64,000 bases of DNA from Chiloscyllium plagiosum (taxonomy: Eukaryota). A model generated the notes under the pieces. That model did no database searches and was not told where the DNA came from. It saw only the letters and a program-made list of their open reading frames with translations. The position numbers were made by a program, and so were the translations under genes. Below, piece after piece: positions 1 through 64,000 of this stretch (position 1 is its first letter; each line of letters starts with the position of its first letter). Location: positions 1,881,243 to 1,945,242 of the forward strand of contig NC_057753.1 of the NCBI RefSeq assembly GCF_004010195.1, written 5' to 3'.

Positions 1-542
1 TAAGACTCTGGTGCGGCCGCGTCTGGAGTATTGTGTGCAGTTTTGGTCGCCATACTATAGGAAGGATGTGGTGGCACTGGAACGGGTGCAGAGGAGGTTT
101 ACCAGGATGTTGCCTGGTATGGTAGAAAGATCGTATTAGGAAAGGCTGAGGCACTTGGGGTTGTTTTCATTGGAGAAAAGAAGGTTTAGGGGTGACTTGA
201 TAGAGGTGTACAAGATGATTAGGGGTTTAGATAGGGTCGACAGTGAGAATCTTTTTCCATGTGTGGAGTCAGCTATTACAAGGGGGCATAGCTTTAAGTT
301 AAGGGGTGGTAGGTATAGGACAGATGTTAGGGGTAGATTCTTTACTCAGCGAGTCGTGAGTTCATGGAATGCCCTGCCAGTAGCAGTGGTGGACTCTCCC
401 TCATTATGGGCATTTAAGCGGGCATTGGATAGGCATATGGAGGATAGTGGGCTAGTGTAGGTTAGGTGGGCTTGGATCGGTGCAGCATCGAGGGCCGAAG
501 AGCCTGTACTGCGCTGTATTCTTCTATGTTCTATGTTCTATG
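1..542 (+). mobile_element. CR1-type LINE 3' end (ORF2 C-terminus, 3' UTR, (TTCTATG)n tail); runs off the left edge
   Basis: Reads KTLVRPRLEYCVQFWSPYYRKDV..LERVQRRFTRMLPGM, then a premature stop, then LGLFSLEKRRFRGDLIEVYK (ORF 155-460); tail ttctatg x3 at ~522-542. Confidence 0.92.
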
Positions 543-599
543 TACCTGAAATGCACAAACGGGTCTGAAGGGAGAGCACCTAAGAAGTGTTGAATTAAT

Positions 600-2030
600 T
601 AACCATTCACATAGAAAACCATTGAGTGCTCCACTGTTGAATAAGATCATAGCTGATCTCATACTCCTCATCTCCATTTCCCAGTCTGTTGCCTAGAACG
701 CTTGATTCTCCCATCAATTAAAATCGGTCTATTTCAGACTTGAATATGGTGATTGTTAAGGCCTCTACAGTTGCCTGTGGTAATGAACTCGACAATTTCA
801 CGACCCTCTGAAAGAATTAATTCCATTTTTTCGATTTTAAATGTACTACCTCCTACTTTGACATTATTCCTTGCAGTGCTAGACTCTCCCAGAAAGAGAA
901 ACAATCTCTCAGCATCTACCCTGTCAAGGCCATTAAGAAATATTTTTTTTAAAAACTAAGTTCAATTCTAATTCTTCTAAATGTCAATGTTAACAATCCA
1001 AACTACGTGACCTGTCCTGAAAAGAAAATTCCTCCCTGCCTTGGATCAGTTACTGTTCTCTTGAATGTCACCAATGCCATTGTCTCTTACCTTAGAATAG
1101 TGGACCAGAATTGTTCAGATTAGTCTAGGTGAGGTCTAAGAAAACCTTCTATGGTTTTCTTAAGATTTCCCCATTTCTGCATTCTATCCCCTTAGATAAA
1201 GGCAAATATTCCAGTTAACCTCCTTATTATCCACTGAACCAGTGTGTTACCTTTTTATAATTTATGTGCAAGCCCCCCGCCCCCAAATGCCTTTGTGTTG
1301 CAACCCAAACCTTCTCTTCCTCATTATATTCATTCTTCCATGTTTAGGAGACTTGCCTAATCAACCTGGATTCCTTTGTGTTAACCTTGCTACGAGTCTT
1401 CCAAACAATTTTTGTGATACCACGCCCACTTACCACATTAATGTCATGAATACACGTTGTAAATGAATGTACAATAGTAGTCCCAGAACCAATCCCTATG
1501 ATACTCCACCAGTTGCAGGTTGCCATCTGGAAAATATCTTACTTATCCGAACAATGTCTTCTATTAACTAGCCAATTCTCTCTATGAAAATGTACGAACT
1601 ACTCAGCTTGTGCTATTGCTCAGTGTTTTCAAACACCTTTTAGAAATTCAGAGATATTACACATATTGATCCCAGTTTATCTTTACTTGTTACCTCCAGA
1701 AAAAAATATAATAAATTTGTTCGGCATTGTTTTCATTTTAATGAAGCCTTGTTGAATCAACTTGATTTGATTGTATGTTTCTAAATATTCAGCAGAAACA
1801 TTATTTACAATAGATTATAACGTTTTTCTAAGGACATATTTTAAATTAACTCACTCTTTTATGTCTCCTTTTGTGTTTCTAATCATTTGGAACATTTCCA
1901 GCAACTAAGGATTCTTGGAATTTTATACTGTGCATCCATATCATTTTTAGCTACTTCCTTTGGTATCCGAGGACACAACCCATGAAGTCCAGGGTATGTA
2001 TTGGCTTTTCGTCCCAATATTTTCACCAGG
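600..2030 (-). mobile_element. Old, heavily degraded CR1/L2-like LINE remnant, part of the duplicated unit
   Basis: Antisense CR1 3'-type phrases (NNLSASTLSRPLR on the + strand); a paralogous copy lies at ~25620-26340 and ~31860-32430. Confidence 0.5.
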
Positions 2031-2289
2031 AATGATTATGGGGAATACGTGATAGTCATTGTTATTTATTTTCTTCCCATTAGTTTGCCTTCAGTACTTC
2101 GGAGTTTAGAAATTCTGTTAGTGGTCATTTACATGCAAGGGTCTTTTTCCCACCCCCTTCCATCCCAGGCCTCTACTTGAAACTTTCTGGAGGGCTATTT
2201 CTAGATTTTCAAAATAAACATTTTTCCATTCGCATCACTCTTTCATGGAGTGACTGGGTATTGTTGTAATAATCATGACAGGCATGGAT

Positions 2290-2612
2290 GTCTTGGTTAG
2301 ACGAAGTATTTTCCTCACGGTGGGAGAGTCCAAAACCAGAGGGCATAGGATAATTGAGAAAAGGATAATATATGAAAGGAAAATAAGGTGCAAAGTTTTC
2401 GTGCACAAGGTGCATGCGTGGAATGAATTGCCAGAGAAAGTGGAGGCTGGTACAATTACAACATCGGAAAACTATCTCGAATGATACATGAATAAGAAGG
2501 GATTAGAGCTGGGCTGAATGCTGGCAAGTGGAGCTCAGTTAATTTCAGTTATGTGATCAGCACAGATGTGTTGGACCGACTGATCCGTTTCCACGTTATG
2601 CATCTCTATGAC
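2290..2612 (+). mobile_element. Short CR1 3' fragment
   Basis: VGESKTRGHR..AWNELPEKVEAGTITT; ends catctctatgact. Confidence 0.7.
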
Positions 2613-5578
2613 TTTGTTTCTGCAGTTGTGTTATTAAATGGGCAATTTGGACTCAGACAAATACATGATTAGACAAATTAATCAATATTCTTAATAATTA
2701 TCACTGCTCCCTGAACTTTAAACCTAAAATACTGAAGGTGAGCATTAACTCAGTGTGTCATTTAAATCGGCACAAGAGAACTTGCATAGGAATAAGAATA
2801 TGTCATTCAGCCCATGGAGCCCAGTCTACTATTAATAAGATAATCCGTGACGCATGAACTAATTCCTTATGCGTATTTTGGGCTCATCTCCCCTAATACA
2901 CTTGCATCGGAAAAAAAGAAGCTTTGTCTATCTCAGAATTGAATTTAACGATTGAATTAACATCGACCAATGTTTGAGAAAGATAGTTCCAAACGTCCTC
3001 TACTCATGCTTTGTAACATCTCTCCTGAAAGGCCTGGCCTTAATTCTTAGATTACGCCCCTATTTCTAGAATCTTCAAACAGTGGAAATAATTTATCTTT
3101 TACCCCCTTGTCTTTATTTGTTCATATTTTAAGGATCTCGATTAGATCACCCTTAAACTTCTGAATTGTAAGGAATCAAGACTCAATTTATCCCATCTCT
3201 TCTCATAACTTAGACCCTGAAGTCAAGATATTGTCCGTGTAAACCTGCATTTAACGACCTTCAGGGCCAAAATATTCTCTCTAGGCTAACGCAAAGTGGG
3301 GTTTAGCCAGGGTTTTGCGTGACTGCGGTGCAACATTTGCATCCTTAAACTTCAACACTTTAGAAATGAAGGCGAGAATTCCATCGGCTGTATTGATGAT
3401 TTTGTGCAACTGTTCATGGCCTTTTAAAGAACACCAAAATTTCACTGGATATCCTCTGCATTTGATTATGTGATTTCTTAAGAAAAAATACAAATTTAAA
3501 AAGAGAAAACTAATGCTGTCTTCCATCAATGAAAAAAAAATCATCACCTTAAAACGTTTCCTTGAAGGCTTGAGGACAGAGTTAATCTTATGTATTTTTG
3601 ACTCGAACCTCCGTGAAAACTCGCAGGGAGTTAATGAAAGCGAGGCACGAACATCTTCTTTCTCTTTCAGTCAACAACAAGACACATGAAAGTGACTCAG
3701 GCGCCAGATTGTTTCACAGCTGGTTATCAGGAAGTACAATGTGGCAGAAAAAATTAACAACTTCTTCCATGGAAAGGACACTGCAAAGATCGAGAGGACT
3801 TTGTAATTCAGATTGGAACGCCTTCAAATATTGAACTTCAACGGCCCAATGAGCAGCAAACATCTGAAAGAAGTGGCAGTGAGAAGATAAAGAACAACAG
3901 TCAGGAGGTCTGGAAATAGTGTGACAGTAAAGATCCACAGATAGCTAGGTTGCGATATGAAACAGGGCCAGCAGGCCAGGAGGATGGAAATCCACAAAGT
4001 TGGGAAAGAGAAGGCAAAGACAGATATGTGTTACAAAGGAGGGAAAATGGGCTTAAAAGGGTAGGTGGGCTGTAAAACTGGAGAGAGATTGGTTAGTCAA
4101 GAAAGCATTTCCATACCTCTCAAAAGCAAAATAGGAACCATGGAAACTAACAAAGAATTCCTTGTAAATTAATGTGAAATCGCTCGCCTAAGTCTACAGG
4201 AAATCAGAAGCTACTAGATGGAAGAAAATGTAACAGACCGTTTCATAATGAATGCTGTGTTTAACTACATAATTTAACATTGCCATTTTATTTCATGAAG
4301 ATTACAGTTAAGTTGTTAATTCATCTCAAATATTCGCACAGATATATTGAACTAAGTCAAAAAATTACTGACAGGCCTTGCTCGGTGTGTAATTTCACTG
4401 CATGATAGATAATGTTCAAGACATTAAATATCAATTCAGACCTTCTAAAAAAACTTTATCTGCACTTCCCAACTATTCGGACTCACAGCAGTATGGGAGT
4501 TGATTAAGCAGCTCTAATGTGGACTTCTGATTAGGAAACTGTCTAACAAAACCGAAACAAAAATCTTCACAATCATTACTCACCAAAGAGGGAGATCAAT
4601 ACAGAACTCGAACTCACAGGAAATATCCTCAAAACAATGAACACTGACTGAGGTTCAATTTTCTGGCCATGTCCATGAAACGTTGCCTCAGGTCACTCTA
4701 AGTTTCTTGTAATTTTGTGCTGATATCTTCTCTCACCTGAATGAATTCATAATGCTCAGTTGGCCAGATTGTTACTTAGATCACAGCGGTACAGCATGTC
4801 ATTGCTCCTGACACCTTTCAGCGATATGCAAATGTCTCTTGTGAGATTTCATAATCTGCTACACACATGGACATTTCGCACTGAACTGTGCGACGTTTTG
4901 TAGGGAAACCACGGACGGTCAATTCATTAGATTGATTTTATAAATTCACAGGATTTGGACTCCCTCTCTGTTTGGTTTTGTTGCCCATTTAAGAGTCATT
5001 GCTGTGGGCCTGGAGTATCATGTCGAACTTTTAGAAATATTCAGGTAAAGACAGCAGCTTACTTCCACAAATGCCATTAGTGAATCTGATTTTCTCACCC
5101 GACAAATATTTCCTAGTTATCTTTGACACTTATTTCCAGCTTTGTTATTAAATTGAAATCCCACCAATCGCTATAGCGTGACTGGTACCAGGAATCTAGC
5201 GCACCTGGAGGACACTCACGTGGACATGAGGAGCACATGAAAAATGCAACAAATCGTCAACTGAGGTTGGGATCGAACTGGATCCCCGAAACTGTGGGGC
5301 AGCCGAGCTAAACACTGCGCTGCTTATCCCATGTTTGATTCAACCTGATGAAAGTCCAGTGAAATCAAAGAAAGTAATGATCAGATTTTGACGTCAACCA
5401 TATCTCGGTCTGAACTGCATTCATTCTAACAGTTGGGATTGATTCGAACCTAAAGCTGGGAGGGAATTTAATATTTTGCCAGTCAGTTTGCGGCATTTTG
5501 TAACCTGCTGACAATGGAAATATCTTTCTTTATATTGTCCTTAAGCTTTTGCAAGATGAAAAGAACAATAGTTCATTT

Positions 5579-6161
5579 TGATATTGACCAGGCCAGACCC
5601 GCTCAAAACGTTTTAAGAAGGTAGCCCAGTCCCTAGCTTGTTTTGGGCACATGTACAGTGGATAGTCCAGGAATGATGCAGTTGGTCAAAACTTTCAGCT
5701 CTAAACAACATGGAATTTGTTAAATACTGGGGATGAAGTACGGACAAAAGTAAACAGAATTTAAAATAACTTTACTTATTTGATAACCTAACCAACTCTA
5801 CAGCAACTTGACGAAGGAACTGTTCCAGTTCCTGTAACAACCCAAAAGCACATCTGTCGGAAGAAGGTGAATTCATACCTAGGTTCTTACAGGTAGGAGA
5901 GATTACAGAGAGAAAATTCAGGTAAGACTTCCGTTGAAGTACAGAACCTCTTTGCACTGTAGCTGCCTTTCAAGTGCGCAGCAGTTTTTGACTTAAGTTA
6001 AACTTAACCAAGCCAGAATAAACCTGATCTGGGAGAACTTGCCACACACACGTCATTGTTCAAAGTAACCATTTCCAGAGAAACAGGTACCTTTGCCTTT
6101 ACAACCCCTCTTGAAAAATGCGAAGGACAACTTCACCTTTTTAAAGGGACAGCATTATCAC
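5579..6161 (-). repeat. 3' LTR of Gmr1-like element 1
   Basis: Aligns by eye over its length with 11335-11928 (e.g. ccaggccagacccgctcaaaacgttttaagaag vs ccaggccaaacgcgtcaaaaagttttgagaat). Confidence 0.8.
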
Positions 6162-8728
6162 TCCATCCCCATCAAAATACAAAGATGCCTTCATTTTAAA
6201 ACCCCTTAATATTAACCTGCTATCACATTACGATTTACACATGCATTACATTGACTATAACCATGCAAACATTCACTCGTATATTGTATTTCAGTCTGTG
6301 TACACCTGTCGCTGATCACCTCTACTTCTCATCCAAGCCCCGGCAATGCATCAGCAATCAGGTTTTCTCACCCTGCCACATGCACAATATTTAAACTGAA
6401 TGGCTATAATAATAAGCTCCATATCAGCATCCTGGATTTCTTGCCCTTAAATTTCTCCAAAAACGTTAATAATTTATGATTGTCTCAGACGCATTATTTA
6501 CAATATAAGTGCTGACATTTTGTAATATCAGCAACAAGCCCATAGTTCCCTTCTCAAGTGTTGAATATTTCTGCTGATGAATAAATAATTTCCTGGAGAA
6601 AGACCAGACAGGTCTTTCTAAGTTCTCGCCATCTTCTTGTAAGAGTACAGTAACAACACCCATATCACTTACATCGATAGTCACCCTGAATGGCTTCGCA
6701 TAATTTCATGAGACTAACACTGTGACATTGGTTAACACAGCTTTCTGTCTGTCAAATGCTTGTTGACAGCCCACCTTCCTTTGAAAATTCTTACATTTTA
6801 TTAGTAGTTCAATGAGTGGAGCGGTCGCATTGTGAAAATTCTGTACGAATATTCTGTAAAACCCAGTCAATCCCAGGAGCTGTAGCTCTGCTGTCTTCGT
6901 TGATGGTATGGAGAAATTCCTAAATAACCTTGGTTTTCACTTTCCATGGCGTTATCTACCCATGTTCGACAACATGGCCCAGGAAGGTGATTTTGGCATA
7001 GGCAAATTCACTCTTAGCCAAGTTTATCACGAAGCAAGTCTCCTGAAATCTATGGAATAATTCTGACAGATGCTGCAACTGTTCCTTTCATGCGTGACTA
7101 AAAGTCATCAGTTCATTGATGTAATCCACACGGCTGTGCAATCTGGAAATTTCTTTATTGGTTCATCATTGAAATGTGGCTGGCACCTTTTTTTTCATAC
7201 GAAATGGCATGATTTTAAATTGATACAGTCCATTTACTGTTCTGAAACCTGAAACTGTCTCTACTCTTTCACACAAAGATACCTCCCGGTATCTTCTCTG
7301 TGAGTCCAAACTAGAAATAAATGTGGTTTGTCCCACTTGACAATGTAATCTTCCAAGTGCAGAATCGGATATGAATCAGACTTTGTAACTGCATTGACGT
7401 TGTGACATTACAAACACAATTATTGCGTTTTGGCACCATTTCTATGTTGAAGCTACACTTTGTGCATTTCAATTCGGTTATGCCATCTTGGACCATGCAT
7501 TAAGTCTCCTTTTGAATCTGTGCCAACCTTAGAGGGTTAAAACAATATGGAGTTTGCTTAATTGGCTCAACACTTCCTATATCTACATCATGCATAAATA
7601 AATTCGTACATCCCAGCATAACCCCGCGCATCTGCCAATGTGATAATAATAACTCTTTCAGGTCATTTCGATTATTCTCTGGAAGGTAACTCAATAATTT
7701 AGCCTACGTTTTGACAACGTCCTCATTGTGCAATATAATTTGAGGAGTGTCCAATTCAAAATCCTCTGAACTTCGTGCTTACTCTGTTTTGTACAGTAAT
7801 GCATTCTCTTTTTGCTTTCCACCCATATCAAAATGCCTTTTGAGCATATTTATATTAAACACTCTGACACGGCTTTCTGTCTGGAGTTCTTATCCATTAA
7901 TTCACCTCACTCAAATCTCCTTTCGAATTGATAAGGTCCAATAAACCATCTTTTAATATTTCACCTGTCACTGGAATTAAGACTAACACATTATCTCCGA
8001 CAGCAAAATTGTGAGTTTTTGATTTCTTGTCTGCTTCCCGTTTCATCATTTGCTGTGTTATTTTTAAACGTTGTCTAGCCAACTCCCCCACTCTATTTAA
8101 TCGTTCCCTGAAATTTGACACATAGTCCAAATGTGTGCTCTCTGAATTCTGACTCACCAACTTCTCCTTAATTAATATTGTGACTCTCTCACTTCATACC
8201 CCACAACGAATTCAGTTGGGCTGAATTTAGTCAATTCGTTTGATACATCTTTCTTGGCAAAAAAAAGTACAAACAAAATTCATTTACTCCAATCTTCCGA
8301 ATTGGCTTGGTTATAAGCTTTCAATGTGATCTTTAACGTCTGTTTCCATCTTTCGAGGGTACACTGCAATTCTGGATGGTACACAGTTAATTTGAATGGT
8401 TTTATTATTAAGCTGCCAATAGCTTCCTTGAATAATTTTAAGCAAATTATGACCATTCATCTGATTGTATCTTTGTGGTCAGTCCGTACCTAGTGAAAAA
8501 AAAGAGTAACTCTTCTCGAATCCTGTTAGCTATGATATTGCATATTGGAATGGACTCAGAAAATCTAGTGGGAACATTCATTAATGTGAACAAATACAAA
8601 TTCCCACTTCTTCTATTTCAGTAGGGCTTCTAGGGAATCAGTAAAGACGCTTGTAAAACGTTCCTGAAATGTAGGAATCACTATTAAAGGTGTGGGTTTT
8701 ATTACAGCCCGTGGTTTTCCAATTACCT

Positions 8729-8880
8729 TAAAAATGTGTTGGTGGAAAAGCGCAGCCGGTCAGGCAGCATCAATGGAACAGGAGAATCGACGTTCCTTTG
8801 ATGCTGCCTGACCTGCTGCGCTTTTCCACCAACACATTTTTAGGCTCTGATCTCCAGCATCTGCAGTCCTCATTTTCTCT
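8729..8880. mobile_element. Hairpin (5'-inverted) insertion of a Penelope-like terminal repeat inside the integrase
   Basis: 51-bp inverted arms 8729-8779 and 8792-8842 with 2 mismatches; exact 14-bp target duplication ttttccaattacct at 8715-8728 and 8881-8894. Confidence 0.85.
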
Positions 8881-11334
8881 TTTTCCAATTACCTGACAAG
8901 TATGACATGCCTGTCAAAATTCAACCACATCCGTGTGCAGTTCAGGCCTGTAAAATGTTTTTCTTTTGCAGCTTGAGTTTTTCTTAACCCTAAATGACCT
9001 CCTACTGTTAGTTCATGATTTATCTGAAACACCTTGTTTCTACACTTCACTGGTAAAATGACTTGATAAACTTCTGCCCTTTTCTTATCTGCTTGATTGT
9101 GTGATGGTCTCTATTACGTCGGGCAAGACATATTTCGTAAGATAGCAACATGCAAGGATACACTTCGTTTCTTTTTCTGGAAACACTTTTTGATCCAATG
9201 TGTTCAGGTTTTCAACTTTCTGTTGTAACCCAGTTAACTTCTCTGAGCTAAACTTGTCCACCTTGTCCTTCACTTGTTTCTTTTTTGTCTCAAATATTTG
9301 ATCAAATATATTCTCTGATAATTTACTTTAACGTTTTTATCTGTATTATTTGATTTCGCCTCCCTTTCAACTGCTGACTTTGTGACCTACTTACCTCACA
9401 GTAAAGATCAATCCCAGGATATGCTTACAGTTATACTGCAGTGGCCTGATTAGAGGCTTCTTTTTCAATCACAGTAGACAGCAGTTCTTCCTGTCAATCA
9501 ACTATACCGCTAGCAAGAACCAATTATATTCTTGTAGCCGAGATTATTTCCAGTACCCCTACCATTACTTCTCAAGTTTTCACTGGGCACTCTAACTCAC
9601 TCTACATAATTGAGCGTTTCTTATCTCACCGTTAATTCCACATAGCAGCACTTTTACTGGCAGTAGTCATTCTGAGTTAAATATCTTCTCATCTCTCAAC
9701 ATCAATTATTGACATGATCCCATATCTCTTAATACGGTTGCATCTTTACTTGCTGCTCCTGACCTGTGCAAGTCAACTTTCCCATCGCATGTATATGGTT
9801 TAAGAAGATCTGGCACCTCCTCCTTAAACAACTTCCGATAAGGTTGTGCATTCGATTGCAGCGTTTCAGCCTCCACAGTGTTTTACTTTATTACTCCAAC
9901 AAATTTCAATAGCTTATCCTGTTTTCCTACGTTCTTCTTCCCAGCGCTTTCCCTAACACACCAGCACTGTGATTTCATGTGGCCTACTTAATAGCAGTGA
10001 AACGACCGGAGCTTTTTAACGTCTCTTTCCCCTTCATGAGTTTCCTTTTTATCATCTGGTAAAGTTATCTTTATAATCTTCACCGAGATCTCCCTTTGCC
10101 TTACCACGAGACGATTTCACTTAGCCCCAATTTCTCTCCATCATAGATTGAAACTGATGTTGGAAACAAAATTTTGATTTGTGGAACCAACTCACAAATA
10201 TCAGCCATTTCATCTGCTAAACTTGCTGTTTTAACTCTCTACTCTTCCATATGGCGTCTCACGACTTCACAAAGTGAATTTTTCGACTCCGCTCAAATAA
10301 TTGTCTCTCGAAAAGCTTCATATATTCGATCTGTTTCTAATGCACTTATTCACCTATCAAAATTGCTTTGTTTGATACTTTCAAACTCACTGTATGTGTG
10401 ACTATGACCCGCCTTTGATTCCTGGAACGTTGCGTGTAGGCTTCTGGCACAAGCTTATATGCACCTAAGATGGCATTCTTCACCTCCTCATATTCCCACG
10501 ATACCTCGGCTGATCACTACATCCACCGACTGGCTTTGTTTGGATTAACAAAGCTCACATGGACACTGGGTCACATCATTTGCTTCGCCAACTTCTCAAA
10601 TGTAATGAAAAAGTCTTCTTCGTCATTCTCATTAAATGTAGGCAATTCTTGAACGTATTTAAGCATATCCCCACCAGGCCTTTGGCAACCATGTCTTTGC
10701 TAATCGTTACTCTCTTCCTCATTTTAGCTTATACTCTTCCTTCACCGTCACCCTTTTATGTTTTCCTGTCTAAGTGCCAATTTCTGATTTTGAATCTCTC
10801 TCTCATTCACCATTTCCCCTCTCTTTTCCCTTTCCACATGTCCTCTTTTCTATTTGTTCGGCTAAAGCGATTTTGTCTTTCCTTTTTTTGCTCTTCTTTT
10901 AATCATAATTAACTATTCCATGTGTTTTTGTCGTTCTTTTACTTTTTCCTCGAACTCAAGTCGCTTTATTTGCAATTGCAAATGTTAGACACTTCTAATG
11001 ATTTTGGTGACATTGCCACGAGATATACGTTCGGAGGTATTGCTGTAATTATGTCTCCTTTTCTCACGGGTTAAGGCAAATCCAACTCCAGGCTGTCCGC
11101 TAATTCCAGTAGCGTTGCACTTTTCATCCTTTGTAAAATTTCCAATTTCATTTCTTCTAACCGCAGGTAACTCCAAGTGATTGAAAGCCATCACTGCACC
11201 AAACACTGCTAATCCAACTGAATTCAACAAACGGATCAAAATACAACAACACATAGTACTCGCCACTTTCGATTCCAAAAAACCCAATCCCAAATCGGGA
11301 CTAAAAAAACAAGTCGCGCTAAAACCCTCCAATC

Positions 11335-11928
11335 TGTTTGGCCCAGGCCAAACGCGTCAAAAAGTTTTGAGAATATAGCCCAGACCATAACTTTTTTTAT
11401 TTTGTTGGGGTGATGTAAATGGATATTGCAGAAATGATGCAGATGATCAAACCACTCAGCTTTAAAGAAAGCAGAATTAATTTAAACGCTAGGGATGAAC
11501 CACGAATAAAAGAAAAATGAATTTCGAATAATTTAACTTCTCCGATAAACTAAACAAATCCATCACAACTTAATGAAGGAGCTGTTCCAATTCCCACAAC
11601 GTCCTATGCACACACCCCTTGTCAAAGGTTAAATTGAAACACAGTTTATTCAAGACAGGAGAGATTTCAGAAAGAAAGTTGAGGTAAAACCGATGTTGAA
11701 GCATGGAAACTCTTTTCACTTTCGCTGCTTCTCCAGGTCCTCAGCAATTTTTGACTGCTTGCTAAATCTAAACTATTCTAGAATATACCTGAACTGAGGT
11801 AAGTGACCACTCCTCTGCCATTGTTCAAAGTAACCTTTACAAATACATCGGCACTTCTGCCTTGGCGACTGCTTTTGAAAATAAAATAAAGGACAACATA
11901 CGCTCGTTAACGGGGCATCATTGCTACA
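11335..11928 (-). repeat. 5' LTR of Gmr1-like element 1
   Basis: TGT...ACA termini; direct repeat of 5579-6161; followed on the minus strand by a TGG-starting PBS-like segment. Confidence 0.8.
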
Positions 11929-12344
11929 GTTTGCATTGTGTATATTTTAATTACTGCTCTCAGTGCTCAATGTGGGGTTTGTGATACATTGGGAAAAATA
12001 GGTATGGTAATTGATTTGTTTAACAACACAAAATTCAGTCTGCAAATATTTTAATTGTATGCCCCACTCCCACAGTGCTCTTGGACTCCTGCAATGCACC
12101 AAAAAGTTGAGTGAGAGCTCGAGGTACAGCAGCTTGCATTTCAATTCAACACTTGTATACCCAATGTGGAGTTCAGCAGTTTCTGCATGACAGGATAGTT
12201 GTCAGGATCTTGAACACTTACCCTCAAATGGTGCTGGAAACTGATGTGATGTTCAGACTGCACTTGATCATCCTTCTCTCCCCCCAACGACGTCATTCTT
12301 TCTCACTCCCGCAGCAGTCAACAATTAATCTCAAAGCGTTGATT

Positions 12345-15092
12345 AAAACCATCACTTGCAGAATGGGTTGTACCAGGGACTTCGATGCCGTAGCCATTTT
12401 GGGGATATGGATTGAGCAGGGATAGGCATGGTTATTTCAGGGTCAGCGGTTAGATGTTTCAGTAAGAATAGGGAAAATGATGAAAGAGAGGGAGGGGTGG
12501 CATTGTTAGTCAAAGACAGTATTATGGTGGCAAAAAGGACGTTTGATGAAGACTATTCTATTGAGGTAACATGGAATGAGGTTAGAAACATGAGTGGAGA
12601 GGTCACTCTGTTGGAAGCTTTTGTCTCTGAAAAGTTCCAGAGAAGTAGAGGGCAAGATTGGGAAGATGTTTCTGGATACGAGCGGAAGTATAATTGTAGC
12701 TGCGATGGGATACTTTAACTTTCCAAGTATTCACTGGAAAAGCTATACTTTGAGCACTATAGATGAGTCAGTTTTGTCCAATACGTGCAGGAGGATTTAC
12801 TGACACAGCATGTAGATAGGACAGCAAGAAGTGAGGTCACATTGGATTTGGTACTGAGTAATAAACCAGGCCAGGCGTTAGATTTGGAGGTAGGCGAGCA
12901 TTTTGGTGATCGTGATCACAATTCCGTTACATTTACTTTAGCGATGAAAACGGATAGATATATACCGTAGGATAAGAGTTGTTGCTGGGGAAAGGCAATT
13001 ATGATGCGATTTGGCAAGATTTAGTATATATAGTATGGGAAAGGAAACTGCAGGGAATAGGCACAATTGAAACGTGGAGCTTGTTCAAGGAATAGCTACT
13101 GCGTGCCCTTATTAAGTATGCACTTGTCAGGCAGGGAGGAAGTCGTCAAGCGAAGGAGCCATGGTTTACTGAAGAAGTTAAATCTTCTGTCAAGAGGACA
13201 AAGGAGTCGTGCGTAATGATGAGACGTAAAGGCTCAGTTAGGGCGCTTGAGAGTGATATGTTAGCCAGGAAGGAGTTAAAGAGAGAGCTAAGAACAGCCA
13301 GGAGGGAACGTGAGAAGTCTTCGGCAGGTCGCGTCAAGGAAAACCCAAAAGCTTTATATCGCTATGTCAGGAATAAAGGAATGACGAGAGTAAGATTAGT
13401 GCCATTCAAGGGCAAGTTCTGTGTGGAGTTTGAGGAAATAGGAAAGACTCTAAATGAATATTTTTCTTCTGTATTCACACTGGAAGATGACAATATTGTC
13501 GAGGGATATACTGAGATGCTGGCTATTAGGCGAGAAGGAGTTGAGGTTCAGAAGGAGGAGCAATTCTGCAATGTGTTAAAATAGATAAGCTCCCTGGGCC
13601 ACATGAGACTTTTTTCTTGGATTTTATGGGACGCCAGGGAGGCGATTGCGAAGACCTTTGCTTTCATCTTTATGTCATCATTGTCTACAGGAATAGTGCC
13701 AAATGATTGGATGATAGCAAATTTTGTCCACAAAGGGGACAACCCTGGCAATTGGAAACAAGTTTAAATTTGGCTATGGGTAAAGTGTTCGAATGAATAA
13801 TAAGAGACAGGATTTATAATCATCAAGGAAAGAATAATTTGATTAGGGATAGCCAACACGGTTTTCTGAAGGGTAGGTCGTGCCTAATAAACCTTATTGA
13901 GTTCTTTGAGAAGGTATCCAACAGATGCATGATGGTAAAGCGGTTGATGTGGTGTATATGGAATTCAGTAAAGCGTTTGATAAGATTCCACACGGTAGGC
14001 TATTGCAGCATGTGCGGAAGCATGGGATTGATTTTGATTTTCTGGTTTGGGTCAGAAGTTAGTTAGTTGGAAGAAGGCAGAGGGTGATGGTTGATGGGAA
14101 ATATTCATCTTGGAATTCAGTTACTAGAGGTGCACGAAAGGATCTGTTTTGAGTCACTGCTCTTTCTCATTGTTATAAATGACCTGGATGATGGTTTAGA
14201 AGGATTGGTAAGCAAATTTGCGGATTACACTAAGGTTGGTGAAGATGTGGACAGTACAGAAAGATGTTGAAGGTTACAGAGGGACTTGGATAAGCTGCAG
14301 AGGTGGGCTGAGAGGTGCCAAATAGAGTTTAATGTGGAAAAGTGTGAGCTGATCAACTGTGGGAGGAGTAAAAGAAATACAAAGCACTGGGCTAATAGTA
14401 TGATTCTTGGTAGTGTAAGTGAGAAGAAAGTCAACGTACATAAATCCCTGAAAGTTGCCACCCAGGTTGATAGGGCTGTTAGGAAGCTGTATGATGTCTT
14501 GGCTTTTATTGGTAGAGGGACTGAATTTAGGGGCAATAAGGTCATGTGGTAATTAGACAAATCTGTGGTACTGCCGCACTTGGAGCATTGTGTACATTTC
14601 TAGTCGTCGCGTTACAGGAATAGTGTGGACGCATTGGAAAGGGTGCAGAGGAGATTTACCAGGATGTTGCCTGGTATGGAGGGAAGGTCTTATGAGGAAA
14701 GGCTGAGGGACTTGAGGCTGTTTACGTTAGAGAGGAGAAGGTTGTTAGGTGACTTAGTAGAGACATACAAGGTGATCACACGATTAGATAGGGTGGACAG
14801 TGAAAGCTTCTTTACTCAGATAGTGATGATTAACATAAGGGGACACAGATTTAAATTGACGGGTGATAGTCATAGGACAGATGCCAGAGGAATGTTCTTT
14901 ACTTAGAGAGTACTAAGGGCGTGGAATGCAATGCTGGCAACAGTAGTAGACTCGCCAACTTTAAATAGTCATTTGATAAGCATATGGATGATAAAGGGAC
15001 AGTGTAGTTTAGATGGGTTTCAGGTTGCTTTCACAGGTCAACGCAACATCGAAGGCTGAAACGCCAGTACTGCAGTGTAATATTCGATATGC
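12345..15092 (+). mobile_element. Degenerate CR1 LINE, ORF2 from endonuclease through RT to the 3' end
   Basis: REGGVALLVKD, GYFNFPSI, LDLVLSN..HFGDRDHN (endonuclease); SQHGFLKGRSCL, FADYTK, LERVQRRFTRMLPG (RT); broken into many ORFs. Confidence 0.92.
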
Positions 15093-15094
15093 TT

Positions 15095-15400
15095 TTTTTT
15101 TAGATTACTGACAGTGTGGAAACAGGCCCTTCCGACCAACAAGTCCACATCGACCCGCCGAAGTGTAGCCCAACCAGACCCATTCCCCGACGTTTACCCC
15201 TTCACCTAACACTATGGGCAATTTAGCATGGCCAATTCACCTAACTTGCACATTTTTGTACAGTGGGAGGAAACTGGAGCACCCGGAGGAAACCCACGCA
15301 GACACGGGAAGAATGTGCAAACTTCTCTGGGGCTGGAGCTATGAGGCAGTAGTGCTAACCACTGTGCCACCGTGCCGCCCTCCACTGTGCCACCGTGCCG
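15095..15400 (-). mobile_element. tRNA-derived SINE, HE1/V-SINE-like
   Basis: Minus-strand head gggcggcacggtggcacagtggttagcact (A-box); central gtgtctgcgtgggtttcctccgggtgctcc domain; CR1-like tail gaagggcctgtttccacactg. Confidence 0.85.
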
Positions 15401-15879
15401 TTCTATGTCCTATAATGTTTGAATTCCAGGAAATAGCTCCCTCATAACATGGTGATGCATTTTAACAGAAGGAATACAGACAGGGAACATATAATTTATG
15501 ATAGAATTCTGAAGACTATGCGGGGATCGAAGGATTTCTGTTCAATGTGCACAGAATGTAATGGGATATACACTATTCATTGTCAGGAAAGCAAATTGGA
15601 TTTCAATCTTGCTACATGTTGGTGTTATTAACAGAAGAAATCAAGACACATTGTACATTTATAAAGTTCTCGTCAGGTCAAAATTCGATTTTTGTGTGCA
15701 CTTCCAGTTATGACATTTTAAAACGGTTGTGAGGGTCCACCAGACCATTCGGAGGAGATATATGAGAATAGCAGTGTAGGTTGAGGAGAGATTTGATTTA
15801 TTCACAAGAGTTATTGCATGTTTTAATAATGTAGAGAAAGACATTATTAAATGTCAATTGATGGTGATGTCCTGGAGCT

Positions 15880-16592
15880 TGTGGGCCCCTGATCGTGCTG
15901 ATAACAGAGAGACGGAGAGATTCAAGTGCATAATTCTTTGAAATGTGCCTCACACGTAGCCAGGGTGGTGAGAAGGTGTTTCACACGTTTGCCGTTATCG
16001 CTCAGAACTTTGAGTAAAAGAGTTTGAAAATCATGTTGAGTTTGTAGAGGACGTTGATGAAACCTCTTCTTGAGTATTGTGCGCAGTTTTGGTCATCCCG
16101 TGAATGGAAGTATCCCATTAAATTGGAGAGGACCCAGAATAGATTTAGTGGCATGTTATGGGGAATTGACGATTTGCTCGGGAAATATAGGCTGGATTGG
16201 GTAGAATATTTTTCACTGGATTGTAGAAGGTAAGAGCTGACATTATGGGGGTCATAGATAAGATAAACAACAACAATACTTAACCACGGTTGGGGGATTT
16301 CAAAGCAATGGTGCACACGTTTTAGGTGAGTGGAGAAAGATATAAAAAGGCGTGAGAGAGGCAACGATTTACACAAAGAGTGGTTGGTGTGCGCAGTAAA
16401 CTGCCAGAGGAAGTGATGGATACGGAGGCATTTAAAATGCTCAAAATACATTGGAAAAAGTAAATGAATAAGAAAGGTTTTCAAGAATATGGACCAAACA
16501 CAGGCAGACGGGGCAACTTTAGGTTGGGAACATGGGTAGCATAGATGTATTTTGAATGAAAGGTCTGCTTTCATGTTGCATGACTCTCTGAT
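15880..16592 (+). mobile_element. Old CR1 3' fragment
   Basis: Degenerate TLMKPLLEYCAQFWSS block and 3' UTR ending catgactct. Confidence 0.7.
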
Positions 16593-18469
16593 TGTGTATG
16601 ATAAAGGGGAAAGGTTACCACACATTTCGGACATACGGACGTACCCACATCAATGATTCCAATTGGTAGAAGTGAGTTCAGTAACAATCGAAATTTTTCA
16701 AAATGCATGTAAGATCAGAGAGCAACAGGGCTGCCCTTTGAGCCGCAACACTGACAGAAATTTTGCTTTTGCTGATTTAGTGGAAATAAATTTCCAGATT
16801 TCCTGACAGCTACAATGTTCTCCTACCAAATGAACAGAAGAATATCGAAATGCTCATGTTATCTCATTCTGATGATTAGAGTCCATTGATCAGATATTTT
16901 GGAAAGTTTGATTTGAGTTTCCTGTTTGTCAATTCACTGCTTTCACAAGATAATTAATGTCATTCGGGAACGAAATTCAGAACGCATAAATAATTCTCTT
17001 GGTTTGTGTTTTCTGAGTATAGATTCTCCCTATATGACCGTTTGAGAAAGGAAGATCATGCACATGCCCTGCTGCGCCTTGCTCTGCATTATGTGCGTGT
17101 GTTTCATAGAATGTTTTCCCAATAAAGATTACGGCATTAACCTGGCCCTATCGAAGTTAAAAGAAATCAGCAATTTCGTTTTGTTAGTTTCAAAATTACA
17201 TTCTTCTGTACTCCACGTTTTCATGACGATCCCCAACCAAATTTGCACACTTCCCACCCACTCGATTCCCCACGAGCTCACTCATTAAATTTTAATTGTT
17301 CTCATTTGAGTACATGTGATAAGAAAAGCTAATTCTAATTCTTATTCATCAGTAGGCTTGCATGGTCGGGGGACAGTACCACAGCCTTGAATATATAGTT
17401 CATGGAATTTGAAGGCGATGTGGGAGTTCAGTGCAAAACAGAAGACCTACTTTTTGCTTGTTTTTTTAAACTCGTAGTCTGGATGGTTTTGCAACAGGAT
17501 GAATTGAAATCCAGGATCAGAGGTCCAGCAGAAAAGAATGACATGGCATCAAAGTACAATTTAATTGATTGGCGACAGGCACTAATTTGATTATCTAGTA
17601 TATGTTACTTTCAGAGTGAACATAAATTGGGGAAATATTTACAGAGTTGTACGAAACTCCTAAAAAATCAAACTGTGTTCTAAATATTTGAAAGAAAAAT
17701 AGCAGGCCAAATGACATTATGCTGGGAACGTATTGACCCCATTATGGTTCACATTGAACAATGATTTCTCTCCACAGACCTGCTGAGTTTCTGTCGCCAG
17801 TGATGTTTGCTTGAGGTTCTTCGATTCAAAGATTATGAGCTTGAATATGAGCTCTGACAAGTGCAACACATCAGGGAGGAGAAGAGTTAACTGGATATTG
17901 ATTTTCAGTAAGCAGTCATACCCTTAGATAAACTACTGCAAATTTGGTCAGGAACAGGAGGGTGTGATCAGAAGCAAGGCAGGTAGAAAGATCCGGGAGA
18001 TAGTGCTGAAGGAAAGAAAATGCACGTGTTTCTAACTTCGTCTGAGATCTCAAACTCTACTTGTGATGAGTTCCACATATTCAACAGTCTTTGGTTCAAA
18101 AAAGGCAGATGCTGTCAAACTGGAAACAAATTAATTCAGGAATATTCACCAAGTACTGTGGAGGTAGAAACATATTTTATATTATGTGACATCTGTGTTT
18201 CTGTAGACAGAGCTGTTTCATATCCACAAATATAAGCAAACATGTTTATCAGTGTGGTTGCTGATAATATGCTTGGAGAGGGACTAGAACTTTGCGATAC
18301 TGTTTAAACATACAGGGGCTCCCAATGAATATAAGGAGATAAGTAATAACGTGGTCTTTGAATAGCTGTTCATGGTGGAGCTAAGTATATTCCTGCTGAA
18401 GAATGGAGTCAACAATTGTTGGGCTAGGCATGAATATGATTTTGGTGTTTTATCCTGTTCTCTCGTGAT

Positions 18470-19000
18470 CTTAGAATCATAGAGTTGTACAGCACTGAAA
18501 CAGATCCTGCAGTACAATTCTCCATGCCGATCAGATAGCCTATATTAATCTATTCCCATTTGCAGCATTTCGCCGTTATCCCTCTAAAGGCTTCTTTTTC
18601 GTGTGCCCACTAAAATGCTTGCTAAATTACAGAATTAATTACAGAAGCCTCAATCACTTCCTCTGGCAGCTCATTCCTTACATGCACCAAAACGTGTGTG
18701 CAAATGAGCCCATCAATTCGATTTTATATCTTTCCCCTCTTCCTGTTGACCTTAGTTTGGATTCTCTATCATCATAAAAAGAGGATTTCCTATATCCAGG
18801 CGCTTTATGATTCAGTAAACCTTCATAGGTTCACCCTTCCAGGGAAGAAAGCCACTCCCATTCAGCCTCTCTCCATAACTCCATTCTCCAGCCCTGGCAA
18901 CATTCTTGTAAATCTTTCCTGCATTTTTTCAAGTTTAACAACATCTCTTCTATAGCAGGGAGATTTGAATGTAGTATTCTAAAAGTCGCCCAATCAATTT
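18470..19000 (-). mobile_element. Old CR1 3' fragment; paralogous copy at ~50660-51250
   Basis: Antisense tail agaatcatagag..acagcactgaaacag and cctggcaacattcttgtaaatcttt. Confidence 0.65.
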
Positions 19001-21068
19001 TGTTGAATGTCTGAACAGAGTCAAAGAGCTGAATGACTTACTCCAGATGTTTATTCATATGTTCATATGCATGATCATAGTGAAGTTATCCACTCAGGTC
19101 TTTAAATAGAGGTGAGATTTTGGACTGAATTCAGTGAGGCCTTTCAACTCTGTTTTTAAAGTCATTCCCAATCGGCTCCTTATGAGGAGGTCAGCGTCAG
19201 GAAGTGAGTCAGGGAATATGTGGGAAAAGTGATTGAGTTCAGCTTATTTAAGAAAGGGAGAGAAATGGAGAATCAGACCTTGAGAGAATTGTAGACACTG
19301 GAGAAGAGGGAGAAGGATGTGGTAATAATGGTGTAGGCAATCCAAATGAACACTCCCTGTTCCTGAGTTTGCCACCTCAGGATTTGCTTTTTGCCTGGAA
19401 TCGTTCTCAGCAGCCATCTTTGCTTCATACGGTTCACAGTGCAGAAGCCGTTGTCTCGGTCTCTGATTTATTTATTGTTGTACTCATCATAATTCAGAGA
19501 AAACAAAATATTTCTTCGCTTTTGGAAATGTTGAGATGATGCATTGTTCATGAAGGGCAAAGTCATTAATGTATATCAGGAACAACCCATGAACTTTGTG
19601 GAACTCCTGAACTAACTATCGTCTGTTCCCATAGATATATTTTAATGGCGATTTTGTCATGTTAAACAGACGTGTCAATCATTTCATGCTGATGTTTCTC
19701 CTATTACTTTTATTTCATTAACACCGATCATCCTCACATCAACCGTAATGAACCAATTTATTGAATCATTTTCTCCATGATCATCACATCAATTATAATA
19801 CTAACATGAACATTCTGGTACCTCAACAACAAAAAGAAGACATAAATCCTTTGGACATGATATTCCCTCCGTCTGTGTTCCATCTTTCCTGAGTTAACAA
19901 ACATTTGTCCTAGTGGCTGATAACTGTTTAACAAATTAGCATTTCTGCAACGCTTCCTACTACAGAAATTAAATTAGTTCTTCAGTGTTGCTATTAATTT
20001 TTCTTTATAGTGAGGGAAAATTTAATGTAATTTGCAAAAACTGTAATGTAAATGAATGAAGTGAGTAAGTTGCAACAACAATTAATGACAAGTGGTAAAG
20101 AAGTCAATAATTAATCAAGTTTCACGAGGTATAAGCTACCAATCACGAATAGATATCTGATCGTGAATTATCAAGAAGGAACAATGATTTCCGTTGGAAT
20201 TGCAGCAACGAAAAAAACCGACGATGTTGGAAAATTGGAATACAAGCATGAAATGTTGGAGATGCACAAAGGCGCAAATAGGTTCAATGAAGGTAGAAAA
20301 TGGGTTCACGTTCTAGCTTTCTGAGCAAGTGAGAGTGGCAAGGCAGTGACTGTGGAGTGAAGTTAGAAGATGAACAAAAGAGTAAGTCTCCGAAAGTTGT
20401 GAAATCATTGACAGCTGTCAAGTCACAGAAGATGTGTCTGCATGAGTCGACGTTAGTGAACAGAAGGCTTGAATGTGAATAAAATTGCCGAAGATTGAGA
20501 ACACAAATCAAAGTGAGACAGAAACACCAAGTAAAATTGTACAGAAATCGAATCACACAATCCATGGAATTTGAAACCTCAAGGTTGAATGTTTTCTTGC
20601 GTTATGCAACAGTTCATATGAAAGGTCGCAGATCTGTTAACATTACCTGTTCCCTTTCCGGTCGTACAGTTCAGATCAGGAGGCTACTTAGTCTCACTAG
20701 TCTCCCTGGCCCAACGGAGGCTGACATTCAATTGTCCCACTTCTGGAAAATTCCGGTTAAACGTCAGGAAGCTTCGACGTGGTAGGTTGTAAGATTTTAC
20801 TCATTCAGCACTGGATGACAGTAAGATCATTGGTGTCATGTGACTTGTTGGTCCTGGCATTCTCATAAACCTTCAATGATTATCGTTCTGCATGTTGGGC
20901 GTGGGCATTTGTAGATTTTGTGCATCTCTGGGCCAGTTACAGACATCCCTCTATGGTCATTTTGTTCCTCTCAGTGCAAGCTCTACACAAGACAGTCAAC
21001 GTAAGCATTACTTCGTGGCAGAATCACTGGCATCCTATCTCTTTCTTGCAGGAACGTTTTGGAATGAA

Positions 21069-21074
21069 TTTATT
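21069..21074 (-). promoter_or_regulatory. Candidate polyadenylation signal (AATAAA) of GPCR gene 1
   Basis: AATAAA ~410 nt after the stop, in a block conserved in all three paralogous flanks; gene 2 has ATTAAA at the homologous site. Other AATAAA hexamers exist (e.g. 21316-21321). Confidence 0.45.
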
Positions 21075-21484
21075 GGAGCAATGCAGAGCCAGCAAGGCCT
21101 GCAAATGAAAAGTTGCATTGTAGGATAATAGAATCTACTTTATTGACATACAATGTCATTGACAATTTTGAAATCATCATAAGTTTCTGTTTCATCCAAT
21201 TCTATTATCCTAGATCATCATACTCTTTTGACGTGAGATTACAAGCAAGATTGAGTTCTCGGGACCAGACGTATCTTCGTTTTCACCACATTTTCCTTGA
21301 ATCACTTCTTGCCACTTTATTGCTGTGAAGAAGTATTCGTGTATCTCCACAATGCAGAAAATAAAGCAGGATAATGCTAGAAAATGACCTAAACACATTA
21401 CATACCTAAATGACCAATGAAAGCAATGAATAAGCTATAATGTTGATTTTAAATTGCGTTTTTACTGTGATTTTAATGTGTTCC

Positions 21485-22392
21485 CTATTTAAACCATTTC
21501 AACACGAGTGTCACAGGGAATTTCGCCATTTTCTTGAAATGTTCTCTGAACTTACTTTGTGTCCCTGCATAAATAAATGGGTTGATGCAGGAACTCAAAA
21601 GCTGAAGCATAAACCCACCTTCCTCAAGGACAAAATTTGATTCATTGTAGTTTGAACCGGAGAAATAGCTGACATTTTCAATTTGAACACAGAGGAAAGT
21701 CAGGAGAACCAACAAATACGACAGGAGAAAAGTGCCAGAAATGGCAAAGAGTAAAACAATGGACTTCTTCCGTTTTTCCATCTCTGGATCACTTCGATTC
21801 TCTCCATTGCCGATTGCCAGCAGCCTCCTGCGTGCTCTACTGGCTGATACAATGTGCTTGACAGTGAGGACATTGAACAACAAAATCAGAATGAATGGAA
21901 AGCAGGGGTTTAAAATTACTATTACCCAGTCAAATGCAATCCACCAGGGTGAGGTATAAAATATTGATTTGATGGTGCAGTACCAAGTTACTGCATTAAC
22001 TATAAAGGAAGGTTCATAAGTGAAATACAAGGGAATGTTTCTGATACAACTCAGTGTACAGGCACTTGATATAACCACAGCTGCTACTTTCTCAGTGCAA
22101 TATTTCATTTTCAACTTCTGGTAACAAATGGCAATGAATCGATCAAACGTGAAAGCAACTGTTACCCAGACAGATGAGTCTCTGATTCCATAAATTATGA
22201 CTAGACTGGCACTACAGACCAGAGTGATGGACAGGAATGTCATTGGGAAAAACATACCCACAATCCGGTTTAATATCACAGCTGTGATAATGACCAGGAT
22301 ATCCGTCACCGCCATGGAAACCAGGTAATATGTGATGCATTTGGAGAGACCGCACCTGTCCCGTGACAGGATAATAATCACTGAAAGGTTAG
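21485..22392 (-). CDS. Class A GPCR, GPR139/GPR142-like, gene 1, exon 2 (908 nt)
   Basis: Acceptor ctctttttcatag|CTAACCTTTCAGTG; open frame to TAG. Motifs ANLSVIIILS, MAVTD (TM2), FTFDRFIAIC (TM3), NPCFP (TM5), INPFIY (TM7) plus helix 8 SKFRE. Confidence 0.93.
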
Positions 22393-22824
22393 CTATGAAA
22401 AAGAGATGTATTGAATGAATACGTTAAACCGACACTTGTAGATGTTCCCAAAGAATGGCACAAACAGACATTTGGCAAAGCTCAACTGTTTTGAAGCAAT
22501 TACAAAGAGAAAAAAAAGTCCACAGTTAGCACAGAAAATATTTCTATTCAACTGCAGAAACGGATCTCTAATTGGTGGTGAACTCTGAGTAGGATGCAAT
22601 AATGGCAATAGAGATATATTTGACGATCTATGTTTATGAGTCAGGCACAGAAAATCCATTCTGTTCTGTACCATGGAAATTTATATGAAGGTTTAAAGGT
22701 TAAAGTAATCTGAAACTTCAGAAATTGAAGTCTCAGTACAATTTATTCAGCCAAGGAAATGGACATAGAGAATTAGGCGACATTGAATATAAAGATGCAA
22801 ACATCCAGGAAGAGATCACAAAAA

Positions 22825-23118
22825 TGGCACTACTACCTCACAGCACCAGGGACCTTGACTGCATGGCAGCCTCGGGCGACTGTCTGTATGAAGTATGCAT
22901 ATTCTCTGCGTATCTGTGTGGTTTCATCCGGATGAACCACTTTCCTCCCAGAGTCTAAAAATTTGCAGGCTAGTTAAATTGCCCATAGTGTTCAGGAATG
23001 TGTAGTTTAGGCGCATTAATCGAGGGATTTGTGGATTAATAGGGTATGGAAATATGTCAGAGGAACATTTGAGCCAAATGGCCTACTTCCATTCTGTCGG
23101 GGTTCTATGATTCTATGA
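22825..23118 (+). mobile_element. HE1/V-SINE-like SINE in the gene 1 intron
   Basis: gcactactacctcacagcaccagggacc head, degenerate central domain, ttctatgattctatga tail. Confidence 0.75.
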
Positions 23119-23699
23119 AACAGAGACGAAAGCGCACTTCTAAACAGAAAGAACTCTATGATTGCCCGTGTTAATTATCTTAAGCCAATACAACACAATG
23201 TATGAGTAACAATTAATCTAACTGAGCTATTAAAACGCTGCTGTTAGTTTTCCTTCAAAAGCAGTCAGCAGTTCATATTAGTAAATTTCAAATTGTTCTT
23301 TAGCTGTGCAGATAAAACAATGTGATAAATTTGCAGTGTGATTATTGTTGATAGTTATACTGCTCAAAACCCAATCTATGCACAAACAAATAGCCATTCC
23401 CGTGAGATAATTCATGTACAGTAATGGAGTTATGAACATAATAACATAACATTTATGATTTGTAAATTAATAATAAACCGTAAAAAGAAGAGAAAAAGTA
23501 CTATTGAAGGATAAAGAGTATACTAGCTATGCAAAAAGCTTTCCAATTCAAAAGTAGAAATGATAGTCTTAAAGTGCAGAAAATAAGATAGAAAATCATT
23601 GAAAACGTTTTGTTGTTGAAATGGAACGTTATTGCCTTTCCAAGGAAGACAAGACATTCTAACCTGATGAAGGTAAAGTTGCTATATTCTTATTGGACA

Positions 23700-23868
23700 A
23701 TAGGGTTTCTCTCTCGTCAGATAGAGATGACTCGTATTGGTTTAAGTTGAGGTTCACTGCACCTTAGGCGATGTGAGGTTTTCAGAGGCAGAGTCCATCA
23801 TGGTAACCACAACCAATGCAGGAAGTGAACCAAAACCTGCCGCCCAAACAAATGAGCTAACTGACCCC
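23700..23868 (-). mobile_element. Possible old tRNA-derived SINE fragment in the gene 1 intron
   Basis: Minus strand begins ggggtcagttagctca.. with a B-box-like ggttcacttcc. Confidence 0.35.
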
Positions 23869-24060
23869 TTCAAAAGTTCGTCCCACAAATATAGGGTACA
23901 TAATTCATTTGAATTTTACCAAGTTGCAGGAATGCATCCTAAAAAGACTATAAATCATTGGGACTGCATTATCGATATTTGAGAGGCGTTAAATTAAGAT
24001 GAGAAAATTAAACACGCTATTCAAATTATTCTTATACAATATCAAGCGAATATCCGTTAC

Positions 24061-24130
24061 CTGGAACCCCAATAATCGCTAAGATTGGATAATATATAGC
24101 AAACACAAGTCCTTTTGGAAGTCCGTGCAT
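24061..24130 (-). CDS. GPR139-like gene 1, coding exon 1 (MHGLPKGLVFAIYYPILAIIGVP + G)
   Basis: 70 nt ending CCAG|gtaac. The phase-1 join to exon 2 gives ..IIGVPANLSVIIILS.. and a 325-aa protein (978 nt with stop). Confidence 0.88.
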
Positions 24131-24181
24131 TTCTGTCTCAAGCTGCTGATGCCTTTGGCACGACAATGGATGATAGCTACA

Positions 24182-24187
24182 TTTATA
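24182..24187 (-). promoter_or_regulatory. Candidate TATA box of gene 1
   Basis: TATAAA ~52 nt upstream of the ATG, with a CGTCA half-site just upstream. Confidence 0.5.
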
Positions 24188-24996
24188 CCTGACGACATGC
24201 TCCCTATATGTAATTAGGTACCTTGGGCTTTGGCAGTTGTTACTCCAATTGAAATAACTCCTATTAAAAATTACACTTCTGAACACGTCTTTAATTTTGA
24301 TCGGATAGAAATTTTATTCATCTACCCTGGCACTGCTCCAAAATGAAGTTCTGCAGAACATTGTCTCCTTGATTTAAAAAGAAAGGAAACATGAAGCAGG
24401 TGATTGTAAATGTGCGCAAGGATGTTTTGCATGAAACACCCCTGTCCATGAAAAATAAGCCTATTTTCCCTCTCCTGACCATTATGCAGCCCGTGAAATC
24501 AGTGATTATGTTCAAGGTCAGTTCGAGTTCCTCTGAAACAATTAAATCAGTTTAAAGCACAGACAATGAGGACGGCCATTCTATTTCATGCTACGATCAC
24601 AGAGCTGTGTCTTTTTAAAATTATGCCCGGTGCAGACCAGAGCAGATGGAAACCATTATATCAGATTCCCACACTTCAAGCACGTCTTGATCAGATTGAA
24701 TTCAATATGCGTAGATCCAATTCAGTAGTTATATTCGTTTTTATATTTACTGCTTTCTGACTATGCATTTAGAATGGATAAAGACTGTTCAATGTCCTTA
24801 TGCTCTGTGTAAACTGGTACATTCCATATTATTGCATTTTGTCCGCACGGGATCATGCCACTGTGGTTGTCTTCACTCGGTGAGACACGTGTTGCAGGGT
24901 GGGTTAAATCAATTCATTGAACAAACAGCACTGTTCCAGTTTTCCAAGGCTAAATTCCGCAGAAATAGGCTTCAATCAGTACTTTCCTATTACAAA

Positions 24997-25186
24997 ACGA
25001 CAGATGCATATCTTCGTCAGCATGCACTTAATCAGGGCTGAAACGTGCATATGCACTCAATTCGATTAGATTAGATTACTTACAGTGTGGAAACAGGCCC
25101 TTCGGCCCAACAAGTCCACACGACAGATGCATATCTTCGTCAGCATGCACTTAATCAGGGCTGAAACGTGCATATGCACTCAATTC
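24997..25186. repeat. Perfect 67-bp direct repeat flanking a 56-bp SINE 3' fragment
   Basis: 24997-25063 is identical to 25120-25186; the insert gattagattagattacttacagtgtggaaacaggcccttcggcccaacaagtccac matches the SINE tail at ~15100-15150. Confidence 0.9.
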
Positions 25187-26341
25187 ATTCTAAAGCAGAG
25201 AGAATCGTATCAATAAGTTAATGTCATTGTGAAACTACACAAGCGAATTTGATTAATAGTACAGTGAGAGCAACTAGTAGACAACATTTACGTTCAGAAA
25301 ATTCCCATTCAGTTCGGAACTCTGTTACATTCATGTACCGAGGTACAGTTCAGCACAGTTACATTCAGCACAAACAAAATCAATTGAGGACATTTGCCTT
25401 CGTTGTGCCTAGACCAGGTCAGCAGCGTGATATTCGACTTTTAAGCAAGATCGTCACACGTTGAGGAGTTGGTGAGCGCATCAAATGTGTTACAATGGCA
25501 AGGGTTGCATTTTCTGTGTTTGAAATACGTCTGCCGAATGAAAACAGTTGTTTCAACTGAGTGCCTGAAATACGCCTGGAACAAATCATAGGATCAAGCT
25601 TGGAAAGGACTGAAATAAATAAAATTCTAACCAGAAATCCACTGAGTGCTCCACTATTAATGTTATCATGGCTCATCTTTGATTTTTCAAGTCCATTTTC
25701 CAGTCTTTTGCTCAGAACCATTGAATCTCATACTAATTTAAACTCTATCGCAGCCTTGAAAACACTTGCTTCTGACTCAGATGTGGACGTCTTACTCTGA
25801 GCTTATGCCATCAAAGCGAAACAAACTCTCAGCATCTACCATGTCAGATCCTCTTAGAAATAAATTTATGTCAATAAGGTCACTTATCATTCTTCTAAAC
25901 TCCAATGTCATTTCAACTCGAATAACTCCAATGTCATTTCAACTTTCCAAAGAGGACCAAAACAGTTCATATTTTTCTCGGTGTGTTCTAAGAAATACCT
26001 TGTATAGTTTTCGCCCGACTTCCCCATTTCGATGCTGCTTTACCTGAGATAAAGATTAATACTTCACTTACCTTCCTTTATATCTACAGACCCTTCACGC
26101 TAACCATCAGTGATTTATGCACGATGAACCCAACATGAATTTGTGCTGCAGCTTCCTGCAGTCTATTCAGAAAATAACACATCCACTATTCCACAAAAAC
26201 TTTTTTCTACGTTATGTTCCCTGTACCAAATTTTTGACACAAAGAAATAACTGTCTATATTTCTCTCTAGACATTTGTGTCATTCTCATCAGATGGATTC
26301 CTGCCACTTCTTTGATGCCATACTCATTAGCCTCATTTATG

Positions 26342-29300
26342 TGTGGCATTAGTATTCCTTTAACAAGGCTATGCTGTCCTAGTTTTATATTTCAGAGCTG
26401 TTGTAAAGGGAGAGATTCCGATATATCTGGACTTATTTACTTGAAAAATCTTGTTTAAAAAAAGACTTGTACAATGAAAGGGGAGTCGCCCGTTCTCCCA
26501 GTTTAGGGTTTGGTTTTAGCAAGCTATTTAGTTTGCAGCAGCTGGTCAAATTTTAGCTGTGAACCGAGAGAATCTGCTGGAGAGCAAAGAAGCAGCTCCA
26601 AGCTGATCCTGTCTCTCTCTGACATCTCCCCTGTAAAAGCTTGTGTTTGATTTTACCTTTTTTTTAGCCAAGTGGCTGTCTTTGGGAATGTTGTAAGTAT
26701 TTAGAATAGCATCATTTATTTGTGATAAGTTCGATTGGGTTTTCATGTCGGTTAAGTCATTCCAAATTCGGTTTCTTTTGTTCATGTTTCATTCAGCTAT
26801 CTCTAAATAAATTCTGTTGTGATTAGAAATTGGAGGTTGGGTCAACTCTTTTATACGTGGAATATCCACTTTACACTTGCTTAAAAAAAGTAGAAAAGCT
26901 AGGGTCTGGGCCACATTCTTGAAATGTTTTTGGAGATAGGTAAAATTCGATTGATAATGAAATAACTTGAGTTAGAGGCAAAAGGAAAAGAAAGAGAAAA
27001 ATAAATGAAACTGTTTGAATTATAATTAAAAGCCGAGGAAAGTAAAAATGAAACAAACACCCCAGCAGACCAAAAAGAAAAGCACAGAATCGCTTTAGCA
27101 GAACAAAACGAAACAGAGAGTGACAGTGAGATACAGAGAAGGGAAAATAAAATGTGAGAGGAAAGGAAGAAACAGAAGGAGTTAGAACTTCAGAGAATTC
27201 AACTGAACAGGATGGAGATGAAGGTTATAGGTAAACTTGCTGAGAAAGACAGTGAGGATGAGCAAAACCATGGAAACCGAAGGCCTGATGGGTATCTCCT
27301 TAAATATTTTCAAGTATTGCCTAAATTTGTTGTAAAAGTCTTTATCGTCTTATTGGAAAAGGTGGCTAAGCAAATGCAGTGGCCAGTAACCATGTAGATT
27401 ATGTTGATCTAAACAAAAATTGTAGAACGAGCTGGTGATGTATTCGTATAACTGTCAGAGGAGTTATCTGGTGTGTATGTGGAGGTGAAGAAAGCCACTT
27501 AAGTGCATTTGAGCTTGGTCAGAAGTCTGAAGACAGCGTTTCAGGAATCTAAGGAGGAACTCTGATCAAACCTACAATTGAGTTTGAAAGGATCAAACAA
27601 AGCAATTTTCGTAAGTGAATAAAGTCAATAAGAATAGAGCAAACATATTACACTCGGAGAGAGACGACTATTTGTGAAGAGTTCAAAATTAATGTCCTGT
27701 GGTAATGAGAAGTCATGTGGAAGAGCAGAGAGTTAAATTGGCAAGATTAGCAGCAGTCGAGAGTGTGGTGCAGGAAAAGCACAGCAGATCAGGCAGTATC
27801 CAAGGAGAAAGTCTTATGCCCAAATCCTCGATTCTCCTGCTCCTTGGATGCTGCCTGACCTGCTGTGCTTTTCCACACCACACTCTCGAATCTGATCTCC
27901 AGCATCTGCAGTCCTTGCGTTCTGCCAAGAGTAGCAGCAGCCATGGCTGATGGTTACGATTGGTTCTTGAACCAAAGTTTGGCCTCCAATATTAATTTCA
28001 ATCTGTGTGGTACAGACAGTGGGTTCAAGAGAAGTTCACACGTTGCAACTGGAAGGTAGACCTCGGGAAAGTTCACAAGGATAACTTTCCACAGAGAGAA
28101 AAGGAAATCCTTGAGGAGGATAGAGAAGTTGAAAAGCTCTAGTGTTTTCACTGCAATAAAGTAGGCTACGTGAAATCACATTAAAATGAACTGTGAATCC
28201 AGGTGTAGGAAAACAGAATGATGCCGCGAATTTTATTGGAGTGGTAACAAAAAACACCACGGGGGCTTAAACACTGTACCAGAATCTACAACCTGGTTGG
28301 TAAAGGAGGAGATACCAGATCATGTTAAACCACATGCCTGCCCAGCTAATGCTTCCTGGCATAGGCCAGAAACAGCAGGTACAGAGTTTACAAAATTAAG
28401 AAATGCAGAAACCTCTCAATCTTTGGTGTTGAAAGATAAAAATGTATCACTGAAAGACTATTCCCAGAATAAGTGCTGTTAACTGGAATTGACGGTGAGA
28501 CAAGAAGCGCACAATTATCTAGAGTGAGGTTGGAGGGTCTTTTGAAGAGAGAAGACGTCGTGGTAGGAGTACTGGACAAAATTTTAGTTCCAGGAATACA
28601 ATTTGTCCTTGCTAACGATTTGGCTGGTTCAGAAATAGAACTGCTACCTACTGGTTTGAAAAGCCACTGGAAACTCAGGCAACTGGAATATTACAGGAAG
28701 CTTTTCCTGAGTTGTTTACTAACTGTGTGGTAACGTGTTCTTAACGTCAGTAATTGAAACAGGAAACAAATCAGAGTGTATACATAAGAAACTTGAAGTG
28801 GAATCATAGAGGACACTGATTGATCAAACGTTTAAGGCAAAATGGGAGGAAATGGATGGCAAAGTAGAAATGTTTAGTTCTGAGAAATTAACTTAGTTAC
28901 AGCAAAAATGATAAACTAAAGCAAACGTGTAAAAAAGTATACACGGAAGTAGAATCTAGATGTATCCGGTGTGCTACTGTTTTAAAATGACTTCTTAATG
29001 AGGAAATGTCGGTCATCATATATTCAAGCGGTTTAGAAATGGGCAGAAGTTCATCAAATCGGATCTCCAGTGGGTTATAGAAAGGAAGTGTTGCAGGTAA
29101 CGCACGAACTGACAGTAGGAAGTCATTTAGGGGTAAGAAAATCTCAAGCGAACATACAAAAACATTTCAACTGGCCTGGACTGCCGAAAGATGTATTCGA
29201 ATTTTGTCAGATATGTCATACATGCCAGGTAATTGAAAAAAAAACCCACTGGCAGTAATATAACCTGAACATTTAATACACATTCCATCATTTGAAGAAC

Positions 29301-30510
29301 CTTCTACAAATATCTTAATTGATTGTGTAGGGCCTGTACCTAAAAGTAAGGTGGGAATTAATTTTTATTAATAAAAATGGATGTGTTCACTAGATTGTCT
29401 AACGACATTCCATAACGTAATAGCATAGATAAAAGGATTGTAGTGGAGTTACTCAAAATTTTCACTGGATATGGACTACCCATAGTGATACAATCACATG
29501 ATGCATGAAAGTTCACATCAAAGTTATTCAAACAGAATACAGAAGTTTAGGAAAAAAATTAGAATTAAAGTTCCCTGCGTACCATCCATAAACGCAGGAA
29601 GCACTAGAAAGTTAACCTCAGCCATGAAAGACCACGATGAGTGCTTATAGTCAAGAAGATCCAGGTGATTGGGATAAAGGAATCCCGTTTGTTCAATTTG
29701 CTATCAGAGACGCACCAACTGAGTCGACCGAATGAAGTTGTTAATTTGAATTAACTTTTGTGCATGAAGTGAGAGGACTGTTAAAGTTGTTGAAGGAGAA
29801 TTTGCTAACTCAGAATTCAGAGACCACATGTTTGGACTATAGAATCTAAAGGTATCACATCATACAATGAAACAAGAAGCAAACAAAATATCAAAAAAAA
29901 CCTCACAATTTTGATATCGGAGATTAAGTGTTAGTGTCCCTTCTAGTGACAGGAGAACTTTTAAAAACAAAATTTAGCGGACCTTATCAACTCGAAAGGA
30001 GTATGAGTGATTTGAAAGATTTGATAAGGAGTTCTGACAGAAAGAAATCTCACAGACTGTGTCATGTGAATATATTGAAAGATATTTTGAGAAGGTAGGA
30101 AAGCCAAATGTGACTGGATTACTGCTTACAGCTCAGAGTGATATAACTTCAGAGGATTTTGAACTGGAGGTCACTAAAATCATAATAGACAATAGGGATG
30201 CTGTCAAAATTGGGGTAAGTTGAGTTATCTTCCAGAGAAAAATCGAAATGACATGAAAGAGTTCATACAACTGCATGAAGACATATGTGGGATTAAGCTG
30301 GGAAGTCCCACATATTATGCATGATGCAGATATACGAAATGCTGTTTCGATTAAGCAACATCCTTATAGCCATAACTCTCTGAAGTTTACACTGGTTCAA
30401 AACGAGATTGAACGCATGCTCCAAGACAACACAATTGAACTAAATTATAGTGACTGCAGCTCACACATAGTAATGTTGCCAAAACCATATGCATCCACTG
30501 GTTATGCTCA
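26342..30510 (+). mobile_element. 3'-truncated Gmr1-like Gypsy LTR retrotransposon 2
   Basis: LTR ~26342-26935 resembles the reverse complement of the element 1 LTRs. Then gag with CFHCNKVG (~28143), protease (GIQFVLANDLAG), integrase HELTVGSHLGVRK..CQICHTCQ (29070-29258), SGPY (~29980), and RT start IKQHPY..SSHIVMLPKP (~30350-30490). Confidence 0.88.
27757..27925. mobile_element. Hairpin (5'-inverted) Penelope-like terminal repeat inserted in gag
   Basis: Inverted arms tcgagagtgtggtg..ccaaggag and ctccttgg..cacactctcga; 15-bp target duplication caaga(t/g)tagcagcag at 27742-27756 and 27926-27940. Confidence 0.82.
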
Positions 30511-30534
30511 CTAACATTTGTCATAAATATATAT

Positions 30535-31850
30535 TGCAAACATGATTGTTGATTTACTTCAGAGCAGCTTGGTTTGTCACGTATCATCACTTCGCTAATT
30601 AACATCAGCATTGTGACTTCCAAAAAGGCGGCATTGTTCTACTCCACTCTTTATCTGAAACATTCTGTTATGGTGGGTTCTGTCATTTCTTGCCTTGTTC
30701 CGCAGTGGATCATAGATAGGATGGTGTTCTACGTGTCTGTTGTTAACGTCCAGTGTTGAGAAACTGGCCTTTACGAATTTCTGTGTGTATATTTGGTTAA
30801 CTTGACCCAAGATAGTTACGTAATCATAGTCGAATTGATGTCCCTCCTTGGCTGAGTGTATGGAGGTCAGTGAGAATTGATTATGTCATTTTACTGCCAG
30901 TTGGGGGTTCGTGCATTCTCGTACCTAGCCTCCTTCCAGTCTATCCAAAATGGCGGTTGTGGCAGTCAGTTCAAGGAATTTTGTATAATTTTGTATGTTA
31001 AATGTATTTGGTCTTTCACTCTTGACAGCAGTTGATATAATGTGGGTATGGGTTTGTGTTCGACTATGAAACAGAGTGATTGTAGGAATCCTGTTATCAT
31101 TTCCGAGATATTCTTCATGTAATTTAGGGTGACCAATGTATTTGGCTGCACTGTGTCTTTATGACGTTGTATGTTCAGTAGACATCTGCAGATGATGCTG
31201 ATTATGCATCCGTTGTTTGCTTTAACATTGTGGAGGTGTTCTTTACTTTTGCGTCGTTCTGGTAAGTCACAGTATGTTGCTCCTCTTTGGGATCGTGTTC
31301 TGACACAGTTCTGATCGTGGGCGTTGGAATGATCGCTGTTGAAATTAAGGATTTGGTCAGTATGGGTTGCTTCCCTGCATAACTTGATTTGGAACTCATC
31401 ATTTACTGGACATCAGACAGATAAGAAGATGACGAGATATATGAAGTCACAAACCCAACTGGGAGTAAACTGACCCGACCAATTGTCAATCATCTCACTT
31501 CACTCTGACAAAGAGCGCCATCAATTTGACTGGGATAACGTAACCATTTTGGGGCAAGCCAAACAAAGACACACATAGGATTTCCTAGAGGCATGTTTCT
31601 CAACTCGGAACGCTTTCAAAAGCCATGTAGAAATGGATTCTATACACGAGCCACTACGGAGCAGGACTGGAAATGACACAGCCTTTCATAACAGATTGGG
31701 TCAGATAAAGAGTGGAGTAAAACAACAACGTGTTTCGGAAGTAGCACTGATGACGTACCCAACAGAATGAAGGAACGTCTAAATACAGAACAACCAGCTC
31801 GGTGGGAAAAACAACAATCACATCCATATTTCCAGCTACAAATCTCAAAA
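30535..31850. mobile_element. Penelope-like element remnant with inverted terminal arrangement
   Basis: Minus arm ~30535-31410 has a degenerate GIY-YIG region (HKPIPTLYQLLSRVKD..HFG*TGRRLGTRMHE); plus arm ~31420-31850 (ILGQAKQRH..FLEA) is an inverted repeat of ~30535-30900. Confidence 0.75.
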
Positions 31851-34800
31851 ACCTGAAATGTGTTGTAAATAATTGTCGCCCCTGCACTTATCCCTGTGCT
31901 ACTCTACTAATTGCAGATTGCCACCTAGAAATTGTCCCACTTTACCTAAATCTGTCTTCTATTAACTAATCACTTCTCATCCATCCAAATATATGATCTA
32001 GACAGCATGGGCAGCTATTAAACAGCCTATGTGCAGGACCTGATCAAACAATGTTTGGAAATTCGCATGTTACATCTATTGGTTTTCAATTACCATCCTA
32101 CTTGCTGCCTCCTCAATGAATTATATTAAATTTGACTGGCATATGTCTAATGTTGATAAAACCATGCTGAATCAATTGAATTCATTTATGTAGTTCTAAA
32201 TAGTCTACAACTGCATCATTTGTAAGAGATTGTAACATTTCTCTAATAACGAATTTTAAGCTAAATTACCTGTTTATTTTTTGTCTTCGTTTTTGTTTCC
32301 CTATCCTTTGGGACTTTTCGAGAAGGTAAGGAGTCTTGGGAGTTTACTGTTAAGTATTCAATACCTCTTCAGTTCTTGTTTTGACATCCTCGGATGCAGC
32401 CCATCTGGTCTAGGAGATTTACTGCGTTTAACCTAGTAATGGTTCTCTAGCGATAATCATTGCATTTATTCACCCCCACACCCACGCTTGTTCCTTGACT
32501 ATTTAGTATTTTAGAAATTCTGTTCGTGGTTATTTACATGCAAGGCTGAATTCCCACTGCCTCGCCTCCTCCACCTCAGGCCTCTTCTTGAGATTTTATG
32601 GAGGTCTATTTCTATATTTTTGCAAGACCCTTTTTCATTGTCACCTCTTCTTCATTTGATGATGCAGTATTGTAGTAATAATATGCCTGCATTTGTGATA
32701 ACTTAAGGGCAATTTTGACTCACACTAAAACATGCTGAGTAAAAGTTCATTAAAATCATTAATACTGGTCCCTGCTTCATTGACTTTAAAACTGAAAAAA
32801 CAGAAGGTGCTCATTAGTTCAGTACGGCATGTAAACCAGCTTGAGAAAATAGGCAAAGGAGCATGTGTAGGTCATCAGCCCTTCCAGCCTGCTCCACCAT
32901 TCAGTAAGATAACTCTTTATCTTTATGCCTGCATATTTAAGTTGAAATGTCTGCCAGCGTCAACATGCCTTAGTATTATAGGTTAATGCGAATTATCTAT
33001 ATCAGCTTTTAATTTCTGAATTGAATTAGCATCTAACATCATTTGAGGAAGCTGTTCCCAAAGCTCTACTGCTCTTTCAACATAAAATTAATTAATAACA
33101 TCTCTCCTGAATGGCCTGGCCCAAATTCTGAGACCATGTCCCTCAGTGCTAGAACCCTCAATCAATGGAAATCATTTATCTTTATCTATGCTCTGTTTCC
33201 TTCTGAATATGTTCGAACCCTGATTGGATCACTCCTAAACCATATAAACCGTGTAGAATGCAAGATTAATTTGCCTAATATCTGATCTTAATTTAACCTC
33301 TGAAGGACAAGTATCATCTTCATAATCCTGCATTGAACGCCATTCAGACCCAAAACATACTCCCTATAGTGCAGTGACCAGGTCTGCTAACAGTGTTCTC
33401 AGTGGAACCTAAGTAGAGTTTTGTACAATTGTGGTGTAACATCTGAACATCTGGAGTCTTACATTGCAGCCCTTTAGATATGAAGGCCCGCATTCCTTTA
33501 CCCATTTCGAATATTTTCTGCATCTGTTTATGGCATTTTACACATTTATGTATTTGAATCGCAACATCTCACTGGACATCCACTGCATTTAATTTTGTGC
33601 CTTCTAATGAACATCGTTGTTTTGCAAAAGACAGCAAATAACGGATTTTAAAAAAGAAAACCAACATAGGCTTCTATCTACAAAACGTCATTATCCTAAA
33701 CACAGGTTCTGTGAAGGCATGAGGTCATAGTTAATCTGCTGCCTGTATGTCTCCAATTACAATGCAAAAGATGGATGTTACGTGTGATCCTTTGAGATGT
33801 AATAACGCATGAATGGAAATATTAATGAAATAAAACTGTTCAATATGAAATTATCCAGTTAACACAACTTTCATTACACGATATCCACATTTTCCTGCAA
33901 CTAGTAGCTTCTGCGCTCCTGTAGGTTTAGGCGATGGATTTCATAATCAAATGCAAGGATTTCACTACTGAAGTTCGGCTGGTTCCAATCTGGCTTTTGA
34001 GAAGTATCAAACTGCTCTCTCCGCCTATCAATGTTTCTGTCACTTGACCGTTCTTCCACACGTTTGAGCCCAAGCTCCCTTGTTTGTAACTCTTTGATCC
34101 CTTTGCATTAACTTTCCCAACTTCTTGGTTTCCCATTGTATCTGAGTACTCTGGTAACTCTTTCACACTTTAAAAGTGTCCAAATCAGGTGGATTAGCCA
34201 GAGGGAAAGCAAGGGTACGGGTATATTGCAGTGGGTATGGTTGGGATGCTCTTCAGCGAGGATTTCTGGATGCAATGGGCCAAATGTCTTACTTCCATAC
34301 TCTGGGGTTTCTTTGAATTGAATGAACACTGTGGCTTTGTGTTCTTGATATTGTAGATAAATTGGATAAGAAGAAAATCAATAGGAGTAAATACACGATT
34401 TGTACAGTTCAAAGTAGTCACCATCCAACCATAATGGATGTATTCGTTGTTGATGATTAGGAGCAATGGTAGAAATATGAGAATATAGTTACAGTCTTTC
34501 AATGCGTCTTCAATATTGGTGCTGTCATAGATGAATGAAGGATTGCATGTGTTACATCTTTGTAACTAAAATGTAGGTAAAAACCAAGCAATCGTGAGCT
34601 GGTCATCCAAACGTCAAACTTGAGGGGGAAAACGAGAGCGATCATAATCCGCCAAAGAAACAATTTTCACTTCGAAAAATCGTGAGATAACAAATGACAA
34701 GCTATTTGGCTTTTTTAAAAGTCAAAACCTGACAAACATGTTTGAGTTGCTGAAATTTCATGAATGATAAAGGTAAACTTGTTGACGTTGTATGTGTTTT

Positions 34801-35139
34801 TAATAAGATGTCCGTACCAGTGTTACCTATTAGGGAAATTAAAGCTCCTTGGATTAACAAGCCATGGCAGTCACAGCATTGATACAAATTTGGGTATGGG
34901 ACAGAAGAACGAAATGAGGGTAAATCGAACGAGTGTTTTGATTATAACGTGGTTATGGCCCCATTAATTTAATGGTGCTGCCATTACCCAATTTTCTTAC
35001 AATCGGGATTGCATGAGTATGGAACTACTGCTTTGAAACAGAGTTGACTGTAGGAAATTTAGTTTATATGGCATTCCCTATCTGCCATGAATGCAATCGC
35101 TTTAACACAAACTGCAATTTTGACAGAATTGAAGAATAT

Positions 35140-35440
35140 TTTTCAGTTATCATGTGGGGTCCTGGGTAGTGTTGAAGAACAGGAGCTGCAGTACATAATT
35201 CTTTGAAGTCTGAGTCACATGTAGACAGGGTTGTTAAAAAACCTTTTATCACTCTTGCCTTCATTTCTCAGAACATTGAGTGTAGGAGTTGGGACACTGA
35301 AGTTGTATGGGATGTTGGTCAGTCCTCGTCTGGAATACTATGTTTTGTTCTTGTCGTCCTGTTATGTGAAGGATATTCTTAAACTGGAGAGTTCAGAAGA
35401 GATTTACCATGATAATTCCAGGAATGGAAGGTTTGTGTAG
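35140..35440 (+). mobile_element. Old CR1 RT C-terminal fragment
   Basis: LKLYGMLVSPRLEYYVLFLSSCY. Confidence 0.7.
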
Positions 35441-35697
35441 AAGAAGAGGCTGGATATGTAGAACAAAGAAGAAGAAGTGCAACACAGACGATGAACAAGC
35501 CCTTTGGCTTCCAAGCCTCGGGCAAAACATTTTGCGTTTCCATACTCGAACTGGCTTTACTTGCTGCCTCTGTTTCATTCTATTCCCTTCCAATTCATTT
35601 ATACGTCCAGGTCTTTCTTGACTGCTGCTATTGTGCCTGATTTCACCACCTTCCCTGGCAGTGCATTCTAGGCACTCACCGCCCTTTGTGTGAAAAA

Positions 35698-35816
35698 NNN
35701 NNNNNNNNNNNNNNNNNNNNNNNNNNNNNNNNNNNNNNNNNNNNNNNNNNNNNNNNNNNNNNNNNNNNNNNNNNNNNNNNNNNNNNNNNNNNNNNNNNNN
35801 NNNNNNNNNNNNNNNN
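35698..35816. other. Assembly gap (119 N)
   Basis: Run of N. Confidence 0.99.
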
Positions 35817-36225
35817 GAGAGGAAGTCGTACGAGGCTAGGTTGAGAGTTCTCGGCCTTTTCTCGTTGGAACGGCGAAGGATGAGGGGTGACTTGATAGAG
35901 GTTTATAAGATGATCAGAGGAATAGATAGAGTAGACGGTCAGAAACTTTTTCCCCGGGTACATCAGAGTGTTACAAGGGGACATAAATTTACGGTGAAGG
36001 GTGGAAGGTATAGGGGAGATGTCAGGGGTGGGTTCTTTACCCAGAGAGTGGTGGGGGCATGGAATGCGCTGCCCGTGGGAGTGGTGGAGTCGGAATCATT
36101 GGCGACCTTTAAGCGGCATTTGGATAGGTACATGGATGGGTACTTAATCTAGGTTAGAAGTTCGGCACAACAGCGTGGGCCGAAGGGCCTGTTCTGTGCT
36201 GTATTGTTCTATGTTCTATGTTCTA
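35817..36225 (+). mobile_element. Young CR1 3' end
   Basis: Uninterrupted ORF2 C-terminus (ORF 35841-36152), CpG-rich, (TTCTATG)n tail; close to the copy at 44430-45309. Confidence 0.92.
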
Positions 36226-36419
36226 TTAAACTGGAGAGTTCAGAAGAGATTTACCATGATAATTCCAGGAATGGAAGGTTTGTGTAGAAGAAGAGGCTGG
36301 ATATGTAGAACAAAGAAGAAGTGCAATACAGACGATGAACAAGCCCTTTGGCTTCCAAGCCTCGGGCAAAACATTTTCCGTTTCCATACTAGAACTGGCT
36401 TTACTTGCTGCCTCTGTTT

Positions 36420-37360
36420 CATTCTATTCCCTTCCAATTCATTTATACGTCCAGGTCTTTCTTGACTGCTGCTATTGTGCCTGATTTCACCACCTTCCCT
36501 GGCAGTGCATTCTAGGCACTCACCGCCCTTTGTGTGAAAAACATGTTCGCACATCTCTTTTAAACGTATCCTTTGCGCCTTGAATCTGTGCCCCACGTTA
36601 ATTGAGCTGTCTTGGGAAAAAGCGTCATACTTTCCATTCTATCATGCCATTCATAACCTTGTAAATGTCTTTCAGGTCGACCATCAATCTCCTGCGTTCC
36701 AGTAAAAACAAAGTCAATCTATCCAACTATCCTTCATAACTAAAATTCCACATGCCACCAACATCCTGGGGAACCTTTTATGTACCCTTTTCAAAGCATC
36801 GAAATACTTCTGATAGCGTGGTGACCACAAGTGCATGCAGTACTGCAAGTGTGACCAAACTAAAGTTCTATAAAGCAACTGTATAATTTGTCTTTTTCAC
36901 AAGCCTATTTCGCTGCGATGAAACCTTCTGTGATCTGTATACCTGCACATTGAGATAGCTTTCCATATCAATATTCCTCAGATTTCTGCTATTCACTGTA
37001 AAAATTCCATCTGAAATCGACCTTCTTAAAGGCATCATTTCACGTTTGTCTGGAATAAACGCCATGTACCAATTTTCTGCCCATGCCTCCAACTGTTCTA
37101 TATCCTACTGCATTTTCTGACAACCCTCGCCTCTATCGTCAACTTCATCAACCAACATATTTTTCACAAACTTACCAATTATACGAGATGCATTTTCCTC
37201 CAGATCATTTGTGCAGACCATGAACAGCACGGTTGCTAGCACTGATCTCTGTGGAACACCACAAATCACAACACTCCATTCCAAAAAGTACCCTTCCATC
37301 GCTTTTCTCTGGCTCGGATAATAAGTCAGTTCTGAATGCATCTTGCGAGGTCATCCCTGA
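36420..37360 (-). mobile_element. Old CR1 RT and 3' fragment
   Basis: CGVPQRSVLATVLFMVCTNDL, WAENWYMAFIPDK. Confidence 0.75.
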
Positions 37361-37369
37361 TACCATGTA

Positions 37370-39400
37370 CATAGAACAAAGAATATTATAGAGAGGATCA
37401 GGCCCTTCGGGCCTAGATGTTGCGCCAATATGTGGAACTAATCTGAAGCCCACCTATCCCCCACTTCAACATTTTCATCCACATGTCTATGCAATGTCCA
37501 TTTAAATGCCCTTAAAATTTCCGATTCTATGACTGTTAAGGCAGTAGGTTTCACGCCCCTAAAACTCTGTGAGTAAAGAAACTATCTCTGTCATCTGTCC
37601 TATATCTTTATCCCCTCATTTTAAAGGTAAGGCCTCTCGTACTAGTCATCACAATCCGAGAAAAAAGACTCACTGTCCACGCTATCTAAACATGTGATTA
37701 ACTTGTATGTCTCAATTAAGTCACCTCTCAATCTTTTTCTCTCTAACCAAAACAGTCTCAAGTGCCACAGCGTTTTACTCGTAAGACTTCCTCTCCATAC
37801 CGGGAAACATTCTAGTAAATTTCCCCTGAACACATCCTTCCTATAGCGCGGTGACCAGAACTGTTCGCAATACCCCAATGCGGCCACACCAGCATTTCGT
37901 ACAGCTACAACATGACCTCATGGCTCCGAAACTCAATCCCTCTACCAATAAATGCTCAGACAATATATGCCTTCTTAACAACTCGATCAACCTGCGTGGT
38001 AACTTTCAGGGATATATGTATAATGCCACCAATGTATATCTGCTCATCTACATTACCAAACATCTTACCAGTAGCCCAATACACTTTATTCCTGTTGCAC
38101 CTTCCAAAGTGAATCACCTCACACTTTTCCACATTCAATTCCATTTCCAACCTCTCCACCTAGCTCTGCAGCTGATCTATTTCCCATTATAACCTACAAC
38201 GTCCTTCTGCACTTGCCACAATTTCACCAACCTTGATGCCATCAGAAATGTACTAACCCATTGTTCTACGCCCTCATCCAGTTCATTTATAAAAATGACA
38301 AACAGCAGTCGCCCAAAAACAGATCATTGCAGTACATCACGCGTAACTGAACGCCAGGAAGATAATTTCCCATCAACCACCAACCTCTGTCTCCTTTCAC
38401 CTCGCCAACATCTGATCCAAACCGCTAAATCACCCTCAATCCTATGCTTCCCTATTTAGTGCAATCGCCTGCCGTGTGGAAACTTATCAGAAGCCTTTTT
38501 GACATCCATATGCGCCTCTTTCCCCTCATTCACCTGTTTGGTCAACATCTCAAATAACTTAGTAAGTTTTGTGAGGCACGACCTACCCTTTACAAAACCG
38601 TGCTGATAATCCCTAATCAACTCATTCCTCTCTAGATGATTAAAAATCCTGTCTCCTACAACTTTTTCCAACACTGCACCCACAACGGAAGTAAGGCTCA
38701 CAGGTATATAATGACCAGGTTGTCTCGACTCCTTTTATTGAACAAGGGCATAACATGAACATTCTTCCAGTCTTCTCCCAGACATCATGAACCCTGGCAC
38801 AAGGGAGGCAACACACCAACCGTGAGTCTCTCTCATTCCCATAGAGCCTCCTAACTATTCTTCTCATTATAGAATTCACAATGACTAATGCTCTGCTCAC
38901 CTCCCCCTTCCCTTCTGAGCAACACGTGCATACTCTTGCCAGAGGCCTGTACCCCATGGTTTACCCCTGGTAAAACCTCCCCCTGCACTGCTTGCCAATT
39001 CCATTTCCGTGCCCTCACAGAACCTATCTACCATTTTCTTGTACCTGAGGTATGATTACTTCCTTGTAACTCCTCTTAATAATCTCTCTCTGCATCCAGA
39101 ATGATCCGAAGTGCATCCAGCTCCAGCTCCAGTTCGCTAATGCTTTTTTCAAGGAGCTGGAGTTGGGTGCACTTCCCGCAGGTGAGGTCAGCTGGACACT
39201 CGTGGTGAGCCTTACCTCTCACATTCTGCAGGAAGAACATTCAAATGCCATGACTGTCACCCCAAATATTGTATATTCCCAAAGAGACTGTAGAAAAATA
39301 AAGAATATATTTAAAAATCCAGTTACCTTATCAATCCGGCACACAGAATGTTTTTGTTGACTAGAGGAGGAGGATAGGTGGGAGACACTGCTACGTGACT
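37370..39400 (-). mobile_element. Internally deleted CR1 keeping 5' UTR, ORF1 start, RT and 3' end
   Basis: ORF1 MAFECSSCRM (~39250) and esterase-like IVNSIMR..RLVCCLPCARVHDV joined at ~38760 to RT (QHGFVKGRSCLT); tail at ~37370. Confidence 0.82.
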
Positions 39401-40050
39401 TCACATTTTGTATCAGTCTGCCACGAGGGATGTTGTCAAAGACTTACTGAAGTCCATGGAGATAATGTCAACCGCTTTTTACTCATCAATTATTTAAGTC
39501 ACCTCCTCAAAAATCTCGATCACTTTAGTGACGCATGAACTCCGCCGCACAAACCCATGCTGTCTATTAATAATGAGTCCATTTGATTCTAAATTCATAT
39601 ACATCTTATTCCTGAAAATCTTTTCTAATACATTCCCTAACACTGCGATAGGCTGGGACTTTTTAAACTGGAGCGTACAAGGTTGGGGGTGAAGTTACAG
39701 AAGTTTATTAAATCTGAGGGGCAGAATTAAGAAAAATCGTAGAACTTATTTCTCATCGGTGGGCGTGTTCAAAACTGGCGAGCACATTTTTAAAGTCATA
39801 TGCCAAAGAGTTAACAAGGACATGAGGGGCAACTTTTCTACAGAGTCTCTGGTTACTGTGCGCAGTGAACTGTCAAAGGATGTGCTGGATGCAGGGTCAG
39901 TTATATCGTTCAAAAGAGATGTGGATACGGACGTTGATAGGAAATGTTTGGAGGCATCTGGGCTAAACTTAGGCAGGTAGAATTAGCTTAGTTTCAGAAA
40001 AGATTTGGCGTGAACACGTTGGCGTATTTCTATGCTGTATAACTCTATGT
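39400..40050. mobile_element. Two old CR1 fragments (minus ~39400-39650, plus ~39650-40050)
   Basis: Antisense QHGFVRRSSC block; sense FKTGEHIFKV..RGNFSTE block. Confidence 0.6.
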
Positions 40051-41159
40051 GGCGAACGGGAAACGCATTTCTCTGACACAATCACATAGCGACATCCATG
40101 CTTCCATTAGGGAGAAGTGAGTTTAGTTTAGTCAAAGATTATTCAATGCACATGCAAGTTCAGAGAGCTCTTAGTCTGGGCCAAAGCACTGACAGAACTT
40201 CAGGTTTTACAGGTATTTGTGGAAATACATTTGGAATTCTTTATAGAAGGACGAATTTACAATTTTTACGACATTTCCCGCAGAAGAAGCTCTTAGATTT
40301 CTCTGCCACACCTTAACTCCTGTTCATAACTATCTCAATTATCTGGATGTAAAAGAATCTGGCGCCTGTGTCACCTTCCTGTCTCTTGTTGCTGGCTTAA
40401 AGAGAAGGAAGGTGTTTCACCAGGATTGCACATGTCTCGCTTTATTCGACTACACGTTTAGATATTGCTGATGGTCTAACATAGAAAGAAAAAAATGGAT
40501 ATAAAACGATTTTGTAGCTGCTCTAGTATTTTCACAGTTTCTGTTACAATATTGCTTGAGTCTGTCTTTCGAAGCGGTGAACGTTAGTGACTCTAGGAGA
40601 GACTGGTTCATCTGCATTTATAAATCTGTTCAATCCTGTTGTTGACTGGGTGATGGGTTAATGGGTCGGGCTGCTTTAAAAGTGTGGATGTATTGCATTG
40701 GAAGGCAAAGTTGCTCCGTTTTGAATCATTGTTTAAAGCGAGTAACTAAATCTGAGAAAAGATATACAGGTCATGATTTCATTCGTGAAGTTTAACCGAA
40801 TTTACTTCCTCACAGAAACATGGCATTCGTTGCTTAACCTGTCTCAAAATACATTCCACTGATCATCTTTGTTTTGGTACTTGGCATCTGGTGGATAATT
40901 GACGTTGGGGGTCGAGATCCCGGATTAAATGGCTGAACAAGATCGAAGGTTCTACAGATCTATTGCTGCGCCTTGACGCAACAGACTACAAGAGCAATAC
41001 CGGATGTAGCCTTCATTTATTAGATTTGTTTTACGAGTTCATAGAATGTGGACGTCGCTATATCAATCCGGTTTTATTGCCCATTTTAACAGTAATGACA
41101 ATGCATTTGGAGTCACTGAACAGGTAAAAGCAGTATTTTATTTCCCTCGAAGATAGTTT

Positions 41160-41320
41160 TTTTTAATGAGATTCCCTATAGAACCAACAAGTCCACACCG
41201 ACCCTCTGAAGAGTAACCCACCCAGACCCATTTCCCACTGACCAATGCACATGACCCGCACATCTTTGGACTGTGGAAGGAAACCCACGCAGACACAGGG
41301 AGAATATGCAAACTCCACGT
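41160..41320 (-). mobile_element. HE1/V-SINE-like fragment
   Basis: caacaagtccacaccgaccctctgaagagtaaccc..aaacccacgcagacacagggagaat. Confidence 0.75.
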
Positions 41321-41959
41321 TAGTGAATGGGTATTTTCCCCCAATAAATGTTTCATGGTCATCTTAGACTTTTCATTACAGATTTGTTATGAAATTGATA
41401 TCCCACCAACAGCCTTGGTGGGACTTGAACATGGAACCCAACCACATCGCCTGGGTGTCTGTAAACTACAACATTACCTTAGAAAGCTTTCAAAAGTAGG
41501 CTGGTGCAAAGATATGTTACAAAACGTAAGGCAACAAACTTGAAATCTCGCATTTTACACATGGGTTGGCCTAAATCACACTCTCGTCGCCATTTCAGTA
41601 AATGTTTAACTTTACGTTCTTGCTAGACACTTACCAGGTTTTGGAAGAGCTAGAATCTACGTCTTTTCAATTTATCACACTACACTGTGTGCTCTCCAGT
41701 GAAAAATAGAACAAGGACTGGAAACCTTTACCTCAACTGTTTTGGAATGTGGATTCACATACAATAATGAAAATGCACAAGAATTTCTGTGGTTCCCTTC
41801 CGTCTAACATGACGTTCCGTGAATTCGAATCCAAGGCAAAATAAAGAAGAACGACCACGAACACGAGAGTAGAAGTCCACGTTTATCAGATACAATACAT
41901 TTATTTGCCTATTTTTAAATAGACTCTCTGAGTGAGAAATAGAGTTCCTGCAGTGGAGC

Positions 41960-42245
41960 AACTACTGTGTGGAAACAGAGCATTCAAACCATTCGATTTA
42001 CACTGACCATCCCAAGACCATTCCACGCTGACTAAGCCTTCTACTCTACCCCGTGACCTTGCATTTACCATGATTGATCCACCGAACATGCACATGTTTG
42101 GATTGTGGGAGGAAGCTGGTGCACCCAGAGGAATCCCACACAGGCAGGGGAGAACATGGATACTCCGTGTAGGCTATCTCCAGAGTTTATAGTTGAACCC
42201 AGGTGTCTGGTTCTGTGAGCCAGCCGTACTATCCACTGCTTTCCT
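41960..42245 (-). mobile_element. Degenerate V-SINE-like SINE
   Basis: ggattgtgggaggaagctggtgcacccagaggaatcccacacag central domain. Confidence 0.65.
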
Positions 42246-42499
42246 TAACCCAGCTTTCTTCCATCCTGCTGGGAAACCAGCCAGATCAGAGGAGCTACAT
42301 TGATTGCATTTAGCTATTCATCACATCAATGACTGAACTTCATTCATTCCGATAGTTGGGATTGATTCTCACCTGTAACTGGGATAGGACTTAATATTTT
42401 TTCAATAGGATGCTGCAATTTGTAAGCTAACTGAAAATCAGGTATCTTTCTCCATGTTAACCTCAAGCTTTTGCAAAATTAAGATAAACAATGATAAAC

Positions 42500-44346
42500 A
42501 GCGAGAAGGATCATTTTCAGACGCTTCTTCACCATACTAGGTAACATAATCAGTGAGCCTCCAGTGAAGCACTGGTGTTACGACCCGCTTTCTATTTACA
42601 AGCGTAGGTTTCCTTGGGTTGGTGATGCCATTTCCTGTGCTGATGTCATTTCCTGTTATTTTTTCGTCTGGGTTTGTGGGTTATCAGGATGCCAAGATGT
42701 CTGAGTAGTCTAGCAGTCAATTCTGAGATGTATTTTGATGTATGGGACAGTGGCTAGGGTTTCTGGATGCGTTTTGTCTGCTTATTTGGGTTTGTTGCTG
42801 AGAAATCGGTGGACTGTGTACATTGGGTACTCGTTATTTTTGAATGGGCTGTCGAGGTGACTTTCCTCTGCTCTTCGTAGTTCCTCTGTGCTGCTGTGTA
42901 TGGTGGCTGCTTGAAATAATATTCTAACGCAGCTTCGTTGTGTGTATTGGGATGTTTGCTTCTGTAGTTCATAATTTGGTCCATATGTCCTGTTTTACTG
43001 TACGCTTTAGTTTGAAGTTCGCTATTGGCTGGTCGCTCGACTGCGATACCCAGGAATGCCAGTTTGTTGTTGTTTTCCTCCTCTTTTGCGAATTTTATGC
43101 CAGTTGGCATTTTATTGATGTCCTTGAATTCCTCTAATTTGTTTCATTTAATGATGACAATGGTATCACCTCTACAGCGGACACAAAGTGTGGGTTGGTT
43201 GGTTGACAGGGCTGTTTTTTCGTCTCTCTGCATTACGCTTCTGCTAAGAATCCTGATGTCAGAAATCCTATGGAAGTGTGGGGAATGGTACGACATAGGT
43301 CCAAAAGCTTGACGATGTTGACTTTGCTGATGAAGTTTGTGGCGTTTAGTGTATGTGTCTTTGGTTCTTCTAATATTGTGGTCAGTGCTTCTTTCTCCAG
43401 GTTGATGTTGATGGGCGTGAACCAGGCTGCTACGTCAAAGGAGCCCATTCTTTCATCTGCTTCTACCTTGGTGGCTTTGATCGTAATCAGGAATTCTTGG
43501 TTGGAGTGAATGGAGTGGCGTGAGTCTTCTACTAAGTGGTTTACACTATGGTGTAGTCTGGCTATTCTGTACGCTAGTATTCCAGGTAGCGAGACTATGG
43601 GTCTGAGATGGGCTCCTGGTTTGTGAATCTTTGGTAATCTTTAGAAGTGTGGTGTGTCAGATCCGTCTGCTTTCATTTTTTGGAAGTCTGTTTTGTTTAA
43701 TTCTCCAGATTGCTGAGGTGTTTAGAGCAAGGCTGTGATTCGGTTCTCAAATTGTGGGGTAGACTCTATCGCCACCTGTTGGTAAGTGTCAGTATCTGTG
43801 TCAGGAAGTGACAGACGAAATACTGCACCGTAGAAGCAATCATCCCAACGTCCACAAACAAAGCTGCATTAGTACGTTATTTCAACGAGCCACCACGCAC
43901 TGCAGCACAGAGGAACTACGAAGAGCAGAAGAAAATCACCAATACAGCGTATTGGAAAAGGATGCATACCCAATAAACACAGTCTGCCGATTTACCAGCA
44001 ACAAACCCAAACAAGCACACAAAAACGCATCCCGAGAGCCTAGCCACTCTCCCCGACATCAAAGATACATCGTACTGACAGCCAGACTACTCAGAATTCT
44101 TGGCATCCTGGTAGATCACCAATCCACCAACACACTAAAACACAGCTAATGAACTTAAACGATCCTATACAGACAACAAACAATACGAACGTCATTTACA
44201 AAATACATTGCAAGAACTGCAAGAACTGCAACATACATTACTTTGGACAAACAGGCAGAAAATTAGCCATCAGGATACATGAACATCAACGAGCCATATT
44301 ATCCGCTCTTACCAGTAACTTTACATACAGTTGAGAAAGGACACCT
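42500..44346. mobile_element. Penelope-like element: minus-strand RT plus terminal repeat, fused to an inverted plus-strand GIY-YIG segment
   Basis: Minus: MGSFDVAAWFTPI, GIKFAKEEENNNKLAFLGI. Plus from ~43806: SNHPNVHKQSCISTLFQRA, NVIYKIHCKNC..YFGQTGRKLAIRIHEHQ. Confidence 0.88.
42517..42556 (-). ncRNA. Degenerate hammerhead-ribozyme-like motif in a Penelope terminal repeat
   Basis: tca-CTGATTA-tgttacc-tagtat-ggtgaa-GAAG-CGTC-tga; two core substitutions. Confidence 0.5.
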
Positions 44347-45430
44347 ATTGCATTCTTAGCTACTTTCTTGCCAGCGCCACCTCACTCCTATGTATCTCTC
44401 CACCACGAAGGTTCCCAGGCTCATTACTGATAGAACATAGAACATAGAACAATACAGCACAGAACAGGCCCTTCGGCCCACGATGTTGTGCCGAACATTT
44501 GTCCTAGCTTAAGCACCCATCCATGTACCTATCCAATTGCCGCTTAAAGGTCGCCAATGATTCTGACTCTACCACTCCCACAGGCAGAGCATTCCATGCC
44601 CCCACCACTCTCTGGGTAAAGAACCCACCCCTGACATCTCCCCTATACCTTCCACCCTTCACCTTAAATTTATGTCCCCTTGTAACACTCTGTTGTACCC
44701 GGGGAAAAAGTTTCTGACTGTCTACTCTATCTATTCCTCTGATCATCTTATAAGCCTCTATCAAGTCACCCCTCATCCTTCGCCGTTCCAACGAGAAAAG
44801 GCCGAGAACTCTCAACCTATCCTCGTACGGCCTATTCTCCATTCCAGGCAACATCCTGGTAAATCTTCTCTGCACCCTCTCCAAAGCTTCCACATCTTTC
44901 CTAAAGTGAGGCGACCAGAACTGCACACAGTACTCCAGAAGTGGCCTAACCAAGGTCCTGTACAGCTGCAACATCACTTCACGACTCTTGAATTCAATCC
45001 CTCTGCTAATGAACGCTAATACACCATAGGCCTCTTACAAGCTCTATCCCCCTGAGTGGCAACTTTCAAAGATCTATGAACATAGACACCAAGATCCCTC
45101 TGCTCCTTCACGTTACTAAGAACCCTACCGTTAACCCTGTATTCCGCATTCTTATTTGTCCTTCCAAAATGGACAACCTCATACTTGACAGGGTTGAACT
45201 CCATCTGCCACTCCTCAGCCCAGCTTTGCATCATATCTAAGTCCCTTTGCAGCCGACAACATCCCTCCTCACTATCCACAACTCCACCAATCTTCGTATC
45301 ATCTGCAAAGGACGCCTGCCTGAAACGTCCATTTTCCTGCACATCAGATGCTGCCTGACCTGCTGTGCTTTTCCAGCACCATTCTAATCTTGACTCTGAT
45401 CTCCAGCATCTGCAGTCCTCACTTTCGCCT
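44347..45430 (+). mobile_element. Penelope-like terminal repeat (second family) split by the young CR1
   Basis: Left piece ends ctcattactgat; right piece ggacgcctgcctgaaacgtcc..gatgctgcctgacctgctgtgcttttccagcacc..ctccagcatctgcagtcctcact. Confidence 0.7.
44430..45309 (-). mobile_element. Young 5'-truncated CR1
   Basis: FADDTKIGG..; LQLYRTLVRPLLEYCVQFWSP..; (CATAGAA)n tail at 44430-44450. Confidence 0.93.
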
Positions 45431-46596
45431 TGTGCTTCTGGTGTCTAGTTCCTGGCCATTCTTGTTTATCTTATGTTGGAGTCAAAACTGCAGCAGTAAT
45501 AATGGAAGGAACGGAACAAGACAAATTCCTGCCCCTTTCCTTTATTATAATTGATTTCAATTTTCAATCAACGTTAGGCCATGGTTTCCACTCCTGGTTC
45601 TATGTTTTCACTGAAATACAGAAAATTCCACGCTGTCTCTGGCAGTAATAAGCTTCCAGCCTACTTCTAGAGCATGAAATGGTACAATTGCTGAAATAGT
45701 GGCGATAGTGTGATCTGAGGTAACTTGTGCAAAACATACTAGATTAGCAGACAATCGCCTTAATCTCTCAGACACCTCATTGCAATGGCCTTTGGACAAA
45801 TCTTTCTAAAGTGGTTTCGCAATTTACAGAGACCTTGGTGATATCCTGGGGTTCCTCGTTCAAGTCCTGCCATTGCAGTTGGTGGGATTTTAAATTAATA
45901 CCAAATCTAGAATTAAGAGTCTGAGATGATCATACGACATTTGTTGAGAAAGGAATTCCGGTTCACTAATATCCAGTAGGAAATTAAATTGTTATTTTTT
46001 ACCCAGTATGTACTACGTAACAGATGAACAGCACTTTCAATGGGCAGCAAAGGCGTACAGAGACAGTGACAGTAATTTTAATAAATCATCAACACCTCTG
46101 GCAATAAGACTGCAGTATAACATGAGTAAAGGCGTTTCAATAATCTCTAGGACCTTCAGTCTTGCTCTGCCATTTCATTAGGTGTTGGATGTTTCCATTA
46201 CCAACATCAATTTTCTGCCGGATCCCAAAAGCCAAAACAAGGATAATTGGCAGAATGCATTCTGACACAGGGCGAACAACAAATGTGATGTGTTTGTGAC
46301 AAAGGATATTCGTATAAAGTCCATCAAAAAGAAACAATGAACCGAATATCTTTTTGCAAAATTAGTTGATCGCTCCTTCTCTTTCAAATGCAACAAATTT
46401 GACTTTAAAGCAGACTGCTCCATTCACACCTCACCCACTTAACTACAGGATTGAATAGATGTACCAACGCAATAGAACGAAGATTCAGTCTCTCATAGAG
46501 TCACTAACATGTGCTCCGTAAAGACAGATGCAAGTGATTCTCTAATTTAAACTGAGACAATGACAGGGACAGCCTGAAGAACTGCGGATGCAAAAG

Positions 46597-46925
46597 GACA
46601 CCTTTTGGACAAACCAAACAGAGACATGCACAGGAATTCCTAGAAGCATGGCATTCCAACCCGAACTCTGTCAACACGCACATTGATTTGGACCCCATTT
46701 ATCATTCTCTAAGGAAAAAATAGCAGGAAATGACACCACCTCAGGAAATGGCATCAACACAGGAAAAGAGAAAACCAAACCACTGAAGCCTAAGCACATA
46801 GACAGAACGCGCGTCATAACACCAATGCTTCACCGGACGCTCACTGACGATGTTACCTGGATGGTAACGAAATTTTTGAAAACTAACATTCCAACTCAGC
46901 GAGCAAATGTACATCCAGAACTGAA
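46597..46925 (+). mobile_element. Penelope-like 3' end and terminal repeat
   Basis: GQTKQRHAQEFLEAWHS..HIDLDP, then a terminal repeat matching the reverse complement of 42500-42660. Confidence 0.82.
46841..46880 (+). ncRNA. Minimal type I hammerhead-ribozyme-like motif
   Basis: tca-CTGACGA-t-GTTACC-tggat-GGTAAC-GAAA-tttt-tga: both core boxes intact, perfect 6-bp stem II, short tca/tga stem I; stem III palindrome mutated. Confidence 0.68.
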
Positions 46926-47339
46926 AATGACACAGTGACTGAGTTAAAAACGAATTTGAAACAGAATTTGAGAGGAACATCTTGCAAGTATTGAACTGCA
47001 GAATGAGTGTGACTGGAGTTTGATACAAAACAAGCAGGTAGTGCATGGGCCGAATGGCTCAATTTGTTTCTTAAGGACTTTGGTTATTTGGTGGCATCTC
47101 CCTTGTGTTCTAAATCTTTGCATTCAGTTGTCATTCATTCCAAGGCTTTTGGATCATTCATATGAATTGAATACAGCTTACTCTAACCACGGTTTGATTA
47201 TCTTGGTGCTTTGACATCCTCAGTGATAGCGGAAATCTCCTCCCACGGAATGGACAAACCAATCTTAATCATTCCACATTTAGATGCTCACCGTATTCAG
47301 GCCATGATGAATCGAGTGACTCAGTCAGAAATTGATGTG

Positions 47340-49103
47340 GTCATAGAGTCATAGAGATGTACAGCGTGGAAACAGACCATTTGGTCCAACCTGTCCATGC
47401 CGACCAGATATCTCAACCCATTCTCGTCCTACCTGCCAGCACCCGGCCCATATCCCTCCAAACCCTTCCTATTCATATACCCATCCAAATATCTCTTAAA
47501 TGTTGCAATTGTACCAGCCTCTACCACATTCTCTGGCAGCGCATTCCATACACGTACCACCCTTTGTGTGAAGACGTTGCCCCTTAGGTCTCTTTTATAT
47601 CTTTCCCCTCTCACCCTAAACCTACGACCTCTAGTTCTGGACTCCCTGATCCCAGGGAAAAGACTTTGTCTATGTATCCTGTCCATGCCTCTCATAATTT
47701 TGCAAACATCTGTAAGGTCACCCCTCAGCCTCCAGCGCTCCAGGGAAAACAGCCCCAGCCTGTTCAGCCTCTCTCTATAGCTCAAATCCTTCAACCCTGG
47801 CAACATCCTTGTAAATCTTTTCTGAACCCTTTCAAGTTTCACAACATCTTTCCGATACGAAGGAGACCAGAATTGCATGCAATATTCCAACAGTGGCCTA
47901 ACCAATGTCCTGTACAGCCGCAACATATCCTCTCATCTTCTGTACTCAATATTCTGACCAATAAAGAAAAGCACACCACAAACGCCTTCTTCACTATCCT
48001 ATGTACCTGTAACTCCACTTTCAAGGAGCTATGAACCTGCACTCCAAGGTCTCTTTGTTCTTCAACACTCCCTAGGACCTTACCATTAAGTGTGTAAGTC
48101 CTCCTAAGATTTGCTTTCACAAAAATGCAGCGCCTCGCATTTATCTGAATTAAACTCCATCCGAAACACTTCTCAGCCCATTGGCCCATCTGGTCCAGAT
48201 CCTGTTGGAATCTGAGGTAACGCTCTTCGCTATCCACTACACTTCCAATTTTGGTGTCGTCTGCAAACTTACTTACTGTACCTCTTATGCTCGCATCCAA
48301 ATCATTTATGTAAATGACAAAAAGTAGAGGACCCGGGACCGATCCTTGTGGCACTGCACTGGTCACAGGCCTCCAGTTTGAAAAACAACCCTCCACCACC
48401 ACCCTCTATCTTCTACCTTTGAGCCACTTCTGTATCTAAATAGCTAGTTTTCCCTTTATTCCATGAGATCTAACCTTGCTAATCAGTCTCCCATGGGGAA
48501 CCTTGTCGAAGGCCTTACTGAAGTTCATATAGATCACACCTACTGCTCTGCCCTCATCAATCTTCTTTGTTACTTCTTCAAACAAACTCAATCAAGTTTG
48601 TGAGACATGATTTCTCACGCACAAAGCCATGTTGACTATCCCTAATCAGCCCTTGACTTTCCAAATACATGTACATCCTTTCCCCATGGATTCCCTCAAC
48701 AAATTGCCCACCACCGAGGTCAAGCTCACTGGTCCACAGGTCCTTGGCTTGTCTTTACCGTCCTTCTTAAACCGTGGCACCACGGTTGCCAACCTCCAGT
48801 CTTCTGGCACCTTACCTGGCACTATGATGATTCAAATATCTCAGCAACAGGCCCAGCAATCACTTTTCTAGCTTCCCACAGAGTTCTCGGGTACACCTGA
48901 TCAAGTTTTGGGGATTTAACCGTTTCAAGACATCCAGCACTTCCTCCTCTCTAATCTGGACATTTTGCAAGATGTGAACATCTATTTCCATACAGTCTAT
49001 GTCTTCCATATCCTTTTCCACAGTAAATACTGCTGCAAAATATTCATTTAGTATCTCCCCCATTTTCTGTGGCTCCACACAAAGGACGCCTTGCTGATCT
49101 TTG
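47340..49103 (-). mobile_element. 5'-truncated CR1 (RT domain to 3' end)
   Basis: VPQGSVPGPLLFVIYINDL..SKFADDTKIG; LYRTLVRPLLEYCMQFWSP; tail gtcatagagtcatagag. Confidence 0.93.
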
Positions 49104-49340
49104 AGGTGGGGATAAAGCTGATAGGTCGGAGAGGAGGGTGGATCGGATAAGTGGGAAGGAAGATTGGCAAGTAGGACAGATCATGAGGATGGTGCTGAGC
49201 TGGAAGATTGGAACTGGGGTGAGATGGGTGGAAGGGTAATGAAGAAACTGGTGAAGTCCACATTGATGCCCTGGGGTTGGAATGTTCCGAGGCGGACGTT
49301 GAGGCTTTCTTCCTCAGGCATCGCGTGGTGAGGGAGTGGC
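49104..49340 (-). mobile_element. Penelope-like endonuclease C-terminal fragment
   Basis: Minus strand ..EEESLNVRLGTFQPQGINVDFTSF followed by a pyrimidine-rich tract. Confidence 0.65.
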
Positions 49341-49928
49341 AATGAGTTTTTGCTCGCTTCTAATTTCCACAGTTTACAAAATTTGAGGGTTCTCAGAAGC
49401 CTGCAGGCGAGTTTATTAGAATGGATTCAGCAAGGCAACTTGGGAAGACATTTGATTAGGTTACAAGTTTAGCAACAGGTTTAAATAAGTTAGAGAAAGG
49501 CAATGTATTTCCATTATCAGAGCAGAAAGGGTAGTTTTAGCATGTTTTTTAGATTACAGTTCTGTATTATTTTATAACAGGATAAACTGAAGGCCAAGAT
49601 CAGGATTCCAGCACAAATGAGTGGCATGAAAGCAGTCATAATTTCATTGGTTGGTGACAGCTATTGATTTGTTTTTACATATAATAGGGTACTTTCTGTT
49701 TGAAGTTAAATCGGGAACACTTTTGCAGAGGGGTAAGAAATTTCTAAAAAGACGTTAAATTTGGGATAAAGTAATTAAAAGAAAAAGGCCAGGCCGGGTG
49801 AAATGTTGTAATTGCACAATGTTTCAACTTGTGGACCAAATTATGTTTCATGTTGTAAATCAGAAACAATACCCGAAATTGTGGGAAAAGCACAGAGATC
49901 TGGCAGCAGCTCTGCAGAGCGATGAAAG

Positions 49929-49964
49929 TTAACGTTTAGGATCGAGTGACCGTTCCTCAGAACT
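49929..49964 (-). ncRNA. Degenerate hammerhead-like motif (third repeat family)
   Basis: gtt-CTGAGGA-acggtc-actc-gatcc-TAAA-CGTT-aac within a ~49860-50010 repeat. Confidence 0.45.
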
Positions 49965-50659
49965 AATTTCTTTCAACAAATGCTGAGTGATCTGCTGAGT
50001 TTCTGGAGCAAGAGTTGGTGGCTGGAGTTACGTCAGGTCAGAGCTGATAAGCTGGAGACTGAGTTCCGAACTGAAACACACCAGGGACGTGGACAGTTAC
50101 CGCGGTACTAAGTTTCAGGAGGTGATCATGCTCCCCAGATCAATCAGCTCTATTTCGTTCAGGGACAGTGGAGTGTGATAATGAGCGAAGTTGGTCTGAA
50201 GGAAAGAAAACTCACGTGTTTCTTGCTTAGTCTGGGCTCTCGAACACTTACAGTGATGTGTTACCTATTTCAACACTCTTTGGATAACAAAAGCAGCTGC
50301 TCTCAACCTGATAAATGAATGCTGGAATATTCAGCCAACTTCTGTGGAGTGAAAACATACTTTACATGATGTGCCATCTCTGGATATAGAGCTGCTTCTC
50401 ATTCCACAGATATTATAAGTCATATTTGCCAGTGTTCATTTCAAACATACAATTGCAGAGAGACTATAAATCTGAAATATTGTTTAAATATAAGGAGGGT
50501 CACATTAAGATGGGTTGCAATAAATACAGCTGAAGCGTGATCATTGAATATTTAGTTACAGCACAGCTACGTATGTTTATGATTAACAATGGAACCAACA
50601 ATTCTTACGGTGTGCATGAATTTGGAATTTATGTTCCACTCAGATTATTCATGATCTCA

Positions 50660-51250
50660 GAATCATAACGTTGAACTGCACAGAAACAGACGTAACGTCC
50701 AACAACTTCATATCGACCAAATACCCTACTCAATCGAGTCCCATTTGCCAGCAACTGACCTATATCCATCTGAATTCTTGTTATTCATTGACTCTTCTGG
50801 ATGCTTTTTAAATGTTGTATACTGCATCCATCTACACAACTTCCTCTGGCTGTTTGTTCCATACAGGCGCGACCCTGTTCATGAAAACGTTGCCTCTTAA
50901 ATACGAGGTTGACAGCAGCTGCTTTTAAGCATGTCATTTCTCAGTTTAACACTATGGCCTCTAGATTTGGACTCCCCTGCCCTGGGAAAAAAGACCATGG
51001 CTGTTTCTGTTATCTTTTCCACTGACGATTTTAATGGTCTGTGTGGTCACCACTTAGACACAGAGACTCCAGAGAAAATCGGTATTGTCTATTCAAGCTC
51101 TCCCCACAGCTCACACTCTCCAGACTTGGCGATCTCCTTTTAAATCTTTTGTGAACTTTTCGGTTTGTCAACATCTTTCCTTGAACGGGGAGATCAGAAT
51201 TGAATGCAGTATTACTGAAGTGGCCTAACCAAACAATTATACAGCTCAAC
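50660..51250 (-). mobile_element. Old CR1 3' fragment
   Basis: Antisense CR1 tail and cctctagatttggactcccctgccctgggaaaa; paralogous to 18470-19000. Confidence 0.65.
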
Positions 51251-51401
51251 ACACTCAAAGAGCTTGATGGCATATTCTTGATCGGTCTCCTTATGTTTAC
51301 TTATATGGGCATATTCAAGTTATCCACACAGGTGTAAGCATGAAATTTAAATAATTTAAATATTTCAAATTAAAGGTTAGCTTTTGAATTGAATTCATTG
51401 A

Positions 51402-51540
51402 TTTGGGAGTGTGGTGCTCGAAATGCACAGCAGTTCAGGCAGCATCCGAGGAGCAGGGGTATCAACGTTTTGGGCATAAGGTCTTCATTGGGAAGCTGTG
51501 ACTCTCACTTCAGCATATGCAATCCTCACTGTCTTCCAGA
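51402..51540. mobile_element. 5'-inverted Penelope-like terminal repeat insertion
   Basis: Same family as 8729 and 27757; exact 12-bp target duplication tgaattcattga at 51390-51401 and 51541-51552. Confidence 0.75.
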
Positions 51541-54044
51541 TGAATTCATTGAATCCTTTGCTCTCTACATGGAAATGATATTACCAAATGGTTCCTTTCA
51601 AGGAGCTCAAAGCCAGCAAGAGAACCCCTGAATATCCAAGGAAAGCGCTGGAGTTCAAATTAGTTCAGAGATGGAGGAAAATGAGGAATGAAGACCTGCG
51701 ATAACTGCAGAACTAAAGGTGCCTGGGAGGTTTTAGCAACATTGTTTTAAGTTGAAAATCTCGAATGAATCTTCCCCTGATGCAGCGTTTTCCCCTCCAG
51801 CATTGTTTCACCCAGGGAACTTTATAGGCTCTCAGCTGGCATCTTTGCTCCACAAGATCATACTGCGGGTGCAACTGTCTTAGTCACTGATCTTTATTTG
51901 TTCTCCTCATCAGAATTCACTAAAAACCTTGCAAGCTTTTGTAAATGTTGAAATGATCCCTTGTTAATCAAAATCAAGTTGGCATACATCAAGAAAAACA
52001 GATGAAACGCTGTGGCACTCCCAAAGTAACCTTCCTCCAATCTAAAACTTAACCGTTAATGACGACCATATCATGTCAGTCAGGCAATTTCATATCAATA
52101 TTGCTACTGTGACTTTTACTTCATCAACAACAGAGATTTTCTCTACAGAGTGATATGCAGCAATTTAGTAAGACATTTGCTCCACGTTCGTCGCATCAAT
52201 TATACTACCGTCATCAACATTTTGATGCCTCAACAAAAAATCACACGGAAAATCTTGGGAGATTAGTTTCCTTCAATAAATCTGTGCAAGCTTTCCTGGA
52301 ATGACAAACACTGGTCCTAATGGCTGTGAACTCTTTAACAAATTATCATTTCTGAATCCTTTCTTACTACCGAGATAATCTAACCAGGCCCCGGTGCAGC
52401 TAGTAAACTTTCGTTGATGGTTAGTGAAGATTTAATATTGTTTGCCAGGAACTGTGATGGAAATGAGCGAAGTGATTCAATTTCAATTACAATTAAATGA
52501 AATCGATAAAGAACTCGATAATTAAAAAATAATTTAAAAAAGCTCAGTCCACCTGTTTGTATTGTGGAACCGAAACATTCCATGGACTTCACAATTTGTA
52601 ATATGATATGGAAATGCTGGAGACGCTGAATGGCAACGACAGATTAACTGGAGGCAGAAATTAGTTCACGTTTCAGACCTTTGAGCAAGTGAGAGGGCTT
52701 AGGGATGGATATGGTGCAGAGATCAGAAGACGAACAGGATGGAAATTTGTGGAAGTTGTGAAATAAATGGGGACAGTCAAGACTCAGAGAATGTGTGTAC
52801 ATGGAATGTGAATAGAGAAATAGAAGCTTGGAACATAAAGGAAATTACAAAAAAAAGTCATATCAGAAAACAAAGCCAGAGAAAAACACCAAATCAAATT
52901 GGTCAGAAATCAAATCACAGAAGTCTTGAACTTCGACTCCTCAAGACGGACAAACGCATTCTATTACTCTCCACTTCGGAACACTCCTGCTGGCTTCACT
53001 TAGCCCCTCCCCAGCAGAACACCTGAGGATAGGGAGTTACTTCCCTCATTCCCCTCCGTGGCTCCTCAGAGAGGTACATTCGACTGTCCAACCTCTGGGC
53101 AGCACTGGTTAACGAGTAAGGAATCTGCTAGCTGCTAGGTTGTAAGTTTCTGCTGATCCAGTACTGGATGACAGAAAAATCAGTGCGTCATTTGCTTTCC
53201 AGCAATGTTTGTCTTTCTGCAGAGCGTGGATGACCATTTTAGGGCGCTGTCAAACCCTGGCCTAGTTATACACATTATAAACCCTTCAACCCAGGTTCTG
53301 TCGCCATTCCATCTCCTTCTTTTGTTTGCAAGTGCTGACTGTTCTTGTCCCTGAAGAACATTAGTGAACAAATTTCGTATATAATGACAACCTAACAACT
53401 TACATGATCATTTTGTTCCATTTCAGTGTCACCTCCATACAGCACGAGATTCATTACCTTGACTTCACAGCTGGTCTGTGATTAGGAAATTCTCTGTCAT
53501 TGTATTTCTTTCTTCCATCATATATCAGGTTCTTAGGAAATTAGTAGGGGTGGATTTACAGTCAGGAAACTCAACATAATCATTTTAACACAACAGAATT
53601 ACAGGCATACTTTCTCCTTCTTGCAAGGAAAGTTTGGAATGAATTTTATGGGAGCAGCGTAGAACCAGTCTTGCCCACAAAATGTGAATTGCATTAAGGG
53701 ATAGCAGAAACCTCTTTCTTGATATTGAGTGACGCTGAGAACATCGTACTCTTTTGACGTGAGATTAAATGCAATATTAAGATGGCAAGATCGGACATAT
53801 CTCCATTTTCATTAGCTGTTCCTCCTGAATCACCGCTTGCCTTTTTAATTCCATGTGTTTGTACAAAAAATACTGGTGTATCTCCAGGGACTGAGCAATA
53901 CAATACAGAAAATAAAGCAAAAAAAAGTCAAGAGTACAGCTTAATCAAGGTAACACGTGTAACTGAACACAAAAGTAATGTATAGACTATAATTGTAATT
54001 TCGAATTGCCTTTTACTGTTATTTATGCGATTTTAATGTGATCG

Positions 54045-54151
54045 CTGTCTAAATCATTTAAACAGGAGTGTCAGTGGAAATTCCATCAATTTCGTTAACT
54101 GCTGTCAGAATTTACTCAGTTCCCCTGCATACATAAATGAGTTGGCACATG
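54045..54151 (-). pseudogene. Truncated GPR139-like pseudogene (TM7 end and C-tail only)
   Basis: Reads SCANSFMYAGELSKF*QQLTKLMEFPLTLLFK*FRQ, colinear with gene 1 SCINPFIYAGTQSKFREHFKKMAKFPVTLVLKWFK*; downstream flank homologous to both genes. Confidence 0.87.
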
Positions 54152-55972
54152 AAAACGAACAGGAGTAGGTAACTCAGCCCCTTCATTCTGTTCCTTCGTC
54201 AGGTGATGCAGTATTGTAGTAAAAATGTTTCTGCGTTTGTCACCAAATAGTCAACCTGGGATGATACAAAAAGCGTGAATACAAAAATTATTCAAAGTTC
54301 TTCATAGTTATTGTTGTTCTATTGACCTTCAATCTAAACTACAGAGGTGAGCATTAGTTCAGTGCAGCATTTAAATTGACACAAGAGAACATGAATAGGA
54401 ATATGACTTGATTATTCAGCCCCTTGCTTCGGCTACACCTTTCAGTAAGATCGTGCTTGATCTGTATACTTACATGTATAACTCAATGTGACTGCCCTTG
54501 GGCCCATAACTCTGAATTGTCTTCCTCCATATAAAAATGCGTATCTCAGATTTAAAGTTGACAATTCAATTAACATTGACCACTATTTGAGAAAGAGAGT
54601 TCCAAATCGTGACTACTTTGAACATGTAGAAATGAGTTCTCACAGCTCTTCTGAATGGTTCGGCCCTAATTGACATCTTAATGGATAATACTGTTCAATA
54701 ATAAATTTCACACTTAACAGAACATTAATCACACAGTATCCAAAACATCTTCCTTCATCTAGTAGCTTCTGAAGTCCTGTCGCTTTCGGCTGGATATTTC
54801 ATATTGACACGCAAGGAATTCGTTGTCTAGTTGGGGTGGCTCTCCTTTCGCTTATGAAGTATGAATAGACGTAAGTAATCCCAGTCTCACTGTATAGCCC
54901 TCCCACCCTATGCAGCCCATCACCCCACCCTTGTAACTCTTGTCTCCCTTGGCATTCACTTTCCCAGCTTTGTGGTTTTGTATTCTCCTGGTCTGCCAAT
55001 TTTGTTTCATATTACACACTAGTTACCTTTGGATCTTGACTGCCCCTCTACCACCAGCCTTCCTGACTGTTCATGTTTATCTTCTCACTGCTGCTCTAAT
55101 TCGCGGTTGCCTGTTTCACATGTTTGTTGCTGATAGGCTCGTCAAAAATTCTGTCTATTCTTGTACATTTCTGTGATTGCTTATCACCGTGATTGAACTT
55201 TATTGGCAGTTTGTCTGTCTTTCAATGACGAAATTGCCAACTCTTGGAATGTAGTCTTACTGTTGCATGCCTGTTACATTAATGGAGTGCATTGTTAAAA
55301 CATACAAGTCGAATTTTGATCACTTGATTGACAAATTAACGGAATATATGTCTTCCTGCATGTTTGGAATCAAATGTTGAAAGTAAATCTGAATCGTTTC
55401 ATTAGTTGCAAAGTGAACAGTAGTGGCTTCTCTCCAAAACGTGGCATTGCTCATGTGATAAAATCCATCTGCGCAGCATATTACGAAATATTACTTGAAA
55501 AGTCAGCAGACGCCTGAAAGGAGTCAGAAGCAAAGAAATGCAGAACTGTTGAGATCTTTTCCATAATCTGGCTAACTATGTTTGATGTCTTCCTTCAGGT
55601 TGCATTGGAATTGAAGACAAACATTCCAGGAAGTCTAAGCCTGTTTGATGCATAGTTGCCGAGAGTCATCCAGATAGGTGATGCTCATTCAGTGTACATT
55701 GTGTTGAGGTATTGCCTTCAGTATATTCGAACTCAGTGTTCTTCTATATCTTTGATGATCAATATTGATAGTGATTTTGGTGTCAGTACTATTCAACTAG
55801 GTCCTAATCAGAAATGTATTCGAGCTACGGAAGCTGGTCCCCTACTGCTCAGAAGACTATTAGCTTCGAAGTCCCGATAAAGTAAAACAAAAGTTGCGAA
55901 TTGACCTCTGACGTACTTAAAATTGCTTCTATAGCAGATAGATTACACTCTAAGCAAGACCTATGAGAAAAT

Positions 55973-56523
55973 ACTGTTGGAATATTGCGTGCAGTTCTGG
56001 TCTCCTTCCTATCGGAAAGATGTTGTGAAACTTGAAAGGGTTCAGAAAAGATTTGCAAGGATGTTGCCAAGGTAGGACGATCTGAGCTACAGGGAGAGGC
56101 TGAACAGGCTGTGGCTGTTTTCCCTGGAGCATCGGAGGCTGAGGGGTGACCTTATAGAGGTCTACAAAATTATGAGGGGCATGGATAGGATAAATAGACA
56201 AAGTATTTTCCCTTGTATCAGGGAGTCCAGAACGAGAGGACATAGGTTTAGGGTGAGAGGAGAAAGATATAAAAGAGACCTAAGGGGCAACCTTTTCATG
56301 CAGAGGGTGGTACGTGAATGGAATGAGTTGCCAGAGGATGCGGTGGAGGCTGGTACAATTGCAACATTTAAGAGGCATTTGGATGGGTATATGAATAGGA
56401 AGGATTTGGAGGGATATGGGCCGGGTGCTGGCAGGTGGGACTAGAATGGGTTGGGATATCTGGTCGGCATGGACAGGTTGGACCGAAGGGTCTGTTTCCA
56501 TGCTTTACATCTCTATGACTCTA
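55973..56523 (+). mobile_element. CR1 3' fragment
   Basis: LLEYCVQFWSPSYRKDVVKLERVQKR; tail catctctatgactcta; same subfamily as 47340-49103. Confidence 0.9.
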
Positions 56524-56988
56524 ATACTTGAAAACTTTCAATCTGAACTTCATAATCCCAGCGATTCCTGAACATTATTCTTTCTGTTGGCCCTGGTGAG
56601 TTTTAGGTAGTCGTTGAAACCGCTGTACCAGTGCAGCCTGACTCTAAATGTAGATTTTATGGTTCAGCCAATTGTCTTTTGGCATCCTTGTTCGAAGCTG
56701 CCTCTCCTACTGAGCTAGCAGGCCTTGAAATATGCATTAAGTAATCTTTTATTTCAGAATATTAACATGCTGTAACTTGCTCATCTTCAACACATAGCAC
56801 GAACGTTCTGTTATCAATTATTTCATTTTTGTACCACATTTATAGTTGGAACTGGCCTTGTAAACGTCTTGCATGTAATGACAGGTGCTTCCATTGGAGG
56901 AGGTATCGGTCCTTAGTTTAGATTCATTCAAGAAAAGAAAATATCCATAAAAGTCACAATTATTCAGTTAAAAAAAATCTCAAAATAC

Positions 56989-57527
56989 CAGGTTACCTCT
57001 CGTGAAAGTTGGCTTGTTTAAATGAACCAACATATCATTACATTTTTCGAGTCAATAATGAATATAATCAGGATGAAAGCTGACTGAGAATAACTGCATC
57101 TTTAATGCAGATATATTTTACCATTGTACACCCCAGTCCAACACCGGCATCTCCAAATAAGTTTTGCATTACCTAGCTCCTCTGCTTCTGCTGTACAGAA
57201 TATCCTATTTTCTCAAAAAGAATTGCTGATAATTTGACGACATTGTACCGTTTTCACTGTAATGTTGTATCCATTCTTGAGTACACAGGACAATTAGATC
57301 TAAAACTAATTGTAAATACTTCCATTGAAGCATGGAATAATACTAAATTTTAAAAATGTGAGTATAACTTTGGAATTAATGACGCCGAAATATTGGAAAA
57401 TATATCAGTCTTAAAGATGTAATTATTTCCAGTCAGTCTCGACTCCTGAAAGTATTTGTTATGGACTCGACGGATGTAACGACATATTGGCTCATGTGAA
57501 CAAGCCAACTTGCGCGAAAGGCAACTG
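56989..57527. mobile_element. Probable MITE or non-autonomous DNA transposon with ~135-bp imperfect terminal inverted repeats
   Basis: 56989-57125 aligns with the reverse complement of 57392-57527 (shared aagttggcttgtt, ttacat..tcgagtc, ctgactg..catctttaa..gatatatttt); termini CAG..CTG. Confidence 0.7.
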
Positions 57528-57629
57528 AAAACGAACTACTTAGAAAGACGAAAAGGATAGTCCTAGGAACAATGGGACGAATTAGGTGTCAAAATGGATC
57601 CAGTAGACAAAGCTAATGGACCAACTGGA

Positions 57630-57930
57630 GTGGAACGGTGGCTCAGTGATTAGTACTGCTGCCTCAGAGCACCAGTGACGCAGGTTTGATTCCATTCTCG
57701 AGCGACTGTCCTTGTGGAGTTTTCACATTCTCTTGCACATCTGTGTGTTCATTTCCGCGGGGTATTCCTGTTGCCTTCCCCAGTTTAAAAGGGTGCAGGT
57801 CGTAGATTAGTCATGGGGAATGAAGGATAAAAGGAATGGTGTTGTGGGTCAGGTTGGGGTGCTCTTCAGAGTGTTGAAGTGGACTCAATGGGCCGAAGAG
57901 TGCGTTTCCGTACTGGACGGATTCTATGAA
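57630..57930 (+). mobile_element. HE1/V-SINE-like SINE
   Basis: acggtggctcagtgattagtactgctgcctcag (A-box), ggtttgattcc (B-box), tail gggccgaagag..attctatga. Confidence 0.8.
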
Positions 57931-58104
57931 TTCAAGGAATTCAAGAGAATTCTGTCTCTGTGTTCATGCATTAAAATGTGTATGATCTTATAATAAAGAT
58001 GGGGCTTTGTATGATAGATAAATTGGAGAAGAAGAAAATAAATAGGAGTAAGTAAACGATTGATACAGCTCAAATTAGTCAGATTGATACATCCTCGTTT
58101 GAGG

Positions 58105-58212
58105 GGTAGAAAGTGAGGACTGCAAATGTTGGAGATCAGAATCGGGAGTATGTTCCTGGAAAAGCACAGCATGTCAGTCAGCATTCGAGGAGCAGGAGAA
58201 ACAAAGTCGGGC
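58105..58212 (-). mobile_element. Penelope-like terminal repeat with decayed hammerhead-like motif
   Basis: Minus strand aTGAAGA-agggc-ttac-gccc-GACT..ctcctgctcctcgaatgctg..ctccaacatttgcagtcctcact. Confidence 0.65.
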
Positions 58213-58214
58213 GT

Positions 58215-60500
58215 AAGCCCTTCTTCATGTTCCACACATGCAACACCTTCTGCATGAAAAAGTTGCCCTTTTGGTCTCTTTTAAACCTTTCCCCTCTCAC
58301 CTTAAACCTATGCCCTCCAGTTTTCTGGACTGACGTGCCTTCAGGAAAACAGACATTCGCTATTTACACTATCCAAGCACTCATGAATTTATCAACCTCT
58401 ACAAGGTCAAAGCTTAACCTTTGAAACGCAAGGCAAAACAGTTCCAGCCTATTAATTCTCCCCGAATAACTCAAATTTTCCAAACTCTAACAACATCCTT
58501 GTAAACCTTTTCGACATTCTTTCAAGTTTACATAAGATAGAAGAAAGGACGTTACAGCGCAGTACAGGCCCTTCGCCGCTCGATGTTGTGCCGACCTGTG
58601 AACCAATCCGATGCCCATCTTTCCTACAATATTCCATATCGTCCATATATCCACCCAATGACCAATTAATGCCCTTAAACCTGGCGAGTCTCCTACTCTT
58701 GGAGGCAGCGCGTTCCATACCCCTAATACTATCTGAGTAAAGAAACGACTTCTGATGTCTGACCTATAACTATCACCGCTCAATTAAAGCCTGTGCTGTC
58801 CTCACCATCCGAGGGGAAAGGCTGTCACTGTCCACGCTCTCTAAACCTCTGATTATCTTATATGTCTCTACTAAGTCACTACTCAACCTTCTTCTCTCTA
58901 ATACAAACAGCCTGATGTCCATAAGCCTTTCCACGTAATACCTTCCTTGCATTCCAGGCAGCATCATAGTAAATCTCCTCTAAACTGTTTCCAAAGCTGC
59001 CACATCCTTCCTCTAATGCAGTGTTCAACTGTACACAATCCTCCAAGTGCAGCGGTAGCAGAGATTTGTACAGCTGCAACATGACGTGATGGTTTTGAAA
59101 CTCAGTTCCTCAACCAGTAAAAGCAAACACACTGTTTGACGTCTTAACAACCGTGTCAACCTGAGTGGTAACTTTCAGGATCTATGTGCATGGACAACGA
59201 GATCTCTCTGCTCATCTACACTACCAAGAATCTTACCATTATCCCAGTACTCTGCATTCCTGTTACTCCTTCCAAAGTGAATCACATTGCAATTTTCTGC
59301 ATTAAATTCCATTTACCACCTCTCAGCCCAACTCCGCAACTTATCTATGTCTCTCTAACCGCAACTCTATCCACCTTGGAGTCATCTGCAAATTTGGTAA
59401 CCCATCCTTCTACGTCCTCACCCAGGTCATTTATAAAAATGACAAACAGCAGTGGACCCAAAACAGATCCTTGCGGTACACCGCTCGTCAACTGAACTTC
59501 AGGACGAACATTTTCCATCAAACACCAACCTCTGTCTTCTTTTAACTGGCCAATTTCTGATACAAACCGCTAAATCACCCTCAATTCCATGTCTCCCTAT
59601 TTTGTGCAATAGCCTCCCGTGGAGAAACTTATCAAACGTCTTACTGAAATCCATATATACCACATCAATGGTTTTACCCTCACCCACCAGTTTGATCACC
59701 TTCTAAAAGAACTCAGTAAGATTTGAGAGACACGACCTACCCTTCACAAAACCGTATTGATTATCCCTAATTAAATTATTCCTTTCTAGATTGTTATAAT
59801 TTCTATATTTTATAACCTTTTTGAACACTTTGCCCACAACCCAAGTAAAGCTCACTGTTCTGTCAATGTCAGGGCCGTTTTCACTCCACTTCTTGAACAA
59901 GGGAACAACATTTGCTATCCTCCAGTCCTCTGGCACTATTTTTGTAGACAATGACGACATAAAGATCAAAGCCAAAGGCTCAACAATCTCCTCTCTGACT
60001 TCCCAGAGAATCCTAGGATAAATCCCATTCGGCCCAGGGGACTTATCTATGTTCCCATTTTTCGAAATTGCTAACTCCTCCTCCTTGTGAAACTCAATCA
60101 CATCGATTCGAGTAGCCTCTATCTCAGTATTCTCCTCGACAACGTTGTCTTTTTCTAATGTGAATAATGGCGAAAAATAATCATTTAGCGCTTCACCTAT
60201 CTCCTCTGACTCCACATCCAACTTGCCACTACTATCCTTGATTGGCCCTAATCTTACTCTAGTCATTCCAGTATTACTGACATACCTATAGAAATCCTTA
60301 GGGCTTTCCTTGATCCTATCCGCCAACGACTTCTCATTTGCCCTCCTGGCTCTTTTTACTCTTTCTTTCGGTCTTTCCTTTCTGACCTTTAACTTTCAAG
60401 CGCCTAACTGAGCCTTCACATCTCATTCTAACGTAAGCCTTCTTCTTACTCTTGAAATATATTCAACTTCCTTAGAAAACCATGGCTCCCGCGCACAACA
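58215..60500 (-). mobile_element. CR1 copies (small fragment 58215-58530; larger RT-containing copy 58533-60500)
   Basis: KSPGPNGIYPRILWE..PEDWRIANVVPLFKK, QYGFVKGRSCLSNL, DVVYMDFSKTFDK. Confidence 0.9.
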
Positions 60501-62127
60501 ATTCCCCGCTGTTCCTTAACTAAGTTCCACATTTCAGTTGCACTTAACAACAACTTTCTCAAAGCAGGGGGAATTGAGTGCAGTATTCCAACAGGGACCA
60601 AACCAATCTTGTTGAATTGCTGAGCAGACTCAAAGATCGCAATGACATATCCCAGATTCTTTTTCATATCTTTGTATGCATTGTTATGTTGGGATCTTCA
60701 TTAGACCATTATTAGAGCTTTAAATAAAGGGCTAGATTTCAGATTGAATACGTCTGATCTCTGCTCTGAAAAAGAAAATTACCAAAGTGCTTTGGATGTA
60801 GCTCTGCGCCAGCAAGAAAACCAGAGGATAAGTCAGATAAGTGGCTGGTTTCAACTTCATTCCGCGAGACTAAGACATGATCAATAAAGCCCTGGGAGAA
60901 CTGGAAAAATTGCAAATACGTGGGCACGTTTTGGCAACACTGGTTCAGACTGAAACCCACAAATAAAGCCTCCCTGCTCCTCAAATTTCTGCTCCCGCCC
61001 GGAAATTTTCTTCTTTGGGACCAGTCCAGGTTCTCGACTGCCTCCTTTGCTCCACAGGGATCAGAGTGGATGCCGAACTGTCTTGGTTATTGACCTGCGT
61101 TTTGTTCTCCGAATCATATTTCACAAATAAAAACATTTACAATCTTCTTGAAATGTTGACCTCGTTAGTAAAGTTATAAGTCTTTAATATACATCAGAGT
61201 AAGCATATGAACTCCTGTGGATCATCCGAGACAACCCTCCTCCAGCGTAAAAAATAACAGTGATTAACGACTATTTCCTATCAATTTTTTACTGTCAGTT
61301 TTATTTCACTAACTTGAGTGATTTTCACCCCAGACCATTATGACGTAATTTATTAAATAATTTCGACCACTTTTTTGCAAGATTAACTGTATTACCTCAA
61401 GAACAAAAAAAAAATCAGATAGCAAATCTTGTGAAATTATTTCCCCTTCATAAATTCGTGGAAGCTTTCCTGATTTAACAATCATTTGTCTGAATGGCTG
61501 TGAACTGATTGCCAAAGTAACTTTTCTCTCATGTTTCCTACTACCGTGGTTAAACTAATCAGTCTCTGGTACTGCTTTTAATCTTTTATTGGTTGTTAGT
61601 GAAGATTTAATCTTATTTACCAGGAGCTTTGATTTAAATGAGTGGACTGATTCAGTTCCAATGCCAATGAAATGGCAACTAATAAAGAATTCGATAACTA
61701 ATCACATTTGACAACACATAAACTACCAATCAAAAATGCGATGAGTGAACTACTAATGATGATCCATCAGACTGTTAGAATTGTAGAATGGAATAACAGC
61801 GTAAATGTGTAAAACTTGAAATAACAGGAGCATATTTTGGAGACATTGGCGTTGATAGATTCTGTGGAGACAGAACTCGGCTTATGTTTCAGTCTGTGAG
61901 CAAGCGAGAGGGAGCAGAGGAGATGCCAGGTCATAGTGGGAACATGAACAAAAGCTTAAGTTTGTGTAATGTTTGGGCGGCTGGAAAAATTAATTGATGA
62001 AAATGTTCAAGTTGTGAAAACAACAGGAACAGTCAAGACACAAAGAATGTGTCTATATCGTGGTGAATTGAAACCTTCAATGCAGAGAAAATCATAGAAG
62101 AGCGAAAACAGAAAACACCTTTTACAA

Positions 62128-62142
62128 GGGGGGGGGGGGGGG
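62128..62142. repeat. G15 homopolymer
   Basis: 15 consecutive G. Confidence 0.95.
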
Positions 62143-62553
62143 TGAGCATATAGGTACGCTGTTTAACTCTGGTCCAGTTATAGATAGATCAATGTTATAC
62201 CCCTGCCTCTCTCACCTCTCTATGTGCTTCCACTCTTTGCAAGTGCTAACATGGTTTCCTTCCCTGAAGGACATCAGTGAACAAGTTTGTTTTATAATGA
62301 CAACCTAGCAGCTTTAATTGTCAGTTTGTTCCTTTCAATGTCAGCTCCACAGATTACAACACTCATTACCTCGCTCTCACACCAGTTTGTGCTTTAGTCG
62401 ATTCTCTGAAATTGATTTTTTTGCTTCTGAGTTAAATCAGGTTCACTGGAAATTAGAGGGGGTGACTTGCAGTCAGGAAACTCGATGGAAATATTATGGC
62501 ACAGCAGCATCACTGTCATACTCTCTGTTTTTGCAGGAAAAAGTTGGATTGAA

Positions 62554-62559
62554 TTTAAT
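62554..62559 (-). promoter_or_regulatory. Candidate polyadenylation signal (ATTAAA) of GPCR gene 2
   Basis: Homologous to gene 1 AATAAA at 21069-21074; ~415 nt after the stop. Confidence 0.4.
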
Positions 62560-62974
62560 GGAGCAGCGTAGAGCCAGCATGGCGTGCAAACTAAGTGTTG
62601 TATTGAGGGACAGTGGAATCCACTTTCATGACGTTGAGAATTATGGAAATTGTCAAAATGCCCAAGTTTATAAAATCCTCATATTCCAGATCATCATAAT
62701 ATTTTGAAGTGAAATTAATTACATGATTGAAGTGGGAAACCAGACATTATCTCAGTTTTAACCACGTTGTCCGATTTGAATCGCATTTCCCCCCTCTTAA
62801 TTTCATCTGTTTCAAGTGCTGGTATATCTCCAGGGACTGTTGATCACAACACAGAAGTTTAAACAGGAGATTTCAAGAGCACAGCCTATTCAAGATTACT
62901 TGTGAATTAACATAAAAATAATAATCTATCATTTTGAATACAAATTGCATTGTACTATGATTTAAATGTGATCA

Positions 62975-63882
62975 CTATTTTGAAAATTTACACACTAATA
63001 TCAGGGGAAATTTTACCAAATTCTTTAACTGTTCTCTGAATTTACTTTGGGTCCCTGCATAAATAAATGGGTTGACGCAGGAACTCAAAAGCTGAAGCAT
63101 GAACCCACCCTCGTCGAGAATAAAATTTGAATCATTGTAATTTGAACCTGAGAAATAACTGATTTTTGCAAATTGTACATAAAGGAAATTCAGGAAAAAC
63201 AACAAATATGACAGGAGGAAACTGCCCGAGATGGCAAAGAGTAATGCAATGGACTTCTGCCGTTTTGTCATCTCTGGGTCGCTGTGATTTTCCCCGTTGC
63301 TACTGATCCGGAGTCTCTTTCGGATTCTACTGGCCGATAGGACATGCCTGACAATGAGTGCATTGAACAACAAAATCAGAATGAATGGAAAACAAGGATT
63401 TAGAATTGCTATGATCCACTCAAATGCAACCCAATAGGGTGACGTATAATATATTGATTTGACGCTGCAATACCAAGGTACATTGTTAATTATAAAGTTT
63501 GGCTCATAGGCAAAGTACAAGGGAACGTTACTGATAAAGCTCAGAACGCAGGTAGTTGCTATAACCACAGATGCTACTCTCTCAGTACAATATTTCATTT
63601 TCAGTTTCTGGCAACAAATGGCAACGAATCGATCAAAGGTGAAAGTGACAGTTACCCAGACAGAAGAATCTCTGACTCCATAACATATCACAAGACTGGA
63701 ACTAAAGACCGGGGTGATGAACAGGAATGTCATTGGGAAATAAATACCCACAATCCGGTTTAATACGACAGCTGTGATAATGACCAGTAGATCCGTTACC
63801 GCCATGGAAATCAGGTAATATGCAATGCATTTGGATAGACCGCATCTCTCTCGTGACAGGATAGCAATTACTGAAAGGTTAG
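62975..63882 (-). CDS. GPR139-like gene 2, exon 2 (908 nt); exon 1 is outside the window
   Basis: Same acceptor (ctttctcatag|CTAACCTTTCAGTA) and identical exon length. Open frame NLSVIAILSRERCGLSKCIAYYLISMAVTD..DRF..VNPFIY; 203/276 residues identical to gene 1 by hand count, no indels. Confidence 0.92.
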
Positions 63883-64000
63883 CTATGAGAAAGAGATATA
63901 ATGAGTGAAAACATCATATTGATAAATGTAGATAAAGCCAAAGAGAGGCACAAATTGTCATTTGGAAAAGCTCAACTTCTGGAAGCAATTGCAAAGACAG

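Follow-up and report, generated by a model that had tools for sequence, protein, structure and literature searches.

A large elasmobranch family of GPR139-related receptors with a conserved core and a diversified ligand pocket, seen from a tandem array in Chiloscyllium plagiosum

Results and Discussion

Two receptor genes on the minus strand

A six-frame scan of the 64-kb window, i.e., the whole stretch of Chiloscyllium plagiosum DNA analyzed here, revealed two 312-codon open stretches on the minus strand, both encoding G protein-coupled receptors (GPCRs) of class A. The first, gene A, is complete, with two exons and a 325-aa product, and the second, gene B, is represented by its exon 2. The features of the two genes are the following:

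24182..24187, minus strand: TATAAA, candidate TATA box (consensus match only), 57 nt upstream of the gene A start codon
24061..24130, minus strand: gene A exon 1, 70 nt, from the start codon to mid-TM1, with a phase-1 GT donor
22393..24060, minus strand: gene A intron, 1668 nt, GT..AG, containing short repeat fragments
21485..22392, minus strand: gene A exon 2, from the end of TM1 to the stop codon, class A GPCR
21316..21321, minus strand: AATAAA, candidate polyadenylation signal (consensus match only), the first downstream of the gene A stop codon
62975..63882, minus strand: gene B exon 2, open frame of 908 nt, with exon 1 beyond the window

The start methionine of gene A is common to 74 of the 80 homolog models that match the TM1 pattern, and no 26-base satellite array was found upstream of the gene. 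Exon 2 of both genes has the same length (908 nt) and an identical acceptor phase, and the two translations share 224 of 301 residues (74.4%; 82.2% at the base level), in agreement with the identity of about 74%, equal exon length and common splice phase reported in the first-pass annotation of this DNA. The same annotation described two intact, co-oriented paralogs: the common strand, the completeness of A and the open exon 2 of B all stand, but B cannot be called intact beyond that exon because its exon 1 lies past base 64000. Pairwise comparison (dN 0.14, dS 0.47, dN/dS 0.30) indicates that A and B separated under purifying selection.

In Pfam (E ≤ 0.1), both A and B match 7tm_1 and nothing else, and the marks of class A (rhodopsin-like) receptors were found, namely 7tm_1 itself, seven helices, N1.50, D2.50, DR3.49-50, the TM3-ECL2 cysteines and NPxxY. 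As for individual departures, gene B has Phe at 3.25 instead of cysteine, P6.50 is missing from both proteins, and gene A also lacks W6.48. The AlphaFold model of the gene A receptor is mediocre (pLDDT 65), and Foldseek run with it placed GPR139 at rank 30, in a ranking that does not separate class A receptors from one another.

Tandem units, a deletion remnant and a duplicated spacer

Besides A and B, the window holds the remnant of a third copy, C, and flanking sequences that recur among the units:

54048..54153, minus strand: copy C, of which the final 35 codons are left (54152-54048), interrupted by two in-frame stops; base identity 73% to A and 72% to B
49532..54047, minus strand: sequence 3' of copy C, aligning co-linearly at 66-75% identity with the 3' flank of A (17448-21584) and, starting at 51826, with that of B (61028-63083)
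54204..58081, minus strand: flank from far upstream in unit C, now fused to the coding remnant and homologous in pieces to 32660-34420
613..3484, minus strand: upstream flank of an inferred fourth unit, in co-linear pieces matching 25633-33611

The far-upstream flank of unit C (54204 onward, equivalent to approximately 32660 onward) abuts codon 278 almost directly, whereas in unit A its counterpart lies about 8.5 kb upstream. Since the remnant is fused to this distant flank, a deletion must have removed the promoter, exon 1, the intron and most of exon 2. Copy C had previously been listed as a dead third copy; it is indeed dead, with its two stops, but as a 35-codon deletion remnant rather than a full-length pseudogene.

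Direct co-linear similarity of non-coding sequence, at 64-76%, was detected between 613-3484 and 25633-33611, and between 17448-21584 and 49532-54144. Judged by this alignment, the spacer to the left of A represents a degenerated second copy of the A-C spacer, and therefore a fourth unit is expected, with its gene left of base 1. The flank evidence formerly cited for a fourth copy thus holds as a co-linear match, which is the one line of support for that copy, whose gene would fall outside the window. When the window was searched by tblastn with approximately 250 family proteins, repeated matches were obtained at A, B and C only, all other bins having one or two matches. Moreover, about 68% of the window is self-matching, and much of this sequence is presumably LINE-like, as judged from reverse-transcriptase-like frames. 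Altogether, tandem units together with a deleted copy in a single window confirm the tandem birth-and-death proposed at first pass, and demonstrate that the family gains and loses copies via tandem duplication of units of approximately 25-30 kb and via deletion.

A large family in sharks, rays and skates

Using exon 2 of gene A as query, 1468 proteins were recovered at E ≤ 0.001 among 4502 candidates. Among the best 120 of these, 119 are named elasmobranch proteins (shark, ray, skate) from 13 species, and 79 are from the horn shark, Heterodontus francisci; by hand tally, 56 of the 79 were assigned to one 59.5-Mb sequence. The large expansion anticipated earlier, as opposed to a few copies only, is therefore substantiated by the 1468 proteins at that threshold and by at least 79 horn shark paralogs among the best 120, and the family is large, clustered and subject to birth and death. 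In a library clustered at 50%, 101 representatives matched at E ≤ 1e-30, while a metagenome scan returned a single distant locus (27%). In sequencing run X1, the summed contig depth over the coding region was far above that of the flanks, with up to 46 contigs over one site, which points to many paralogs and is not to be taken as a copy number.

Gene A finds its top matches, at 81-83%, among proteins of the whale shark and the zebra shark, and the length of 325-326 aa and the reading frame are kept in most of the closest matches across sharks, rays and skates. In the tree, A, B and two whale shark genes form one branch (support 100/100); as gene A groups with whale shark genes, the cluster predates that split.

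The family is apparently undescribed. No description of this expansion was found in the open-access literature (subscription journals were not covered), the term "GPR139-like" gave nothing, and no label for the family was present in the supplements of PMC8455134, PMC11589584 (part) and PMC13188829, the first of which had one unrelated GPR142 row. The proteins themselves sit in RefSeq under automatic names such as 'probable GPR139'.

Relation to GPR139 and other named receptors

Compared with the sequences of solved structures in the PDB (E ≤ 0.001), gene A alone did not retrieve GPR139. With a profile built on 51 close members, GPR139 came out on top (52.9 bits), practically level with the TRH receptor (52.1 bits), and a wider 35-sequence profile gave GPR139 108 bits and the next receptor 89. 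On these profile scores GPR139 is the closest characterized receptor, with a margin below 1 bit for the narrow shark profile. By hand count on the profile alignment, the family consensus is approximately 28% identical to human GPR139, whereas zebrafish GPR139 is reported to be 70% identical to the human protein in the text available for PMC7318219. The Trp/Phe site of GPR139, studied in Ca2+ assays, comprises F3.33, H5.43, W6.48, R6.51 and N7.38/39 according to the accessible part of PMC5430874. None of these five residues is kept in A or in B, and the best 120 of the 1468 proteins keep at most three, with 91 of the 120 keeping at most one. A and B were thus rejected as GPR139 orthologs, given approximately 28% identity for the family consensus, where fish orthologs have 70% or more, and a pocket with 0/5 residues; the view that the family is distinct from the true GPR139 ortholog is borne out by the same two observations. 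The companion suggestion of amino-acid sensing becomes doubtful for A and B, with none of the five residues kept. Moreover, no GPR139 or GPR142 orthologs were present among the first 271 proteins checked of those returned by the searches.

The intron of the shark family lies just before N1.50, which we take to be the intron site of human GPR139 as well. GPR139 and GPR142 are class A orphans activated by L-Trp and L-Phe; GPR139 resembles the shark family in its two coding exons, but exists as one gene where the shark family has many copies. Membership among OR, TAAR, V1R or T2R receptors was rejected, because Pfam gives only 7tm_1 and the weak OR matches of gene A alone (about 24 bits) are absent from the profile top 60. 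Genes in clusters that undergo birth and death, a compact coding region and a variable pocket characterize OR, TAAR, ORA/V1R, T2R, FPR and MRGPR genes. The shark family shares all of these traits with the vertebrate chemoreceptors and FPR/MRGPR, but not membership by sequence. Among invertebrates, the nearest clusters in the Atlas have the nematode Srw domain in 17-59% of their members, a lead only. The GPR139/142 group has been placed in common origin with the invertebrate MIP/sex-peptide, FMRFamide and myosuppressin receptors, as stated in the portion available of PMC8514136.

Two conserved relatives and the ancestry of the family

We then considered two conserved lineages that lie close to the shark family. 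A search with the amphibian/sturgeon lineage gave 25 matches: 20 amphibian species contributed a single cluster each, and the others were one protein from a sturgeon and four members of the elasmobranch family (32-33%). The gene is another 'probable GPR139' at NCBI (e.g., P0237, P0393, P0409), and its amphibian orthologs are 66-74% identical to each other and approximately 30% identical to gene A. Four of the five GPR139 pocket residues occur in 20 of the 21 amphibian/sturgeon proteins, and within the amphibian lineage this pocket is nearly invariant, with F3.33, W6.48, K6.51 and N7.39 kept. In common with the shark family, the gene has a short N-terminus, a D-R motif and a DPE-x-x-x-RR motif before TM6, and the profile matches it at E 1e-48. 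In the trees, which cover the shark family and the two conserved lineages, true GPR139 and GPR142 not being included, the amphibian/sturgeon gene groups with the shark family (support 93/79), whereas the alternative grouping of the two conserved lineages with each other was not rejected by the AU test (p 0.133). With that p value in view, the amphibian/sturgeon gene is the probable sister of the shark family. One word-index search found no gene of the amphibian type in teleosts or amniotes. A distribution of the gene in step with electroreception was also considered and abandoned, since the gene is retained in frogs.

The second conserved lineage is found in coelacanth, sharks, sturgeon, teleosts, amphibians, turtles and squamates, mostly with one cluster per species, and no mammal or bird name occurs among the 120 of 145 matches listed. 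It does not have the DPE motif before TM6, has its own shark members and forms a separate branch in the tree. This lineage may be GPR210A or GPR210B, orphan relatives of GPR139/142 described in coelacanth, gar and teleosts in a survey without cartilaginous fish, the accessible text of which reports no expansion (Rinne et al. 2019, PMC6504862). Like the shark family, GPR210A/B are, according to that text, non-mammalian orphan lineages standing beside GPR139/142.

These relatives bear on two traits that had been likened to sensory receptor clusters. The short N-terminus is present in both conserved single-copy lineages, amphibian and bony-fish relatives alike, and the compact two-exon structure is that of GPR139 itself (PMC7318219, in the part available); both traits are thus ancestral and give no indication of a sensory role. 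What informs here is the size of the family, together with its clustering, its turnover and the pattern in the pocket. Overall, our results demonstrate that A and B are members of an elasmobranch-wide class A GPCR multigene family that arose from one GPR139-related ancestral gene.

Conserved core and diversified pocket

Site entropy was determined at 28 mapped pocket positions, the usual class A ligand-contact set, 27 of them within the TM ranges used. In the 79 horn shark paralogs the ratio of mean entropy at pocket sites to that at other TM sites was 1.81 (mean identity 0.766), while in the 20 amphibian orthologs, a set matched in mean identity (0.773; at most 60 sequences per set), it was 0.18. 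The other conserved lineage (120 proteins) gave 0.77, the best 120 of the 1468 proteins 1.68 and 48 distant members 1.65. Pocket sites of the horn shark paralogs also exceeded other sites in the extracellular half (permutation p 0.012, a value that is descriptive, as the sequences are related). Moreover, the five GPR139 pocket positions have 61 residue combinations in 120 shark and ray proteins, against two in 21 amphibian/sturgeon proteins. On the other hand, D2.50, DR3.49-50, the C3.25/ECL2 cysteines, P5.50, N7.49 and Y7.53 are 97-100% conserved in the best 120.

Taken at the level of sequence, these data demonstrate that the signaling core has been kept while the ligand pocket has diversified between copies. 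An absence of ligand diversification, named beforehand as grounds for abandoning the sensory idea, does not agree with a pocket ratio of 1.81 in paralogs as against 0.18 in amphibian orthologs. The pattern fits a diversified ligand-sensing repertoire, and a variable pocket can also come from relaxed constraint. Between A and B, 6 of the 27 pocket sites differ, as do 33 of the 147 TM sites elsewhere, i.e., with no enrichment in the pocket.

Transcription

None of the runs listed for gene A is on record as RNA. In approximately 2% of the single-cell run X5 (tissue coded), gene A received no reads at an identity of 99% or more, nor was a splice joint found, but 35 reads with about 31 start places align to 39 bases in the TM6 region and carry other letters; their ends, translated by hand, belong to a family paralog with W6.48 and P6.50, like representative P0209. 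Of these reads, 34 run in one direction, which is the sense strand or not depending on the kit. Run X7 gave one short coding match. One family member thus appears to be transcribed somewhere.

Possible roles of the family

Since the core is kept and the pocket diversified, the family would most likely work as a receptor repertoire that covers many different small water-soluble molecules or short peptides, with each paralog binding different small soluble ligands. Signaling would pass through a G protein, probably by a Gq/PLC-type route, in analogy with GPR139, which couples to Gq/PLC. Because the single-copy amphibian gene keeps the GPR139 pocket, an aromatic amino acid, or a carboxylate resembling one, probably served as the ancestral ligand. 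Judging from the pattern of the sequences, the repertoire could quite possibly serve in an outward-facing chemosensory epithelium (nose, taste, skin or gut), and this is the reading that we tentatively prefer. According to the catshark work, as far as its text is available, that species has 2 OR, 6 OR-like, 3 ORA, 3 TAAR and 2 TARL genes, and trpc2 is active in the neurons of its olfactory system (PMC11979771). No GPCR is given among the top 50 genes of the brain-and-olfactory library in the same text (PMC11979771), which counts against a sensory role, although sparse one-receptor-per-cell expression would look the same. A more ambitious form of the proposal, possible but to be held with greater reserve, is that of an overlooked chemosensory family of sharks and rays, larger than OR, TAAR and V1R together, which would have been independently recruited from a GPR139-like amino-acid sensor and whose single-copy amphibian counterpart would preserve the ancestral pocket.

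Large clusters and a variable pocket would be equally expected if the receptors acted internally, on immune or barrier cells, detecting microbial, parasite or damage-derived molecules in the manner of mammalian formyl-peptide receptors or MRGPRs. According to the accessible part of PMC8455134, MAS1 and related receptors are missing from cartilaginous fishes, so that the role would be vacant, and OR-kappa, a gene of a chemoreceptor family, is expressed in immune cells according to the part available of PMC13113109. With few OR, ORA, TAAR and TARL genes in the catshark, no MAS-related receptors and OR-kappa in immune cells, both leading readings have a gap to fill. The 35 reads of one paralog in a tissue-coded single-cell library would also suit an immune function. 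Nevertheless, by profile the human receptor nearest to the family is GPR139, which belongs to the brain and is not a chemoattractant receptor, and the supplements of PMC8455134, PMC11589584 (part) and PMC13188829 gave no immune expression of the family, so we consider this reading unlikely, if still a serious contender.

A largely neutral expansion, in which repeat-driven redundant copies accumulate and their pockets drift with little functional diversification, seems improbable to us. It would agree with a window that is 68% self-matching and in large part LINE-like, with the death of copy C and with the lack of pocket enrichment among the A-B changes, but not with a dN/dS of 0.30 at a dS of 0.47, with the frame and length of 325-326 aa kept in most of the closest matches from sharks, rays and skates, or with a cluster that, from the grouping of gene A with whale shark genes, is older than that split. 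The least probable reading is that of receptors for endogenous or conspecific peptides in reproductive or neuroendocrine control (gonad, sperm, reproductive tract, brain), as dozens to hundreds of paralogs with different pockets would require a matching ligand family, of which we know none, and a very short N-terminus leaves little surface for a large ligand. The kinship of the GPR139/142 group with MIP/sex-peptide, FMRFamide and myosuppressin receptors (PMC8514136) and the testis expression of some catshark V2Rs (PMC11979771), both taken from the text available for those studies, are what speaks for it.

Significance

In the accessible parts of PMC8455134 and PMC11979771, cartilaginous fishes are portrayed as having few olfactory GPCRs, and few GPCRs overall, a picture hard to square with how much these animals depend on chemical cues. 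That a single shark has at least 79 distinct members, filed under the automatic label 'probable GPR139', changes the GPCR count whatever the tissue in which they act. If the family is sensory, as in the chemosensory reading preferred here, it would add one more independent origin to the chemoreceptor repertoires of vertebrates; should it be immune, it may occupy the place of the missing MAS/MRGPR receptors. Moreover, if the amphibian counterpart keeps the ancestral pocket, the origin of the family becomes testable in Xenopus.

Gene B and the Elasmobranch Receptor Family

In gene B, the paralog of gene A, the codon for position 3.25 (within window positions 62978-63880) encodes phenylalanine in place of the TM3 cysteine, a residue kept in 98% of the 120 database proteins closest to exon 2 of gene A (P0002-P0121; best 120 of 1468 matches). 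Judged from sequence, the disulfide bond between TM3 and ECL2 would thereby be lost, so that gene B may be an impaired receptor or an early pseudogene. As to the database models of the family, 16 of the same 120 lack the exon-1 motif that precedes the splice junction, indicating that the 70-base first exon is often overlooked by automatic annotation. Database names across these 120 models vary, including GPR139, GPR15, and capa, sex peptide, FMRFamide and TRH receptors.

Repeats and Assembly

24997-25186: 67-base exact direct repeat on both sides of a 55-base repeat fragment, approximately 0.9 kb upstream of gene A
35379-36541: 319-base near-identical duplicate (98%), adjoining an N gap
35698-35816: N gap of 119 bases

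The first element resembles a recent insertion whose flanking duplication is unusually long. The 319-base duplicate is possibly an assembly artefact.

Conserved GPR139-like Genes

Among the matches listed, one conserved GPR139-like gene (P0226, P0272-P0389) is spread over non-mammalian jawed vertebrates. Two of its NCBI models are named as TMEM183A isoforms, which suggests that it adjoins TMEM183A; it is possibly GPR210A or GPR210B. Another conserved orphan GPCR (P0237, P0390-P0409), found as one cluster per species in frogs, newt, caecilian and sturgeon, mostly retains the GPR139 Trp/Phe pocket, and its amphibian members carry Ser and Asn instead of N1.50 and D2.50. This receptor seems to have no existing name, and Xenopus offers a system in which it can be tested.
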